Below are positions 1 to 64,000 of a stretch of DNA of 64,000 nt, one piece after another. Origin of the DNA: Parabacteroides sp. Lineage in GTDB: Bacteria; Bacteroidota; Bacteroidia; Bacteroidales; Tannerellaceae. Every line of letters starts with the position of its first letter. Positions within the stretch are counted from its first letter, which is position 1. Made by a program: the position numbers and the translations under genes. Under the pieces are notes generated by a model, which worked only from the letters and a program-made list of their open reading frames with translations, had not been told where the DNA came from and did not search any database. The DNA lies in assembly GCA_034091205.1 (NCBI GenBank), contig JAXDRC010000015.1, forward strand, positions 15,167-79,166, given 5' to 3'.

Positions 1-573
1 TGTTCCGCCACCACCAGGTTCATCAGAGTTCTGGAAACCAATTACACCAGGCATACGACCAACCATACCGTTAGTCAAGTTTGTTGTAGGAGATGCTTTG
101 AGTTCTTCACCCTTCAAACTTGCAACAGAACCAGTTACAGTAACTTTCTTTTGAGTACCATAACCAACAACAACTACTTCATCAAGTTTTTCGGAATCTT
201 CGGTCAATGTAATATTGAAATCTGTTTGTGAACCTATAGGCTGTTCAACAGATTTATAACCGATATAAGAAATCTGTAATACTCCGTTTGCAGGAACATC
301 CGGAAGGGTAAATTTTCCATCAAGGTCTGTAATTGATCCGATTGTTGTTCCTTTTACAAGAACATTAGCGCCAATAATTGGAATGCCGGAGGCATCGACA
401 ATGGTTCCTTTAATTGTTTTAGATTGCTGAGTAACAGTTGATATGTTAGCATCGTTTAAACTTAGCTCTTCTGCACTTGCTGTATAAACAGAAAAAGCCG
501 AAACCATAAGACATAAAGTAGATAATTTAGCTACTTTAGCCATCATAGATAATGGTTGAGATTTATTTTTCAT
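1..573 (-). CDS. SusC/RagA-family TonB-dependent outer-membrane receptor, N-terminal 191 codons (gene runs off left edge)
   Basis: Reverse translation from ATG at 573-571 stays open to position 1. It gives MKNKSQPLSMMAKVAKLSTL... (signal peptide), then the carboxypeptidase-regulatory-like IKGTIVDASGIPIIGANVLVKGTTIGSITDLDGKFTL, then the plug start VVVGYGTQKK. Confidence 0.85.
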   Translation of the reverse strand, partial: MKNKSQPLSMMAKVAKLSTLCLMVSAFSVYTASAEELSLNDANISTVTQQSKTIKGTIVDASGIPIIGANVLVKGTTIGSITDLDGKFTLPDVPANGVLQISYIGYKSVEQPIGSQTDFNITLTEDSEKLDEVVVVGYGTQKKVTVTGSVASLKGEELKASPTTNLTNGMVGRMPGVIGFQNSDEPGGGGT

Positions 574-868
574 ACATTTAATTATTAGAATAAGGATTCA
601 CTACTTTTTTATCTCAAACAAAAAAGTTTAAAAAATATAACCTCTCTTTATATTTGTTTTATATTCTCCACTTAAATCAACAATTAATTACATCAAAAAC
701 CAAACTTAGGTTAACAATTTCTAAACTTGCCGCAATGTACGCATTTTTTAATTACCAACAAATTTTTACGATATTTTTTACAAAAAAAATCACATCTTAT
801 ACGGAACATAAATCAGAAGATGCACATCTCCAACCAAAATAAACACTTACATATAGTTCCTCATATCA

Positions 869-1738
869 TCAATAAATACTAAAATCTCTAGGTTTTATAA
901 CAAACCCCACTCTAATCATATTCTTGTACTTGTTATATTCCAGAAGATTCTCTCCGTAACCATTATAGAACTGGACGAACAAATATTGGTTCTCCCGTTC
1001 ATTGAATTTATAGCTTATTTCAATTTGTGTATTGATGCCAAACCATTCCTTTCGCTGTGTAAAAATGGCACCACACTGAAGACGCTGATTGTTTGTCCTA
1101 TAATTCAAGCCAATTTGAAGTATACCATTATATTTCAATATATCCCTATTATTATCACTGTCAATTATTGGAATCCAAGTTTTCGCCTGCAATTCCCAAT
1201 TTTTATTCAGAATAACAGATCCAAAAAATGAGACTTTGTTCCAACTGCGTGAACTGATACTGTCTTTTCCATTCGATTCATGCTCAAGCATAAGATAAGC
1301 TTTACCGATATATTTGTTTTTATGCACAATCAAATGTCCTAAACCAATACCGGGATTAAAGTTGAGGTCACGCATAGGGAGCGACTCCTGGAAAACATTC
1401 CAAAACGCCTTCTGTGTATATTGGATAAACAGATATGTATCAAACGGTAATCTACTTTTGGTCAGACGCTGGGAAATACTGAGTTGGAATTTAACATCAG
1501 AGTTTGCACCTGTAGGTTTTGTTCCCAAAGGAATTCCTCCAACAAAATAATTATCTTTGAACAAGGAAAAATAAGGACGTTTATCCAATTCAGCACGGAC
1601 ACTGTCCGCATTATACCTTTCTGAAAGATATTTGTCTCTTGCTTTCTGGGCAGAATCCAAATACTTTTCTTTCAAATTCTGTGAAAAAGCAGAAAAACAT
1701 AACACTGACAAAAAGGCAACCAATACAAATCTTTTCAT
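869..1738 (-). CDS. pldA: outer-membrane phospholipase A1 (OMPLA family)
   Basis: HESNG catalytic motif (LMLEHESNGKD) and beta-barrel-like alternating sequence. Start trimmed to MKRFVLVAFLSVLCFSAFSQ (signal peptide) at 1738. Confidence 0.8.
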   Translation of the reverse strand: MKRFVLVAFLSVLCFSAFSQNLKEKYLDSAQKARDKYLSERYNADSVRAELDKRPYFSLFKDNYFVGGIPLGTKPTGANSDVKFQLSISQRLTKSRLPFDTYLFIQYTQKAFWNVFQESLPMRDLNFNPGIGLGHLIVHKNKYIGKAYLMLEHESNGKDSISSRSWNKVSFFGSVILNKNWELQAKTWIPIIDSDNNRDILKYNGILQIGLNYRTNNQRLQCGAIFTQRKEWFGINTQIEISYKFNERENQYLFVQFYNGYGENLLEYNKYKNMIRVGFVIKPRDFSIY

Positions 1739-1827
1739 TTCAAACATTTTTATTACACAACAAACTTTCAAGAACAGCTACAACTGTCAATTTTTTTCTG
1801 ATAAACACGTACATAATCAACAATGAA

Positions 1828-1962
1828 TCATCTATACCTAGAGTTCCACACCAATTCCCATTTACCTGTAGGAGTTGTTATTGTCTGATATTCCAGTTTC
1901 ACTTCTGAACATGAAGCGAATGAAACTAATACGGATAATAAAGGTAAAAAAACTCTTTTCAT
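1828..1962 (-). CDS. small putative lipoprotein (44 aa), hypothetical
   Basis: MKRVFLPLLSVLVSFASC has a lipoprotein signal and lipobox. The ORF is very short and has no other support. Confidence 0.3.
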   Translation of the reverse strand: MKRVFLPLLSVLVSFASCSEVKLEYQTITTPTGKWELVWNSRYR

Positions 1963-2369
1963 AAATATGTGAAATAAAATTTTACTGATGTTCGGCAAAT
2001 CCAACAAATCACCGTAATATGCGACGCTGAACTTACAAAGCTGATTAGTCAATTAATCAAACGTCATAAAACTACACAATGTTATTATACGACACAAAAA
2101 TACTGACAAGATTCTTATTTCCTATACTCGAAAAATAGCGTTTATTGGTCTTTTTATCTAACAACAGGATTATGTTTCCAAAATACAGGTTTCAAAATGC
2201 TCAAATCATTATTGTGTCACAAATTTATAATTTACTTGTGACAAAGATATTTACTTCCTCTTACGGCTTTTTAATAGATAACACATACTTATAATGTTCA
2301 AATTTTCGCTATATTCGCACTTCATTATCTGAAATTCATAATTCAATTAATTTTAAAATCTAAAAACTG

Positions 2370-4163
2370 ATGAAAGACATTATAAATTTCTATGCATCAA
2401 ATTGTGAGAATCTAAAACAGAAAATCTCTACACTTAACAAACGAATCCATCTGATTGGGACGATAAGACTTATAATATTCTTAGGAGCTGCCATTTCTCT
2501 TTATTTATTGAGAGATGAAAGTTGGACTACACTAGTGCTGTTAACTATAGCATTTGCAATTCCTTTCATCGCACTAATGGTTGTGCACAACAAATATTTC
2601 TATAAAAGGACATACACCGAAACCAGATTAAAACTGAATGAAGATGAATTGAATGCCATAAGCTATGATTTCAGCGCATTCGACGGAGCAAAAGAAATGA
2701 TTGACGGCGAACATTCATTTTCGCTAGACTTAGATTTATTTGGAGACAAGTCTTTCTTCCAGTCTCTCAACAGGACGGTTACTGCTCAAGGGAAAAAACT
2801 ATTAGCCGAATGGTTTATGAATCCTTGTGACAAAAAAGAAGATGTTTTGTCAAGGCAGGAAGCAATAACTGAGCTTTCCAAACGCCAGGATTTATTCCAA
2901 CATTTCTATACTCTTGGAAAGATAAACAAGGAAAACAACAAATCTATAGAGATTTTGGACAAAATCAGACAAGACTTCGACCAAAGCATAGCTAGTCCTG
3001 TCTGGAAAATATTGACTTGGATTGTTCCTGCAATTTGGGTAATACTGATAGGTTGCAATTCTTTAGGACTGATTCAGGAGAAATGGATTGGTATATATTC
3101 AATAGTGGCAATTGTTGTTGCATATTGGAACAGCAAACAAGTCATGCAGTTATACAACTCTGTAGACAAAATGGAGAATATACTGAAAACGTATTCAAGC
3201 CTTATAGAAGTTATCGAGAACGAAGAATTTACATCTTCTGAATTAAAGAAAATATCAGAAAAACTTAAGAATAATAACCGCAAGGCATCAGAATCTCTGA
3301 AAACATTATCGCGACACATCGGTGCTCTAAACCAAAGATTCAGTCTTGCCGGCGCAATCCTGAATATACTTTTCATGAGAGATACACGTCATTCTATCGC
3401 CCTTGTAAAATGGAAAGAAAGACATCATAACGATATTGTCGGATGGATTGAAGCTCTTGCCGAAATAGATGCATATTTATCGATGGGAAATTATGCATTC
3501 AATCATCCGGACTATATATATCCGGAAGTTTCAGACAATTATTTCGTTATGGAAGGTAAAGCTTTAGGACATCCGCTAATAAACCGAGATGTTTGCGTAA
3601 GAAACAAAATAGACATTCCAAAATCGCCATGGTTCCTGATTATCACCGGAGCAAATATGGCGGGAAAAAGTACATACCTCAGAACTGTGGGAATAAACTA
3701 TCTTATGGCTTGCGCCGGATTGCCTGTCTGTGCAGAGAAGATGATTTTCTATCCGGCTCATCTCGTAACCAGCCTCAGAACATCAGATTCTCTTGCAAGT
3801 AACGAATCATATTTCTTTGCCGAACTTAAAAGACTAAAGATGATTATCGACAGATTGCAGAAAGGAGAAAGACTATTTATCATTCTCGACGAAATTCTGA
3901 AAGGAACTAACTCTGCCGACAAACAGAAAGGCTCTATGGCATTGATGAAACAGCTTGTAAAACTGCAAAGTTCCGGTATTATAGCCACTCACGACCTGGT
4001 TCTTGGTTCTCTTGAAGAAGAATTTCCAAACGAAATAAAGAACTACAGATTCGAAGCAGATATTACGGACAATGAACTTACTTTCTCCTACCAGCTTCGC
4101 GAAGGAGTAGCACAAAACATGAATGCTTGTTTTCTTATGAGGAAAATGGGTATAACCGTATAA
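2370..4163 (+). CDS. MutS-related ATPase (MutS domain V only) with N-terminal transmembrane segments
   Basis: Walker A ITGANMAGKSTYLRTVG, Walker B FIILDEILKGTN and ATHD are present. The hydrophobic N-terminal stretches are IRLIIFLGAAISLYLL, LVLLTIAFAIPFIALMVV and ILTWIVPAIWVILIG. Confidence 0.8.
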   Translation: MKDIINFYASNCENLKQKISTLNKRIHLIGTIRLIIFLGAAISLYLLRDESWTTLVLLTIAFAIPFIALMVVHNKYFYKRTYTETRLKLNEDELNAISYDFSAFDGAKEMIDGEHSFSLDLDLFGDKSFFQSLNRTVTAQGKKLLAEWFMNPCDKKEDVLSRQEAITELSKRQDLFQHFYTLGKINKENNKSIEILDKIRQDFDQSIASPVWKILTWIVPAIWVILIGCNSLGLIQEKWIGIYSIVAIVVAYWNSKQVMQLYNSVDKMENILKTYSSLIEVIENEEFTSSELKKISEKLKNNNRKASESLKTLSRHIGALNQRFSLAGAILNILFMRDTRHSIALVKWKERHHNDIVGWIEALAEIDAYLSMGNYAFNHPDYIYPEVSDNYFVMEGKALGHPLINRDVCVRNKIDIPKSPWFLIITGANMAGKSTYLRTVGINYLMACAGLPVCAEKMIFYPAHLVTSLRTSDSLASNESYFFAELKRLKMIIDRLQKGERLFIILDEILKGTNSADKQKGSMALMKQLVKLQSSGIIATHDLVLGSLEEEFPNEIKNYRFEADITDNELTFSYQLREGVAQNMNACFLMRKMGITV

Positions 4164-4170
4164 AATCGAA

Positions 4171-4288
4171 GATGTTGCAAAACTAATTTAAACACAGAGA
4201 ACACAGAGATTTTTATTCTATTTATACTCTACATATTACCTCTGTAGCTTTATGCCTCTGTGTTTGTTTTGCATGTTTTGCAACATCC
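4171..4288. repeat. CACAGAG-type nested hairpin element (copy 1), convergent-gene spacer
   Basis: Outer stem GATGTTGCAAAAC (4171-4183) pairs with GTTTTGCAACATC (4276-4288). Inner arms are AAACACAGAGAACACAGAG and CCTCTGTAGCTTTATGCCTCTGTGTTT. It is homologous to 32102-32220. Confidence 0.8.
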
Positions 4289-4379
4289 TCCATTTTTATA
4301 TCAAAAGCCCAATTACACCTACATGATTTTCAAAACCAAAGAAACGAGCCTCGCCAACTTGTTTCCTTGTCTATTCAGC

Positions 4380-6959
4380 TCACTTTCTCACCTCATACTC
4401 CCCTGCCTCATAAACCTTAGCCTCAGTTTCTCCAGGAAGAGTAACCGATGCCGTACATCCTTCCGGAACAGAGAAATTCCATATCCACGTATCACCCTCA
4501 TATCTCCATGAACTCTTGATACGTCCGGAAGCAGAATCATAAACAGCATCCACATGGCCCAGTCTCTTGTCCGGAACAGGCTTCATTATGATATGCTTGA
4601 AACCAGGATTAGCCGTATCCGAAGCAATGCCGGCAACACTCTCCCAAATCCATTCGCAAACCACGCCATAAGCATAATGATTGAAACTGTTCATACCCTT
4701 AGGTCCCATTCCGCTTTCAATCATATAACTGTTCCATCTTTCCCATATAGTGGTGGCACCGTTGTCGATTGAATACAGCCAGCTCGGATTCTTACGCTGC
4801 AACAACAATTCCCATGCAATATCCGACATACCGTTTTCAGTAAGCGTAGGCATAAGTATTGAAGTTCCAAGGAAACCGGTCTGCAAGCAATTGTCATGCT
4901 CCTCGAAATTCTTTCTCAATCGTGAAATCATATCCTCCTTAGCTTTGCCATCCCAAATCTCATTCTTCAGGGCAAACAAAGCCGGAGTCTGCATAGTATT
5001 CAGAATCTCAGTCTTGAACCTTCCATCAGCAGTGAAGAAATTCTCCTTTATATAAGCCTTTGCGTCGGCAACCATTTTCTCATATTTCGAAGCATCTCTT
5101 CCGCTTGCGGCAGCCATATCACGCATCATTCCTGCATCAATCACCCAATATGACGCACTCAGATAATTCCAGTAGTCCACAGCCTCAGGCAGAGGACCTT
5201 TCTTGTCGAAGGCACCACCGCCACAGCTCTCCAGCGGCTCATAGCTCAACCAGTCCGCCCACTGATAATTCATATTCTCATTCACCAAAGTCTTGTGGTC
5301 ATACTTCGTGTCGTTGATATGATTCATGAATTTATCCATCGAGTCCCAGCACTGGTCGATAATCTTAGTGTCGCCAAACTGCTTCCATATAGTCCAAGGC
5401 ACGATTATACCAGCATCCGCCCATCCCAGACGCATCATCTCATTTCCATATTGAGCCAAAGGAGCAACACCCGGGAAACCGCCCAGCTCACTCTGGCTGT
5501 CCATCATATCACGCATCCACTTATGGAAGAAAGAAGAAGTGTTTGCAAAGAACGAACCAGTTTCAGTGAACACCTGAGTATCCGCAGTCCAGCCCAACCT
5601 TTCATTTCTCTGCGGGCAGTCAGTCGGAACAGAAAGATAATTTGAGCGCTGTCCCCAAAGAGTATTTGATATCAGCTTGTTCACCATATCATTTCCCGTA
5701 GTAATACTTCCACATTCCATTTCCTTCGTAATTGAAGTGACAGGCACAGATTCAATCTTACTGATATTAACCTCGGCAGAAGCAGTAATTGAAACATAGC
5801 GATAACCGAAGAAAGAGCATCTCGGAATATAACTTACATCCTCAGCCGAATTGGCAAAAGTATATTTCAAAATCATTCCGCTATCCGGGATTCTCAGGTT
5901 CAGGCGGTGAACACTTCCCTCCGGACCGTCCATACCGCGGCTCTTCGCCCCGTTCCCGTCATTCAGCAATTCCGAAGTGATACACTCCAGAACAGTTCCC
6001 TCAGCAGCATTGAATACAAACGACGGCACACCCGCACAATTCTGACCGAAGTCAACCACCAGTTTCTCGCCCGGCTTCACCGTCATCGGCTCACCCGCCT
6101 TATATTCCTTCTTGACAATGATTTTTCCAAATTCATCCTTGCTCTCGCCACTTACGCCTTCCCACACATAAGCCTTCACAGGCGAAAGAGCCAAATCGTG
6201 GCGGAAATAAATCTCAGCACCTTCCGACGGCACCAGCTCGCCCTTGAACTCGCCGTTCACTTCCGGAGCCGACAATTTCCCAGGAGTTTCATAACCCGGA
6301 AGAATTCTGGCATCATATTCCTCACCGTCAAAAATAGCCGCATGAGTCACCGGGCCGGCAATACCCGCCTTCCAGTTCTTAGTGTCCGTACCAAGCAGCT
6401 CCTTGCTACCGTCGGAATAAGTAAGCTCAAGCACGCCGCGGAAAGCACATTTCTTGCCAACCATTCCATCATGGTTTCCCGGAGTAATAATCTTGTCCGC
6501 CCACCATCCCGGAGTGACCTGTGCCGACAGCACATTCTCAGCCTCTGCCTCAGTGTTGAAAGCATCAGTTATATCATAAGTGAAAGAAAGTTTGGTCTTC
6601 TCATAATGTGTGAACCCCGGTTTCAGAATTTCATCCCCGATAAGTTTTCCGTTCACATATATATCATACACCCCAAGAGCCGAAGTCATCCATCGCGCGC
6701 TGCTCACCTTCCGGCTGTTCTTCACCGTCGATACAAACCAACTGGCACCATCAGCAGCCCTTGTTCCGTCATATACCGGCCCCGTAACCACCGGAGCATC
6801 AGCGGCAGAAATCCATGTCGATGAATTCCACGCCTGGTTTTCCAAAGCCTCAGTCTTGTAAATTCCTTGTTTTTCCTGCTTCGTCGAACAGGACAGAGTA
6901 AAAAGCATCCCCGCAGCAAACAGGCAGGGAACAATTTTTTTGATTAGTCCGATTTTCAT
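4380..6959 (-). CDS. alpha-L-rhamnosidase, glycoside hydrolase family 78 (lipoprotein signal)
   Basis: 859 aa with the GH78 hallmark DCPQRNERLGWTADTQVF. The N-terminus MKIGLIKKIVPCLFAAGMLFTLSCS has a lipobox. Confidence 0.85.
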   Translation of the reverse strand: MKIGLIKKIVPCLFAAGMLFTLSCSTKQEKQGIYKTEALENQAWNSSTWISAADAPVVTGPVYDGTRAADGASWFVSTVKNSRKVSSARWMTSALGVYDIYVNGKLIGDEILKPGFTHYEKTKLSFTYDITDAFNTEAEAENVLSAQVTPGWWADKIITPGNHDGMVGKKCAFRGVLELTYSDGSKELLGTDTKNWKAGIAGPVTHAAIFDGEEYDARILPGYETPGKLSAPEVNGEFKGELVPSEGAEIYFRHDLALSPVKAYVWEGVSGESKDEFGKIIVKKEYKAGEPMTVKPGEKLVVDFGQNCAGVPSFVFNAAEGTVLECITSELLNDGNGAKSRGMDGPEGSVHRLNLRIPDSGMILKYTFANSAEDVSYIPRCSFFGYRYVSITASAEVNISKIESVPVTSITKEMECGSITTGNDMVNKLISNTLWGQRSNYLSVPTDCPQRNERLGWTADTQVFTETGSFFANTSSFFHKWMRDMMDSQSELGGFPGVAPLAQYGNEMMRLGWADAGIIVPWTIWKQFGDTKIIDQCWDSMDKFMNHINDTKYDHKTLVNENMNYQWADWLSYEPLESCGGGAFDKKGPLPEAVDYWNYLSASYWVIDAGMMRDMAAASGRDASKYEKMVADAKAYIKENFFTADGRFKTEILNTMQTPALFALKNEIWDGKAKEDMISRLRKNFEEHDNCLQTGFLGTSILMPTLTENGMSDIAWELLLQRKNPSWLYSIDNGATTIWERWNSYMIESGMGPKGMNSFNHYAYGVVCEWIWESVAGIASDTANPGFKHIIMKPVPDKRLGHVDAVYDSASGRIKSSWRYEGDTWIWNFSVPEGCTASVTLPGETEAKVYEAGEYEVRK

Positions 6960-7174
6960 ATTCCGTAATGATTTATTGGTTAGACAAACAAAATTACAAT
7001 TATTTCCTAGAATAACACAGACTCTTGTTTCACAAACTAAACTTTTAATTGAAGAGTTTACAGGAAAAACATTTTTTTATTTTGCCCGTCGTATCATCTT
7101 TTTATACTTTTGCACGCAATTTCCGGATATATAATTTTCAGAAACTTACAAAACCAATAATCAAAATAAAAAAT

Positions 7175-7429
7175 ATGGGAACAAAACGTATCGAATACTA
7201 TCCTCAGGGTGTTTGCTCAAAAATGATGATTGTAGATATAAATAACGGTGTTATCGAAAACGCCCAAGTTATCGGCGGCTGCCATGGCAACAGCCAGGGT
7301 ATCTGCGCTTTACTTAAGGGCATGAAGGCTGAAGATGCTATCAATCGCCTCAGTGGTATCAAATGTGGCAACAAGAATACTTCTTGCCCGGATCAGATGG
7401 CAAGGGCGCTGAGAGAAAGGATGGAATAA
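7175..7429 (+). CDS. TIGR03905-like small 4-Cys / TSCPD-domain protein
   Basis: MGTKRIEYYPQGVCSKMMIVDINNGVIENAQVIGGCHGNSQGICALLKGM... matches my memory of this family. Start trimmed from 7049 to the ATG at 7175. Confidence 0.6.
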   Translation: MGTKRIEYYPQGVCSKMMIVDINNGVIENAQVIGGCHGNSQGICALLKGMKAEDAINRLSGIKCGNKNTSCPDQMARALRERME

Positions 7430-7443
7430 AAACATTATAAGCA

Positions 7444-7505
7444 AAAAAAGACACAAACCGGGATTTGCCTGATACAGACAAACCCACGGATTTGTGTCTT
7501 TTTTA
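7444..7505. terminator. bidirectional intrinsic terminator between convergent genes
   Basis: AAAGACACAAA (7447-7457) pairs with TTTGTGTCTTT (7491-7501). An A-run lies on the left and a T-run on the right. Confidence 0.75.
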
Positions 7506-7522
7506 TATTATAATCCTATATA

Positions 7523-10500
7523 TTATTCCACGTTAAAACCTGTAATCTTAACTACAGGAGCATTACCGCGAGTATCAACATCTTTCCATCTTATGCTGAC
7601 TTCTTTCTTCTCACCCGGAAGCAATGCAAAATAGTTGTCTGAATAGAATATAGGCAAGAACTGGTCGCCATCCTTGTCGCCTACAACATTCAAGCGGATC
7701 ATAAGAGCCGGAACCTTTGTTGTATTCTCAACAGCAACAGTAGCTGTCCAGTTTCCATCTTCACCCTTGGCAGAAGTTACATTTGAAGTAAGCTTAACTT
7801 TCTCAAGCTTGTTCAAATCCTGGTAGTTGTTTTCTTCCAGACTTCTGTGATAGAAGTTATCAGAAATAACTTTGCCGTTCTCGATAAGCCACATCTTGAT
7901 GAAGTGAACTTTAGAGATATTCTGAGGGAATTCAAGTTTGATGCACTTGTTTGTAGTGTCTTCATTGCTGTCAACATTCACTTCTTTTTCCCAAGCAACT
8001 GTTGCATCCATGTTCAACACCTGAACTTTTGCAGTAAGTCCTTTGTGAGAACCTGCACTATAGTTGACCACTTCCACTTCGTCAGTAGCCGGATTCCACT
8101 GGATATGCAATGGCTCGGAAGCTTTCTTGATTGCGAAATAAGCAGCTGTCGGCTCGAAGTAATAGTCATAAGTCTGCCATACCATTGAAGGCCAGCAAGA
8201 GTGGCTCATCCACATCAACAGACCCATACGGTTCTTGCTGCGTGATTCGAACAAACTGCGGTGACCGTCATAGTTGACCCACTGAGCTTTTTCAGTAAAT
8301 TCTTTTGCATTCTGGGCTTCGCCATAACCTTTAGCAATGATTTCATTGAATGAAGTTGCTCCCTGAGCGCCTTCCAATGTATAATCGTGCATACCCCATT
8401 CGTGAGACTGAGGCCACATTCCTTCAGGAGAATATGTACGCTGGAATCCTTCGTAAGTCAATACGTTTGGCATACCGCGTTCACTATGGAACTTGTCGTT
8501 ACCAGTTTCAAGAGTAAAGTATGTCTTAGCCGGAAGCATACGATACGGACCGTGTCCGCTTACCACATCATCAGCAGAACTTGGAATATAATGTAATCCC
8601 GGATGTTCTTCCTTCACAATTCGGCGCAAAGCCTTGTCGATTGTTTCAGGCGGGAAACCTTCGTTACGTCCGCAATAAATACCAATAGAAGCATGGCTGC
8701 GGATACGGCGAACATAGTCCTCAGCATTTGCTATGAACATTTCTGGATAATATGGGTCTGGTCCGTCAGCAGGGTTTGCCAACCAGAAGTCCTGCCATAT
8801 CATTATACCATATTTATCACAAGCTTCATACAACTCTTCGTCGCCAATCATACCAACCCAGTTACGCATGATTGTAAAGTTCATATCTGCATGATAAGCT
8901 ACGGCTGCATCATATTCACGCGCACGATAGTTCAGATTTGACTCACTGAATCCCCAGTTACCACCACGACCGATGAAACGGCGGCCGTTGATATACATAT
9001 TAAGGATTCTGTTGTCCTCGTTGAATGTCATCTGGCGGAGACCAACCTTGAAATCTTTAGAGTCAGAAACCTGGTCATCCACCTTGAATGTGAAGTTCGC
9101 ATCATACAAATTAGGAGCGCCATAACCCTTAGGCCACCACAAACGAGGATTCTTTATGTTGAGCTGTTCGAATTTGTCAGCGTCAAACACAACAGTTTTC
9201 TCCTCTCCTGCTGCCAATTCAACAGGCTGATTGAACACCATATCACCAATCTTACCTTCAAGAACACCTTTCACTGCAGCAGCATCGTGGTTCTTGACGA
9301 TAACCTCAGCTGTAAGTTTTGCAGAAGTTGTATCTGGCAAAGGCAATACAGTTTCCACCAATGGGTCAGCCACCGTAACCTTACCTGTTGTAGTAAGTTT
9401 CACATCATTCCAGATACCGATGTTACGTCCGCGCATTGTAGGAATCCAGTCCCAACCGATAGTAGCATGGAACGTAGGATTATCCGCACCAAGGATACCA
9501 CCGTTGAAGTCCGTACTTTGTTTGTTCTTTTCCTTGATTGCGCCGATATGGTTATTCTTTATAATCTCAACGGCAACAACATTCTTGCCGGCAACAATAG
9601 CGTCAGTTACATCAAACTTGCCACGCATGAATGCTCCTTCGATTCTGCCGACCTGTTTTCCGTTAAGATAAACATTAGCCTTCCAGTTGACACCGTCGAA
9701 ATTCAGGAACACACGTTCTTTCTTGAAATCCGCAGGAACTTCAAATTCATCACGATACCAGAAATTAGAATAGAAGAATGATTCGGAAATATTGAGCTGA
9801 TTATCCGCATAATTCGGATTAGGCACGGCACCGACATTTACATAACTGCTCAACACAGTTCCCGGAACAGTTGCCACAATCCAATTCTGAGGATTGAAAT
9901 TAGCTGTAGAGATTTCCTCACCTTTAGCAGTCACTTCAGATGCACGCTGCAATTTCCAGTTACCGCCTGAAAGAACAATCTCACCGTTTGCCGCAGCAGG
10001 CTGGGCAACAGGCTGAGCCTTCAAACCGCCCTTACCCATCACTTCCATTTCACTCAGGACATAATGGCCTTCGCCCGCAGGCTGTTCCATCAACACTCTC
10101 ACATAGCGTGCATTACCCTTAACAGCTATTTCGTCAGTCAAAGATTCACCGCCAGGCAACTCTGCCACATCATTCCACTGCTTAGCATCATTCGAAGTCT
10201 GGATTTTACCTTTAGAAGCCTTGTTTACCCAGTGCAAAACCACTTTGTCAAATGAAGAAACACTGCCCAAGTCAACATATATCCATTCCTGCTTGTCAGT
10301 TTCACTCATCCAAGCGCTGCTATAGAACTGCGAAGGTTTCATTTCCACAATATCATTCTGATAAAGGAAATTCATATCCATAAGAGTCCAGTATGCAGCA
10401 CCTGCCATTTTGAAGCAAATACGATAATAAGAGTAATCACCTGTTTTATCAAGACTGATAGTCTGATCGATAATTCTTACAGGAAGATCACCTTTTTCGC

Positions 10501-11143
10501 TCTGTTTGTTAGGGTCAGAATGCATTTTATATGAAGAAGCCTTTCCCGGCAGACCGCTTCCGCTTGATTTGCCCAGTTCTTCCCAAGTCTTACCATCGTT
10601 CGAACCCTGGCAAATAATTTCATAACCTTTATTTGCCTTAGCTGCATCATAAGCAACCGAACCACGCATATAAACCTGGTCAGCCTTCTTGCTGTAATTA
10701 TTCAGAGAGAACAGGAAATAAGTATCCTCGCCAACAGTGATATTACGTGAATAAGGACCTTGGTCAATCATCCATTCACGCTCACGGCGTGGCTTTTCGC
10801 CATCAGGAGTAATCAAATCCAAATACTGTGGTTGCTTGTCTGTGATAACACCATCGGTCACAAGCTGTGCCACAAGATTATAGTCATAACTTGATGACTG
10901 ATACGCCGCACGAAGCAATGCTATATTACGATATGTATCATCCGGTTTCAGCTCAGGAGAAAAATCCTCAGAAGGATTTCCCGGATAATGACCAATACCA
11001 CGAGTGTAGTAATCAGAACGTTCGAAAGATTCAGTCGACGCTCCAGCTCCCGTACAACTCCAGAACATAGCAGCAGTTGCTGTTGCCAGTCCGCATAGAG
11101 TAAGCACACGAGTCAGTTTTTTCGTTTCAATTTTTGCTTTCAT
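7523..11143 (-). CDS. glycoside hydrolase family 2 (beta-mannosidase / exo-beta-glucosaminidase-like clade) with N-terminal F5/8 type C (discoidin) domain
   Basis: About 1206 aa. GH2 sugar-binding, Ig and TIM regions are present (NWKANVYLNGKQVG, GGNWGFSESN, IMIWQDFWLANP). The discoidin-like stretch is WIYVDLGSVSSFDKVVLHW. Start trimmed to MKAKIETKK at 11143. Confidence 0.85.
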   Translation of the reverse strand: MKAKIETKKLTRVLTLCGLATATAAMFWSCTGAGASTESFERSDYYTRGIGHYPGNPSEDFSPELKPDDTYRNIALLRAAYQSSSYDYNLVAQLVTDGVITDKQPQYLDLITPDGEKPRREREWMIDQGPYSRNITVGEDTYFLFSLNNYSKKADQVYMRGSVAYDAAKANKGYEIICQGSNDGKTWEELGKSSGSGLPGKASSYKMHSDPNKQSEKGDLPVRIIDQTISLDKTGDYSYYRICFKMAGAAYWTLMDMNFLYQNDIVEMKPSQFYSSAWMSETDKQEWIYVDLGSVSSFDKVVLHWVNKASKGKIQTSNDAKQWNDVAELPGGESLTDEIAVKGNARYVRVLMEQPAGEGHYVLSEMEVMGKGGLKAQPVAQPAAANGEIVLSGGNWKLQRASEVTAKGEEISTANFNPQNWIVATVPGTVLSSYVNVGAVPNPNYADNQLNISESFFYSNFWYRDEFEVPADFKKERVFLNFDGVNWKANVYLNGKQVGRIEGAFMRGKFDVTDAIVAGKNVVAVEIIKNNHIGAIKEKNKQSTDFNGGILGADNPTFHATIGWDWIPTMRGRNIGIWNDVKLTTTGKVTVADPLVETVLPLPDTTSAKLTAEVIVKNHDAAAVKGVLEGKIGDMVFNQPVELAAGEEKTVVFDADKFEQLNIKNPRLWWPKGYGAPNLYDANFTFKVDDQVSDSKDFKVGLRQMTFNEDNRILNMYINGRRFIGRGGNWGFSESNLNYRAREYDAAVAYHADMNFTIMRNWVGMIGDEELYEACDKYGIMIWQDFWLANPADGPDPYYPEMFIANAEDYVRRIRSHASIGIYCGRNEGFPPETIDKALRRIVKEEHPGLHYIPSSADDVVSGHGPYRMLPAKTYFTLETGNDKFHSERGMPNVLTYEGFQRTYSPEGMWPQSHEWGMHDYTLEGAQGATSFNEIIAKGYGEAQNAKEFTEKAQWVNYDGHRSLFESRSKNRMGLLMWMSHSCWPSMVWQTYDYYFEPTAAYFAIKKASEPLHIQWNPATDEVEVVNYSAGSHKGLTAKVQVLNMDATVAWEKEVNVDSNEDTTNKCIKLEFPQNISKVHFIKMWLIENGKVISDNFYHRSLEENNYQDLNKLEKVKLTSNVTSAKGEDGNWTATVAVENTTKVPALMIRLNVVGDKDGDQFLPIFYSDNYFALLPGEKKEVSIRWKDVDTRGNAPVVKITGFNVE

Positions 11144-11171
11144 TATATATATAAATATTTCTAGTTTCAAC

Positions 11172-11336
11172 TGGATCAACTTTCAGAAAACGAGTTGACA
11201 AGAAAACAAGTTGACAAGGATTATCAGATAATTGTCAGACAATTAAATGCGAATAAATAGTTATCTTACCTTGTCAACTTGTCCCTGTAACCATGTCAAC
11301 TTTTAAGTTGAGCAACTTGCGAAACCCAAGTTAAAT
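11172..11336. repeat. TTGACAAG-family hairpin element (complete copy with right terminal box)
   Basis: CGAGTTGACAAGAAAACAAGTTGACAAGG, then a 49-nt loop, then CCTTGTCAACTTGTCCCTGTAACCATGTCAACTT, then the box TAAGTTGAGCAACTTGCGAAACCCAAGTT. Confidence 0.85.
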
Positions 11337-11451
11337 ATGTTATAATCCACTGATTATTTGTTTCCCATGTTCTGCAAAAATAGCGATAAGAAACGGACTA
11401 TTAAATTATTTAACAAAAAACTTTTACGGTTTTGCTTTTTAGTGGCTCAAT

Positions 11452-11620
11452 TAATATAATTCAAGTTTCGCAAGCTCAACTTATAGATAACAAGTTAACA
11501 AAGGGACAATTCAATAAGATTTTTAGATGACAAATGTAAAGTTACAGTTGTTTGTGACCTTGTCAACTTGTATCTGAAGCCTAGTATACTTTTAAGTTTA
11601 GTTATTTGCTAAACTTAAAT
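11452..11620. repeat. TTGACAAG-family element, degenerate copy with left terminal box
   Basis: Left box AATATAATTCAAGTTTCGCAAGCTCAACTTA is the reverse complement of the 11304 box. Arms are ACAAGTTAACAAAGGGAC and CCTTGTCAACTTGTATCTGAAGCC. A perfect 10-bp hairpin TTAAGTTTAG/CTAAACTTAA lies at 11592-11618. Confidence 0.7.
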
Positions 11621-11630
11621 ATATTATCTT

Positions 11631-11712
11631 CGCCACATCTGTGGCGAAATCAGGTCACAGATGTGATTTAATTAAGTCACAAATGTGGCGAAATCAAACC
11701 ACAGTTGTGGCG
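11631..11712. repeat. array of 4 palindromes phased at exactly 22 bp (CCACA-N3-TGTGG type)
   Basis: The four units are CGCCACATCTGTGGCGAAATCAG, GTCACAGATGTGATTTAATTAA, GTCACAAATGTGGCGAAATCAAA and CCACAGTTGTGGCGAAG. Palindrome centres fall at about 11638.5, 11660.5, 11682.5 and 11704.5. Confidence 0.85.
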
Positions 11713-11737
11713 AAGTTAGTTAAATTACAGATATTCC

Positions 11738-11800
11738 GATCTTGTTTACTTGTATCTGAAACCTTGTTTACTTTAAGTTGAGCAACTTGCGATACTTAAA
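11738..11800. repeat. TTGACAAG-family partial element (right arm plus right terminal box)
   Basis: TCTTGTTTACTTGTATCTGAAACCTTGTTTACTTTAAGTTGAGCAACTTGCGATACTT is a direct repeat of 11556-11600. Confidence 0.7.
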
Positions 11801-11802
11801 GA

Positions 11803-11950
11803 ATATAATTCAAGTTTCATAAACGAAACTTTCAGTTAACGAGTTGACAAGAAAACTAATTGACAAGTTTTTTCAGATGATTAAAAGCGAAGAAACAGCT
11901 ATTCCACCTTGTCAACTTGTCTCTGAAAACTTGTCAACTTATCACCAATT
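11803..11950. repeat. TTGACAAG-family hairpin element (complete copy with left box)
   Basis: AATATAATTCAAGTTTCATAAACGAAACTTTCAG, then ACGAGTTGACAAGAAAACTAATTGACAAG, a loop, then CCTTGTCAACTTGTCTCTGAAAACTTGTCAACTT. Confidence 0.85.
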
Positions 11951-11951
11951 C

Positions 11952-11982
11952 CTTGTCAATACAATTTTTTTAATTAGCTTTG
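11952..11982 (+). promoter_or_regulatory. candidate Bacteroidetes-type promoter for the GH3 gene
   Basis: Exact TAnnTTTG box TAGCTTTG at 11975-11982. A TTG at 11953-11955, 19 nt upstream, is supplied by a trailing CCTTGTCAAT repeat word. Confidence 0.4.
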
Positions 11983-12076
11983 TACCAAACAAATATATCT
12001 ATTTTCCGAGAGTAGCTTAGTATATAATATACAATAAGCCTTATTGTAGAAACAACAAGAATTAAAGTCTAATAAT

Positions 12077-14683
12077 ATGAAAATGAAACATCTAACCGTA
12101 GCCGCTTTCACAGCGCTACTGATGGTATCTTGCGACAACAACAAGCAAGATTATCCTTTTAGAAATCCGGACCTCTCCACAGAAGAAAGAGTCCGGGATT
12201 TGCTCAACCGACTGACACCGGAAGAAAAAATCGGCCAAATGATGAACCAGACACCGGCAATCGAAAGACTCGGTATTCCGGAATACGACTGGTGGAACGA
12301 AGCCCTGCATGGAGTTGCGCGCGCAGGAAAAGCAACAGTTTTCCCTCAGGCAATTGCCCTGGCTGCCACATTCAACGATTCTGATGTGTATGAAAGCTTC
12401 GATATAATCAGCGACGAAGCCCGCGCGAAATACCACCAATATCAGAAAGACAAAGAATACGACAGATACAAAGGCCTTACTTTCTGGACTCCTAATATCA
12501 ACATATTCCGTGATCCACGCTGGGGCCGCGGTATGGAAACCTATGGAGAAGACCCATATCTTACATCACGCATGGGTGTTGCCGTAGTAAAAGGTCTGCA
12601 AGGCAATGACCCGAAATATTTCAAGACTCACGCCTGCGCAAAGCACTATGCCGTTCACAGCGGTCCGGAATGGAACAGACACGAATATAATGCCGAAGCC
12701 ACTCCACGCGACCTGTGGACAACCTATCTGCCTGCCTTCGAAGCCTTGGTAAAAGAAGCCGATGTTCAGGAAGTGATGTGTGCCTACAACCGTTTTGAAG
12801 GAAAACCTTGCTGCAGCAGCGACAAACTTCTGATTGACATCCTGAGAAACGGATGGGGCTATGAAGATATTATCCTTTCCGACTGCGGTGCCATAGATGA
12901 TTTCTGGCAGAAAGACAAAAATACTCCCCGACACGAAACTCACCCTGATGCAGAAAGCGCTTCTGCCGACGCTGTATTGAGCGGCACAGACCTTGAGTGT
13001 GGCGGCAGCTACCGCTCATTGATAAAAGCCCTTGAAGACGGAAAAATCCAGGAAAAAGACTTGGTTGTTTCATTGACTCGCCTGCTTAAAGGAAGATTCG
13101 AACTCGGTATGTTCGACCCGGACGAAAGAGTTCCTTTCTCAAAAATTCCATACAGCGTTGTGGAAAGCAAGGAACACGTGGCAAAAGCATTGGACATGGC
13201 AAGACAAAGTATGGTGCTGCTCAAGAACAAAAACAACACTCTCCCATTGAGCAAGAATCTTAAGAAAATCGCCGTAGTCGGTCCTAATGCCGCAGATTCA
13301 ACTATGCTTTGGGCAAACTACAACGGATTCCCGACAAAAACTACAACAATTATTGAAGGAATCAGAAATAAAATGCCTAATGCCGAAGTAGTTTACGAAC
13401 TTGGCTGTAACCACACCGCCAACTTCGTGATGGAAGATTTGGTAAACAACATCACAAGCGAAAACGGCGAAGGTCTGAAATCTGAATTCTACAACAACAC
13501 AGAATTCAACGGCACTCCGGTATATACAGGTCTTGCAAAAGAACTTCACTACACAACCGGCGGCAACACACAGTTTGCTCCAAACGTAAATCTGACAGAT
13601 TTCTCGGCAAGATTTACAGGAACATTCAAATCACCGGTAAGCGGAGATGTAGAATTCTCAATTTCGGGCAACGACGGATTCCGCCTGTTCATCGGAGATG
13701 AAAAAGTTGCAGAAGTTTGGGGCAACGAATACGGCGCATCAAAATCTTATATCCTTAAAGCAGAAGAAGGAAAAGAATATCCTGTCAAAATAGAATATAT
13801 GCAGAAAAAAGGTTCTGCAGATTTGAATTTCTCTGTTGCCGTCCGTAAAGATGTAGACTATGCAGCCACAGCAGATAAAGTAAAAGACGCAGACGTGATT
13901 ATCTTCGTCGGCGGTATTTCCCCACGTCTCGAAGGCGAAGAAATGCCTGTTGACGCTGAAGGATTCAAGAAAGGCGACCGTCTGAACATTGAGATTCCGA
14001 AAGTTCAGCGTGAAATGGTGAAAGCTCTGAAAGCAACTGGAAAGCCGGTTGTTTACGTTGTCTGCACCGGCAGTGCCCTGGCTTTGAACTGGGAAAATGA
14101 CAATCTTGACGCAATCCTCAACGCTTGGTATGGCGGTCAGGAAGGCGGAACTGCTGTCGCAGATATTCTGTTCGGCGATTACAACCCTGGCGGAAGACTT
14201 CCTGTCACTTTCTACAAGTCAGCAGACCAGTTGCCGGACTTCGAAGATTACAGCATGAAGGGCCGCACATACAGATATTTCACTCAAGAGCCTTTGTATC
14301 CTTTCGGTTATGGTTTGAGTTATACAAACTTCGACTACAAGAATGCGAAACTTTCTGCCAACCATATTTCAAAAGATCAGTCTGTAACCATCACATTCGA
14401 CATCACCAACACAGGTAAATTGGATGGCGACGAAGTTGCTCAGATTTATATCAAGAACCCTAACGACCCTGAAGCACCAATCAAGTCATTACAGGGATTC
14501 AAGAGGGTTCATATCAAAGCCGGCGAAACTCAAAGCTTGAGCTTCACTCTTGAGCCGAAAGCTTTCTGGTCATTCAACGACGCTACTCAGGTTATGGAAG
14601 TAAGAAATGGCAAATACCAGATTCTTTACGGTAAATCTTCTGCTGACAAGGATTTGAAATCTTTGACTGTGGAGATAAAATAA
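12077..14683 (+). CDS. glycoside hydrolase family 3 beta-glucosidase/beta-xylosidase with inserted PA14 domain
   Basis: 868 aa with GH3 motifs RDPRWGRGMETYGEDP and the nucleophile region IILSDCGAIDD. The PA14-like insert is FSARFTGTFKSPVSGDVEFSISGNDGFRLFIGDEKV. A lipoprotein signal (SC) is present. Confidence 0.9.
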   Translation: MKMKHLTVAAFTALLMVSCDNNKQDYPFRNPDLSTEERVRDLLNRLTPEEKIGQMMNQTPAIERLGIPEYDWWNEALHGVARAGKATVFPQAIALAATFNDSDVYESFDIISDEARAKYHQYQKDKEYDRYKGLTFWTPNINIFRDPRWGRGMETYGEDPYLTSRMGVAVVKGLQGNDPKYFKTHACAKHYAVHSGPEWNRHEYNAEATPRDLWTTYLPAFEALVKEADVQEVMCAYNRFEGKPCCSSDKLLIDILRNGWGYEDIILSDCGAIDDFWQKDKNTPRHETHPDAESASADAVLSGTDLECGGSYRSLIKALEDGKIQEKDLVVSLTRLLKGRFELGMFDPDERVPFSKIPYSVVESKEHVAKALDMARQSMVLLKNKNNTLPLSKNLKKIAVVGPNAADSTMLWANYNGFPTKTTTIIEGIRNKMPNAEVVYELGCNHTANFVMEDLVNNITSENGEGLKSEFYNNTEFNGTPVYTGLAKELHYTTGGNTQFAPNVNLTDFSARFTGTFKSPVSGDVEFSISGNDGFRLFIGDEKVAEVWGNEYGASKSYILKAEEGKEYPVKIEYMQKKGSADLNFSVAVRKDVDYAATADKVKDADVIIFVGGISPRLEGEEMPVDAEGFKKGDRLNIEIPKVQREMVKALKATGKPVVYVVCTGSALALNWENDNLDAILNAWYGGQEGGTAVADILFGDYNPGGRLPVTFYKSADQLPDFEDYSMKGRTYRYFTQEPLYPFGYGLSYTNFDYKNAKLSANHISKDQSVTITFDITNTGKLDGDEVAQIYIKNPNDPEAPIKSLQGFKRVHIKAGETQSLSFTLEPKAFWSFNDATQVMEVRNGKYQILYGKSSADKDLKSLTVEIK

Positions 14684-14701
14684 ACTAAATGATTCACCAG
14701 A

Positions 14702-14814
14702 ATCAACTTTTAGTTGACAAGAAAATAAGTTGACAAGAAATATCAAATAATTAAGCACAAAGTATTAACTATTTGACCTTGTCAACTTGTTTTATTAAGC
14801 CTGTAAACTTTTAG
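14702..14814. repeat. TTGACAAG-family hairpin element
   Basis: ATCAACTTTTAGTTGACAAGAAAATAAGTTGACAAG, a loop, then CCTTGTCAACTTGTTTTATTAAGCCTGTAAACTTTTAG. It aligns along its length with 11175-11305. Confidence 0.85.
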
Positions 14815-14887
14815 GATAAAAAATAAACTCTTGCAGTAAGACTGATATATATTCGCAACATTGTCATATTTATTTTACACAGGAACA

Positions 14888-15163
14888 CTACATATCAAAA
14901 AGCCTTTCCAACTCCTTCTCTGTAACTTTCAGGACACTTCCATGTCTGATTCCTTCAGGCATTTTCAGCTTATCTGAGATTTCATTCCAGTTTTTCAGGT
15001 CAGAAGATTCAATTACGCCAAAGCAGCCTTCTGTGTATTTGTCGAAATAGACATAATATTTAGAACCTAAATCAAGCAAGGTTGGTCCTTCTGCCCAATA
15101 AATCTGGTTGCCGGAACAAGCGGCTAATAAAAATATTTGCAATAGAATTATTATGTGTTTCAT
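14888..15163 (-). CDS. 91-aa lipoprotein consisting of a signal peptide fused to a GH43-like C-terminal blade (possible gene remnant)
   Basis: MKHIIILLQIFLLAACSGNQ is followed directly by IYWAEGPTLLDLGSKYYVYFD...SSDLKNWNE...GIRHGSVLKV, which resembles the last part of a GH43 propeller. Start trimmed to 15163 so that it does not run into the repeat. Confidence 0.45.
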   Translation of the reverse strand: MKHIIILLQIFLLAACSGNQIYWAEGPTLLDLGSKYYVYFDKYTEGCFGVIESSDLKNWNEISDKLKMPEGIRHGSVLKVTEKELERLFDM

Positions 15164-15191
15164 AGATTTATGCGTATGATTATGTTTAGAG

Positions 15192-15306
15192 GACAAGGGA
15201 ACGAGTTGATACTAGTTGACAAGTTGACAAGGCTTCAGGTAAAAAGAAATTTCTACTTGACTTCTTGACTACTTAACTTCTTGTTCCTAAAACCTTGTCA
15301 ACTTAA
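15192..15306. repeat. TTGACAAG-family hairpin element
   Basis: GGACAAGGGAACGAGTTGATACTAGTTGACAAGTTGACAAGG, a loop, then CTACTTGACTTCTTGACTACTTAACTTCTTGTTCCTAAAACCTTGTCAACTT. Confidence 0.85.
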
Positions 15307-15320
15307 AGTTATCTTCCATC

Positions 15321-17171
15321 CTACAACACCGGCAACAAATATTTCCATATCAGATTTATTTCTGCCTGCATATCACCGATATTTGCCGTAGTGACAATAA
15401 CCGCATCCTTTTCAGGAAGCACAATTATATACTGTCCGTTGGCACCATCCGCCCTGAATGCATTATTGCGGCAACGCCACATCTGATAGCCATAGCCTTG
15501 CAGCCAGTCACTGTTGCGTTTGCTCAAACCTTTTGACTTCAATTCTTCCGGACGAACACCGGCAGGATAAGACTCAACCAAAGCTGATGTAGCAACATCA
15601 AACCAAGTTTCGGGCAGAAGCTGTTTTCCGTTCCACTGTCCTTTCTGCAAGATGAACTGTCCCATCTTTGCCATATCTTCAGTGCGGATATATAATCCCC
15701 ATCCTCCACAGTTGATTCCCTGAGGACTTTCTTCCCAGTTCAGACCAACAATGCCAAGCGGACGGAACAGGTGCGGATAAAGATATTCAACAAGAGTCTG
15801 ACCGGTTACTTTCTGTATTATTGCAGAAAGCATATAGGTTCCCAGGCTGTTGTAGCAGTAAAATGTTCCCGGTTCGTGCTCGAACGGAGCTGAAAGGAAA
15901 GCCTTGACCCAGTCGGCATTTTCGGATTTACGGACCAGACTTGTCGGGTCTGTGTCATGTCCGCCTGTCATAGTCAGCAAATGGCGGATTTCAAGTTTCT
16001 CAAGATTCGGGCTGACGGTTGAAGGAAGTTTATCCGGGAAGAAAGATATAACCTTGTCTGTTTCCTTCAAAAGACCTTCGGAAACGGCAAAGCCTATAGC
16101 TGTTGCTGTGAATGTTTTACTGACGGAATTCATCACATGAGGCTTGTTCCACTCTCCTTCACTCATCCATTTTTCAGTGATAACCTTTCCGTGCTGAAGT
16201 ATCATCAAGCTATGCAAGTCCTGATTTTCTTTCTGAACGGCTTTAAGATATTTATCCACTGCCTTTGTCACTTTTGGAGAAGCTTCGGCACGAGGAAGTG
16301 ATTTGGTCAAATCGTTATAGCTGATCAGACGTATTCCTTTTTCTTTTATCACATCTTTTACCTTCTGACTGGTGAAAAGATTGGTAACACCCTGACGGTC
16401 CTCGGCAACATTTTCATATCCGATGTGTCCGACGGTCTGCATTTCTTCGTTGTCCAGCGCCGGATGGTCGATAAACATATAATTCTTTCCCGGCTCCAGT
16501 TTGTCCAGACGGCTGATAAAGCTTTTCTCCTTTTCTTCAGACGTTTTGCTTGGTCCGTCATATCCTGCATATGAGAAGTTATATTCTTTCATGGAATCAG
16601 TTCTGTCCACAGCCGGAAGATTATATTCCTTTGCAAGACGTTTGACGAGAGCATTTACTTCGGGAGAAAATCCTGTTGCGCCCATATGTCCGGAAATATG
16701 GCTGATTTGCGGAATATTCTTCAAAGCCAACTCTATCTGTGCTCTGAATTCCTGTTCTATTTCATCTATGTTCCATTTATTCTCAGTAATTGCCAATCCG
16801 GGATAGTTAGGATTCTTTCCCATCATCGGGAAGAAATATCCATTGCTATCAACCAGGCTCGGGCAGTTAGTGAGCGGCCGCCATTTGATATTATCCCATT
16901 CACTTGTGATGGCAAGGTGCAAGCCGACATCAATTCCGGGATTTTCCCTCAGCATACGTGCTGCCTCCGGGAACCAGGGAGTGACAACCATAACTTCGAT
17001 TGAGGTTTCTATTCCGTTTTTGTAACCTTCCATACAAGCTATGTTGGCTGAACGGAATGACCCCATATCATCTGCCCTTATAATCAGATTTGCTCCATTC
17101 TTCTGAGCAAAGGCAGAGAATGCTGAAAAAGCACACATAAATGCAGTTCCTAATAAAATATGTTTTTTCAT
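15321..17171 (-). CDS. fusion protein: YdjC/ChbG-family carbohydrate deacetylase (N-terminal) plus serine hydrolase/beta-lactamase-family domain (C-terminal)
   Basis: The N-terminal part has a signal peptide, then NLIIRADDMGSFRSAN and VGLHLAITSEWD (YdjC-like). The C-terminal part has the SxxK motif in HVMNSVSKTFTATAIGFAV. Confidence 0.75.
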   Translation of the reverse strand: MKKHILLGTAFMCAFSAFSAFAQKNGANLIIRADDMGSFRSANIACMEGYKNGIETSIEVMVVTPWFPEAARMLRENPGIDVGLHLAITSEWDNIKWRPLTNCPSLVDSNGYFFPMMGKNPNYPGLAITENKWNIDEIEQEFRAQIELALKNIPQISHISGHMGATGFSPEVNALVKRLAKEYNLPAVDRTDSMKEYNFSYAGYDGPSKTSEEKEKSFISRLDKLEPGKNYMFIDHPALDNEEMQTVGHIGYENVAEDRQGVTNLFTSQKVKDVIKEKGIRLISYNDLTKSLPRAEASPKVTKAVDKYLKAVQKENQDLHSLMILQHGKVITEKWMSEGEWNKPHVMNSVSKTFTATAIGFAVSEGLLKETDKVISFFPDKLPSTVSPNLEKLEIRHLLTMTGGHDTDPTSLVRKSENADWVKAFLSAPFEHEPGTFYCYNSLGTYMLSAIIQKVTGQTLVEYLYPHLFRPLGIVGLNWEESPQGINCGGWGLYIRTEDMAKMGQFILQKGQWNGKQLLPETWFDVATSALVESYPAGVRPEELKSKGLSKRNSDWLQGYGYQMWRCRNNAFRADGANGQYIIVLPEKDAVIVTTANIGDMQAEINLIWKYLLPVL

Positions 17172-17259
17172 GATATTTAAGACTAAAGTTTACACTTATA
17201 ATTGACTATAAAAATATATCAATCATATTATACATGCAATATATACATAAAATAAAAAA

Positions 17260-17292
17260 GAGGCCGCCCCCAATAAAATTTGAGACGACCTC
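17260..17292 (-). terminator. candidate intrinsic terminator after lutC
   Basis: The minus-strand RNA is GAGGUCG..(19 nt)..CGGCCUC followed by UUUUUUAUUUU. The stem is 7 bp including one G-U pair. Confidence 0.45.
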
Positions 17293-17320
17293 GATTTATC
17301 AAGTTCTTTATTTAATCCAA

Positions 17321-17908
17321 TCAGAACAGAAGAACTGTCAATTCACGGGCACCGTGTGCTCCCATAACCAATGCCTGTTCAATATCTGCCGTCTTTGAAG
17401 GACCGGAAATAAATACGCCATAACCATATTCACCTGTATCTATTTTCTGATAAGCTTCGTGCATATTATTGACCAGTTTTTCACGGTCGAGCAATATAAT
17501 CAGTGCTTCGGAAATAAAATATACGGCACGCTGCTCAACGTCCTGTTCAATCCAAACGGCTCCGTTTTCACATACTCCGATGTGTCCACGCACTACAGCC
17601 AAATCTGTTCCGTCCAGCTCAGCAGAAGAAGCCACATCGTCCGGATGGAAAGTCGCACAAGTAATCTCTTTCAGATTTGAAGCAATACGCTTGGCTTCCG
17701 GATATAATCCACGAATCAAAGCATTCACATCTTCTCCGGCTTTCACTTCTACTACATGTCCGCCTACTTCGCCAACGACTTTACAAAACTGTGCTACCGG
17801 ATCAGCATAGGTAATTGCTTCTTTTTCCAGTGATGACAAATCAGGTTTATCATAACGAATCCTTGTATTACGACGGATATTCTGTAATATATCTTCTCTA
17901 CTACTCAT
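17321..17908 (-). CDS. lutC: lactate utilization protein C (LUD domain)
   Basis: 195 aa, last gene of a lutA-lutB-lutC arrangement, with an LUD-domain-like sequence. Confidence 0.8.
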   Translation of the reverse strand: MSSREDILQNIRRNTRIRYDKPDLSSLEKEAITYADPVAQFCKVVGEVGGHVVEVKAGEDVNALIRGLYPEAKRIASNLKEITCATFHPDDVASSAELDGTDLAVVRGHIGVCENGAVWIEQDVEQRAVYFISEALIILLDREKLVNNMHEAYQKIDTGEYGYGVFISGPSKTADIEQALVMGAHGARELTVLLF

Positions 17909-17914
17909 GGATAC

Positions 17915-19282
17915 TTATTTTACTTTACCCTTTTTCCACATTTCATTAAAACTTTCTTTGGCAAACTGAGGCATGTCATGTTCTTTCCCCCAATCGTTCA
18001 GGCCATTGTAAACCATTGAGTGCGGGAATGAATTGACCCACGGAGCACGTCCCAAAGCAAAATTAAACAACGCCGGATGTTCCATCAGCACCTTCATTCC
18101 GCCAGACATAACTCGTTTGGAAGAGCTTGCCACTCCAAAGCTATCCAACTTCTGTCGCCAACGGTAAATCTGGTCTGCAAGGTCAACTTTAGCAGGACAA
18201 ACATTCTGGCAAGAGTAACACAATGAGCAGGCTGATACATTATCATAATAGCGCAACGGAGCTTTGAGCATACCCAAATTGATGCCGATTGGTCCTGGGA
18301 TGAAATAAGTATAGGAATAACCACCGGAACGACGGTAAACCGGGCATGTGTTCATGCAGGCACCACAGCGAAGGCAGTTCAATGTCTTTACGTGTTCCTG
18401 GTCGGCAAGAATCTCGCTACGGCCGTTATCTACGATAATGATATGAAGTTCTCCTCCATTGCGAGGCTTACTATAATGAGAAGTGTAAGTGGTAATCGGC
18501 TGTCCTGTGCCTGAACGGGCCAGCAAGCGGGTAAATACGCCCAGTGCTTCCCTGTCCGGTACAATTTTTTCCAATCCAAAAGCGGCAATCTGCAACTTAG
18601 GTTGTGAAGTTCCCATATCGGCATTACCTTCGTTGGTACATACCACAAACTCACCTGTTGAAGCTACGGCGAAATTGGCGCCTGTCATAGCAGCTTCGGC
18701 TTCGATAAATTTGTGACGCAAATTCTTGCGGGCTGCATGTGTAAGATAAGTCTGGTCGTTGTTTCCCGGTTCCGTTCCCATTTCCTTCACAAACAGTTCA
18801 CCGATTTCTTCTTTCTTTATATGAATTGCCGGCACAACAATATGGCTTGGTTTCTTGTGCATGAGCTGAAGGATTCTTTCACCCAGGTCACTTTCCACCA
18901 CGTCGATACCTTTCTGAATCAGGTATTCATTCAATCCACACTCTTCAGCCAGCATGGACTTGCTTTTGATAAAGTGATGTACATTATGTCCGTGAAGAAT
19001 ATCATAAACAATAGAACAATACTCATCGGCATCTTTTGCCCAATACACGTGTGCTCCGTTTGCCTGAGCATTTTTCTCAAATTCCTCGAGGAGCTGGTCA
19101 AGGTGGCTGTTGCTGTACATCTTGATAGCTGAAGCCATGTCACGCAAATGCTCCCATTCCGGTACATCCCGGCTTATTTTATCGCGTTTGGCACGCATCA
19201 TCCACAAAGTCTGGTCGTGCCAGGCTGCCAGTTTCTTATTCTCCTGAAACTTCTCGGCAGCTTTTGAATGTTTCGTACTCAT
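17915..19282 (-). CDS. lutB: lactate utilization protein B (4Fe-4S, LUD domain)
   Basis: Two ferredoxin-type motifs, CLRCGACMNTCPVY and CSLCYSCQNVCPA. It overlaps lutA by 4 nt. Confidence 0.85.
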   Translation of the reverse strand: MSTKHSKAAEKFQENKKLAAWHDQTLWMMRAKRDKISRDVPEWEHLRDMASAIKMYSNSHLDQLLEEFEKNAQANGAHVYWAKDADEYCSIVYDILHGHNVHHFIKSKSMLAEECGLNEYLIQKGIDVVESDLGERILQLMHKKPSHIVVPAIHIKKEEIGELFVKEMGTEPGNNDQTYLTHAARKNLRHKFIEAEAAMTGANFAVASTGEFVVCTNEGNADMGTSQPKLQIAAFGLEKIVPDREALGVFTRLLARSGTGQPITTYTSHYSKPRNGGELHIIIVDNGRSEILADQEHVKTLNCLRCGACMNTCPVYRRSGGYSYTYFIPGPIGINLGMLKAPLRYYDNVSACSLCYSCQNVCPAKVDLADQIYRWRQKLDSFGVASSSKRVMSGGMKVLMEHPALFNFALGRAPWVNSFPHSMVYNGLNDWGKEHDMPQFAKESFNEMWKKGKVK

Positions 19283-20019
19283 AATCCTGCTGCTAAAACT
19301 TCAACGATATGAATAGTTTTGATAGGTAATTTTTCCCGGGAAATGATTCCGCTCTGATGCATCAGGCAAGAACCGTCGGCTCCTACAATATATTCAGCCC
19401 CAGTGTCAATATGGCGCTGAACCTTGTCGCGTCCCATCTGTCCGGACACAGAATGCTCTTCAACTGAGAACATACCGCCAAAGCCACAACATTCATCAGG
19501 ACGTTCCGGCTCAACAACCTCAATTCCTTTTACAAGGGAAAGTAAATCACGAAGTTTATTATAATAAGGTATGTTCAATTCACTAGGGGAAGAAAGGTGC
19601 ATCAGGCGAACGCCGTGACAACTGTTCTGGAGACTCACTTTATGAGGGAAAGATGCCTGCAATGAAACAGGCTTTACAACATCATGGATAAACTCGCAAA
19701 TATCATAAATTTTCTCTTCACTGGCACAACGATGTGGCTCTTTAGCCAACAGGTTGCCATAATGGTCACGTACAAAAACTACGCAACTTGCCGATGGGCC
19801 AACAATGTAATCATACTGTTCAAAAAGCCGGTCAAAACGTTTGGCTAGCTCTACAGACTCATTTTCAAACCCCGCATTTGCCATTGGTTGTCCGCAGCAA
19901 GTCTGGTCCAACGGATAATCAACATCAACTCCAAGACTTTTCAGCAACTTAAAAGAAGCTACTCCCACCTGTGGATAAACGGCATTGATATAACAGGGAA
20001 TAAATAATCCTACTTTCAT
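19279..20019 (-). CDS. lutA: lactate utilization protein A ((Fe-S)-binding, two CCG cysteine-rich domains)
   Basis: CCG motifs DQTCCGQPMANAG and PDECCGFGGMFS. Confidence 0.85.
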   Translation of the reverse strand: MKVGLFIPCYINAVYPQVGVASFKLLKSLGVDVDYPLDQTCCGQPMANAGFENESVELAKRFDRLFEQYDYIVGPSASCVVFVRDHYGNLLAKEPHRCASEEKIYDICEFIHDVVKPVSLQASFPHKVSLQNSCHGVRLMHLSSPSELNIPYYNKLRDLLSLVKGIEVVEPERPDECCGFGGMFSVEEHSVSGQMGRDKVQRHIDTGAEYIVGADGSCLMHQSGIISREKLPIKTIHIVEVLAAGL

Positions 20020-20055
20020 ATACCTAAATATGTTTTAGTCTTCTTTTCTGTTGGG

Positions 20056-20085
20056 CAAAAGTAAAAGGTTTTATTTGGAAACAAA
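20056..20085 (-). promoter_or_regulatory. candidate promoter for lutABC
   Basis: On the minus strand, TACTTTTG (exact TAnnTTTG) is at 20063-20056 and TTTG at 20085-20082, with an 18-nt spacer. This lies 37 nt upstream of the lutA ATG. Confidence 0.45.
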
Positions 20086-20117
20086 AATTTCAAACAATTT
20101 TTTGAACTGGATTTAAG

Positions 20118-20196
20118 AACGAGAAACGGAATATTACAGAACTTCAAGGGAATACATAAATAAATTTTTTCACCTTGCCGACTTGTCTATGAAGCC
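20118..20196. repeat. decayed TTGACAAG-family element
   Basis: AACGAGAAACGGAATATTACAGAACTTCAAGGG, a loop, then CACCTTGCCGACTTGTCTATGAAGCC. Compare CCTTGTCAACTTGTATCTGAAGCC at 11556. Confidence 0.5.
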
Positions 20197-20273
20197 TTAT
20201 GTCAGAGATAAAAAAAAGAGACAGCCTCTTTCCTTTCAGAGACAGCCTCTTTTCCTCAATGTATTATGCTATT

Positions 20274-21167
20274 TCAACATTTTATACTTAGTTCTCTAAG
20301 TACATCTCTTATCTTTTCATATGTCACAATACGAGTTGGAACTAATGGCAGACGCAATCTGTTCTCGATAAATCCCATCATATTCAACATACTTTTCACA
20401 CCGGCAGGATTTCCGTCAACGAAAAGAAGGCTGAAAAGTTCTGTGAAACGGTGGTGGATTGTGCGGGCACTGTCATAATCACCGGCAAGCGCAAGACGCA
20501 CCATACGGCTGAATTCACGAGGGAATGCATTGCCGATTACAGAAATAACGCCAACGGCTCCCAATGTAATCAAAGGAAATGTTATACCATCATCACCGGA
20601 AATAACACTGAAGTTCTCAGGTTTGTTCTTGATGATGTCATCCATCTGTGTGATATTGCCTGATGCCTCTTTAACTGCGATAACATTCTTGAATTCTCTA
20701 GCGATTCGCAATGTTGTTTCAGCAGTCATGTTAACACCAGTCCTGCCCGGCACATTATATAATATAACAGGCAATTCTGTAGCTTCGGCAATAGCCTTGT
20801 AATGTTGGTAGATTCCTTCCTGAGAAGGTTTATTATAATAAGGAACAACAGACAATATAGCGTCTATTCCTTCAAAATTTCCATTCTTCAAATTATCAAC
20901 GACAGCTCTTGTGCAGTTTCCGCCCACTCCAAGAACGATAGGAATTCGGCCACGAACCTTAGTGACAACCAGCTCTATGATTTTCTTTTTCTCTTCTTCA
21001 GTAAGAGTTGGTGTTTCGGCTGTTGTTCCAAGCACAACAAAATAGTCCGTTCCGTTTTGCAACTGATAGTCCACCAAACGGTCTAAAGCCTCATAATCTA
21101 CACTGCCATCTTCTTTAAACGGAGTAATCAAAGCTACTCCCATTCCTCTTAAATTTATATCAGCCAT
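20274..21167 (-). CDS. dapA: 4-hydroxy-tetrahydrodipicolinate synthase
   Basis: 297 aa with ALITPF, LGTTAE and the Schiff-base lysine context IAVKEASGN. Confidence 0.9.
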   Translation of the reverse strand: MADINLRGMGVALITPFKEDGSVDYEALDRLVDYQLQNGTDYFVVLGTTAETPTLTEEEKKKIIELVVTKVRGRIPIVLGVGGNCTRAVVDNLKNGNFEGIDAILSVVPYYNKPSQEGIYQHYKAIAEATELPVILYNVPGRTGVNMTAETTLRIAREFKNVIAVKEASGNITQMDDIIKNKPENFSVISGDDGITFPLITLGAVGVISVIGNAFPREFSRMVRLALAGDYDSARTIHHRFTELFSLLFVDGNPAGVKSMLNMMGFIENRLRLPLVPTRIVTYEKIRDVLRELSIKC

Positions 21168-21222
21168 AAGTTTTTATTGACAAAATTCTAACTTTACACA
21201 CGCAAAAATAGCAAAAAATATA

Positions 21223-21750
21223 CTATTTAAAAGTAATTGTTTGCAAATAAAATAATATTTGAGAAAACAAATAATCAATTCCCGCAGCTTCTGATGTAGA
21301 AATTGTCAAATCATATAAGTCCATATCATTACTCTTTACCCCAACCTTAAACGGAGCATTATGCTTCAGAAGCATATATTGCAGTGCCGGGACTTTTCCA
21401 CATGTCAAATCTATAATAATGTCGCAGCCGGCAGAAAGGCATTTGTCAAGTTTCTCCTTCTTCGGAAAACCAAACATTGTCAAATCTTTGCCCGCCGAAA
21501 TGATTATGTCGTTTTCGGAGAGTTTTTCCGAGTTATCTCCCGTTGTGGAATAAACACACAATATCACATCCTTATTATCCGATTTTAACTGTGACAGTTG
21601 TTTGTCTATCACTTCCAAATCTGAATAAGAACAAAAGACAAGCAGACGATTAGCCTTTTGCAGAGAGCAGAATTTGCGGCAGCTACGCTCCGGCTGTTTT
21701 TTCATCTGCCTGCTAATTTCCTTTTTGATATAATACTGTGACAAAATCAT
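21223..21750 (-). CDS. hypothetical protein, translationally adjacent to ligA
   Basis: 175-aa ORF whose start lies 1 nt after the ligA stop; an alternative start is MKKQPERS. I found no recognisable motif. Confidence 0.5.
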   Translation of the reverse strand: MILSQYYIKKEISRQMKKQPERSCRKFCSLQKANRLLVFCSYSDLEVIDKQLSQLKSDNKDVILCVYSTTGDNSEKLSENDIIISAGKDLTMFGFPKKEKLDKCLSAGCDIIIDLTCGKVPALQYMLLKHNAPFKVGVKSNDMDLYDLTISTSEAAGIDYLFSQILFYLQTITFK

Positions 21751-21751
21751 A

Positions 21752-23770
<2,019 letters not shown>

Positions 23771-23817
23771 TCAATATTAATTTAAAACTTTGAGTTTTGG
23801 GAATTGTATGACTTAAT

Positions 23818-23949
23818 AGTTGACAAGGCCTCAGAGACGAGTTGACAAGGAGTTTTTTAATTGAAAATTGAAAGTTGAAAATTATAATACTCTGTGACTC
23901 TGTGTTTAAAAGCCTCGTCAACTTGTCAACTCGTTCCCTTGTCAACTAC
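23818..23949. repeat. TTGACAAG-family hairpin element with composite loop
   Basis: AGTTGACAAGGCCTCAGAGACGAGTTGACAAGG (words 22 nt apart). The loop holds a TTGAAAA stutter and a CTCTGTGACTCTGTGTTT half-element. The right arm is GCCTCGTCAACTTGTCAACTCGTTCCCTTGTCAACT. Confidence 0.85.
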
Positions 23950-23977
23950 CTTGAATAAGTTACAAACAAATCCGCTC

Positions 23978-24943
23978 CTAATATACAAATTTTACATTAT
24001 CCACCCAAAATGTATTTCCAGGAGAGCCGATATATGCTCCACCATGACTGGAAACAAACTGCAGAACAATATGAGTTGGTGTTTCGTCTGCTCCAGCCCA
24101 CCCTACTTCCTTGATAGGAACACTTTTGCCGCGGCTGTTAACTGTATATCTTTCCTCAACCTGAATACGCATATAGTCTTTATATTCCGGATTAGAAGTT
24201 ATATTACCATACAATACAGGAAATTCTGCTCCATTTACCCATCCGTTGCTCGACTTTGAAAAGCGTCGCACCATTGTTCCAACTCTTTTGGCAAAGACAT
24301 TGCCGTCCTTGTCTTCCCATCTTTTCTGCAGAAGCAAGACTACGGCAATAGAATCCTGTCCAGGAATTTTAGTTTTGCTACCGAAGCCGGTGCTTCTCAC
24401 ACGATTCATTTCAGGCATGACTTTTGTCTTATAGTCAAACTTCAATGATTTCGGGCGTTTGGTAAAAGGAACACCGCTCAACAACATACTCTGCGGGTCC
24501 TGAGTTCCCTTTATTGGCTCATGGATTGAGCCAAGGAATGTTGAACCGGCAGCAACAACCTCAATATCGATAAAGCCCAATGCTTTCACTCGTTCCATTC
24601 GGGTTTCCATTCGGACGCACCACCCGTCACCTCTCCTTTCAGGAAATACAGATGTATTTGTCTTGACAATACCGGCAATTTTTGCCATGACATTTGATGT
24701 TGCCCATGGCGAGCCGCCCTTATTGGTGTATGGAATACTTCCGACGATAGTATCAGAAGGTCCAAGTTCATATAGCAGTTTTGTGTTACCGCCTATTATT
24801 TTAGATTCTGTAATCTTGCGGACAACCCAATTGTCCATATCGCCATACTTGATAGCTTCCTCCTGAGCATCAGCAGAAGAAAAGCTGCAAACAAGCGAAA
24901 ACATACATAAAACAAAATTCTTAATTCTACCTAACCCCTTCAT
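23978..24943 (-). CDS. secreted PCMD-like (putative carbohydrate metabolism domain) protein
   Basis: 321 aa with a signal peptide. The start of the mature protein, EEAIKYGDMDNWVVRK, resembles the PCMD family as I remember it. This was not verified. Confidence 0.5.
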   Translation of the reverse strand: MKGLGRIKNFVLCMFSLVCSFSSADAQEEAIKYGDMDNWVVRKITESKIIGGNTKLLYELGPSDTIVGSIPYTNKGGSPWATSNVMAKIAGIVKTNTSVFPERRGDGWCVRMETRMERVKALGFIDIEVVAAGSTFLGSIHEPIKGTQDPQSMLLSGVPFTKRPKSLKFDYKTKVMPEMNRVRSTGFGSKTKIPGQDSIAVVLLLQKRWEDKDGNVFAKRVGTMVRRFSKSSNGWVNGAEFPVLYGNITSNPEYKDYMRIQVEERYTVNSRGKSVPIKEVGWAGADETPTHIVLQFVSSHGGAYIGSPGNTFWVDNVKFVY

Positions 24944-24979
24944 TGAACACTAATAAACTTAAAGCATGAACAAAATCTA

Positions 24980-26083
24980 CTACAAATTATATCCCCATTC
25001 CTTCAATGCCATACCCCAGTTTTCTTCAACTGCCTTAACTGTCGCATCTTCATATTTGTACTGATTCTTCTTGTAGCCTTTTTTCTTTCCCAAATAAGCT
25101 TCGATACTAGCTTTTGATTCATTGAAGTTTGGCAAATCAAGAGTTCTGTATATTTCCTCAGTCATTCCAAATGCATCTTTTTCGAAATCTTCGAATTTCA
25201 CTTCGATAAGATTGCCTTCAGGAATAAGATGTTTCTCTTCTTCATACTTATAATACAACCTTTTATAAACCTCAACGAAATTCTTTATCAGTTCTTCGTC
25301 TGAAATATTCTGAAGCATCAAAGGCTTTATTGTGTTTGTGAAGAAACTGCGTGTACTTTCATACACTGTATATGGATTACGCTTCAAATAAATAAACTTG
25401 GCATTAGGGAACATTTCCACAAGAGTCTTTACTCGTCCGGTATGTGGAGGATTCTTACTCAAATATTGTGTTCCGCCAGTATTGTAAAGCGAAACTTTCA
25501 CAAGACGCAGGAATGTGTCTTTCCAAATCTGTCTTTCACTTTCTGAAATATCATTAAATAGCAAATACTTATCACAATATTCCAACATTCTCTGAGGGAA
25601 GAACCAGAAATTATAATAAGTGTATGGCATCATATTTGACAAAGCGAATTCTTCTTCCTGAGGCAAATCCACTTTCAGTTCCATATTGTCGGTCGGACGA
25701 TGGTCCGGCATCAGAAAAGACATATTCTTCTTGAAGAATCCCTGTCCCCACAACATAAGATTCGGGAACACTGTCTGATATGTTGTTGTGTATCCGAAAT
25801 GCTTGTCGCAGGCAAAGACATTATGCACAAAAGTAGTACCGCTTCTCCAATGTCCGAGCACAAACAGAGGATCCATTTCCAACGGTTTGTCGGCAATCTT
25901 CTTATAGCGGCTATCCTCAAGTGGCTTTAACAGACTCAATAGACGGCAAACACCTTTTGTCAGTCTGTATTTGCCTTTATAACCGTCCTCTATATTCTGA
26001 TTTGCAGTAACCTTCTTGAAAGTATCCCAGTCTGCACCAACCAGAGTATTTATCGGAAGTTTGTCAAATTCAATAAGTCCCAT
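24980..26083 (-). CDS. PAPS-dependent sulfotransferase family protein
   Basis: The 5'-PSB loop is LGHWRSGTTFVHN and the 3'-PB-like motif is YLKRNPYTVYES. It lies directly downstream of cysDN and cysC. Confidence 0.8.
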   Translation of the reverse strand: MGLIEFDKLPINTLVGADWDTFKKVTANQNIEDGYKGKYRLTKGVCRLLSLLKPLEDSRYKKIADKPLEMDPLFVLGHWRSGTTFVHNVFACDKHFGYTTTYQTVFPNLMLWGQGFFKKNMSFLMPDHRPTDNMELKVDLPQEEEFALSNMMPYTYYNFWFFPQRMLEYCDKYLLFNDISESERQIWKDTFLRLVKVSLYNTGGTQYLSKNPPHTGRVKTLVEMFPNAKFIYLKRNPYTVYESTRSFFTNTIKPLMLQNISDEELIKNFVEVYKRLYYKYEEEKHLIPEGNLIEVKFEDFEKDAFGMTEEIYRTLDLPNFNESKASIEAYLGKKKGYKKNQYKYEDATVKAVEENWGMALKEWGYNL

Positions 26084-26115
26084 TATATATTAATTTAGTT
26101 CTATTACTTTAATAA

Positions 26116-26205
26116 AGTTGACAAGGCATCAGAGACAAGTTGACAAGACAAAATAACAGTAACTCATTCCCTTGTCAACTTGTTCCCTCGTCAACTCGTC
26201 AACTG
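26116..26205. repeat. TTGACAAG-family hairpin element (between cysN and sulfotransferase gene)
   Basis: AGTTGACAAGGCATCAGAGACAAGTTGACAAG (22-nt spacing), a 21-nt loop, then CCCTTGTCAACTTGTTCCCTCGTCAACTCGTCAACT. Confidence 0.85.
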
Positions 26206-26211
26206 ACTATA

Positions 26212-27642
26212 TTACTTAATTACTCTCAGTTCAACTCCGTTTTTCTCAATTTCCTTACAAACACGTTCAACGGCATCATAATGTTCTGGAGAAATGCCGA
26301 GTTCAGGCAAATTCAATGTTATTACACCATTGTCGTTCAACTGCTGATTTGCCTCAACCTTGTCGATTATCATACCAACGGCAGAGGTATTGTTTGTAAT
26401 TGGGTCTATAAGGATAAACGCGCCGGTCTGCTTGTTCTTCTTATAAGGGTCGAAGAATAATTCTTTTCCGGTTGAGAAAACAACACGGCCGATTTCGTTC
26501 AACACAAGGTGATCAACTTCTGACTGTTCCATTGTGTTCACATTCACCTTATATTTTATTCCGTCGATTCTTGCACGAGTTGTATTTGTTGTATGCTTGA
26601 TATAGAACTGCTTGCTGACATCCATCGGTTCTTCGTCCATCCACACAAGCATTGCCTCAAAGTTTCTGCCTTCATATGGTTTGTTGTCCGGATGAACAAG
26701 CATCTCACCTCTTGAGATGTCTATTTCATCTTCCAAAGTAAGAGTAACAGACATTGGAGGGAAAGCTTCTTCGATTTCTCCTTCATAAGTTACAATGCTC
26801 TTGACCTTTGATGTCTTTCCTGAAGGCAAAGCCATGACAGCATCACCCTTTCTTACAACGCCGCTTGCCACTTTGCCGCAGAAACCTCTGAAATCCAAAT
26901 TCGGACGTAAAACGAACTGAACAGGATAACGGAAATCGTCATAATTGCGGTCCTTGTCGATTGGAACATTTTCAAGATAATCAAGCAATGCCGGTCCTTC
27001 ATACCAAGGAGTGCGGTCACTCTTCTCAACAACATTGTCGCCATCGAGTGCAGACAAAGGAATGCAAGTTACATCGTCGATAGCAAGAGGGGCTACAAAC
27101 GACATATAATCTGCAACAATCTTATCAAACACTTCCTTATTGAAGTCAACCAAGTCCATCTTGTTCACTGCAAGGACAACGTGGCGTATTCCAAGCAATG
27201 ACACCAGATAAGTATGGCGACGTGTCTGAGTAATCACTCCCGTACGTGCGTCAACAAGAATAATGGCAAGGTTTGCTGTTGAACCGCCGGTAATCATATT
27301 TCTGGTATATTGCTCATGACCCGGAGTGTCAGCGATGATAAACTTTCTGTTGTTTGTGCTGAAATATCTGTAGGCAACATCAATTGTAATACCTTGCTCA
27401 CGTTCCGCCTTCAATCCGTCAAGAAGCAAAGCATAGTCAATATGGTCGCCGGCATTTCCCATTCTTTTACTGTCGCGTTCCAAAGCGTCCAGCTGGTCTT
27501 CATACAATTTCTTGCTGTCAAAAAGCAGTCGGCCAATCAATGTTGACTTTCCGTCATCCACAGAACCGGCTGTAAGCAAGCGCAACAAATCCTTCTGTTC
27601 GTCTTTATCCAAAAAGGCTTTTATATCTAGATTACTTTCCAT
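26212..27642 (-). CDS. cysN: sulfate adenylyltransferase subunit 1 (GTPase)
   Basis: G1 motif [16 protein letters not shown]3 motif DTPGHEQY and G4 motif NKMD. 476 aa with no APS kinase fusion. Confidence 0.9.
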
Positions 27643-27655
27643 GATTTACAATTTA

Positions 27656-28564
27656 TTAAAAATAACCCTCACGTTTTTTCTGTTCCATACTTGCATCCTG
27701 GTCGAAATCGATAACACGAGTTGTTCTCTCGCTCTTTGTTGTTGTCATCATTTCTTCTACAATCTTTTCAATTGTATCAGCATCACTTTCAACTGCACCG
27801 GTCAGCGGCCAGCAGCCTAATGTTCTGAAACGGACTTTTCGCATCTGGATTTTATCTCTGTATTGTTCAGGCAAACGGTCATCATCTGCCATAATCAGAT
27901 TACCGTCAATTTCAACAATCGGTCTTTCTTTTGCAAAATACAACGGAACAATTGGAATGTTCTCCAATCTTATATATTGCCAGATATCCAATTCTGTCCA
28001 GTTTGACAACGGGAAAACACGGATACTCTCGCCTTTGTGAACACGTGCATTGTATATATCCCACAATTCCGGACGCTGGTTCTTTGGGTCCCACTGATGG
28101 AATTTGTCCCGGAATGAGAAAATTCTTTCCTTGGCACGACTCTTCTCTTCATCACGGCGAGCACCGCCAAAAGCCGCGTCAAATTTATATTTGTCTAATG
28201 CCTGGAGCAAAGCCTGGGTTTTCATCAAATCGGTATGTACCTTGCTTCCGTGGGTGAAAGGTCCGACACCGGCATTGAAGGCTTCCATATTTGATTCAAC
28301 AATCAAGTTCCAGCCAAATTCTTTAGCGTAATTATCACGGAACTCTATCATTTCCTTGAATTTCCATTTTGAATCAATATGCATCAAAGGGAAAGGAACT
28401 TTACCCGGGGCAAAAGCCTTTTCTGCAAGGCGCACCATCACAGATGAATCTTTTCCAATTGAATAAAGCATAACCGGATTCTCAAACTCCGCTGCTACTT
28501 CACGTATGATGTGAATTGATTCAGCCTCAAGTTCCTGTAAATGGCTTAATTTATAATCAGACAT
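27656..28564 (-). CDS. cysD: sulfate adenylyltransferase subunit 2
   Basis: PP-loop-like [10 protein letters not shown]. 302 aa, immediately upstream of cysN. Confidence 0.9.
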
Positions 28565-28599
28565 ATTTTTGAGTTTTTAAGTTTTTAAGTTTTTGAGTT
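28565..28599. repeat. 8-nt tandem stutter (GTTTTTRA x4) in the cysD 5' leader
   Basis: TTTTTGAGTTTTTAAGTTTTTAAGTTTTTGAGTTT lies immediately upstream of the cysD start codon (on the minus strand, AAACTYAAAAAC repeats). Confidence 0.8.
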
Positions 28600-28602
28600 T
28601 AT

Positions 28603-28726
28603 AGTTGACAAGAGGACTAGTTGACGAGTTGACAAGGTTTAATACCAATCATTTCACACTTAATTATCAACAAATTCTTGTCAACTTGTTCCCTTGTCAA
28701 CTTGTTCCCTTGTTTCCTTGTCAACC
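28603..28726. repeat. TTGACAAG-family hairpin element (between cysC and cysD; last word overlaps the cysC stop)
   Basis: AGTTGACAAGAGGACTAGTTGACGAGTTGACAAGG, a loop, then TTCTTGTCAACTTGTTCCCTTGTCAACTTGTTCCCTTGTTTCCTTGTCAACC. Confidence 0.85.
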
Positions 28727-29317
28727 AAGAATCTTTTCCAAAAGCAATTTAACGGATTCCTCAACAGACAATTTTGATGTATCCAATGTCAAATCCGGAT
28801 TCTCCGGAGCTTCAAACGGAGCTGACACACCGGTAAAATCCTTTATTTCTCCTTTACGGGCACGTGCATATAAACCTTTCACGTCACGACGCTCACATTC
28901 TTCAATCGGCGTGCTTACATACACTTCCATAAAGCTGTCTTTACCGATAATACCGGCTGCCATCTTTCGCAAATCATTATTAGGACTTATGAATGCTGCA
29001 AGAGTTATAACTCCGGTTTCAACAAACAACTTTCCTACTTCTGCTATACGGCGGATATTTTCCACTCTGTCCTCAGGTGAAAAACCAAGATTATTATTTA
29101 TTCCGCTTCTTATATTATCTCCGTCGAGAATACGGCACAACAAACCACGTTTGTGCAACTCACGCTCCAAAGCTATTGCAATGGTACTTTTTCCTGAACC
29201 GCTCAGGCCTGTAAACCAAACCATCAACCCACGTTGTCCAAGCAATTCTTCCTTATCCTTTCTTGTCATCATCTTGTCGAAGATTGGATAAACATTATGA
29301 GTTTTTGTTTCCTCCAT
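28721..29317 (-). CDS. cysC: adenylyl-sulfate (APS) kinase
   Basis: P-loop FTGLSGSGKSTIA. 198 aa. Confidence 0.9.
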   Translation of the reverse strand: MEETKTHNVYPIFDKMMTRKDKEELLGQRGLMVWFTGLSGSGKSTIAIALERELHKRGLLCRILDGDNIRSGINNNLGFSPEDRVENIRRIAEVGKLFVETGVITLAAFISPNNDLRKMAAGIIGKDSFMEVYVSTPIEECERRDVKGLYARARKGEIKDFTGVSAPFEAPENPDLTLDTSKLSVEESVKLLLEKILG

Positions 29318-29395
29318 TATATTTTTGTTTTATGTTTTTCTTTATTCAAGTCATTATTTTCGGCAAGCTTAACTTCACTTGCAAACAGCAATCCC

Positions 29396-30949
29396 TTAGA
29401 ATTCCCATATCAAAGGAATCAGGAATATTGAAATCAGGAATGTAATAAAGTTCAAAGGCAATCCGATTTTAACGAAATCCGTGAACTTGTATCCACCGAT
29501 ACCTTGAACTATCAGATTTGTCTGATAACCAATTGGCGTACTAAAACTGGCAGAAGCTGCCATACATATAACAACAAAGAAAGGAGTTGGTTCAACACCC
29601 AACTGATTTGCTACTGAAAGAGCTATCGGGAAACTTAGCGCAGCAGCTGCATTATTGGTTATAAGTTCGGTGAAAATATTAGTTATAATAAATATTACAG
29701 CCAAAAGAGCATAAGGTCCAAGTCGGTCTGTCATACCTATTATATAATGTGCTATCATATCAGCTACGCCCGAATTAACCATTGCTTTACTGATAGCAAA
29801 AGCACAGGCAATAGTTATCAGAATATCCCACGAAATATATTTCGTATATTTCTTAGGTGGGAAAATCTTTGTCCATGCCATAATTATCGTAGTAATACAA
29901 ACGAAAAAGAACATATCCAGTTTCAAATCCGGGAATGTTTCTTTCGTTATTGGCAATTCACCTATAGTTGCTCCAAGAATCATGAAAATCAACAATCCCA
30001 AAGCCAACATACGTTTCTTTGGAGAAACTTCTTCCTGTGAATCTTTTCCGTTGGCAAGCATAAGGAAGACGCTGGATTCACCCCATGTCGGAATGAACGT
30101 ATCATCTGCCCATAAGACCAAAGTGTCACCTTCATTCAAACGGACTTTGTCCAGATTGTGAGTAAACCTTCTTCCTCCGCTTATTACTTCTTTAACAATA
30201 GCACCATAATGACGAGTAAAATTAAATTCGCCCAACGTCTTGTTCAAACCCGGGAAACGTGCTCCAAGCACGGCTTCGACTTTATGCAGATTCCCAAGTT
30301 CTTCTTCTGATGAATCATCAGAGTCTGTTTTACTGGATGAATCAGGAAGAAGTTTGTTTGAGAATATAAAAAGGTAAATCAGACCGAACAATGCAACGAT
30401 AAAACCGACTTTGCCCAATTCAAACATAGTAAAGCCTTCATATCCTGCATCCAATATCATTCCGTGAACCACCAGATTTGTTGACGTGCCAATCAAAGTA
30501 CACATACCGCCCAGGATAGTCACATATGATAAAGGTATAAGAAATTTTGTTGACGGAAGTTTAACATGTTCAGCCCATCTTTTTATAATAGGGGCAAATA
30601 TTACAACAACAGGAGTGTTGTTGAGAAATGCAGAAATAAATGCTATTGAGGGAAGCATCCGTAACTGTGCCTGGAAAATAGTGGTACTTTTCCTTGGTAA
30701 TAATTTCTTTATAAGCTTGCCCAACGCCCCGCTTTGCCTGACACCTTCGCTTACCAGAAATAGCATTCCAACGGTTATCATGCCCTTATTACTAAAACCT
30801 TCCAACATTTCCTTAGGGGTTAGTATTCCGGCACAAAGAAACAATACTGAGACCGTCAGCAGCACCATTCCCGGACGCATCTGATCCCAGATAAGGGCAG
30901 CTATCATCCCGGCTAGCACTGCCAATACAAAAAATATTTCAAAACTCAT
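29396..30949 (-). CDS. SLC13/DASS-family anion (sulfate-type) permease with central TrkA-C domains
   Basis: 517 aa of polytopic membrane protein. The central soluble region (LHKVEAVLGARFPGLNKTLGEF...LNEGDTLVLW) is typical of RCK-C inserts. Confidence 0.8.
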   Translation of the reverse strand: MSFEIFFVLAVLAGMIAALIWDQMRPGMVLLTVSVLFLCAGILTPKEMLEGFSNKGMITVGMLFLVSEGVRQSGALGKLIKKLLPRKSTTIFQAQLRMLPSIAFISAFLNNTPVVVIFAPIIKRWAEHVKLPSTKFLIPLSYVTILGGMCTLIGTSTNLVVHGMILDAGYEGFTMFELGKVGFIVALFGLIYLFIFSNKLLPDSSSKTDSDDSSEEELGNLHKVEAVLGARFPGLNKTLGEFNFTRHYGAIVKEVISGGRRFTHNLDKVRLNEGDTLVLWADDTFIPTWGESSVFLMLANGKDSQEEVSPKKRMLALGLLIFMILGATIGELPITKETFPDLKLDMFFFVCITTIIMAWTKIFPPKKYTKYISWDILITIACAFAISKAMVNSGVADMIAHYIIGMTDRLGPYALLAVIFIITNIFTELITNNAAAALSFPIALSVANQLGVEPTPFFVVICMAASASFSTPIGYQTNLIVQGIGGYKFTDFVKIGLPLNFITFLISIFLIPLIWEF

Positions 30950-31060
30950 GCCAATATCTTATTTCTTTACAGATTTAGCCGCAAATATACGAAGATATTG
31001 GATGAGTTTTGGAAAATCGCACTCTGATTTAAGCACAATAATACAAATAGACCAATATTG

Positions 31061-31885
31061 TCACGAAACGGAAGATACAGATTTTACGACAAACCAAGGA
31101 TTCTTCAGGTCTTCCTTGTTATACTTTATCGGAGTTTTTTCATCTATATGATATACCTCACATCCTGCGCCACGGGCAATTGCATGTCCGGCAGCCGTGT
31201 CCCACTCCATAGTTGGGGCAAATCGCGGATATATATCAGCCGAGCCTTCTGCAACAAGACAAATCTTCAAACTGCTGCCGCTGCTTATCAATGTTACCGG
31301 CAAGCCTTTTTTACGAAGATTATCAATATATCTTGTTGTTTCTTCTGTCTGGTGGGAACGGGAAGCAACAACAACTATTCCCTGGTGTGCTGCTGCCAAT
31401 GGTAATTTAGAAGCTCTTTCTTTTATTTCGTCATACGAAGGCTGAGTCATGCAATCCACATCAGAAAGTTTATATGCTCCCATATTATCTGATGAGAAAT
31501 AAAGCTCTTTTCTTACTGGAACGTAGATAACTCCAAGCACCGGGACATGATTCACCACCAATGCTATATTCACAGTAAACTCACCGTTTTTCTTTATAAA
31601 TTCCTTTGTCCCGTCAAGCGGATCAACAACCCAAAGAGTGTTCCAATCCTTTCTTTCACTATAAGGTACTTGCAATTCTTCCTCACTAAGCACTGGTATT
31701 GAAGTAGTAGACAGAATTCTGACAATAACTTCATTCGAAGCTTTGTCTGCCAATGTCAAAGGAGAGTTATCAGCCTTCATTTCAACACCAAAATCAGAAT
31801 CCGGATTATTGTAAATATCCAAAATAGACTTTCCGGCATCCAATGCCGCACGTATTGCGATATAAAGATAATTCTTGTATTCCAT
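31061..31885 (-). CDS. cysQ: 3'(2'),5'-bisphosphate nucleotidase (PAP phosphatase)
   Basis: Inositol-monophosphatase-fold motifs LWVVDPLDGTKEF and WDTAAGHAI. Confidence 0.85.
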   Translation of the reverse strand: MEYKNYLYIAIRAALDAGKSILDIYNNPDSDFGVEMKADNSPLTLADKASNEVIVRILSTTSIPVLSEEELQVPYSERKDWNTLWVVDPLDGTKEFIKKNGEFTVNIALVVNHVPVLGVIYVPVRKELYFSSDNMGAYKLSDVDCMTQPSYDEIKERASKLPLAAAHQGIVVVASRSHQTEETTRYIDNLRKKGLPVTLISSGSSLKICLVAEGSADIYPRFAPTMEWDTAAGHAIARGAGCEVYHIDEKTPIKYNKEDLKNPWFVVKSVSSVS

Positions 31886-31899
31886 AACTGTAAAATTTA

Positions 31900-32004
31900 G
31901 GGGACGAGGATAAACAGATACAAGGTTACAGATACAAGGCTACAGTATATATAAATCATCTGTTTACTTGTCAACTCGTTAACTTGCCCCTGCCTTCTCG
32001 TCAC
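31900..32004. repeat. variant stuttered hairpin (GATACAAGG / CTTGTCAACT words)
   Basis: GGGGACGAGGATAAACAGATACAAGGTTACAGATACAAGGCTACAG, a loop, then CTGTTTACTTGTCAACTCGTTAACTTGCCCCTGCCTTCTCGTCAC. Confidence 0.6.
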
Positions 32005-32072
32005 AAATCATTGATTTGCTAAAGTAGCAAATTGTCATGAACAATACAAAATTTTAATGTTACTTAAGTTTT

Positions 32073-32272
32073 CAAGTTGACAAGTTGACGAGTCTTCAAG
32101 GGATGTTTCAAAACTAATTTAAACACAGAGGCAGAGAACACAGAGATTTTATTTATTCTCAATATATTACCTCCGAGACTTCGTGCCTCTGTGATTGAAT
32201 TTTTATGTTTTACAAAACCCTACTTAACTCCTTAACTACTTGACTACTTGACTCCTTAACTACTTAACTCCT
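32073..32272. repeat. composite element: TTGACAAG-type arms enclosing a complete CACAGAG-type element
   Basis: The left arm is CAAGTTGACAAGTTGACGAG (32073-32092). The nested element occupies 32102-32220. The right arm is TACTTAACTCCTTAACTACTTGACTACTTGACTCCTTAACTACTTAACTCC (32221-32272) and overlaps the last codons of the adenosyltransferase gene. Confidence 0.75.
32102..32220. repeat. CACAGAG-type nested hairpin element (copy 2)
   Basis: GATGTTTCAAAACTAATTTAAACACAGAGGCAGAGAACACAGAGATTTT...GCCTCTGTGATTGAATTTTTATGTTTTACAAAACC. The first 29 nt differ from 4171-4199 at a single position. Confidence 0.8.
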
Positions 32273-32835
32273 TTCCTCTTATACGCAAACAAATTCCAAC
32301 GTTCTTCCTGCCAATTCTGCTTTTGCATTTCAAGCTTTGCCATTACAAAAAACAAATCCGACAATCGGTTTACATATTTCAATATATCTTCAGGCACAGC
32401 ATCTTTTCTGTTCAAAGTCCACAATCTCCTCTCGGCTCTTCGGGCGACTGTCCGTGCCAATTGCAATTGTGCAGACACAACAGTTCCTCCCGGAAGGATA
32501 AAAAAGCCGAGTTCCTCAACTTCCGAACTGAACTCGTCCAACTTATACTCAATGTCTGTAACAATATTATCATCCAGCGTATTCGGATTCTTATGGCGTA
32601 TTGCCGATGGTGTGGCAACAATGCTCATCACAACCATCAGATTACGCTGGATGTCATACAAAAGCCCATTCCATTCATGCTCCGGTTCCAAGAGGGAACG
32701 GACCACTCCAATCAAAGCATTAAGCTCGTCCAAACAGCCATTTGCCTCGATTCTTATATCATCTTTAGGAACTCTTTCTCCTCCGTGTATCCCGGTCGTT
32801 CCTTTGTCTCCAGAGCGTGTGTATATGCGTTTCAT
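32260..32835 (-). CDS. PduO-type ATP:cob(I)alamin adenosyltransferase
   Basis: N-terminus MKRIYTRSGDKGTTGIHGGERVPKDD. 191 aa. Confidence 0.85.
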   Translation of the reverse strand: MKRIYTRSGDKGTTGIHGGERVPKDDIRIEANGCLDELNALIGVVRSLLEPEHEWNGLLYDIQRNLMVVMSIVATPSAIRHKNPNTLDDNIVTDIEYKLDEFSSEVEELGFFILPGGTVVSAQLQLARTVARRAERRLWTLNRKDAVPEDILKYVNRLSDLFFVMAKLEMQKQNWQEERWNLFAYKRKGVK

Positions 32836-32916
32836 TATTATTCCTAATATTATTATGTATATATGTCACCTTAAACACAAATATTTCCCCAATCGATGCT
32901 ACCCAATTTATCGATT

Positions 32917-32992
32917 CACCTAGGTGAGCCAATCAATCCACCTAGGTGGGTAAATCAACTCACCTGGGTGGGTAAATCAGCTCACCTGGGTG
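32917..32992. repeat. array of 4 palindromes phased at exactly 22 bp (CACCTAGGTG / CACCTGGGTG)
   Basis: Palindromes lie at 32917-26, 32939-48, 32961-70 and 32983-92. The unit is CACCTRGGTGGGTAAATCARCT, and the array is flanked by the ATCGAT-containing inverted repeat AATCGAT..ATCGATT. Confidence 0.9.
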
Positions 32993-33401
32993 GATCGACA
33001 AATTTAACGCATTTCCTGGAACAAATCAAAAGCATAACAATGGAATATAATGCTATTGATTCCAACAAAGCTTGAATACACACTACTCTTTTTGTTACGT
33101 TTCTAATAATCTTTTCACGCACAAATCATATTAAGAAAACTTTCATGACAGGCAGACTTACAATATAAAGTCCCCGAAGAGCCAAGGCAACGGAATATCA
33201 TTATGTGTCAAGACATTATATCATCAAACGAGCTAATAGGGAATACACGGGGAAGTTGATATATAAAACATACCACACAAATGGCAACCATTTCGTCACA
33301 AGACAGAAACCACTGACATACAACGATTTCACCTTAAAAGAAAGAAGTTTTTTTCTTTTCTTCATAAAAATAGATTTCAAATTGAAAAAGTTTTAATTAA
33401 C

Positions 33402-33430
33402 TTTGGCAACTATAGAAAGTGTTACATTTG
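33402..33430 (+). promoter_or_regulatory. candidate promoter for the 2-oxoacid:ferredoxin oxidoreductase operon
   Basis: TTTG at 33402-33405 and exact TAnnTTTG (TACATTTG) at 33423-33430. The spacer is only 17 nt. It would give a leader of about 155 nt. Confidence 0.35.
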
Positions 33431-33591
33431 TTTATAACTAATGTTTAGCGGAATTCAATTTTTCGATAGACAAACAGGCGGTTCATCCGCAAAACAGCCG
33501 GAAAACACAGTTCCCCGGCAGTGGATGGGGATGGAAACCTAATTTTGCCACGGATGTTGGTTTCCTCTAAAATCAAACAAACTATAATTAT

Positions 33592-33825
33592 ATGGCAAAA
33601 ATAAAAGGAGCAGTTGTTGTGAATACTGAACGCTGCAAAGGTTGCAACTTATGTGTGGTTGCATGTCCCGCCAATGTTTTGGAACTCCACCCGAGAGAGG
33701 TCAACAACAAAGGCTATCACTATGTGTATATGAAGAATCCCGACAATTGTATCGGATGTGCAAGTTGCGGACTGGTATGTCCGGACGGATGTTTGACCAT
33801 TTACAAGAAAAAAATAGAGCTATAA
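33592..33825 (+). CDS. 4Fe-4S dicluster ferredoxin-type subunit (delta) of 2-oxoacid:ferredoxin oxidoreductase
   Basis: Two cluster motifs, CKGCNLCVVACP and CIGCASCGLVCP. 77 aa, first gene of the operon. Confidence 0.8.
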   Translation: MAKIKGAVVVNTERCKGCNLCVVACPANVLELHPREVNNKGYHYVYMKNPDNCIGCASCGLVCPDGCLTIYKKKIEL

Positions 33826-33879
33826 CCAAAGCTTGTTTCTTCAAGCTTTTCATCTTATTTCAATAAAAAAGCAATAATT

Positions 33880-34959
33880 ATGGCAGAAGATATAAAACTA
33901 ATGAAGGGAAACGAAGCCATCGCACATGCTGCAATCCGTTACGGAACAGATGGCTATTTTGGTTATCCCATCACACCCCAATCAGAAGTTCTGGAAACCC
34001 TTATGGCTGAAAAGCCTTGGGAAACAACAGGTATGGTTGTATTGCAGGCTGAAAGCGAAGTTGCAGCAATAAACATGGTATATGGCGGAGCCAGCACCGG
34101 GAAAGCTGTTATGACATCATCGTCAAGCCCTGGCGTAAGTCTGAAGCAGGAAGGAATTTCATATATTGCGGGAGCTGAACTTCCTTGCCTGATTGTAAAC
34201 GTAATGCGCGGAGGTCCCGGACTTGGAACAATCCAGCCCAGCCAGGCAGATTATTTCCAGACAGTTAAAGGTGGTGGACACGGAGACTACAGGCTCATAA
34301 CTCTTGCTCCTTCATCAGTACAGGAAATGGCAGACTTTGTTGCATTAGGATTTGACCTTGCTTTCAAATACAACAATCCGTCAATAATACTTGCAGACGG
34401 TATCATCGGACAGATGATGGAAAAAGTTGTACTTCCTCCTTTCCGTGAAAGAAGAACAGAAGAAGAAATCATCAAACAATGTCCTTGGGCTGCAAGGGGG
34501 AAACGTCCGGATCGCGACAGGAATGTGATTACATCATTAGAGCTTGACCCTGCAAAAATGGAAGAAAACAATATCCGCTTCCAGAAAAAATACAAAGTGA
34601 TTGAAGAAAACGAAGTGAGATATGAAGAGTTCCATTGTGATGACGCAGAATATTTGCTTGTAGCGTTTGGCTCTTCTGCCCGTATATGCCAGAAAGTTGT
34701 TGAAAACGCAAGAGCTGAAGGCTTGAAACTTGGTTTGCTGAGACCTATCACATTGTGGCCGTTCCCTAGCAAAGTTATTTCAGAATATGCCGACAAGGTT
34801 AAAGGTATGCTATCTGTCGAACTTAATGCCGGACAAATGGTTGAAGATATCAGACTTGCCGTTAACGGAAGGGTGAAAGTGGAACATTTCGGGCGTCTTG
34901 GCGGTATTGTTTTCACTCCGGATGAAGTGTTGAATGCCTTAAAAGAAAAATTATTCTGA
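33880..34959 (+). CDS. 2-oxoacid:ferredoxin oxidoreductase subunit alpha (Kor/Vor type)
   Basis: 359 aa. The N-terminal core of the PFOR family is MKGNEAIAHAAIRYGTDGYFGYPITPQSE. Confidence 0.85.
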   Translation: MAEDIKLMKGNEAIAHAAIRYGTDGYFGYPITPQSEVLETLMAEKPWETTGMVVLQAESEVAAINMVYGGASTGKAVMTSSSSPGVSLKQEGISYIAGAELPCLIVNVMRGGPGLGTIQPSQADYFQTVKGGGHGDYRLITLAPSSVQEMADFVALGFDLAFKYNNPSIILADGIIGQMMEKVVLPPFRERRTEEEIIKQCPWAARGKRPDRDRNVITSLELDPAKMEENNIRFQKKYKVIEENEVRYEEFHCDDAEYLLVAFGSSARICQKVVENARAEGLKLGLLRPITLWPFPSKVISEYADKVKGMLSVELNAGQMVEDIRLAVNGRVKVEHFGRLGGIVFTPDEVLNALKEKLF

Positions 34960-34963
34960 GAAT

Positions 34964-35146
34964 ATGACTAAAGGTAGTAAAGCTGACGAGATTATGACTT
35001 TGGTATTTATGGTTTTTGCCATTGCGGCAATTGCTTCATATATATATAGTTTCTCGTCGCCCGACAAAACAATCTTTCTATGCTGTGCCGGCGCTGCAAT
35101 CATAATGCGTGTGGTTCAGTATTTGCTGAGATTCTTTCATAAATAA
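34964..35146 (+). CDS. small hydrophobic protein (60 aa) embedded in the oxidoreductase operon
   Basis: Two predicted TM helices (IMTLVFMVFAIAAIASYIY and IFLCCAGAAIIMRVV). It starts 4 nt after the alpha-subunit stop. Confidence 0.45.
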   Translation: MTKGSKADEIMTLVFMVFAIAAIASYIYSFSSPDKTIFLCCAGAAIIMRVVQYLLRFFHK

Positions 35147-35161
35147 TGCTTCTCAACAATA

Positions 35162-35196
35162 AAGTTGAAAGGCTTCATACACAAGTTGACAAGGTT
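35162..35196. repeat. TTGACAAG-family half element (left-arm words only) inside the operon
   Basis: AAGTTGAAAGGCTTCATACACAAGTTGACAAGGT; the words are 21 nt apart. Confidence 0.6.
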
Positions 35197-35232
35197 TACA
35201 TAGCCTTAGTAATTAAAGAAAAGAATTAAGTT

Positions 35233-35994
35233 ATGGAACTCAATGATATTATCAAACCGGAAAATCTGGTTTACGGCAAGCCGAAATTAATGAACGACAA
35301 CCCTATGCACTACTGTCCGGGTTGCAGCCACGGCGTTGTTCACAAACTCATTTCTGAAGTTGTTGAAGAAATGGGGCTCGAAGGAAAAACCATAGGCATT
35401 TCGCCTGTTGGATGTGCTGTATTTGCTTATAATTATATTGATATTGACTGGATTGAAGCTGCTCACGGACGTGCTCCTGCCGTTGCGACTGCTGCAAAAC
35501 GACTGAATCCGGACAAGATGGTATTCACATATCAGGGAGATGGCGACTTGGCTGCTATCGGAACTGCAGAAACAATACATGCAGCAAACCGTGGAGAGAA
35601 TATAGTAATCATTTTCATCAACAATGCAATATATGGTATGACGGGAGGCCAGATGGCCCCGACAACTTTGGAAGGTATGGTTACTGCAACTTGCCCTTAC
35701 GGACGTGATATTGCCTTGAACGGCTATCCTCTGAAAATAAGTAACCTGCTTGCCCAGCTTGATGGGACTTGCCTGGTAACTCGTCAAAGCGTTCATACTC
35801 CTGCCGCAGTGCGCAAAGCTAAGAAAATGCTTCGCAAGGCTTTTGAGAACGCGATGGAAGGCAAGGGAACTTCTGTCGTAGAATTTGTTTCTACATGTGC
35901 TTCAGGATGGAAGATGTCTCCGGAAAAAGCCAACAAATGGATGGAAGAAAATATGTTCCCGGCTTATCCGTTAGGAGATTTAAAGAATGTATAA
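35233..35994 (+). CDS. 2-oxoacid:ferredoxin oxidoreductase subunit beta (TPP-binding)
   Basis: The TPP motif is YQGDGDLAAIG...NNAIYGMTGGQ. The Cys cluster is YCPGCSHG. Confidence 0.85.
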   Translation: MELNDIIKPENLVYGKPKLMNDNPMHYCPGCSHGVVHKLISEVVEEMGLEGKTIGISPVGCAVFAYNYIDIDWIEAAHGRAPAVATAAKRLNPDKMVFTYQGDGDLAAIGTAETIHAANRGENIVIIFINNAIYGMTGGQMAPTTLEGMVTATCPYGRDIALNGYPLKISNLLAQLDGTCLVTRQSVHTPAAVRKAKKMLRKAFENAMEGKGTSVVEFVSTCASGWKMSPEKANKWMEENMFPAYPLGDLKNV

Positions 35995-36015
35995 CCAGTA
36001 AATGTTGTGAAAATT

Positions 36016-36558
36016 ATGAAACACGAGATAATTATTGCAGGATTCGGAGGTCAGGGAGTACTTTCCATGGGTAAAATCCTTGCATATTCAGGTCTGATGG
36101 AAGGCAAAGAGGTGACATGGATGCCATCATACGGTCCGGAACAGCGCGGTGGAACTGCAAACGTGACAGTCATACTGAGTGATGACCCTATCAGCTCTCC
36201 TATCCTGAATGAATATGACATTGCTATCATTCTTAATCAACCATCATTGGAAAAGTTTGAGAGCAAAGTGAAACCAGGAGGGATACTTATTTATGACAGT
36301 TATGGCATACACACTCCGGTAAAGAGAACAGATATTCAAGTTTATAAAATCGATGCTATGGACGCTGCTACGGAAATGCAGAATGCAAAAGCATTCAACA
36401 TGCTGATTCTTGGCGGACTGCTTAAAATAGAGCCGATGGTGAAACTTGAAAACGTGTTGCTGGGACTAAAAAAGTCTCTTCCTGAAAGGCACCACAAATT
36501 GATTCCGATGAATGAGGCGGCAATCAAAAAAGGTATGGAAATCATTGAAAAGATATAA
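36016..36558 (+). CDS. 2-oxoacid:ferredoxin oxidoreductase subunit gamma
   Basis: MKHEIIIAGFGGQGVLSMGKIL. The ORF-track start at 36007 is GTG; the ATG at 36016 is preferred. Confidence 0.85.
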   Translation: MKHEIIIAGFGGQGVLSMGKILAYSGLMEGKEVTWMPSYGPEQRGGTANVTVILSDDPISSPILNEYDIAIILNQPSLEKFESKVKPGGILIYDSYGIHTPVKRTDIQVYKIDAMDAATEMQNAKAFNMLILGGLLKIEPMVKLENVLLGLKKSLPERHHKLIPMNEAAIKKGMEIIEKI

Positions 36559-36584
36559 TTCTTTTTATAAAAGATTAGAAAGCG

Positions 36585-36615
36585 GGGCATTTCTTGCATA
36601 AGAAATGCCCTTTTA
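36585..36615 (+). terminator. intrinsic terminator of the oxidoreductase operon
   Basis: GGGCATTTCT, loop TGCATA, AGAAATGCCC, followed by TTTT. Confidence 0.8.
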
Positions 36616-36632
36616 TTATATCTTTGCAGACC

Positions 36633-38669
36633 ATGAAACAATGTGTATATATATTATTTTCAATATTGGTTTGCTCATTGACTCTTACTTCGAACGCTCA
36701 AAGCAGAAGTGGTAGCCGAAGAGGAGGCTTTTCTTTGTCGAATCTGACACAAAAGCAAACCGACATTCCAGACAGTCTGCTCACAGACAGCACTACTCTT
36801 GGCACCAGAAGACTAAACGCCTATCAACTCACTCCTATTTTGGGAGATTACTATGAAGCTGAGGTTGATACGCTGAGAGAGAATACGGCAAATTCAACAC
36901 TTGTTGAAGGTAAATCCCTGTCTATTGCTCATTTGGGCAATTTAGGTTCACCATCGCAATCGAGAATTTTCAGAGAGCGAAAAGAAGCCAGGGATTTCAT
37001 TTTTGCTGATGCTTATGATCCTTATATCATAACTCCTGAAAAAGCGAAATTCTATAACACCAAAGTTCCATACACCAATATTATGTATACAACTGCCGGT
37101 GGTAGTTTGAATAAAGAGGAACAACTTAAGGGAATACTTACTATAAACTTCGGCAAAAAGCTAAATGTCGGAGGCGATTTTGATTATATCTACGGACGTG
37201 GATATTATCAGTCAAACAGCACAAAACTAATCGGATACAGAATTTTCTCAAGTTACAACAGCGACAGATATGAAGCAAAAGCTTATATCAGAAACTATAG
37301 TGTGACAAATTATGAAAATGGAGGTCTGACTAATGACTCTGTGCTAACACATCCCGACAATTATGCCGTTGGCAAACAGATGATGAAACCCAAAGACTAT
37401 CCGGTGAGATATATAAACACATGGAATAAAGTCAGCGGAATGCAGATATATCTTACTCACAGATATAACCTTGGATTCACCAAAACTCTTCAGGAAACTG
37501 ATGAAGAAGGAAATCCAAAGGAGCAATTTGTTCCCGTATCCAGTATCATACACACTATAGACTATGAACAGAACAGGAGACATTTCCTATCTGACAATAG
37601 CCTTGATGCCAAGTATCCAGGAGTTTACACATTGGACGAATTTCCTAATGATTCGACTTCAGCATGGGTGTTGAAGAATACTCTGGCTTTATCGCTGAGA
37701 GAAGGTTTTCAAGATTGGGCAAAATTCGGACTAACAGGTTTCATCAGGATGGAACAAAGGAAATTCCGTTTGCCTTATCTGGGACCAATGGATAATTTCC
37801 CGGATATTCAAAGTATGAGAAACAAAGATTACAGCGAATTCTCCACATATATCGGAGCAGAACTCTCAAAAAGATTGGGCACATTGTTTACTTATAATGC
37901 AAATGGTGAACTTTGCGTAGTTGGTGATGACATTGGCGAGTTCAGGGTAAATGGAGAGATGCAGACACAATTCAAGTTATTCAACAAAAATGCATCGGTA
38001 AAGGCAACCGGATATATAAAGAATGTGACTCCTGCATTTTACCTGCGTCACAATTATTCAAAATATTTTGCATGGGAAAATGAGTTCAGCAACATACAAC
38101 AGTTCTATGCAGGTGGTGAAGTAAACATTGAATCAACTAAGACTAAACTTTCTGCCGGAGTTGAAAGCATCCAGAATTATGTATATTTTGGGTATCTCGG
38201 TTATCCTGCGCAACACAACGGAAATATACAAGTCATATCCGCAAATCTCAAGCAGGATTTCAGGTATAGAGCTTTGGGATGGGAAAATGAAGTTTGTTAC
38301 CAATTGAGCAGCAACAAAAACGTATTGCCATTACCTGCAATAAGTGCATACTCAAACCTGTATTTGTCATTCAAGGTCGTAAAAGTACTTTCAATACAAT
38401 TAGGAGCTGATGTTCACTATCATACATCATATTATGCTCCATATTATGAACCGGCGACACAACAGTTCCAAATACAGAACGATGTAAAGATTGGTAATTA
38501 CCCTCTAATTAATGCATATGTGAACTGCCATCTGAAACAGGCAAGATTTTTTGTCACAGCATATAATCTGGGCTCACAATTTATAAAGCCAAATTATTTC
38601 TCATTGGCTCATTACCCGTTGAATCCGATGATGATCAAGATGGGAGTTGCTGTCATGTTCAATAACTGA
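36633..38669 (+). CDS. large outer-membrane beta-barrel protein (putative porin family)
   Basis: The signal peptide is MKQCVYILFSILVCSLTLTSNAQS. The sequence is aromatic-rich and alternating and ends ...MGVAVMFNN. The family assignment is from memory only. Confidence 0.55.
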   Translation: MKQCVYILFSILVCSLTLTSNAQSRSGSRRGGFSLSNLTQKQTDIPDSLLTDSTTLGTRRLNAYQLTPILGDYYEAEVDTLRENTANSTLVEGKSLSIAHLGNLGSPSQSRIFRERKEARDFIFADAYDPYIITPEKAKFYNTKVPYTNIMYTTAGGSLNKEEQLKGILTINFGKKLNVGGDFDYIYGRGYYQSNSTKLIGYRIFSSYNSDRYEAKAYIRNYSVTNYENGGLTNDSVLTHPDNYAVGKQMMKPKDYPVRYINTWNKVSGMQIYLTHRYNLGFTKTLQETDEEGNPKEQFVPVSSIIHTIDYEQNRRHFLSDNSLDAKYPGVYTLDEFPNDSTSAWVLKNTLALSLREGFQDWAKFGLTGFIRMEQRKFRLPYLGPMDNFPDIQSMRNKDYSEFSTYIGAELSKRLGTLFTYNANGELCVVGDDIGEFRVNGEMQTQFKLFNKNASVKATGYIKNVTPAFYLRHNYSKYFAWENEFSNIQQFYAGGEVNIESTKTKLSAGVESIQNYVYFGYLGYPAQHNGNIQVISANLKQDFRYRALGWENEVCYQLSSNKNVLPLPAISAYSNLYLSFKVVKVLSIQLGADVHYHTSYYAPYYEPATQQFQIQNDVKIGNYPLINAYVNCHLKQARFFVTAYNLGSQFIKPNYFSLAHYPLNPMMIKMGVAVMFNN

Positions 38670-38674
38670 TTGGA

Positions 38675-39502
38675 ATGAAAACAAAAAAACTTCTTATAGT
38701 ATATATTGTTATGCTTGCATTGGCTGTGGCAACAATGATTAACCTTATGCCTTCAAGCAGAGATGAGCAACCTAGGCCATCCACCAAAGATTATCCGGAA
38801 ATAAAGGAAGAAGGCATTCTGAGGATAATAACGGAGTACTCTTTATCGGGATATTTTGTTAATGGAGATACAATCAGCGGATTTCAATATGAGATGAGTC
38901 AGGCAATATCAAAAGAATCTGGATTGGAAATCCAGACTCTTCTGGACATGAACCTTGACAACAGTTTTGAAAAGCTTAACAATGGAGAGTGTGATGTCAT
39001 TGCCAGAAATGTACCTATAACAAGCGAGCTTAAAGATAAATATCTTTTTACGGAACCTATTGTTCTCAACAAGCAAGTGCTGGTACAAAGAAAGCAGGCA
39101 GATGGAAAAGAGCAGAAGCCTATAAGAAATCATCTGGAACTTGGAGGCAAAACCATATATATACCCAAAGGCTCACCGGCACTACAAAGACTGCAAAATC
39201 TTAGTGAAGAAATTGGTGATACTATATATATAAAAGAAGACAGCCTGTATTCTGACGAGCAACTTATAATAATGGTCTCAAGCGGAGATATAGACCTGGC
39301 AGTATGCGACCAGCAAATTGCTGAAGCGTCATTGAAAGAATTCAACAATATCGATATAAAAACTGATATCAGCTTCACCCAACTACAAGCGTGGGTGTTG
39401 AGAAAGGACTCTCCTATCCTAAAAGACAGCCTCGACAAATGGATTAGCCAAATAAGAGAGAACGGTCTATATAACAGAATATACCGTAGATATTACAAGT
39501 AA
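38675..39502 (+). CDS. periplasmic solute-binding (SBP_bac_3 / MltF-N-like) domain protein
   Basis: 275 aa with an N-terminal TM/signal anchor. Type-3 SBP-like sequences LRIITEYSLSGYF and DVIARNVPITSE are present. It starts 5 nt after the porin-like gene. Confidence 0.65.
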   Translation: MKTKKLLIVYIVMLALAVATMINLMPSSRDEQPRPSTKDYPEIKEEGILRIITEYSLSGYFVNGDTISGFQYEMSQAISKESGLEIQTLLDMNLDNSFEKLNNGECDVIARNVPITSELKDKYLFTEPIVLNKQVLVQRKQADGKEQKPIRNHLELGGKTIYIPKGSPALQRLQNLSEEIGDTIYIKEDSLYSDEQLIIMVSSGDIDLAVCDQQIAEASLKEFNNIDIKTDISFTQLQAWVLRKDSPILKDSLDKWISQIRENGLYNRIYRRYYK

Positions 39503-39602
39503 AACCCTATTGAATGCTAAGGTTTGCGTTAAAAAAAACATATCACATTATTTCGCACAATCAATGAAAATCCTTATTTTTACGGATATTTTTGATTGAG
39601 AC

Positions 39603-40877
39603 ATGAGATTTGATGAATTACCTTTGGATGAAGCTATCCTTGATGGTCTTGATGCGATGAATTTCACGGAAGCAACTCCAATACAAGAGCAAACTATTCC
39701 TATCATTTTGGAGGGTAGAGACATTATTGCATGTGCGCAAACAGGAACAGGTAAAACTGCAGCCTATGTTCTACCGATATTAAACGAACTCCATTATGGT
39801 GGATTCCCAGAGAATGCCGTAAATGCAATAATTATGGCTCCCACACGAGAGTTGGCACAACAGATTGACCAACAGATTTCCGGATTTTCCTATTTTGTTT
39901 CTGCTTCAGCTGTAGCTGTATATGGTGGAACAGACGGTATTGTGTGGGAACAACAAAAACGCGGTCTGGAAATGGGCGCAGACATTGTTATTGCTACTCC
40001 TGGAAGATTGATTTCACACCTCAAATGTGATTCTATCGACCTTTCAAAGGTATCCTTCTTTGTACTGGATGAAGCTGACAGAATGCTGGATATGGGATTC
40101 TATGACGATATAATGCAGATATACAAACATCTGCCCCAATCTTGCCAGATAATCATGTTTTCAGCAACTATGCCGCCCAAAATACAAACGTTGGCGCAGA
40201 ATATACTGAAGGATCCTGTTGAAATCACTATAGCTATTTCACGACCTCCGGAAACTATCATGCAGACGGCTTATATCTGTTATGAAATACAGAAAATACA
40301 TATTATCAAAGACCTTTTCAAAAACAGCAAACCGAAACGGGTTATTATTTTTTCCTCGTCAAAGTTAAAGGTCAAGGATTTAACATCCAGCCTGAAAAGA
40401 ATGAATTTCAATGTAGCAGAAATGCATTCAGACTTGGAACAAAGCCAAAGAGAGGAAGTGATGAAGGATTTCAAAAGCGGGAAAATAGATATTCTTGTAG
40501 CAACAGATGTAGTTTCACGTGGTATAGACATTAATGATATACAGCTTGTTGTTAATTTTGACATTCCTCACGATCCAGAAGACTATGTCCACAGAATAGG
40601 TAGAACAGCAAGGGGCAAGAATGACAAAGGTCTTGCCATAACATTTGTATCGCCTGAAGAGCAATACCAATTCCAGCAAATCGAATCTTTCCTTGGCAAA
40701 ACGGTATATAAAATACCTGTTGACCCTGAATTTGGGGAAACACCGGCTTATGAACCGGAAAAATATGCAAAGAAAAAAAGTAGCAGTAAAAAGAATTCGA
40801 GGAAAAAAGGCGGACAACGTAAAAGCGCTAAAAACACATCTGCGAATAATACAGAAAATCAGAATACTGAAGTTTAA
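39603..40877 (+). CDS. DEAD-box ATP-dependent RNA helicase with basic C-terminal tail
   Basis: Motif I is AQTGTGKT, motif II is VLDEADRMLDMGF, motif III is SAT and motif VI is HRIGRTARG. The tail is K/R/S-rich. Confidence 0.9.
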   Translation: MRFDELPLDEAILDGLDAMNFTEATPIQEQTIPIILEGRDIIACAQTGTGKTAAYVLPILNELHYGGFPENAVNAIIMAPTRELAQQIDQQISGFSYFVSASAVAVYGGTDGIVWEQQKRGLEMGADIVIATPGRLISHLKCDSIDLSKVSFFVLDEADRMLDMGFYDDIMQIYKHLPQSCQIIMFSATMPPKIQTLAQNILKDPVEITIAISRPPETIMQTAYICYEIQKIHIIKDLFKNSKPKRVIIFSSSKLKVKDLTSSLKRMNFNVAEMHSDLEQSQREEVMKDFKSGKIDILVATDVVSRGIDINDIQLVVNFDIPHDPEDYVHRIGRTARGKNDKGLAITFVSPEEQYQFQQIESFLGKTVYKIPVDPEFGETPAYEPEKYAKKKSSSKKNSRKKGGQRKSAKNTSANNTENQNTEV

Positions 40878-40893
40878 CTCTAATACATAAAAG

Positions 40894-41562
40894 ATGAAAA
40901 AAATACTATTAGCAGCTTTGCTCATAATTGGCTCACTGCATTTATCTGCACAGGAAATAAAAGACTGGGCAAACTTTGCACGCTATGAAGCGGCAAACAA
41001 AGAGGTGAAAAACCCTAAAGTTGTGTTCATGGGAAATTCAATTACTGATGGATGGCCTAGTGCTGACCCGGATTTTTTCAAGAGCAACAACTATGTGGGT
41101 AGAGGTATAAGCGGACAAGTATCAGCACAAATGTTGTTGAGAATGCGTCCGGACGTAATAGACTTGAAGCCTGAAGCAGTAGTTATTCTTGCAGGAACAA
41201 ATGATATAGCACTGAATGACTATGCCATGACTCCTGAAAAGACTTTCGGAAACATTGTTTCAATGGCGCAGCTTGCAAAAGCCAATAATATCAAAGTTAT
41301 ATTATGCTCCACTATGCCTGCGAGCAAGTTCGGATGGCGTCCGGGTGTAAAGCCTGCAGAAACTATTAAAGCTTTGAACAAGAAAGTTAAAGAATATGCG
41401 GAAGCTAATGGCATTGAATATGTAGATTATCATTCAGCCATGAGTGATTCTGAAGGTGGCTTGCCTAAGAAGTATTCTGAAGACGGAGTTCATCCTAATC
41501 TTGAAGGTTATAAGGTGATGGAAGGACTAGTGCAGAAAGCAATAGAAAAAGTATGTAAATAA
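40894..41562 (+). CDS. SGNH/GDSL-family hydrolase (secreted esterase)
   Basis: Block I is VFMGNSITDGW and block V is DGVHPNLEGY. A signal peptide is present. Confidence 0.8.
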   Translation: MKKILLAALLIIGSLHLSAQEIKDWANFARYEAANKEVKNPKVVFMGNSITDGWPSADPDFFKSNNYVGRGISGQVSAQMLLRMRPDVIDLKPEAVVILAGTNDIALNDYAMTPEKTFGNIVSMAQLAKANNIKVILCSTMPASKFGWRPGVKPAETIKALNKKVKEYAEANGIEYVDYHSAMSDSEGGLPKKYSEDGVHPNLEGYKVMEGLVQKAIEKVCK

Positions 41563-41600
41563 AAAATACATTGTCCGTTCTATCAGCGATTATTTCATAT

Positions 41601-41676
41601 ACGAGTTGACAAGGTAAAAAATAACGGCTTTAAACAAAGCCTGTTTAGAGACCTTGCCAACTCGTTGTTTTTTCTT
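41601..41676 (+). terminator. intrinsic terminator built from one TTGACAAG-family word pair
   Basis: ACGAGTTGACAAGGT (41601-41615) pairs with ACCTTGCCAACTCGT (41651-41665), followed by TGTTTTTTCTTT. An inner hairpin GGCTTT/AAAGCC is present. Confidence 0.7.
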
Positions 41677-41957
41677 TAATATAATGCCTCTAAACTCTTG
41701 AGAAAATTAGAAAGGTCGTAACACGGAAACTCCACAAAATATAGTTTTAACAGATTCCAACCTAACTGAAAGTACAAATACGAAATAATTTATTAACTTT
41801 ACGTTTTGAAAAATACTTTGCCATAGTACACACTTTTGCAAAGTATCCGGCAGACGCATATATAATCTGTACTAAAGCTATTTACCATACAGATTGAAGA
41901 AAATTTAAATAGTTTCTTAGTCTGCGACAAGATATGACAAGAAAAAAATAATATATA

Positions 41958-43700
41958 ATGACTAACAAATGGAACTATCGACCTCCGACACAGGAAGAGC
42001 TAAACCTAAGGGACAGGCTTTCAGAGGAAATGGGCATAAGCCCTGTAATCAGCCTGTTACTTGTCCAGCGTGGCCTTACAACGGTTAGTGAGGTGAAGAA
42101 ATTTTTCAAGCCGACTTTGAGCGACTTGCACGATCCGTTCCTTATGCCGGATATGGACAAGGCGGTAAAACGCCTGAACAAGGCTTTGGGCAATAAAGAA
42201 AAAATATTGATATACGGAGACTATGATGTTGATGGAACAACAGCGGTTTCTCTCGTATATAAATATTTGCGTACGTGTACTTCATCTGCAAATCTGCTGG
42301 ATTATTACATACCTGACAGAGATGATGAAGGATATGGTATCTCTTATAAAGGTATTGACTATGCAAAGGAGAACGGTATAACATTGATTATTTCGCTTGA
42401 CTGTGGCATAAAAGCCATTGACAAGATTGAATATGCCAAAGAAAAAGGCATAGATTTTATCATCTGCGACCATCATATGCCGGACGATAAATTGCCTGAT
42501 GCAGTTGCTGTGCTCGATGCAAAACGTGCTGATTCAGTATATCCTTACGAGCATCTTTCAGGATGTGGAGTCGGATTCAAGTTCATGCAGGCTTTTGCAA
42601 TGAACAATAAACTTCCTCTTTCAGACCTGGACAAGTTGCTGGAACTTGTCGCTGTAAGTATTGCTTCTGACATTGTTCCAATCACAGGTGAGAACAGAAT
42701 CCTTGCATATTACGGACTGAAACAGATAAACAGCAATCCAAGTTTGGGACTGAAAGGAATTATTGATGTATGCGGATTAAGTAATAAGGAAATTACGATC
42801 AGCGACATCGTATTTAAAATCGGTCCAAGGCTGAATGCTTCCGGAAGAATGATGAAAGGCAAAGAAGCCGTAGATTTGTTATTGGCAAAAGATGCTGACG
42901 TTGTGAGAAAGAAAAGCGAAAGCATAAACCAGTATAACGAAGACAGAAGGGAACTCGACAAAAAAGTCACAGAAGAGGCAAACGAGATTATAAACTCCAT
43001 TCCTAATCACGATGAAAACAAGGCAGTGATAGTTTACAATCCGAATTGGCACAAAGGTGTGATAGCCATAGTAGCATCAAGACTTACAGAGAAATATTAC
43101 CGTCCTGCGATAGTCTTAACAAAATCCGGAGATTTGGTTACCGGTTCTGCCCGTTCAATAGCCGGTTTTGATATTTATAAAGCAATAGAAGGATGCCGTG
43201 ATTTGCTGGAAAATTTCGGCGGTCACACATATGCAGCAGGTCTTTCAATGAAAGAAGAGAACCTGGAAGCTTTCACAGAAAGACTTCAGCAACTTGTTGC
43301 TCAAGAAATCATCCCTGAGCAACTGACTCCGCAAATTGATATTGATGCTATTATTGACCTCAAGGAGATCAACAATAAATTCATGAGCGATTTAAAGAAG
43401 ATGAGTCCTTTCGGTCCGAACAATCAAAAACCGGTTTTCTGTACTTTTGATGTGAAAGATTATGGGACAAGTAAACTTGTGGGACATAAGCAGGAACATA
43501 TAAAACTGGAAATCATCGACGGAAAATCAGCAGCCTCTCCTATTCATGGTATTGCATTCGGGATGTCAAAATACAATGCCCATATCAAGCAAATGTTACC
43601 TTTCAACATTTGTTATACGGTTGAGGAAAATACTTATAATGGCAACACATCGCTGCAGTTGCTTGTTAAGGATATAAAAACGGATAACAACTGCATATAA
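41958..43700 (+). CDS. recJ: single-stranded-DNA-specific exonuclease RecJ
   Basis: DHH motifs are IYGDYDVDGTT and ICDHHMP. The DHHA1 region is GGHTYAAGLSM. Confidence 0.9.
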   Translation: MTNKWNYRPPTQEELNLRDRLSEEMGISPVISLLLVQRGLTTVSEVKKFFKPTLSDLHDPFLMPDMDKAVKRLNKALGNKEKILIYGDYDVDGTTAVSLVYKYLRTCTSSANLLDYYIPDRDDEGYGISYKGIDYAKENGITLIISLDCGIKAIDKIEYAKEKGIDFIICDHHMPDDKLPDAVAVLDAKRADSVYPYEHLSGCGVGFKFMQAFAMNNKLPLSDLDKLLELVAVSIASDIVPITGENRILAYYGLKQINSNPSLGLKGIIDVCGLSNKEITISDIVFKIGPRLNASGRMMKGKEAVDLLLAKDADVVRKKSESINQYNEDRRELDKKVTEEANEIINSIPNHDENKAVIVYNPNWHKGVIAIVASRLTEKYYRPAIVLTKSGDLVTGSARSIAGFDIYKAIEGCRDLLENFGGHTYAAGLSMKEENLEAFTERLQQLVAQEIIPEQLTPQIDIDAIIDLKEINNKFMSDLKKMSPFGPNNQKPVFCTFDVKDYGTSKLVGHKQEHIKLEIIDGKSAASPIHGIAFGMSKYNAHIKQMLPFNICYTVEENTYNGNTSLQLLVKDIKTDNNCI

Positions 43701-43710
43701 TATAAACCTT

Positions 43711-45627
43711 ATGCCTGAAAGCCCTGATATTTTCCATCAAATTCTATCCCAATATTGGGGATATAACTCTTTCCGTCCATTACAGGAAGATATTATACAT
43801 TCTGTGTATGAACGGAAAGATACATTCGGGCTTATGCCGACAGGTGGAGGAAAATCCATAACATTCCAAGTTCCGGCAATGGCTATGGAAGGTATATGCA
43901 TTGTGGTTACTCCTTTGATAGCCCTAATGAAGGACCAGGTTGACAACCTGAAGAAACGTGGCATAAAAGCAACATCAATTCATTCAGGGCAATCGAGAGA
44001 ATTTATCATCTCCCAACTGGAAAACTGCATATTCGGAGATTATAAGTTCCTATATGTATCACCGGAAAGATTATCCTCCGAAATTTTCCAGATAAAGCTT
44101 AAGGCAATGAACGTCTGCCTTCTTGCCATTGACGAAAGTCATTGTATTTCACAATGGGGATATGATTTCCGACCGTCTTATTTGGCAATAGCAGATATTA
44201 GGAAATTATTGCCTAACATTCCGGTACTTGCACTAACGGCTACCGCCACTCCTGCCGTTGTTGATGATATTCAGGAAAAACTACTTTTCAAGGAGAAAAA
44301 TGTATTCAAGAAAAGTTTCCAACGTAAGAATCTTGCGTATATCATAAGAAAATCTGATAATAAGACTGAAACACTGAAATACATTCTTGAACGTGTACAA
44401 GGAAGTGCTGTTGTATATGTCAGAAGCAGGAAAAAGACAAAGGAAACTGCAGACTTCCTGAAAAGCAATGGTTTTACCGCTGAATTCTTCCATGCCGGAC
44501 TAAGTATGGAAGAAAAGAACCTCAGACAAGACCGGTGGATGAAGGGCGAATGCCGCATAATTGTGGCAACAAACGCTTTTGGTATGGGAATTGACAAACC
44601 GGATGTACGACTCGTTGTCCATCTGGATATGCCCGGCTCTCTTGAAGAATATTATCAGGAAGCAGGACGTGCAGGACGTGACGGAGAGAAAGCGTATGCC
44701 GTAGTGATTAGTTCAAACATTGACAACGCAAGACTAAAAAAACAACTCACAGATTCTTTTCCAGAAAAGGATTTGATAAAACGAGTATACGAAGCTCTTG
44801 GTAATTACTTCCAGATTGCAGTCGGATTCGGGCTTGACACAGCACACGATTTCGATCTTAATGATTTCTGTATGGCATTCAAGTTGCCAATAACTCAGAC
44901 CCACAGTTCTCTGAAAATTCTGGAGTTATGCGGATATATTGAATATATAGAAAACGTAGATAATGCTTCACGCATTATATTCACTGCGACTCGCGAAGAA
45001 TTATACAGATATCTTGGTCAGGACAAAACAATAGATGATATTCTGTCAGTAATACTCCGCTCCTATTCCGGTGTATTTTCCGATTATGTTTATATTAATG
45101 AATCATATATTGCAGCGGCGACAAATGTAAACAGAGATACTGTATATCATGTGTTGCTGAATCTCTCAAAATATCATATAATAAAATATATTCCTGAGAA
45201 GAAAACTCCAATAATAATATTCAGGCAAGTCCGTGTCGAGAAAGAAAATGTCAGAATCCTGCCTTCTGCGTATGAGGACAGAAAGGAGCGTTTTGAACAA
45301 AGATTAAACAAGGTCCTCGAATACAATAATGAGAAAAGTATTTGCCGGACACGCATACTTCTTTCTTATTTCGGAGAAAATATGGATGAAGATTGCGGAA
45401 CTTGTGATATTTGCCTTGCAAAGCATGATTCCGGAATTGCCAATAAGGATTACAACAAAATACAGAAACTGATTCTTGAACAGCCTAAAGATACACCAAT
45501 ATCAGTGACCGACTTCATCAACAAATATAAGCTGAATACAGACAAAGCTTTTGCTGTCATAAGGTTTATGGCTGATAATGACGATAGATTAAAACTGGAA
45601 GATTCCGCTTTTATTGTGTATAGTTGA
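43711..45627 (+). CDS. recQ: RecQ-family ATP-dependent DNA helicase
   Basis: Motif I is MPTGGGKS and the DExH box is AIDESHCISQWGYDFRP. The sequence ATNAFGMGIDKPDVR is also present, and the Zn-binding region is CRTRILLSYFGE...CGTCDIC. Confidence 0.9.
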   Translation: MPESPDIFHQILSQYWGYNSFRPLQEDIIHSVYERKDTFGLMPTGGGKSITFQVPAMAMEGICIVVTPLIALMKDQVDNLKKRGIKATSIHSGQSREFIISQLENCIFGDYKFLYVSPERLSSEIFQIKLKAMNVCLLAIDESHCISQWGYDFRPSYLAIADIRKLLPNIPVLALTATATPAVVDDIQEKLLFKEKNVFKKSFQRKNLAYIIRKSDNKTETLKYILERVQGSAVVYVRSRKKTKETADFLKSNGFTAEFFHAGLSMEEKNLRQDRWMKGECRIIVATNAFGMGIDKPDVRLVVHLDMPGSLEEYYQEAGRAGRDGEKAYAVVISSNIDNARLKKQLTDSFPEKDLIKRVYEALGNYFQIAVGFGLDTAHDFDLNDFCMAFKLPITQTHSSLKILELCGYIEYIENVDNASRIIFTATREELYRYLGQDKTIDDILSVILRSYSGVFSDYVYINESYIAAATNVNRDTVYHVLLNLSKYHIIKYIPEKKTPIIIFRQVRVEKENVRILPSAYEDRKERFEQRLNKVLEYNNEKSICRTRILLSYFGENMDEDCGTCDICLAKHDSGIANKDYNKIQKLILEQPKDTPISVTDFINKYKLNTDKAFAVIRFMADNDDRLKLEDSAFIVYS

Positions 45628-45679
45628 CTAAATAACAATATGGCATAATATTAGACAAAACTTAATAAACTAACGATAT

Positions 45680-46207
45680 ATGGAAAATCATCAATACTGC
45701 TATAAATATCCACGCCCTTCAGTAACTACTGATTGCGTTATATTCGGTTATGATGAAAAAGTAAGTTTTCTTTCTCTTCTTCTTATACAACGCAAATCTG
45801 AACCGTACAAAGGATACTGGGCTTTTCCCGGCGGATTTCTTAATATGGATGAAGATGCCGAAACAGGAGCTCTTAGAGAATTGAAAGAAGAAACAAATAT
45901 GGACCCTATGTTTATAAAACAACTTGGTGCATATACAAAAGTAAACCGCGACCCAAGAGACAGAGTTATAACAATTGCATATTATGCAATCACCAAAATT
46001 ACAGAAGTTAAAGGTGGAGACGATGCTGTCGAGGCTCGTTGGTTTTCTCTTGATGAAATTCCCAATCTTGCTTTCGACCATAAAGATATTCTTAATGATG
46101 CTATATCTGAACTAAAGGCAAATATTTCACATAACACTACTGAGTGGAATCTAAGTCCGGAATCATCTACTTTACAAAAACTGCAAAACTTAATAATAAA
46201 ATTATGA
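45680..46207 (+). CDS. NUDIX hydrolase (ADP-ribose pyrophosphatase-like)
   Basis: Nudix box GGFLNMDEDAETGALRELKEETNM. Confidence 0.85.
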   Translation: MENHQYCYKYPRPSVTTDCVIFGYDEKVSFLSLLLIQRKSEPYKGYWAFPGGFLNMDEDAETGALRELKEETNMDPMFIKQLGAYTKVNRDPRDRVITIAYYAITKITEVKGGDDAVEARWFSLDEIPNLAFDHKDILNDAISELKANISHNTTEWNLSPESSTLQKLQNLIIKL

Positions 46208-47073
46208 CAGGTGCAATTATCGGCGATATTGTTGGTTCTGTATATGAATTCAACAATACTAAAGATTACGACTTCAAACTATTTTCAGAAGATAGTGATA
46301 TAACAGATGATACAATAATGACCATTGCTGTTGCAGAATGGGCATTAAAATGTAAACAGAAAGCAGATTTTGACCTTAAATCATTAGAGGAAATAATGGT
46401 TTCTACTGCTGAAAGATATCCAAGTCCGAAAGGCGACTATGGAATGGCATTCAGCACCTGGCTGTTTTATCCTCAAGGTCTCGTAGATTACCGTACTGGT
46501 GAACTTGCCGGAAAGCGTTGTCCTTACAATTCATGGGGAAACGGCTCAGCTATGAGAGTATCTTCAATCGGATGGCTTTTCGACTCAATAGAAGAGACTG
46601 AGCGAGTGGCAGCAATTTCTGCATCAATCACCCACAATCATCCAGAAGGAATAAAAGGAGCTGAGGCTGTAGCAGCAGCAATATTTCTTGCCAGAAACGG
46701 AGCAAGCAAGAAAGAAATAAAAGAATATATCGAATCAAAATATGGATATAACCTGGATTCAACTTGGGAATACCTGAACAAAACTTATTCATGGGATTCA
46801 AGTTGCCAAGGAACTGTTCCGCAAGCTATAATATGTTTTCTTGACAGCTCGGACTTTGAAAGTGCCATAAGAATGTCCGTCTCAATCGGTGGTGACAGCG
46901 ACACTTTGGCTTGTATAACCGGTTCGATTGCCGAAGCTTATTATAAAGATATTCCAAACAGTATGATTTCCGTAACTTATAGAATCATGCCAGATGAGTT
47001 CAAGGCTGTTCTGAAACAGTTGGCAGAAAACAGCAATTATGCGGAAGTCTATAGCAAGTATTTCAGTAAATAA
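46204..47073 (+). CDS. ADP-ribosylglycohydrolase family protein
   Basis: MTGAIIGDIVGSVYE, DDTIMTIAVAEW and GGDSDTLACITGSIAEAYY. The start overlaps the Nudix stop (ATGA). Confidence 0.85.
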   Translation: MTGAIIGDIVGSVYEFNNTKDYDFKLFSEDSDITDDTIMTIAVAEWALKCKQKADFDLKSLEEIMVSTAERYPSPKGDYGMAFSTWLFYPQGLVDYRTGELAGKRCPYNSWGNGSAMRVSSIGWLFDSIEETERVAAISASITHNHPEGIKGAEAVAAAIFLARNGASKKEIKEYIESKYGYNLDSTWEYLNKTYSWDSSCQGTVPQAIICFLDSSDFESAIRMSVSIGGDSDTLACITGSIAEAYYKDIPNSMISVTYRIMPDEFKAVLKQLAENSNYAEVYSKYFSK

Positions 47074-47087
47074 TACAGCAAAATAAA

Positions 47088-47131
47088 AGTAGACAAGGAT
47101 TCATAATCAGCAATCCTTGTCTACTTTTTTT
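47088..47131. terminator. bidirectional intrinsic terminator
   Basis: AGTAGACAAGGAT (47088-47100) pairs with ATCCTTGTCTACT (47113-47125), with an A-run before and TTTTTTT after. The stem word GTAGACAAGG is one mismatch from the family word GTTGACAAGG. Confidence 0.8.
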
Positions 47132-47149
47132 ACAGAAGCCGAAGAAGCT

Positions 47150-48571
47150 TTATTTTAGTTTAACGACAAAAGTAGTCAGCGATTTTGAAGGAGCAGTAAA
47201 GCTTAATGATCCATTATCTATTCTCATATTCGGAAGAGATTTACAATCTTCTTTTTCACTTGTACGCCACACAGAAACGTCAGACGAAGCAGCTGCTTTT
47301 ATTGCCAAATCTACATTCTCTCCTTTATCAGATTTGTTCAGATAAACTATAACAAGTTCTTTTCCGGATGGAGAAACTGCTGAAAGAGTCTGAGCATTGT
47401 CTGTATCCACAAATATATATCCTTGCTTTATAAAACCTGTAACCTGCTTACGGACATAATAATTCTTCACTTTATGAAACTTCTCTGTTTCGAAGTTTCC
47501 ACGCAGCAAGCACCATTCATTATTGTTTTCTTCCATTATCTGCCAGTCAAGCCAAGCTTGCGGACGCATAATCCTCAAATCATTGAACATTTTCTGTGTC
47601 AATCCAAGATTACTTTCCAAATCAACACCTTCAGAAGGTCCGGTTTCTGATTGCCAGAAAGGTTTACCGGCACGTTCTACAAGTGCGCGGACTGCTTCGC
47701 GCTCCTCATTTGTTCCACTGTAAGTATGAGTATTTAATTGACCTACTTTTTCCCATATATCTCCTGCCTTCTCATAATGCGACTGAACTGTGAGAAAGTG
47801 ATTCAAGTTAGTTTCATCCGATGCGGAAATCACCGTATTCATTCCACTTGATTTTAGCATAGGATAAAGAATACGAATTATCTTGATTTGAGTTTCCGGT
47901 TCGAAATGGCAACCTTCCTGAGTTCCCTCAGCATACCAGTAATTTGAATAAGGTTCGTTGAATGGCTCCAATGTCTTGAATTCTATTCCATATTCATCTT
48001 TGAAATGCAGACACACATCTATCAGATACTTACAGAATGATTCATAATATTCCGGCTTAAGATTATCCTTGAGAGGATCTTTATGTCCTCCGGCACAACC
48101 GCTTACAGTCATCCAATAAGGTGCAGAGTTGGAGAAAGCCTCAAACACAGCATCAGGTCTTTTCTCTTTGATTTTTTGGAGTAATATTCTTTGTCCACGG
48201 TCGGCATTCCAATCATAAGGACTACTCTCCGTAGCCTTGAATCCTTCCATTTCTGCTCTCTTGCCCTTGCCTTTCACCATATGACCGCCAAGATGAGAAG
48301 GATCGTCGCCTCCACCGATATTATATCTGAATATATTCATATTCAGTTCGTCTTCTGAAACAAGCATGTCAACAATGGAATCCACCTTTGATTCTTCCCA
48401 TTTTCCGACTTGTGCAGCCCACCAGCAAAGCGAACTTCCCCAGCCTTCCAGTTTCTGATATTTCACTGAGGGATTTACTTCAACCTTCACAGATTTCCCC
48501 TCATTGTTGTTTGCCGATACAAATCCGGTAAAGGCAAAACATAGTGCTAAAGATAGTAATATGGTTATCAT
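47150..48571 (-). CDS. glycoside hydrolase family 30 enzyme
   Basis: EGWGSSLCWWA is present, the clan GH-A acid/base is LEPFNEP and the nucleophile region is FWQSETGP. A signal peptide is present. Confidence 0.8.
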   Translation of the reverse strand: MITILLSLALCFAFTGFVSANNNEGKSVKVEVNPSVKYQKLEGWGSSLCWWAAQVGKWEESKVDSIVDMLVSEDELNMNIFRYNIGGGDDPSHLGGHMVKGKGKRAEMEGFKATESSPYDWNADRGQRILLQKIKEKRPDAVFEAFSNSAPYWMTVSGCAGGHKDPLKDNLKPEYYESFCKYLIDVCLHFKDEYGIEFKTLEPFNEPYSNYWYAEGTQEGCHFEPETQIKIIRILYPMLKSSGMNTVISASDETNLNHFLTVQSHYEKAGDIWEKVGQLNTHTYSGTNEEREAVRALVERAGKPFWQSETGPSEGVDLESNLGLTQKMFNDLRIMRPQAWLDWQIMEENNNEWCLLRGNFETEKFHKVKNYYVRKQVTGFIKQGYIFVDTDNAQTLSAVSPSGKELVIVYLNKSDKGENVDLAIKAAASSDVSVWRTSEKEDCKSLPNMRIDNGSLSFTAPSKSLTTFVVKLK

Positions 48572-48634
48572 AATATAAATATTGGTATTTTGTAAATATA
48601 GTGATTTTATTTAAGATTTGCAAGTTCTGCATCC

Positions 48635-48660
48635 AGTTGACAAGGGAACAAGTTGACAAG
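48635..48660. repeat. TTGACAAG-family half element
   Basis: AGTTGACAAGGGAACAAGTTGACAAG; the words are 16 nt apart and no right arm is seen. Confidence 0.65.
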
Positions 48661-48677
48661 ACTTAATTATCCGAATA

Positions 48678-49406
48678 TCATTTTTCAACTAGTTTTGCCA
48701 AATAATCATAATGCTCACCTTTCTTCACCAGCTCAGCCTTGAAACCGTATTGCGACGCATAGAGAGAAAGAGTATCGAAATCAATATACAGCCAGTCGAA
48801 TGATTCTCCTTTTATATTCTTATAGCGCATGGAAAAATCCACTTCTCCATAATAGCCGTCTGTACTGTCTATCTCGAAATTGCCATCCTCATCCTCAAAC
48901 AGATATTTCAAATCGCTTGAATCCAACAACACACATCCTCCAGGATTCAGCAAAGTTTTGATGCGCTTGAAAAACTCTCCAATGTTCTGCAAACGTCCGA
49001 TAATTCCGGAACCGTTCATAAGCATCAGAATTGTGTCGAAACGTGAAGTAAACGACAAATCAAACAAATTTATATTTGCAGCATCAACACCTCTTTCACG
49101 CATAACAGCCACTGAAAGTGGAGAAATATCTATAGCAAAAGACTCCTTTCCCATTTCCTTCAAAGCAATGGAATGACATCCGCTTCCGGCTCCGACATCC
49201 AGAATGCTGCCTTTCGCTATCTGCAAAGCCTCCTGCTCAAGAGGTGACATTTCGTTATATGTTCTGAACAAATCTTTTACAGGTATTTCGTCTTCGTCAA
49301 ACTGAGATGAAAAAACGGAAAGTCTGCCTGCTTTCCCATTCTTGAAATAATCACGGATGGCTGCACCCATCGGGTCTTTATCTTCTGTCAGCACTCTATA
49401 GTTCAT
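48678..49406 (-). CDS. class I SAM-dependent methyltransferase
   Basis: Motif I ILDVGAGSGCHS. 242 aa. Confidence 0.8.
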   Translation of the reverse strand: MNYRVLTEDKDPMGAAIRDYFKNGKAGRLSVFSSQFDEDEIPVKDLFRTYNEMSPLEQEALQIAKGSILDVGAGSGCHSIALKEMGKESFAIDISPLSVAVMRERGVDAANINLFDLSFTSRFDTILMLMNGSGIIGRLQNIGEFFKRIKTLLNPGGCVLLDSSDLKYLFEDEDGNFEIDSTDGYYGEVDFSMRYKNIKGESFDWLYIDFDTLSLYASQYGFKAELVKKGEHYDYLAKLVEK

Positions 49407-49431
49407 AAGTATTTATATATTGTAATTACAA

Positions 49432-49893
49432 TTAATAATCCTCATCAATCCCAAACCTTAAAGGAATAACAACCTTTATTGCTTCCAAATCAAAATATGG
49501 CGTAGGCGGATAAATCAAGTCCAGATAACGAAGGTCAAGTGCACAAGGCACTTCTTCAATCCTTACTTTAACAACTCCACCCGACTTGAATTTAAGCTTC
49601 TTTGCAGCAGCCTCAGATAAATCAATTATCCTGCTACGCTGATGAGGTCCTCGGTCTGTCACACAGACAACGACACTCAACATATTCTCAAGATTTGTAA
49701 CTCTCAGAAAAGTTCCAAAAGGATAAGTGCGGTGTGCAGCTGTAAATTCATATCTGTTGTGAATACGCCCACTTGCCGTCATCTTCCCGTGAAAACGATG
49801 ATGATAATACGATGCAAAACCCTCATCCTGGGCATACATTATATTTGACAGGACAAAAAGAAGGAAAAACACCAGAGATGACGATTTTATCAT
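49432..49893 (-). CDS. rlpA: RlpA-family (DPBB domain) septal ring lytic transglycosylase-like protein
   Basis: A signal peptide is followed by GFASYYHHRFHGKMTASG and RVTNLENMLSVVVCVTDRGP. Confidence 0.75.
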   Translation of the reverse strand: MIKSSSLVFFLLFVLSNIMYAQDEGFASYYHHRFHGKMTASGRIHNRYEFTAAHRTYPFGTFLRVTNLENMLSVVVCVTDRGPHQRSRIIDLSEAAAKKLKFKSGGVVKVRIEEVPCALDLRYLDLIYPPTPYFDLEAIKVVIPLRFGIDEDY

Positions 49894-49920
49894 ATTTCAA
49901 TTATTATAAGGTTAATAATA

Positions 49921-49953
49921 AAGTTGACAAGGATTCAGATAATAGTTGACAAT
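49921..49953. repeat. TTGACAAG-family half element
   Basis: AAGTTGACAAGGATTCAGATAATAGTTGACAAT; the words are 22 nt apart. Confidence 0.65.
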
Positions 49954-50095
49954 AACTGTCATTAATTATCAAAGAAAAAAAACAGAGACACCGAAAATAC
50001 AGAATTCTTTGCCTATTCACAGTCAAGTTCTGTATCCTCAGTGTCTCTGCATTAATATAAGAAATTTTCACGCTCCTTATTCAGGCGCATTTTTA

Positions 50096-51457
50096 TTATT
50101 TCAATTCCTCATCATTATACTCTCCAGTCAATGAACCAAGGAAAGCAACAATCTTAGTCATATCTTTATCAGATATAGTTGTTCCAATCTGGAACTCGTG
50201 CATAATGCGTACAGCATCCTCAACACTATTAATCGAACCATCGTGCATATAAGGATAAGTAATCATTATATTACGCAATGTCGGAGTCTTGAACTTATGT
50301 CTGTCGCTCTCGAGCTTAGTCACAGCATAACGTCCGTTGTCACCGTCAGTAAGTCCGGTTCCACGATAATCGAAATAGCTGTTCTTAATACCCATATAAT
50401 CATAAGACTGACCACCGATATTCATACCAACGTGGCAAGTTGCACATTTGTTTTCCTTGAACAAAGCATAACCTTCGATTTCTTCTGCAGTAAGAGCAGA
50501 CTTGTCGCCACGCAAATATTTGTCGAAGCGTGAAGGTGTAAGCAATGTCTTTTCAAACTCAGCAATTGCTTCTGTAATATTTGACTGAGTGAAACCGTCA
50601 GGATAAACTTTCTTGAAGATTTCAGAAAATTCTTTGTCTTCAGCAAGAACGGCACAAATATCATCGAATGACTTATGTCCCATTTCCACCGGGTTCAATG
50701 GAGGTCCGGCAGCCTGTTCTTTCAAGTCAGCAGCACGTCCGTCCCAGAACTGGGCAAAGTTCAAAGCAGAGTTGTAAACTGTTGGAGCATTAACGCCACC
50801 AAACTGTCCGCCAATACCTTCTGAGAACTGCTTGCGATCCACACCACCAGTGTTAAGACCATGGCAAGTTGCACACGAAACAGTGTTGTCAGCAGAAAGA
50901 CGTGTGTCGTGATACAAAGCAAAACCAAGAGCAACTTTAGCAGAATCAGTAGGAATAGATTCCATCAACGGCTGCAAAGGCTCGTTTGCAAATTCATCAC
51001 ATACTGTCGGCGACTTAAAGTTGGCTTTTCTCTCTTCTGCCGCCCAAGCAAGAATCACGGCTTTCTCGTCATTGTCAAGATTGGTTCCCCAATGATTTGG
51101 CATATAAGAGTATTTTGCCGGAGGCATTGAGCCACTCAAGGCAGTGTTTTCTAATTTAGCCAAATCTACTTCTGAAACCTTTCCGCCATTTTCCAATGCT
51201 TCAAGCATTGATGTGAAGTCCACATAGCGTGTTCCCTGAACCATATCATCTGCAACTACTTTGCCAATAACAGGCAATTTGCCATAGAAAGGTACAGGAG
51301 CATTTGCAGAATGGCAGTCCATACAACCGTTTTCGCGGATAATTGAAGCAACTTGTTTTGCCCTATCTCCTTCATACTTTTTGTATTCGGTTGTAGAACA
51401 GCTTACCACTGCACTTGCCAAAAGCGCCAAGCCTACAGGGAGAATAACATTCTTCAT
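50096..51457 (-). CDS. cytochrome c peroxidase (di-haem CCP/MauG family) with an extra N-terminal haem-binding domain
   Basis: Three CxxCH motifs: CMDCHS, CATCHG and CATCHV. A signal peptide/lipobox (VVSC) is present. Confidence 0.9.
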   Translation of the reverse strand: MKNVILPVGLALLASAVVSCSTTEYKKYEGDRAKQVASIIRENGCMDCHSANAPVPFYGKLPVIGKVVADDMVQGTRYVDFTSMLEALENGGKVSEVDLAKLENTALSGSMPPAKYSYMPNHWGTNLDNDEKAVILAWAAEERKANFKSPTVCDEFANEPLQPLMESIPTDSAKVALGFALYHDTRLSADNTVSCATCHGLNTGGVDRKQFSEGIGGQFGGVNAPTVYNSALNFAQFWDGRAADLKEQAAGPPLNPVEMGHKSFDDICAVLAEDKEFSEIFKKVYPDGFTQSNITEAIAEFEKTLLTPSRFDKYLRGDKSALTAEEIEGYALFKENKCATCHVGMNIGGQSYDYMGIKNSYFDYRGTGLTDGDNGRYAVTKLESDRHKFKTPTLRNIMITYPYMHDGSINSVEDAVRIMHEFQIGTTISDKDMTKIVAFLGSLTGEYNDEELK

Positions 51458-51503
51458 ACTTTTTCCGTGTTTTTGTTAATCAATTTTAGTGTTCATTCGT
51501 ATG

Positions 51504-51535
51504 CAAAGATACTGTATTTTTCGAATATTTCGAAA
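51504..51535 (-). promoter_or_regulatory. candidate promoter plus palindromic operator for the peroxidase gene
   Basis: On the minus strand, TATCTTTG (exact TAnnTTTG) is at 51511-51504. The palindrome TTTCGAA-TAT-TTCGAAA at 51519-51535 occupies the spacer and the -33 position. Confidence 0.4.
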
Positions 51536-51676
51536 ATCTGTTCGTCTAATTTACAACAGTATGTATTATCAATATAACAATAACCAAGCCAACTATTTGT
51601 GAAGGTCAAAACATAATCATCGGGATGAAACGGATTTGTTTAAACAAAAAATAATAAGAAAAAAACATTCAAAATA

Positions 51677-51707
51677 TTTGCATTTTAAAATTTAGTCCAT
51701 ACATTTG
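51677..51707 (+). promoter_or_regulatory. Bacteroidetes-type promoter of the trp leader
   Basis: TTTG (51677-51680), a 19-nt spacer, then TACATTTG (51700-51707, exact TAnnTTTG). It lies 40 nt upstream of the leader ATG. Confidence 0.6.
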
Positions 51708-51746
51708 CCAACGAAGTAAAAGAAAACAACGAAATATAAGAATACA

Positions 51747-51809
51747 ATGACAACATTTATCGTAAATACATTTTGGTGGTGGCGCCTCATACAACCCGAA
51801 CGGTCGTAA
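51747..51809 (+). CDS. trpL: trp operon leader peptide (20 aa, three consecutive Trp codons)
   Basis: ATG ACA ACA TTT ATC GTA AAT ACA TTT TGG TGG TGG CGC CTC ATA CAA CCC GAA CGG TCG TAA translates to MTTFIVNTFWWWRLIQPERS. Confidence 0.75.
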   Translation: MTTFIVNTFWWWRLIQPERS

Positions 51810-51878
51810 GAGACGAAGACACTTATGTATATACGAAGATTGATTGATTGAATTCCTGAATATTTAGATTATACAAAA

Positions 51879-51918
51879 AGCGGTCTGTCGCACTTGCGGC
51901 GGACCGCTTTTCTTTTTT
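51879..51918 (+). terminator. attenuator terminator of the trp leader
   Basis: AGCGGTCTGTCGC, loop ACTT, GCGGCGGACCGCT (about 13 bp, GC-rich, including G-T wobbles), followed by TTTTCTTTTTT. Confidence 0.8.
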
Positions 51919-51981
51919 ACACAAATCAAAGAAAATATTCAGGAAATATATCATCACCAAAGATATAAAAACAAGTTATAA

Positions 51982-52098
51982 AGGTTAATCCTAATCTTAA
52001 AACTAAGGCTTAGATTATAAAATCTGAATCTTAGTTTATAAAAACTAAAGCTTAATTCTTAAAAACTAAGGCTTAGTTTTAAGATTAAATGCTAACCT
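51982..52098. repeat. CTAAGGCTTAG-type stuttered hairpin element
   Basis: AGGTTAATCCTAATCTTAAAACTAAGGCTTAG, a loop with an internal CTTAGTTT/AAACTAAAG pair, then CTAAGGCTTAGTTTTAAGATTAAATGCTAACCT. Confidence 0.8.
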
Positions 52099-52147
52099 AT
52101 GGATTTTAAGGGAAAGAATTAATATAAAAAATTAAGTTCCGCATGTG

Positions 52148-52290
52148 TTATAAGTTATGGAATTACAGGAGTTAAAAAAGGAGTTACAGAAGTTAAAGGC
52201 CAATACTATTTGTATCTAAAATCTATCGGCTTTTTAACTTCCGGGCTTTGCGAAGCATAGTCATAACTCCATATTACTCCATATAACTCC
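52148..52290. repeat. GGAGTTA-type stuttered hairpin element (copy 1, upstream of trpB)
   Basis: TTATAAGTTATGGAATTACAGGAGTTAAAAAAGGAGTTACAGAAGTTAAAGGCC, a loop, then GGCTTTTTAACTTCC...CATAACTCCATATTACTCCATATAACTCC. Confidence 0.8.
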
Positions 52291-52293
52291 TAA

Positions 52294-52316
52294 AAGTTGA
52301 ACTTGCGAAACTTGAA
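52294..52316 (+). repeat. conserved terminal box AAGTTGARC(AA)TTGCGAAACTTGAAT
   Basis: AAGTTGAACTTGCGAAACTTGAAT, 15 nt upstream of the trpB ATG. Related copies lie at 11304-11333 (+), 11455-11482 (-) and 11775-11800 (+). Confidence 0.75.
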
Positions 52317-52331
52317 TAAAAATAATATACG

Positions 52332-53525
52332 ATGGATATGAAAACTTATCAAGTTGACGAAAACGGTTTCTATGGTGAATTCGGCGGAGCTTATATTCCA
52401 GAAATACTCCACCGCTGTGTTGATGAATTGCAGCATACATATCTCACAGTGCTGCAGAGTGATGATTTCAAGAAAGAATATGATCAGCTTCTGAGAGATT
52501 ATGTGGGCCGCCCTTCTCCTCTTTATCTGGCAAAAAGATTGAGCAGAAAATATGGATGCCGCATTTATCTGAAACGAGAAGACCTCAACCATACCGGCGC
52601 TCATAAGATAAACAACACTATCGGACAGATTCTGCTGGCTAGAAGAATGGGCAAGAAAAGAATAATTGCCGAAACCGGAGCCGGACAGCACGGTGTTGCA
52701 ACAGCAACCGTATGCGCTCTGATGGATATGGAATGCATTGTGTATATGGGGAAAACTGATGTGGAACGACAAATGCCGAATGTGCAGAAAATGGAAATGC
52801 TCGGTGCAAAAGTAGTTCCGGTAACTTCGGGCAATATGACACTGAAAGACGCGACAAACGAAGCCATCAGAGACTGGTGCTGTCATCCATCGGACACATA
52901 TTATATTATTGGCTCCACTGTCGGTCCTCATCCCTATCCTGATATGGTGGCACGTCTTCAGTCCGTTATCAGCGAGGAAATAAAAAAGCAATTGATGGAA
53001 AAAGAAGGACGCGATTATCCCGATTATCTCATTGCCTGCGTTGGCGGAGGAAGCAATGCTGCCGGAACTATTTACCACTATCTGGACGACGAACGTGTCA
53101 AGATTGTCCTTGCCGAAGCTGGTGGACTGGGAATTACAACCGGGAAAAGCGCAGCGACAATTCACCTCGGCAAGAAAGGTGTTATCCATGGTTCAAAAAC
53201 TTTGGTGATACAGAACGAGGACGGGCAAATTGAAGAGCCTTATTCAATTTCCGCAGGTCTGGACTATCCTGGTATCGGTCCGATGCACGCAAACCTTTCT
53301 GCTTCGATGAGGGCAAAAGTGCTTGCCATAAACGATGATGAAGCTCTTAAGGCAGCATTCGAACTGACAAGAACTGAAGGCATAATTCCCGCACTCGAAA
53401 GTTCACATGCTCTAGCAGCGTTGGAGAAGATAAACTTTAAGGCTGATGACGTTGTTGTTCTCACAGTTTCGGGACGAGGTGACAAAGATATGGAAACTTA
53501 CATCAAAGCAAAATCTACGTTATGA
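52332..53525 (+). CDS. trpB: tryptophan synthase beta chain
   Basis: PLP-lysine motif [11 protein letters not shown]. 397 aa. Confidence 0.95.
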
Positions 53526-54925
53526 AATACAAATTCAATACCAATAGCAAACAAGTGCTTGGAGACTTACAGACTCCGGTAAGTATTTATCTGAAAGTTC
53601 GTGACATTTATCCTGAATCAGCATTGCTGGAAAGTTCGGATTTCCACGGTAATTCAAACAGTCTTTCTTATATCGCACTGTGTCCGTTGGCACGTGTGAG
53701 TGTTAACAGCAATATCTGCTCTTTCACTTTCCCGGACGGGAACAAAGAGGAAAAGGCATTAAACGAAAATTATGACGTGGCGTGCGGCATAAATGAGTTT
53801 CTTGGAAAATTCCTTATCGAAGGAGAAGACAAAGATAAATATGGTTTATTCGGCTACACAGCATTTGATGCCGTGAAATATTTTGAGCCGGTGGATATAA
53901 AAGAATTTCATCATAACGAGAATGATGCTCCGGATATGCTATATATAATGTATAAGTATATCATAATTTTCGACCATTTCAAGAACGAGCTGAAACTTGT
54001 GGAATTGCTTTCAGACGGAGAAAAGTCAAATCTGCAAAGTCTGGAAACAATGATAAACAACAGAAATTATGCTTCATATAATTTCTATCGCAATGGAGAA
54101 GAAACATCGCCGGTGAGCGATGAGGAATACAAGGAAATGGTTCGCCGCGGAATATCTCACTGTCTGCGTGGCGACGTATTCCAGATAGTGCTGAGCCGTA
54201 GTTTTGCCCAGCCGTTCAGAGGCGACGATTTTAAAGTTTACAGAGCATTGCGAAGCATAAATCCATCACCTTATCTTTTCTATTTCGATTTCGGCGGTTT
54301 CCGCATTTTCGGTTCTTCTCCGGAAACTCACTGCAAAATAGAAAAAGGAACGGCAAGTATCGACCCGATTGCCGGAACAGCTTTCAGAACCGGCAATGCG
54401 GATGAGGACAAGAAACTGACAGAGGCTTTGCTTAACGACCCGAAAGAAAATGCCGAACACGTGATGCTTGTTGACCTGGCACGAAATGACCTTTCAAGGA
54501 ATTGCCGGAATGTTTCAGTAAACTTCTACAAGGAAGTGCAATACTACAGCCATGTCATACATCTGGTTTCAAGAGTTTGCGGCGAAGTAAAAGACGACAG
54601 TTCTTCAATAAAGACATATATCGACACATTTCCTGCCGGAACACTGAGCGGAGCTCCAAAAGTGCGTGCGATGCAGCTCATAAGCGAAATTGAGAAAAAC
54701 AACCGCGGAGCCTATGGCGGATGCATTGGTTTCATCGGGTTCAACGGTGATTTGAATCAGGCAATAACAATACGTTCATTTGTGAGTCGCGGGAACACGT
54801 TGTTCTATCAGGCTGGTGCTGGCATTGTGGCAAAGAGCAATCCGGAAAGAGAATTGCAGGAAGTAAACAACAAGCTCGGCGCATTGAAAAAAGCAATATC
54901 TTTGGCAGAAAACATTATTAACTGA
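53522..54925 (+). CDS. trpE: anthranilate synthase component I
   Basis: [15 protein letters not shown] and [12 protein letters not shown]. It overlaps the trpB stop by 4 nt. Confidence 0.95.
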
Positions 54926-54995
54926 AATTCCGCCATTCATTACTATAAGCAGATGTTCTAAATTATTTTTATAAGAGAAGTTTGTCTGAGCTCAC

Positions 54996-55113
54996 TCTTA
55001 TAGGAGTTATAAGAAGTTACAGGAAGTTAAAAGCCGATTGATTTCAGATATAGATAGTATTAGCCTTTAACTCCTATTACTCCTTTTAACTCCTCTAACT
55101 CCATAAGTTATAC
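54996..55113. repeat. GGAGTTA-type stuttered hairpin element (copy 2, between trpE and trpG)
   Basis: CTTATAGGAGTTATAAGAAGTTACAGGAAGTTAAAAGCC, a 27-nt loop, then GCCTTTAACTCCTATTACTCCTTTTAACTCCTCTAACTCCATAAGTTATA. Confidence 0.85.
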
Positions 55114-55193
55114 AACATAAATTATAAAATTAATATTGAACTGCTACTTATGATATAATGACGGAAAGATTACAAACACAAAATATCAACGAT

Positions 55194-55760
55194 ATGAAAA
55201 TCTTATTATTCGACAATTATGACTCTTTCACATATAATTTGCTTCACATACTGAAAGAACTTGGAGCAGATACGGAAGTTCACCGCAACGACAAAATATC
55301 TCTTGAAGAAGTGGATCGCTTCGACAAGATACTTCTTTCTCCGGGACCTGGAATCCCGTCGGAAGCAGGAATACTTCTTCCTCTTATCCGCAAATATTCA
55401 CCGACCAAAAGTATTCTTGGTGTATGCCTCGGCGAGCAGGCAATCGGCGAAGCATTTGGAGCGAAACTGATAAATCTGAAGGAAGTGCATCACGGAATCA
55501 GTTCGGAAGTGGAAGTTTGCAAGGATGATACTTTGTTTGAAGGCATAGGCAAAAGATTTATGGCAGGAAGATACCATTCATGGGTAGTTTCAAAAGAAGA
55601 TTTTCCGGACTGTCTGGAAATAACGGCAACTACAATAGCCGATGGTGAAATAATGGCATTGCGACACAAGGAATATGATGTACGCGGCATTCAATTTCAT
55701 CCGGAATCAATACTGACTCCCGAAGGAAAGAAAATGATAGAAAACTGGATTAAAATGTGA
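55194..55760 (+). CDS. trpG: anthranilate synthase component II (glutamine amidotransferase)
   Basis: MKILLFDNYDSFTYNL, catalytic Cys in GVCLGEQAI, and IQFHPES. Start trimmed to 55194. Confidence 0.9.
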   Translation: MKILLFDNYDSFTYNLLHILKELGADTEVHRNDKISLEEVDRFDKILLSPGPGIPSEAGILLPLIRKYSPTKSILGVCLGEQAIGEAFGAKLINLKEVHHGISSEVEVCKDDTLFEGIGKRFMAGRYHSWVVSKEDFPDCLEITATTIADGEIMALRHKEYDVRGIQFHPESILTPEGKKMIENWIKM

Positions 55761-55765
55761 GCGCA

Positions 55766-56761
55766 ATGAAAGAGACATTATATAAACTATTCGAACACCA
55801 ATATTTGGAAAAGGAAGAGGCACAAGGCATATTACACAAAATTGCCGGCGGCGCATACAACGATGCTCAGATTGCCAGCCTCATAACAGTTTTCCTTATG
55901 CGAGGAATTTCCGTAGAAGAAATTATTGGTTTCCGCAATGCTTTGCTGGAAATGTGTATTCCGGTAGATTTGGACGAATTCGAGCCTATAGATATTGTGG
56001 GAACCGGAGGCGACGGAAAGAATACATTCAACATCAGTACGGCAGCATGTTTTGTAGTTGCCGGCGCAGGTTATCCAGTAGTGAAACATGGCAACTACGG
56101 AGCTACATCGGTGAGCGGCGCCAGTAATGTTATGGAACAGCACGGAATAAAGTTCAGTAATGATATTTCAAAAATACGCCAGTCGATGGAATCGTGCGGA
56201 ATTGCTTATCTGCATGCTCCGCTGTTCAACCCGGCACTTAAAGCTGTTGCTCCGGTAAGAAAACAGCTGGGAGTGAGAAGTTTCTTCAATATATTAGGTC
56301 CGCTGGTAAATCCGGCAAGACCGAAATATCAGCTTCTCGGTGTGTATAATCTACCGTTGTTACGCCTTTACAATTATACATATCAGGAAAGCGGAACAAA
56401 ATTTGCCGTAGTTCATAGCCTTGACGGATATGACGAGATTTCTCTGACAGGAGAATTCAAAGTGTCCACTGCCGGAAAAGAGAAAATATACACACCACAG
56501 ATGCTTGGTTTCAAACAAAACAATGAAAGTGACTTGTACGGAGGCGAAACAGTGGAAGAAGCATCGGCAATATTTGATTCCGTATTACAATGTACGACAA
56601 GTGAAGAAAAGATGAACTGCGTTATTGCCAACGCTGCTTTCGCAATACAGGTTATTTGTCCGGAAAAGACTATCAAAGAATGTATAAATGAAGCAGCTAA
56701 TTCTCTTCGCAGTAAAGCAGCATTGCAGAAATTCAACAAATTCGTTAAACTTAACAACTGA
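55766..56761 (+). CDS. trpD: anthranilate phosphoribosyltransferase
   Basis: VGTGGDGKNTFNIST and KHGNYGATS. The ATG at 55766 is preferred over the GTG at 55757. Confidence 0.9.
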   Translation: MKETLYKLFEHQYLEKEEAQGILHKIAGGAYNDAQIASLITVFLMRGISVEEIIGFRNALLEMCIPVDLDEFEPIDIVGTGGDGKNTFNISTAACFVVAGAGYPVVKHGNYGATSVSGASNVMEQHGIKFSNDISKIRQSMESCGIAYLHAPLFNPALKAVAPVRKQLGVRSFFNILGPLVNPARPKYQLLGVYNLPLLRLYNYTYQESGTKFAVVHSLDGYDEISLTGEFKVSTAGKEKIYTPQMLGFKQNNESDLYGGETVEEASAIFDSVLQCTTSEEKMNCVIANAAFAIQVICPEKTIKECINEAANSLRSKAALQKFNKFVKLNN

Positions 56762-56768
56762 TAGAGCA

Positions 56769-57605
56769 ATGAAACAGGATATTCTGGCAGAAATAATAGC
56801 CAATAAGAGAAAGGAAGTTAAAGAGCGTAAAGCCTCAATCAGCAAAGAAGAATTAATAAAGGAATTTGGTAAAGGAGCGAGCCACAAACCTATTTCGGCA
56901 AGGAAAGCTTTGTCGGAGTCAGGAAGCGGAATTATAGCAGAATTCAAACGTCGCAGTCCGTCGAAAGGCTGGATTCATCCGGATGCAAAAATAGAGGAAG
57001 TTGTTCCGGAATATTGCAATTCCGGAGCTAGTGTTTGCTCCGTGCTCACTGACAGCAAATTCTTCGGTGGAAACACAGCAGATTTCATAAAAGCAAGAGA
57101 ATTGGCAAATATTCCTCTTTTGCGTAAAGACTTCATAATCGATGAATATCAGATATATGAAAGCCGGATTATCGGGGCGGATGTGATTCTTCTTATTGCC
57201 GCAGCCTTGTCGCCGGAAGAATGCAGAATTCTTGCAGCAAAAGCCAAAGAGCTTGGAATGGAAACATTACTGGAGATACATGAGGCTTCGGAGCTGCAAT
57301 ATTTGAGTAAAGACATTGACTTGCTGGGAATAAACAACCGCAATCTCGGAACATTCCACACAGACGTACAGAATTCCATGTCGTTGTCCGAGGAAGTTGA
57401 GCGGTATCTCAAAGACAATCCGGAAAAACATTCTTCTCCGCTGCTTATTGCCGAAAGTGGTATTTCAACGCCGGAAACAGTTTTGAGCCTTCAGGAAAAG
57501 GGATTCAAAGGTTTTCTGATAGGAGAAGCATTTATGAAATGTGACAGTCCGGCAAAAGCTTTACAAGATTTTATCGAACAAATAGCAAAATCCGGTCAAT
57601 TATGA
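56769..57605 (+). CDS. trpC: indole-3-glycerol phosphate synthase
   Basis: MKQDILAEIIANKRKEV and IIAEFKRRSPSKG. Start trimmed to 56769. Confidence 0.9.
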   Translation: MKQDILAEIIANKRKEVKERKASISKEELIKEFGKGASHKPISARKALSESGSGIIAEFKRRSPSKGWIHPDAKIEEVVPEYCNSGASVCSVLTDSKFFGGNTADFIKARELANIPLLRKDFIIDEYQIYESRIIGADVILLIAAALSPEECRILAAKAKELGMETLLEIHEASELQYLSKDIDLLGINNRNLGTFHTDVQNSMSLSEEVERYLKDNPEKHSSPLLIAESGISTPETVLSLQEKGFKGFLIGEAFMKCDSPAKALQDFIEQIAKSGQL

Positions 57606-58243
57606 ATTCTGACAAAATCATTAAGGTTTGCGGAATGCGTGATATCGTAAATATCATTCAGATAAGCGGACTTCCGATAGATATAATGGGATTCATCTTC
57701 TTCCCTTCCTCACCTCGATTCGTTGAGAAAGAAGGAGAAAACGAAAGGCTGAAAGCGCTTTTGAGAAATATAAAATGTAAAAAAGCTGGTGTATTTGTGA
57801 ATGAGGAATTCGCACAAATTATTCCTATGGCAAAAGCATACAACCTTGATATTATCCAATTGCATGGAAGTGAGAATCCTGATTTATGCAATGCTCTGAG
57901 AAAAGAAGGTTATTCCGTGATAAAAGCATTTTCAATTGAAAATGAAAATGATTTCGGAAAAACTGAAGTTTACAATGATTGTGCCGACATGTTCCTGTTC
58001 GATACGAAATGTAATGAATTCGGCGGCTCCGGCAAATCTTTTGATTGGGATTTGCTGAATAATTATAAGGGCAATACGCCTTTCATCATCAGCGGAGGAA
58101 TTGATGACGGCCACAAAGATGCAATAAATCAAATCAATCATAAGATGTTTGCCGGAATCGACATAAACAGCAGATTCGAAATATCTCCGGCTCTGAAAGA
58201 CGTAAATAAAATAAAGAATTTCATAAACTCAATAAAAGAGTAA
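57602..58243 (+). CDS. trpF: phosphoribosylanthranilate isomerase
   Basis: IKVCGMRD and IQLHGSE. It overlaps trpC by 4 nt. Confidence 0.9.
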   Translation: MNSDKIIKVCGMRDIVNIIQISGLPIDIMGFIFFPSSPRFVEKEGENERLKALLRNIKCKKAGVFVNEEFAQIIPMAKAYNLDIIQLHGSENPDLCNALRKEGYSVIKAFSIENENDFGKTEVYNDCADMFLFDTKCNEFGGSGKSFDWDLLNNYKGNTPFIISGGIDDGHKDAINQINHKMFAGIDINSRFEISPALKDVNKIKNFINSIKE

Positions 58244-58249
58244 ACAACT

Positions 58250-59023
58250 ATGAACCGCATAAATAAATTATTCCAGGAGAAAAATAAAGAAGTGATGTCA
58301 ATATATTTTCCGGCAGGTTTCCCGGAAAAAGACTCAACAATGAATGTATTACAAGCTCTGCAGAGAAATGGTGTGAATATGGTGGAAATTGGTATTCCGT
58401 TCTCTGACCCTATGGCCGACGGACCGGTGATTCAGCATGCAACACAAAAAGCTCTGAACAATGGAATGTCATTGCGCCTGCTTTTCAGTCAGCTGAAAAA
58501 TATGCGACAGACAATTGATATTCCTGTTGTTCTTATGGGATATCTGAATCCGATTATGCAATATGGATTCGAGGAATTCTGCAAAAGCTGTTGCAGCGTG
58601 GGCGTTGACGGAGTTATAATTCCGGATTTGCCTTTTTCGGACTATATCAAAGAATATAAAGAGATTGCAGACCTTTACGATATAAAAGTTATAATGCTGA
58701 TTACACCGGAGACTTCTGAAGATAGAATAATTGAAATAGACAATCATACTGATGGTTTCATCTATATGGTTTCCAGTGCTTCAACTACCGGAGCACAGGA
58801 TAGTTTCGGAGAAAATCTTATTTCATATTTTTCACGAATCAACAATATGAAGCTCAACAATCCTAGGCTTATCGGCTTCGGTATAAGCAACAAAGCGACT
58901 AAAAATGCAGCAACGGATTATGCAAACGGTATAATAATTGGAAGTAAATTTGTGAAACTTCTGGAAGAATATGGCAATGCCGACAAAGCAATGGAAAAGA
59001 TAAAATCCGCCATTGAATCCTAA
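58250..59023 (+). CDS. trpA: tryptophan synthase alpha chain
   Basis: VNMVEIGIPFSDPMADGPVIQ. Confidence 0.95.
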   Translation: MNRINKLFQEKNKEVMSIYFPAGFPEKDSTMNVLQALQRNGVNMVEIGIPFSDPMADGPVIQHATQKALNNGMSLRLLFSQLKNMRQTIDIPVVLMGYLNPIMQYGFEEFCKSCCSVGVDGVIIPDLPFSDYIKEYKEIADLYDIKVIMLITPETSEDRIIEIDNHTDGFIYMVSSASTTGAQDSFGENLISYFSRINNMKLNNPRLIGFGISNKATKNAATDYANGIIIGSKFVKLLEEYGNADKAMEKIKSAIES

Positions 59024-59100
59024 AGTCAGGACATAATTGACCAAAGTCAAGAATTGAACACTTCAATATTTTTAGTGTAGTTTTTACTAAAAATCTATTT

Positions 59101-59108
59101 TATATTTG
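59101..59108 (+). promoter_or_regulatory. candidate -7 box for the following gene
   Basis: TATATTTG (exact TAnnTTTG) lies 37 nt upstream of the ATG at 59145. No clear TTTG sits at the -33 position. Confidence 0.3.
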
Positions 59109-59144
59109 TGAGTATAATAATTGTTGAACTTTAAATTTAAAATT

Positions 59145-60140
59145 ATGTCAAACAGAAGAACTTTTTTGAAGAATATTTCCCTTCTGACTTTAGGCGGATT
59201 GGCAAGTCAGAATGCTTTTGCCTCATCAAACAATCTTTTAAATACTAATTCAACAACGTCTGCCAACGCTACAACTGCAAAGCAAATTGGTTTGCAGACA
59301 TACTCACTTGGAGAAGATTTGCTTAAAGACCTTCCTAATGGTTTGAAGAGATTGGCTAAGATGGGTTATACAGACCTTGAGTTGTTCGGTTATCAGGAAG
59401 ATACAGGCAAATTCGGAACATATTCAAAGGAAAACCAGATATTTTTCTCAGGTAAAGAATATAAGAAAATAGCTGATGACGCAGGCATCAGAATCACCAG
59501 CTCACACCTTACTCCAAATCTTCGTGAATATACTCCGGAAAATATCTCAAAATTTGAAGACTTCTGGAAAAAGGCAACAGATATACATGCTGAAATTGGC
59601 GTGAAATATATGGTTCAGCCAAGTTTGCCAAAAGTTGAAAATGAGGATGATGCAAAACGTGTTTGCGAAATCTTCAATAAAGCAGGTGAAATTACAAACA
59701 AAGCAGGTATTCTTTGGGGTTATCACAATCACAGCAATGAATTCAAACGTGTTCTTAAAGCTGGAGAAAAACCAGAACAGAATCCTAATCCTTGGGCTCC
59801 TCCAAAAGGTACTTATATCCAGGAATTGTTCATGAAGAATACAGACCCGGATAAAGTAATGTTTGAATTGGATGTATATTGGACTGTGATGGGACAGCAG
59901 GACCCAATTGAATGGATGGAAGATTATTCAAACCGCATCAAACTGCTTCATATCAAAGACCGTTGGATTCTTGGAGATTCAGGTATGATGAATTTCGAAA
60001 AGATCTTTACAAAAGCAAGAGAAATCGGAGTTTTGAATTATTTCGTTGAATTGGAAAGCGACAGAAGAAAACATCGCCCACAGTTTGAAGGCGTTGAAGC
60101 TAGTGCAAAATATTTGCTGAAAGCTCCTTTTGTAAAATAA
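59145..60140 (+). CDS. Tat-exported sugar phosphate isomerase/epimerase (xylose isomerase-like TIM barrel)
   Basis: The twin-arginine signal is MSNRRTFLKNISLLTLGGLASQNAFA. The TIM-barrel motifs are WGYHNHSNEF and LDVYW. Confidence 0.8.
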   Translation: MSNRRTFLKNISLLTLGGLASQNAFASSNNLLNTNSTTSANATTAKQIGLQTYSLGEDLLKDLPNGLKRLAKMGYTDLELFGYQEDTGKFGTYSKENQIFFSGKEYKKIADDAGIRITSSHLTPNLREYTPENISKFEDFWKKATDIHAEIGVKYMVQPSLPKVENEDDAKRVCEIFNKAGEITNKAGILWGYHNHSNEFKRVLKAGEKPEQNPNPWAPPKGTYIQELFMKNTDPDKVMFELDVYWTVMGQQDPIEWMEDYSNRIKLLHIKDRWILGDSGMMNFEKIFTKAREIGVLNYFVELESDRRKHRPQFEGVEASAKYLLKAPFVK

Positions 60141-60163
60141 ACTGTTTCAATAAATAATCATTT

Positions 60164-60203
60164 AAGGCATTGTGGAACTTATATTTCCGTAATGCCTTTT
60201 TTG
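60164..60203 (+). terminator. intrinsic terminator
   Basis: AAGGCATT pairs with AATGCCTT (inner GGAA/TTCC pairing), followed by TTTTTT. Confidence 0.75.
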
Positions 60204-60339
60204 TTTATACATATATTATGTATTCGAAAATTGAATTTGTTTACAATCTCAAAAAATCCGAACACAAGAATTATGTAAATTTATTAGCTCCTTACTGGTT
60301 ATCATATTTTTTTGTAGATTTGCCAAAAACTAAAATATT

Positions 60340-61185
60340 ATGAACTATTACGAGCTTAATTTCACTTACAATTCTGAAATAGAAACTTCAGTTATAAATG
60401 ATATTCTTGCTGCTGTGTTGGGCGAAGTGGGTTTTGAAAGTTTTACAGAAAACGAAAACGGCTTGCAGGCATATATTTCTGAGAAAGTTTATAATGAAGA
60501 TGCTATCAAGGAAGTTCTTGCTTCCTTCCCTATTGATGGCGTGGAGTTCAACTACACTACTTCATATGTTGAAAGCCGCGACTGGAATGAAGAATGGGAA
60601 AAGAATTATTTTAAGCCCATAAAAATAAACAATGACTGCATTATCAGAGCTTCATTCCATGAGGATGAACCGGGATATAAATATAATATTATCATAGACC
60701 CGAAAATGGCTTTCGGCACAGGAAACCATGCTACAACTTTCCTAATGATAAGCGAAATGCTGAAACTTGACCTTGAAGGAAAAGAACTTCTGGACATGGG
60801 TTGTGGAACAGCCGTGCTGGCAATTCTTGCAAAATTGAAAAATGCATCACGTGTTGTTGCTATTGACATTGATGAATGGGCTTATAACAATGCAATTGAG
60901 AATATCAAGCTTAATCATACCGAAGAGATACAGACAGCACTTGGTGGAGCAGAAAAAATCGATGAATTCGGTAAATTTGATATCATATTTGCCAATATCA
61001 ACCGTAACATTCTGTTGAACGATATGCACGTATATAAAACTCATCTGAAAGATGGAGGAACATTATTTATGAGCGGATTCTACACTGAAGATATCCCAGC
61101 AATCTCGGAAGAATGTAATAAAAACGGATTGAATCTGGTTTCTTATTCCGAAAAAGACCACTGGGTTGCAGTAAAAGCACAGTAA
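60340..61185 (+). CDS. prmA: ribosomal protein L11 methyltransferase
   Basis: FGTGNHATT and LDMGCGTAVLAI. An exact TAnnTTTG box (TAGATTTG) is at 60315-60322. Confidence 0.9.
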   Translation: MNYYELNFTYNSEIETSVINDILAAVLGEVGFESFTENENGLQAYISEKVYNEDAIKEVLASFPIDGVEFNYTTSYVESRDWNEEWEKNYFKPIKINNDCIIRASFHEDEPGYKYNIIIDPKMAFGTGNHATTFLMISEMLKLDLEGKELLDMGCGTAVLAILAKLKNASRVVAIDIDEWAYNNAIENIKLNHTEEIQTALGGAEKIDEFGKFDIIFANINRNILLNDMHVYKTHLKDGGTLFMSGFYTEDIPAISEECNKNGLNLVSYSEKDHWVAVKAQ

Positions 61186-61303
61186 TGTTAGAATAAATTT
61201 AATATTTCAAACAGATTAACACATTTTATACTTTTAAACTTATCAATAAGAAATAAATCGTCTATCTTAGGCGTATTATTAATCATATAAAAGAAAAAGT
61301 AAT

Positions 61304-61525
61304 ATGAAAAATGTAGATTCTAAACTATTATTAGGTTTGGTTATTGGTGCTGCAGTGGGTAGCGCAGTAGGATATTTGATGGCAACTGACAGAAAAGAAG
61401 AAATTCTTGAAGAACTTAACGGAGTAGTTGGCAAAGTAAAAGAAGGTTTCAATTCAGCAATTGCCAAATACAAAGAAAGCAAACAGGAATTAGTTGCTAA
61501 AGCTGACGACACTGCAACTGAATAA
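61304..61525 (+). CDS. YtxH-domain membrane-anchored protein
   Basis: 73 aa. An N-terminal Gly/Ala-rich TM (LLLGLVIGAAVGSAVGYLMA) is followed by amphipathic helices. Confidence 0.7.
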   Translation: MKNVDSKLLLGLVIGAAVGSAVGYLMATDRKEEILEELNGVVGKVKEGFNSAIAKYKESKQELVAKADDTATE

Positions 61526-61534
61526 CAATAAAAG

Positions 61535-61942
61535 ATGAATGATTCTGACAAAATCTTCCAGGAACTGAAGAAAGACCTGACCAATTATATTGAACTCAGG
61601 ACAGAACTATTCAAATTGAACGCATATGAGAGAACAGGGAAAGTTATCAGTGTTCTCTCATATGGTTTGATTCTTGTATTCCTGGCTTTCTTCGCCATAC
61701 TATTCATTTTTTTGGCATTAGGATTCTTTCTGAGTGAATTGCTTGATTCGTTTGGAGCCGGTTTCGGCATTGTAGCAGGATTGTATCTTATTCTAATAGT
61801 AATTATCCTCACATTGAGAGATGAAATCAGAAACAAAGTCATAAACGAAATCATTGCTGCACTTACAGCTAATGATGACAAGAAAAACAATTCCAACAAT
61901 GAACAACAAACAGCAAACACCACTGGAGAAACTATTGGCTGA
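61535..61942 (+). CDS. two-TM membrane protein of the holin-X (superfamily III)-like family
   Basis: 135 aa with a hairpin of two long TM helices (VISVLSYGLILVFLAFFAILFIFLALGFFL and GFGIVAGLYLILIVIILTL). Confidence 0.6.
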   Translation: MNDSDKIFQELKKDLTNYIELRTELFKLNAYERTGKVISVLSYGLILVFLAFFAILFIFLALGFFLSELLDSFGAGFGIVAGLYLILIVIILTLRDEIRNKVINEIIAALTANDDKKNNSNNEQQTANTTGETIG

Positions 61943-62282
61943 CAAAACCCGTCTGCAGGAAGAATGTAAAGCTCAAGAAACAAAGCTAAACGAAACACTT
62001 TGCTATTTCCAGGAAAATGCAGGAAGTCTGTTGATTTCCGGATTGACTTCCCTGCTGTTTCCCTCAAATAAATCTACAAATAAAACAAAGGAAACAAACC
62101 ATAGTGGAAGCAAGGATGCTGTACCACCTGCTTCGTTTGGTTTGAGCGATTACATCTCTATAGCAAAAGGTCTTCTACCTGTTGCATGGGAGATTATTCA
62201 GCCTATTATGCTTAGTTGGGGCATAAAAAAAGCCAGAAAGATGATTACTTCACTTTTCCGCTCAAAAAAAAGTGAGATTTAA
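61899..62282 (+). CDS. hypothetical coiled-coil / C-terminal hydrophobic protein
   Basis: MNNKQQTPLEKLLADKTRLQEECKAQETKLNE... It overlaps the previous gene by 44 nt. The start was chosen at the ATG at 61899. Confidence 0.45.
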   Translation: MNNKQQTPLEKLLADKTRLQEECKAQETKLNETLCYFQENAGSLLISGLTSLLFPSNKSTNKTKETNHSGSKDAVPPASFGLSDYISIAKGLLPVAWEIIQPIMLSWGIKKARKMITSLFRSKKSEI

Positions 62283-62319
62283 CATTTAATTAGACTTAAA
62301 GATTCACTTTTTTGCCGAA

Positions 62320-62354
62320 TTTGATTGTCTTCATAAAAAAGATAATTAACTTTG
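62320..62354 (+). promoter_or_regulatory. candidate gapA promoter
   Basis: TAACTTTG (exact TAnnTTTG) at 62347-62354 and TTTG at 62320-62323. The 23-nt spacer is longer than the consensus. Confidence 0.3.
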
Positions 62355-62433
62355 CGGCGTTAAAAGGAAGAACCTAATAAGTTCTTAAAGTTGTTTAGAT
62401 TTACAAAGACAACATTTTTAATAAACCCAATAA

Positions 62434-63459
<1,026 letters not shown>

Positions 63460-63481
63460 TCTATAAAGATTATATAGTTTC

Positions 63482-63514
63482 AAAGCCGCATCCTTTTGGA
63501 TGCGGCTTTTTTTG
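63482..63514 (+). terminator. intrinsic terminator of gapA
   Basis: AAAGCCGCATCC, loop TTTT, GGATGCGGCTTT, followed by TTTTT. Confidence 0.85.
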
Positions 63515-63528
63515 TTTATCTTTGTTTT

Positions 63529-64000
63529 ATGATGAACAACGAAACAAAACATAATTCAGATTATCAGCTGATAACAATACTGGGACCAACGGCTTCCGGT
63601 AAAACAGCTTTTGCCGCAGCTCTTGCTGAAAGGCTGGATACTGAAATTATCAGTGGTGACTCACGTCAGATTTACCGCTCAATGGACATTGGAACTGGTA
63701 AAGATTTGGCTGATTACATTGTAAATGGTAAACAGATACCATACCATCTTATAGATATTTGTGAACCAGGATATAAATATAACGTATTCGAATATCAGCA
63801 TGATTTCTTCAAGGCTTTCAATAGTATAAAAGATAAAGGGAAATTACCTATTCTCTGTGGAGGAACGGGGATGTATATCGAAGCCGTTCTTAAAGGTTAT
63901 AAGCTTTTAGATGTTCCTCCTAATCCGGAATTAAGAAATAGTCTTAAAGGAAAATCTTTAGAAGAACTTGAAACAATTCTTTCAAGCTATAAGACGTTAC
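63529..64000 (+). CDS. miaA: tRNA dimethylallyltransferase, N-terminal part (runs off right edge)
   Basis: MMNNETKHNSDYQLITILGPTASGKTAFA (P-loop) and ISGDSRQIYRSMDIGTGK. Confidence 0.9.
   Translation, partial: MMNNETKHNSDYQLITILGPTASGKTAFAAALAERLDTEIISGDSRQIYRSMDIGTGKDLADYIVNGKQIPYHLIDICEPGYKYNVFEYQHDFFKAFNSIKDKGKLPILCGGTGMYIEAVLKGYKLLDVPPNPELRNSLKGKSLEELETILSSYKTL

Follow-up and report, generated by a model that had tools for sequence, protein, structure and literature searches.

Word-built hairpin repeats between the genes of a gut Parabacteroides, probably small mobile palindromic elements of Bacteroidales

What are the many small non-coding hairpin repeats, with GTTGACAAGG as their building word, that recur along one stretch of a gut Parabacteroides genome, and how did they come to lie between its genes? 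The initial annotation of this stretch (64 kb in all, hereafter the window) had proposed one family of stuttered-arm hairpin elements whose word is strongly intergenic, and both proposals are borne out. The recurrence itself is confirmed: with up to one mismatch, AGTTGACAAGG matches 39 times in the window against 1.24 expected from dinucleotide shuffles, none of which reached 39. Outside the ORF set lie 37 of the 39 matches, intergenic DNA making up 15% of the window, and the density is 3.8 per kb in intergenic against 0.037 per kb in coding DNA, a bias of about 100-fold; 0.125 is predicted under a Markov model built on intergenic composition. The polarity is fixed, all two-armed loci consisting of one or more forward words followed by the reverse complement. 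The loci are as follows (strand where one is assigned, differing initial coordinates in brackets, z for the fold, D and I numbers for repeat families).

11172..11336: full element with a degenerate left end; forward words 11193 and 11209 precede the loop, reverse words 11269 and 11291 follow it, and AAGTTGAGCAACTTGCGAAAC at about 11305-11331 is the right terminal repeat; D3, D12, D14; DNA fold z -6.1; alignment A3
11460..11619 (11452-11620): inverted-repeat (MITE) subfamily member with decayed arms; left end TTCAAGTTTCGCAAGCTCAACTT (11460-11482) intact, right end 11594-11619; weak fold, z -1.5; D11, D12
11738..11800: right-half fragment; two decayed reverse words and right terminal repeat 11775-11800; D5, D6, and D14 at 96% identity
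11809..11960 (11803-11950): full element, reference copy of D3; left end TTCAAGTTTCATAAACGAAACTT, then words 11842 and 11859 (forward) and 11907, 11929 and 11950 (reverse); z -2.7
14702..14814: element between a convergent GH3 gene and a truncated ORF; words 14712, 14728 and 14777; D3; RNA folds z -5.1 and -5.6
15192..15306: element separating co-directional genes of the minus strand; words 15214, 15222 and 15293, loop a AGTCAAGT-type octamer array; D8; minus strand z -5.9
20118..20207 (20118-20196): decayed remnant, only the right-arm-like stretch CACCTTGCCGACTTGTCTATGAAGCC; no hairpin, z -0.1; D5, 65% identity
23818..23949: element between a PCMD-domain gene and ligA; words 23818 and 23840, then 23913, 23921 and 23937; z -5.1 and -5.5; relatives' sequence differs at this junction
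26116..26205: element between cysN and a sulfotransferase gene; z -4.7 and -5.0; present in strain L023, against a 3-nt gap in relative L118
28565..28726 (28603-28726), minus strand: cysC/cysD intercistronic module; cysC stop TGA (28721-28723) within the first word, purine-rich octamer arm, loop, pyrimidine-rich arm, then a G-free A-rich octamer tract (28565-28602) reaching the cysD ATG; z -3.6 and -4.2; relatives have a cysC-cysD fusion with no element in between
About 29352..29390: short remnant between a transporter gene and cysC; in L023 the site holds a decayed element, 106 nt long and with the end TTCAAGTTTCACTAACTCAACTTT
31900..32004: variant element, ACAGATACAAGG … CTTGTCAACTCGTTAACTTGCCCC; z -1.6; right arm shorter by exactly 16 nt in L023
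32073..32272: composite long hairpin; left arm AAGTTGACAAGTTGACGAG, right arm a CTACTTGA/CTCCTTAA octamer array overlapping the stop codon of the cobalamin adenosyltransferase gene; D8; one more 8-nt unit in L023
35162..35196, plus strand: single arm (half element) between korA-like and korB-like genes; D10
41601..41675 (41601-41665), plus strand: minimal hairpin, GAGTTGACAAGG … CCTTGCCAACTC then a T-run, appearing terminator-like downstream of a GDSL lipase gene; z -5.9
47088..47135 (about 47088-47125): perfect hairpin between convergent genes, GTAGACAAGGATT … AATCCTTGTCTAC then a T-run, a GTAGACAAGG variant; z -9.1
48635..48661, plus strand: single arm; two forward words 16 nt apart; I13, 97% complementary to 28673-28702
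49921..49953, plus strand: single arm; two forward words 22 nt apart; D10
About 52131..52317: inverted-repeat subfamily copy; same terminal repeats, internal arms of GGAGTTA / TAACTCC words

Of the loci that had been annotated, those at 35162, 48635 and 49921 are the single arms they were said to be; the list had missed 47088, about 29352-29390 and, beyond its range, about 52131-52317. Strong hairpins (z about -2.7 to -6) are found at 11172-11336, 11803-11950, 14702-14814, 15192-15306 (on its transcribed strand), 23818-23949, 26116-26205, 28603-28726 and 41601-41665, while 11452-11620, 20118-20196 and 31900-32004 are weak or decayed yet homologous.

In the anatomy of the elements, the 5' arm repeats a degenerate 8-nt unit, most often GTTGACAA, in which ACRAG is constant; after a loop of 20-65 nt, a complementary array forms the 3' arm, and some copies have 23-nt terminal inverted repeats in addition. 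Over 864 kb, ACRAG follows ACRAG at 8 nt in 583 cases, and the spacing between GTTGAC motifs is 8 nt (115 cases), 15-16 nt (111) or 22-24 nt (51), so that the word spacing of 8, 16 and 22 nt read by eye in the window stands. The family was to be given up if aligned copies lacked compensatory arm changes; such changes exist, words having been swapped in both arms. Likewise real are the small hairpins TCAACTT..AAGTTGA at the flanks, which belong to the terminal repeats of the inverted-repeat subfamily. The loops, by contrast, had been described as non-conserved in general and, set beside the conserved arms, taken to argue against spread by copying. This does not agree with the three window copies of family D3, which are 67-73% identical over 99 nt, loop included, nor with a Bacteroides subfamily of 16 near-identical copies that has an almost invariant loop, sharp ends and unrelated flanks. 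Conserved subfamily loops and ends, together with gains at operon junctions and within genes, make spread by copying and insertion the best explanation: the elements probably form a MITE/REP-like superfamily of mobile palindromic repeats, small, non-coding and non-autonomous, in the intergenic DNA of some Bacteroidales, including the Parabacteroides of the window. As such they would be selfish mobile DNA in their behaviour, an element type already well known and no new kind of biology.

The analogy to MITEs drawn at the outset is apt, since one subfamily combines terminal inverted repeats (YTYAAGTTTCGCAAGC…GCTTGCGAAACTTRAR) with 7-bp AT-rich target-site duplications. The duplications are identical at 6 or more of 7 positions in 5 of 15 inverted-repeat copies (4 of them perfect) against 4% in mismatched-flank controls, and the clean ones are found in related genomes, not in the window. 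Alignment shows identical terminal repeats enclosing different arm words. A DDE-type transposase generating 7-bp duplications would move these copies. Terminal repeats are missing from most copies, whose flanks score like control DNA (p = 0.73), and so are target-site duplications; the mobility of this majority is suggested by distribution rather than by insertion signatures. Their movement probably goes through a single-stranded hairpin intermediate, and the enzyme responsible, which may be HUH/RayT-like, would read the GTTGAC…GTCAAC feet. A connection with RayT-type transposases is a tentative lead. Neither the window nor about 860 kb of related loci yielded a transposase, RayT or Ssn gene, and no autonomous element bearing the same ends was found. 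Kinship to BrickBuilt was rejected, as BrickBuilt has a different terminal repeat and a different type of internal repeat.

Comparison of orthologous sites indicates that elements have been gained at new places. One site holds an element of about 95 nt in L106 and a 16-nt gap in L004. In the cys operon, relatives with CysD about 95% identical have gaps of 23, 0, 9, 3, 47 and 84 nt against 78, 156, 13, 128, 36 and 222 nt in the window, where elements occupy the large ones. Complete hairpins also lie in frame within Pfam domains of real genes, namely ApgM (phosphoglycerate mutase), a CusA-like pump, GH95 and GH97, in related genomes and not in the window; in ApgM orthologs that are 82-99% identical, the linker measures anything from 7 to about 80 residues. 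Recent movement in the window lineage was not seen in the single close strain pair, window and L023, which have all four elements in common.

Could the elements instead be cis-regulatory RNA selected by the host, in which a hairpin between cistrons or at a 3' end stabilises, attenuates or processes polycistronic mRNA? Their placement would fit. Stop codons lie within 5 nt of the word or inside it in 35 of 157 cases and start codons in 0 of 141, the elements adjoining stops and staying at least about 20 nt from starts, and at 73 co-directional junctions the order is stop, purine arm, loop, pyrimidine arm, A-rich tract, ATG, with 19 of 30 A-rich tracts within 60 nt upstream of the start. The stop-rich 5' arm would then halt ribosomes and the G-free A-rich octamer tract would be an unstructured leader for initiation at the next cistron, Shine-Dalgarno sites being largely absent from Bacteroidota. 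Strong folds, compensatory arm changes and positions kept between the two strains point the same way. However, folding energy does not differ between sense and antisense (35 versus 39 copies), which counts against a strand-specific RNA as the primary nature of the elements, and a T-run is present in just 9% of 122 hairpin tails. This last result, and copies in the divergent region 11180-12076 and inside the cys and kor operons, agree with the earlier view that these are not merely terminators. Copies also occur in divergent regions, as half elements and in frame within genes; the cys operon of relatives runs without them, the taxonomic distribution is patchy among the matches listed, and some copies have terminal repeats and duplications. 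The pattern at stops and starts would be equally expected as survivor bias, from purifying selection on random insertions. Elements survive at sites of low harm: directly after stops, between cistrons at a distance of some 20 nt or more from the following start, in divergent regions, and in protein loops that tolerate an in-frame insertion. We thus regard an origin as host-selected RNA as unlikely.

Growth in place, by slippage of 8-nt units and by template switching within the hairpin that makes the arms complementary, with no transposition, is a still more doubtful account. It would explain why indels between strains within arms measure exactly 8, 16 or 24 nt, why the 8-nt spacing dominates, why lineages have their own 'dialects' (ATTGACAA in L118, GGAGTTA in the window at 52131-52317) and why copies lacking terminal repeats lack duplications too. 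It cannot account, however, for near-identical copies at unrelated loci that share one loop and end sharply, the terminal repeats with 7-bp duplications, the whole hairpins in coding domains and at operon junctions of 0-3 nt, and the fixed polarity. Slippage is real, but it acts on elements already in place, whose arms keep changing by whole 8-nt units with complementarity kept.

Among the matches listed of a genome scan, the word pair occurs in more than 106 stretches, mostly in about ten genomes of Bacteroides, Phocaeicola and Parabacteroides, and in a viral collection of 2.9 million contigs it has one match only. No match was found in Rfam and no published description, in line with the initial view of an uncatalogued family. 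That the loci are arrays of double-stranded DNA sites for a conserved Bacteroidales protein (a nucleoid protein, global regulator or uptake-sequence receptor), the inverted arrangement being incidental, is very improbable, for the 10-11-nt word common to the three genera, the regular spacings of 8, 16 and 22 nt and the half elements with two direct words (48635, 49921) are set against a strict forward-then-complement order whose opposite is essentially never found, co-varying arms, a concentration of the listed matches in few genomes, a unit of 8 bp that is not the helical repeat, and no known candidate protein. The keeping of the word in three genera despite spacer drift could nevertheless also reflect a host factor that reads it.

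Regulatory side effects of the elements are plausible. The hairpins are co-transcribed and therefore probably act as operon-internal RNA structures, which would stabilise, attenuate or process transcripts, and the elements may also provide stop codons.

The elements are recognised throughout the window by one arm word, AGTTGACAAGG, with its GTTGAC foot, and by the reverse word, which ends in GTCAAC. When up to one mismatch is allowed, the window yields 39 matches over both strands, against 1.24 in dinucleotide-preserving shuffles, none of 100 of which attained that number. With the coding and intergenic parts of the window separated by means of 48 long, hand-curated ORFs, 37 of the 39 matches lie in the intergenic 15%, i.e., 3.8 per kb versus 0.037 per kb in coding sequence and versus an intergenic density of 0.125 expected from a first-order Markov model of the intergenic sequence; the two coding ones are a chance match at 46801 and a word at 28716 that overlaps the cysC stop codon. 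In every two-armed locus the forward word (or words) precedes the reverse complement, and this fixed order, together with the enrichment and the intergenic location, establishes as real the hairpin family that the initial annotation had described. There are 19 element-bearing loci in the 64-kb window, with elements of 60-216 nt and without ORFs, at a density of about one locus per 2-4 kb, and a sizeable fraction of the intergenic DNA is occupied by them. The loci listed in that annotation stand, in a sense that they are homologous to other copies or folded (eight of them strongly, while the three presumed halves are indeed single arms), but the list had left out three members:

Elements of the window, by start coordinate or range
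11172, 11803, 14702, 23818, 26116, 28603 and 41601: strong hairpins, folding z about -2.7 to -6
15192: strong hairpin, z in the range of about -2.7 to -6 on the transcribed strand
11452: decayed, homologous to other copies, z -1.5
20118: decayed, homologous to other copies, z -0.1
31900: decayed, homologous to other copies, z -1.6
11738: right-half fragment
35162, 48635 and 49921: single arms
47088-47125: perfect hairpin with the variant word GTAGACAAGG…CCTTGTCTAC, then a T-run; absent from the initial list
about 52131-52317: copy of the MITE subfamily, i.e., with terminal inverted repeats; absent from the initial list
about 29352-29390: remnant; absent from the initial list

Between two of these elements, on the minus strand (14888-15196), there is a 102-residue ORF with a lipoprotein signal, an apparent C-terminal glycoside hydrolase fragment (GH43-like as judged by eye) and no Pfam match; it is probably a gene remnant and, as a truncated glycosidase-like lipoprotein, was discarded as a candidate partner gene.

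More than repeats of an 11-mer, the arms consist of degenerate 8-nt units in tandem, in which ACRAG stays constant. The units of the purine-rich arm are GTTGACAA, GTTGACGA, GGGAACAA, GGAGACAA, GTTAACAA and GGTAACAA, and the complementary units of the opposite arm are CTTGTCAA, CTCGTCAA and CTTGTTCC. Over 864 kb (the window and 106 related loci, the comparison DNA being 64 kb from the home genome plus pieces of 8 kb from other genomes), ACRAG motifs close to words lie 8 nt apart in 583 cases, with lesser peaks at 14-16 and 22 nt, and GTTGAC feet lie 8 nt (n = 115), 15-16 nt (n = 111) or 22-24 nt (n = 51) apart. Because 8 mod 3 is 2, three GTTGACAA units in a row bring a TGA into each of the three frames. 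At 52131-52317, the ends are those of the MITE subfamily, yet the arms consist of GGAGTTA / TAACTCC words, which shows ends and arms to be modules that can be separated. Two related loci use “dialects” of this design, namely hairpins of ATTGACAA / TTGTCAAT units (L118, 4829-4856 and 5837-5919) and an A-rich GAATTAAG / AATTGAGA tract ahead of the cysN start codon (L119, 6522-6554).

Closely related strains give an idea of how these arrays change. A stretch from an uncultured Parabacteroides genome bin (L023) is colinear with positions 25372-32835 of the window at 91-96% identity, and all four orthologous elements are present in both; they differ by point changes that affect spacers and loops and by arm indels of exactly 16 and 8 nt, and for another pair of loci the difference is 24 nt. 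Across the 64-kb window and the 8-kb pieces, no insertion polymorphism within a species was observed. Compensatory arm changes, that is, changes on both sides that preserve pairing (e.g., GTTAAC↔GGGAAC), are present in 4 of the 39 predicted pairs of a 15-copy alignment. Taken together with the indels of 8, 16 and 24 nt, they argue that the arms slip by whole units while staying complementary, and this 8-nt slippage is a source of strain-level length markers. The complementarity itself could be kept by selection on the hairpin, by arm-to-arm copying or by inheritance within sub-lineages.

On the outside of roughly one element in ten there is a 23-nt terminal inverted repeat (consensus TTCAAGTTTCGCAAGCTCAACTT), of which the small flanking hairpins (TCAACTT..AAGTTGA) that had been noticed at first proved to be a part. 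Ends matching TTCAAGTTTCGCAAGCTCAACTTA number 39, including those of 11460-11619, 11809-11960 and 52131-52317 in the window. In the majority of copies, 204 flanks have terminal-repeat weight-matrix scores equal to those of control intergenic DNA, which disposes of decayed terminal repeats in the end-less copies, an impression gained by eye at 23818-23949 that failed to generalise. AT-rich direct repeats of 7 bp adjoin copies with terminal repeats; they are either perfect (TTAAAGT, TATTTTA, AAAACAA, TATATTA) or, in one case, near-perfect (TATAGTG/TATAGTA, 6/7 matching). Such duplications, at 6/7 identity or better, accompany 5 of 15 terminal-repeat copies versus 4% of mismatched flank pairs, the clean ones coming from related genomes and not from the window, and 116 copies without terminal repeats lack duplications of 2-7 bp, whatever the offset. 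The initial view that the loops are not conserved between copies is contradicted inside subfamilies: 16 copies of the B. cellulosilyticus / B. intestinalis group, with sharp ends within unrelated flanks, have an almost invariant loop, GGTTCCATGCGGCATAGAAGCATTGCGCAGCCCC, and three window copies are 67-73% identical across 99 nt, loop included. One subfamily thus shows hallmarks of MITEs, being small and multi-copy, with terminal repeats and, at some copies, a duplication.

Beyond the home genome, a scan of one genome per species with the pattern AGTTGACAAGG-N30-60-CCTTGTCAACT yielded at least 106 stretches. The matches listed derive mostly from about ten genomes, among them two uncultured Parabacteroides, B. 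intestinalis, B. cellulosilyticus, B. caecigallinarum, several uncultured Bacteroides, and Phocaeicola intestinalis and other Phocaeicola, and they include single matches in Prevotella, in Pedobacter and in a Chitinophagaceae bin; the few from other phyla are probably chance hairpins. The spread among these listed matches is patchy and high-copy, with elements common in widely studied gut species such as B. cellulosilyticus and B. intestinalis. A collection of 2.9 million viral contigs contained one word-pair match, and a plasmid collection searched with two MITE copies contained none. Throughout the 864 kb, 12% of 580 words fall inside ORFs, which span 84% of the sequence and which, in the related loci, are crude calls.

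Orthologous sites with and without an element can be compared in several places. An element of ~95 nt in B. intestinalis (L106) stands where a 74% identical locus (L004) has a 16-nt gap. Two further loci, L118 and L119, whose CysD is about 95% identical to that of the window, have in common the order transporter, cysC, cysD, cysN, sulfotransferase, PCMD; the junction gaps are 23, 0, 9, 3, 47 and 84 nt in L118 and 78, 156, 13, 128, 36 and 222 nt in the window, where elements fill the large ones. Elements can even shift gene boundaries: these relatives have cysC fused to cysD in a single reading frame of 506-511 residues (L118 713-2248, L119 5001-6521), whereas in the window they are separate, and the stop of cysC is a TGA within the first word of an element (…CTT GGT TGA, 28721-28726). 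In related genomes, and not in the window, complete hairpins also lie in frame within the Pfam domains of genes:

In-frame elements in genes of related genomes
L028 and L068: cofactor-independent phosphoglycerate mutase
L092: CusA/AcrB-family pump
L102: GH95
L087: GH97

The Pfam-matched stretches of these genes exceed the profiles by 27-54 residues, and in an alignment with CusA the extra peptide (…ALVDKVQVDKLTRPCGTEASSTRQLVNSST…) sits in a loop, real enzymes and pumps being lengthened in this way. Among mutase orthologs that are 82-99% identical, the linker after FRPLLVKP varies from 7 to about 80 residues, and some linkers are VDK…LVN repeats encoded by the element; hypervariable and not alignable, it was rejected as a clean empty site. 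Together, the duplications next to terminal repeats, the dispersed near-identical copies, the orthologous sites that differ, the cys junctions and the in-frame hairpins count as evidence for copying and insertion of the elements. They will, moreover, mislead gene callers and assemblers.

Classified by intergenic type, 105 elements lie in co-directional gaps, 26 in convergent and 18 in divergent ones, for a background (gaps of at least 40 nt) of 294, 63 and 64, respectively. Stop codons lie inside an exact word or up to 5 nt away in 35 of 157 cases; start codons are never within 5 nt of a word (0 of 141), and 128 of the 141 are at 21 nt or more. Many co-directional junctions amount to one whole module, which runs from the stop codon through purine-rich arm, loop, pyrimidine-rich arm and a G-free A-rich tract of AAAACTYA units to the ATG, such tracts being found within 60 nt upstream of the start codon in 19 of 30 cases. 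This stop-hugging, start-avoiding pattern fits purifying selection on insertions, and it fits equally well a later adaptation into operon-internal modules. Strong hairpins are in this manner placed into operons, where they probably alter transcript stability and coupling. RNA-level selection as the primary origin of the elements is nevertheless disfavoured, since it predicts a more stable sense strand (because of G·U pairs) and stability favours the sense strand in 35 and the antisense strand in 39 of 74 co-directional copies (p = 0.97); relatives, in addition, run the cys operon without elements, and T-runs behind the hairpins are rare. A function as intrinsic terminators was rejected for most copies: a T-run follows 11 of 122 hairpin tails (9%), and only 41601-41675 and 47088-47135 qualify in the window. 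An Rfam search matched none of the elements, whether the gathering threshold or E ≤ 1 served as the cutoff.

How do the elements compare with systems already described? BrickBuilt (MITE464), from Porphyromonas gingivalis, a member of the same bacterial order, is likewise small, non-coding and strictly intergenic; there too, some copies have terminal inverted repeats as well as target-site duplications, the internal short-repeat array varies in number, and many copies are degenerate or partial (PMC4596501). However, its terminal repeat is the IS5-like GAGACCTTTGCA, as opposed to YTYAAGTTTCGCAAGC in the elements, and its internal repeats are 23-nt direct ones, unlike the 8-nt units in two inverted, hairpin-forming arrays (PMC4596501); the elements also have a 7-bp duplication, and most copies are devoid of any terminal repeats. 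Given the different ends and internal repeat type, their identification as BrickBuilt was rejected. REPs, BIMEs and REPINs, for their part, are high-copy extragenic palindromes at gene ends and within operons, and the elements too are high-copy, imperfect and extragenic; the absence of duplications holds for the end-less ones, and in-frame gene insertions are reported for REPs. RAYT subclasses 2.4 and 2.6 occur in Bacteroidetes, and subclass 2.4 goes with “double-foot” REPs (GTAG…CTAC) in Bacteroidetes and Cyanobacteria (PMC6006769), which resemble the GTTG-ACAAGG…CCTTGT-CAAC of the elements. One Aequorivita REP, GTAGAGACAAGG-CATG-CCTTGTCTCTAC (PMC6006769), can be set beside the hairpin at 47088-47125, the only one with GTAG. 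Elsewhere the foot is GTTG (GTTGAC) instead of GT[AG]G, which is where the REP/RAYT assignment failed, and REP hairpins of 20-40 nt contrast with tandem word arrays that have long loops.

Two other families are alike in more limited respects. The palindromic elements of Rickettsia, of about 100-150 bp, are found between genes and also in frame within them, where they add a peptide segment; the likeness is one of behaviour only, the host being unrelated, the sequence presumably so, and arms of 8-nt units absent. The Correia (or NEMIS) elements of Neisseria are MITEs of 100-155 bp that lie between cistrons, form long hairpins if co-transcribed, and serve as RNA processing, terminator or promoter modules; their terminal repeats measure 26 bp, they come with a TA duplication and an IHF site, and they show no sequence similarity to the elements, whose own RNA-level effects are putative. 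Ssn-associated NTS/SRM or CGTC-tagged repeats are abundant short hairpins that are paired with a small single-stranded-DNA-cutting enzyme and flank its gene (PMC11893778, PMC3733652). They were rejected, as the TGTCAA(C) of the elements breaks the Y position of the motif HGTCWY that precedes their 20-50-nt hairpin and no small GIY-YIG ORF exists in about 860 kb. Integron attC sites, finally, which have the core-site order RYYYAAC … GTTRRRY and come with gene cassettes and an integrase, were dismissed because the element order is reversed on both strands (GTTGAC first, GTCAAC last), and the genes neighbouring elements in the window are core housekeeping genes, not cassettes.

There are, then, precedents for the internal short-repeat array (BrickBuilt), for in-frame insertion (Rickettsia palindromic elements and some REPs) and for intercistronic hairpins (Correia elements and REPs), and the elements appear to work like MITE/REP-type repeats. 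What seems novel is the combination of inverted 8-nt arrays, fixed polarity, optional terminal repeats, dialects and a word present across three genera. No description of the word or of this Bacteroides REP/MITE family was found in the literature, and some of the elements may be included in the 81,380 unnamed Bacteroidota MITE candidates of an automated survey from 2024.

As to the enzyme that mobilises them, a DDE-type transposase is suggested by the terminal repeats with their 7-bp duplications, and it would have moved the terminal-repeat subfamily. In the end-less majority, the absence of both signatures may be the trace of a single-strand mechanism (HUH/RayT-type or similar), and would equally follow if the true ends lie elsewhere than placed. 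No ORF with an HUH plus Y motif (HUH/Y1) was detected in about 860 kb, and the 30 window proteins scanned against Pfam, all of them housekeeping (e.g., ligA, dapA, lutABC, cysDNC, kor, recJ), included no transposase or other mobile-element gene. Should there be a partner enzyme, it would be novel and sequence-specific, acting on hairpin DNA, and it would come from a phylum for which genetic tools are scarce. A RayT query with a consensus-style sequence drew about 8,000 Bacteroidota proteins labelled RayT. At three of the five RayT loci examined, the gene has on its left and right CCCCTGACAGGGTT…AACCCTGTCAGGGG palindromes, which have only a TGACA(A)GG / CC(T)TGTCA core in common with the element word and were not found in the Bacteroidales loci, and the RayT connection is thus an unproven lead, not a result. 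In two of the retrieved loci the RayT gene keeps other company: one from Ancylomarina (L111, 3150-3430) adjoins a CRISPR array with cas1 and cas2, not REP hairpins, and another (L114) lies within a cas3/cas4 cluster.

A more far-reaching reading, which is considered rather improbable, takes the elements for a third tag class of palindromic repeats, for domesticated intercistronic modules, or for both at once. As a tag class, they would be defined by GTTGAC…GTCAAC feet and arms of 8-nt units, beside the GTAG/RAYT and CGTC/Ssn classes; a candidate Bacteroidales single-stranded-DNA enzyme would mobilise the end-less hairpins, and the lineage dialects would co-evolve with it. As domesticated modules, each made of three-frame stops, then the hairpin, then a G-free A-rich leader, they would organise both the re-initiation of translation and the stability of transcripts in the operons of bacteria in which Shine-Dalgarno sites are largely missing.

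Some further features of the window deserve mention. Two arrays in which 10-bp CAC-N4-GTG palindromes recur at exactly 22 nt are found at 11634-11709, in the GH2/GH3 divergent region (CACAGATGTG / CCACAnnTGTGGCGAA units), and at 32939-32992, upstream of the cobalamin adenosyltransferase gene (CACCTAGGTG / CACCTGGGTG units). They look like putative operators for a dimeric regulator, and the first of them received the only weak Rfam match (osmY, E = 0.58). Three units containing AAAACTAAGGCTTAG, about 35-40 nt apart (51990-52100), lie a short way upstream of the MITE copy at 52131-52317, and a Bacteroid-trp tryptophan leader RNA (RF01692, 58.5 bits) at 51727-51889 lies upstream of the gene cluster that begins at 52332. 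Within the 1044-nt region upstream of a korA-like gene, a region counted as intergenic, lies a small ORF (about 33640-33865) outside the set of 48 ORFs, whose cysteine motifs are of the 4Fe-4S ferredoxin type.
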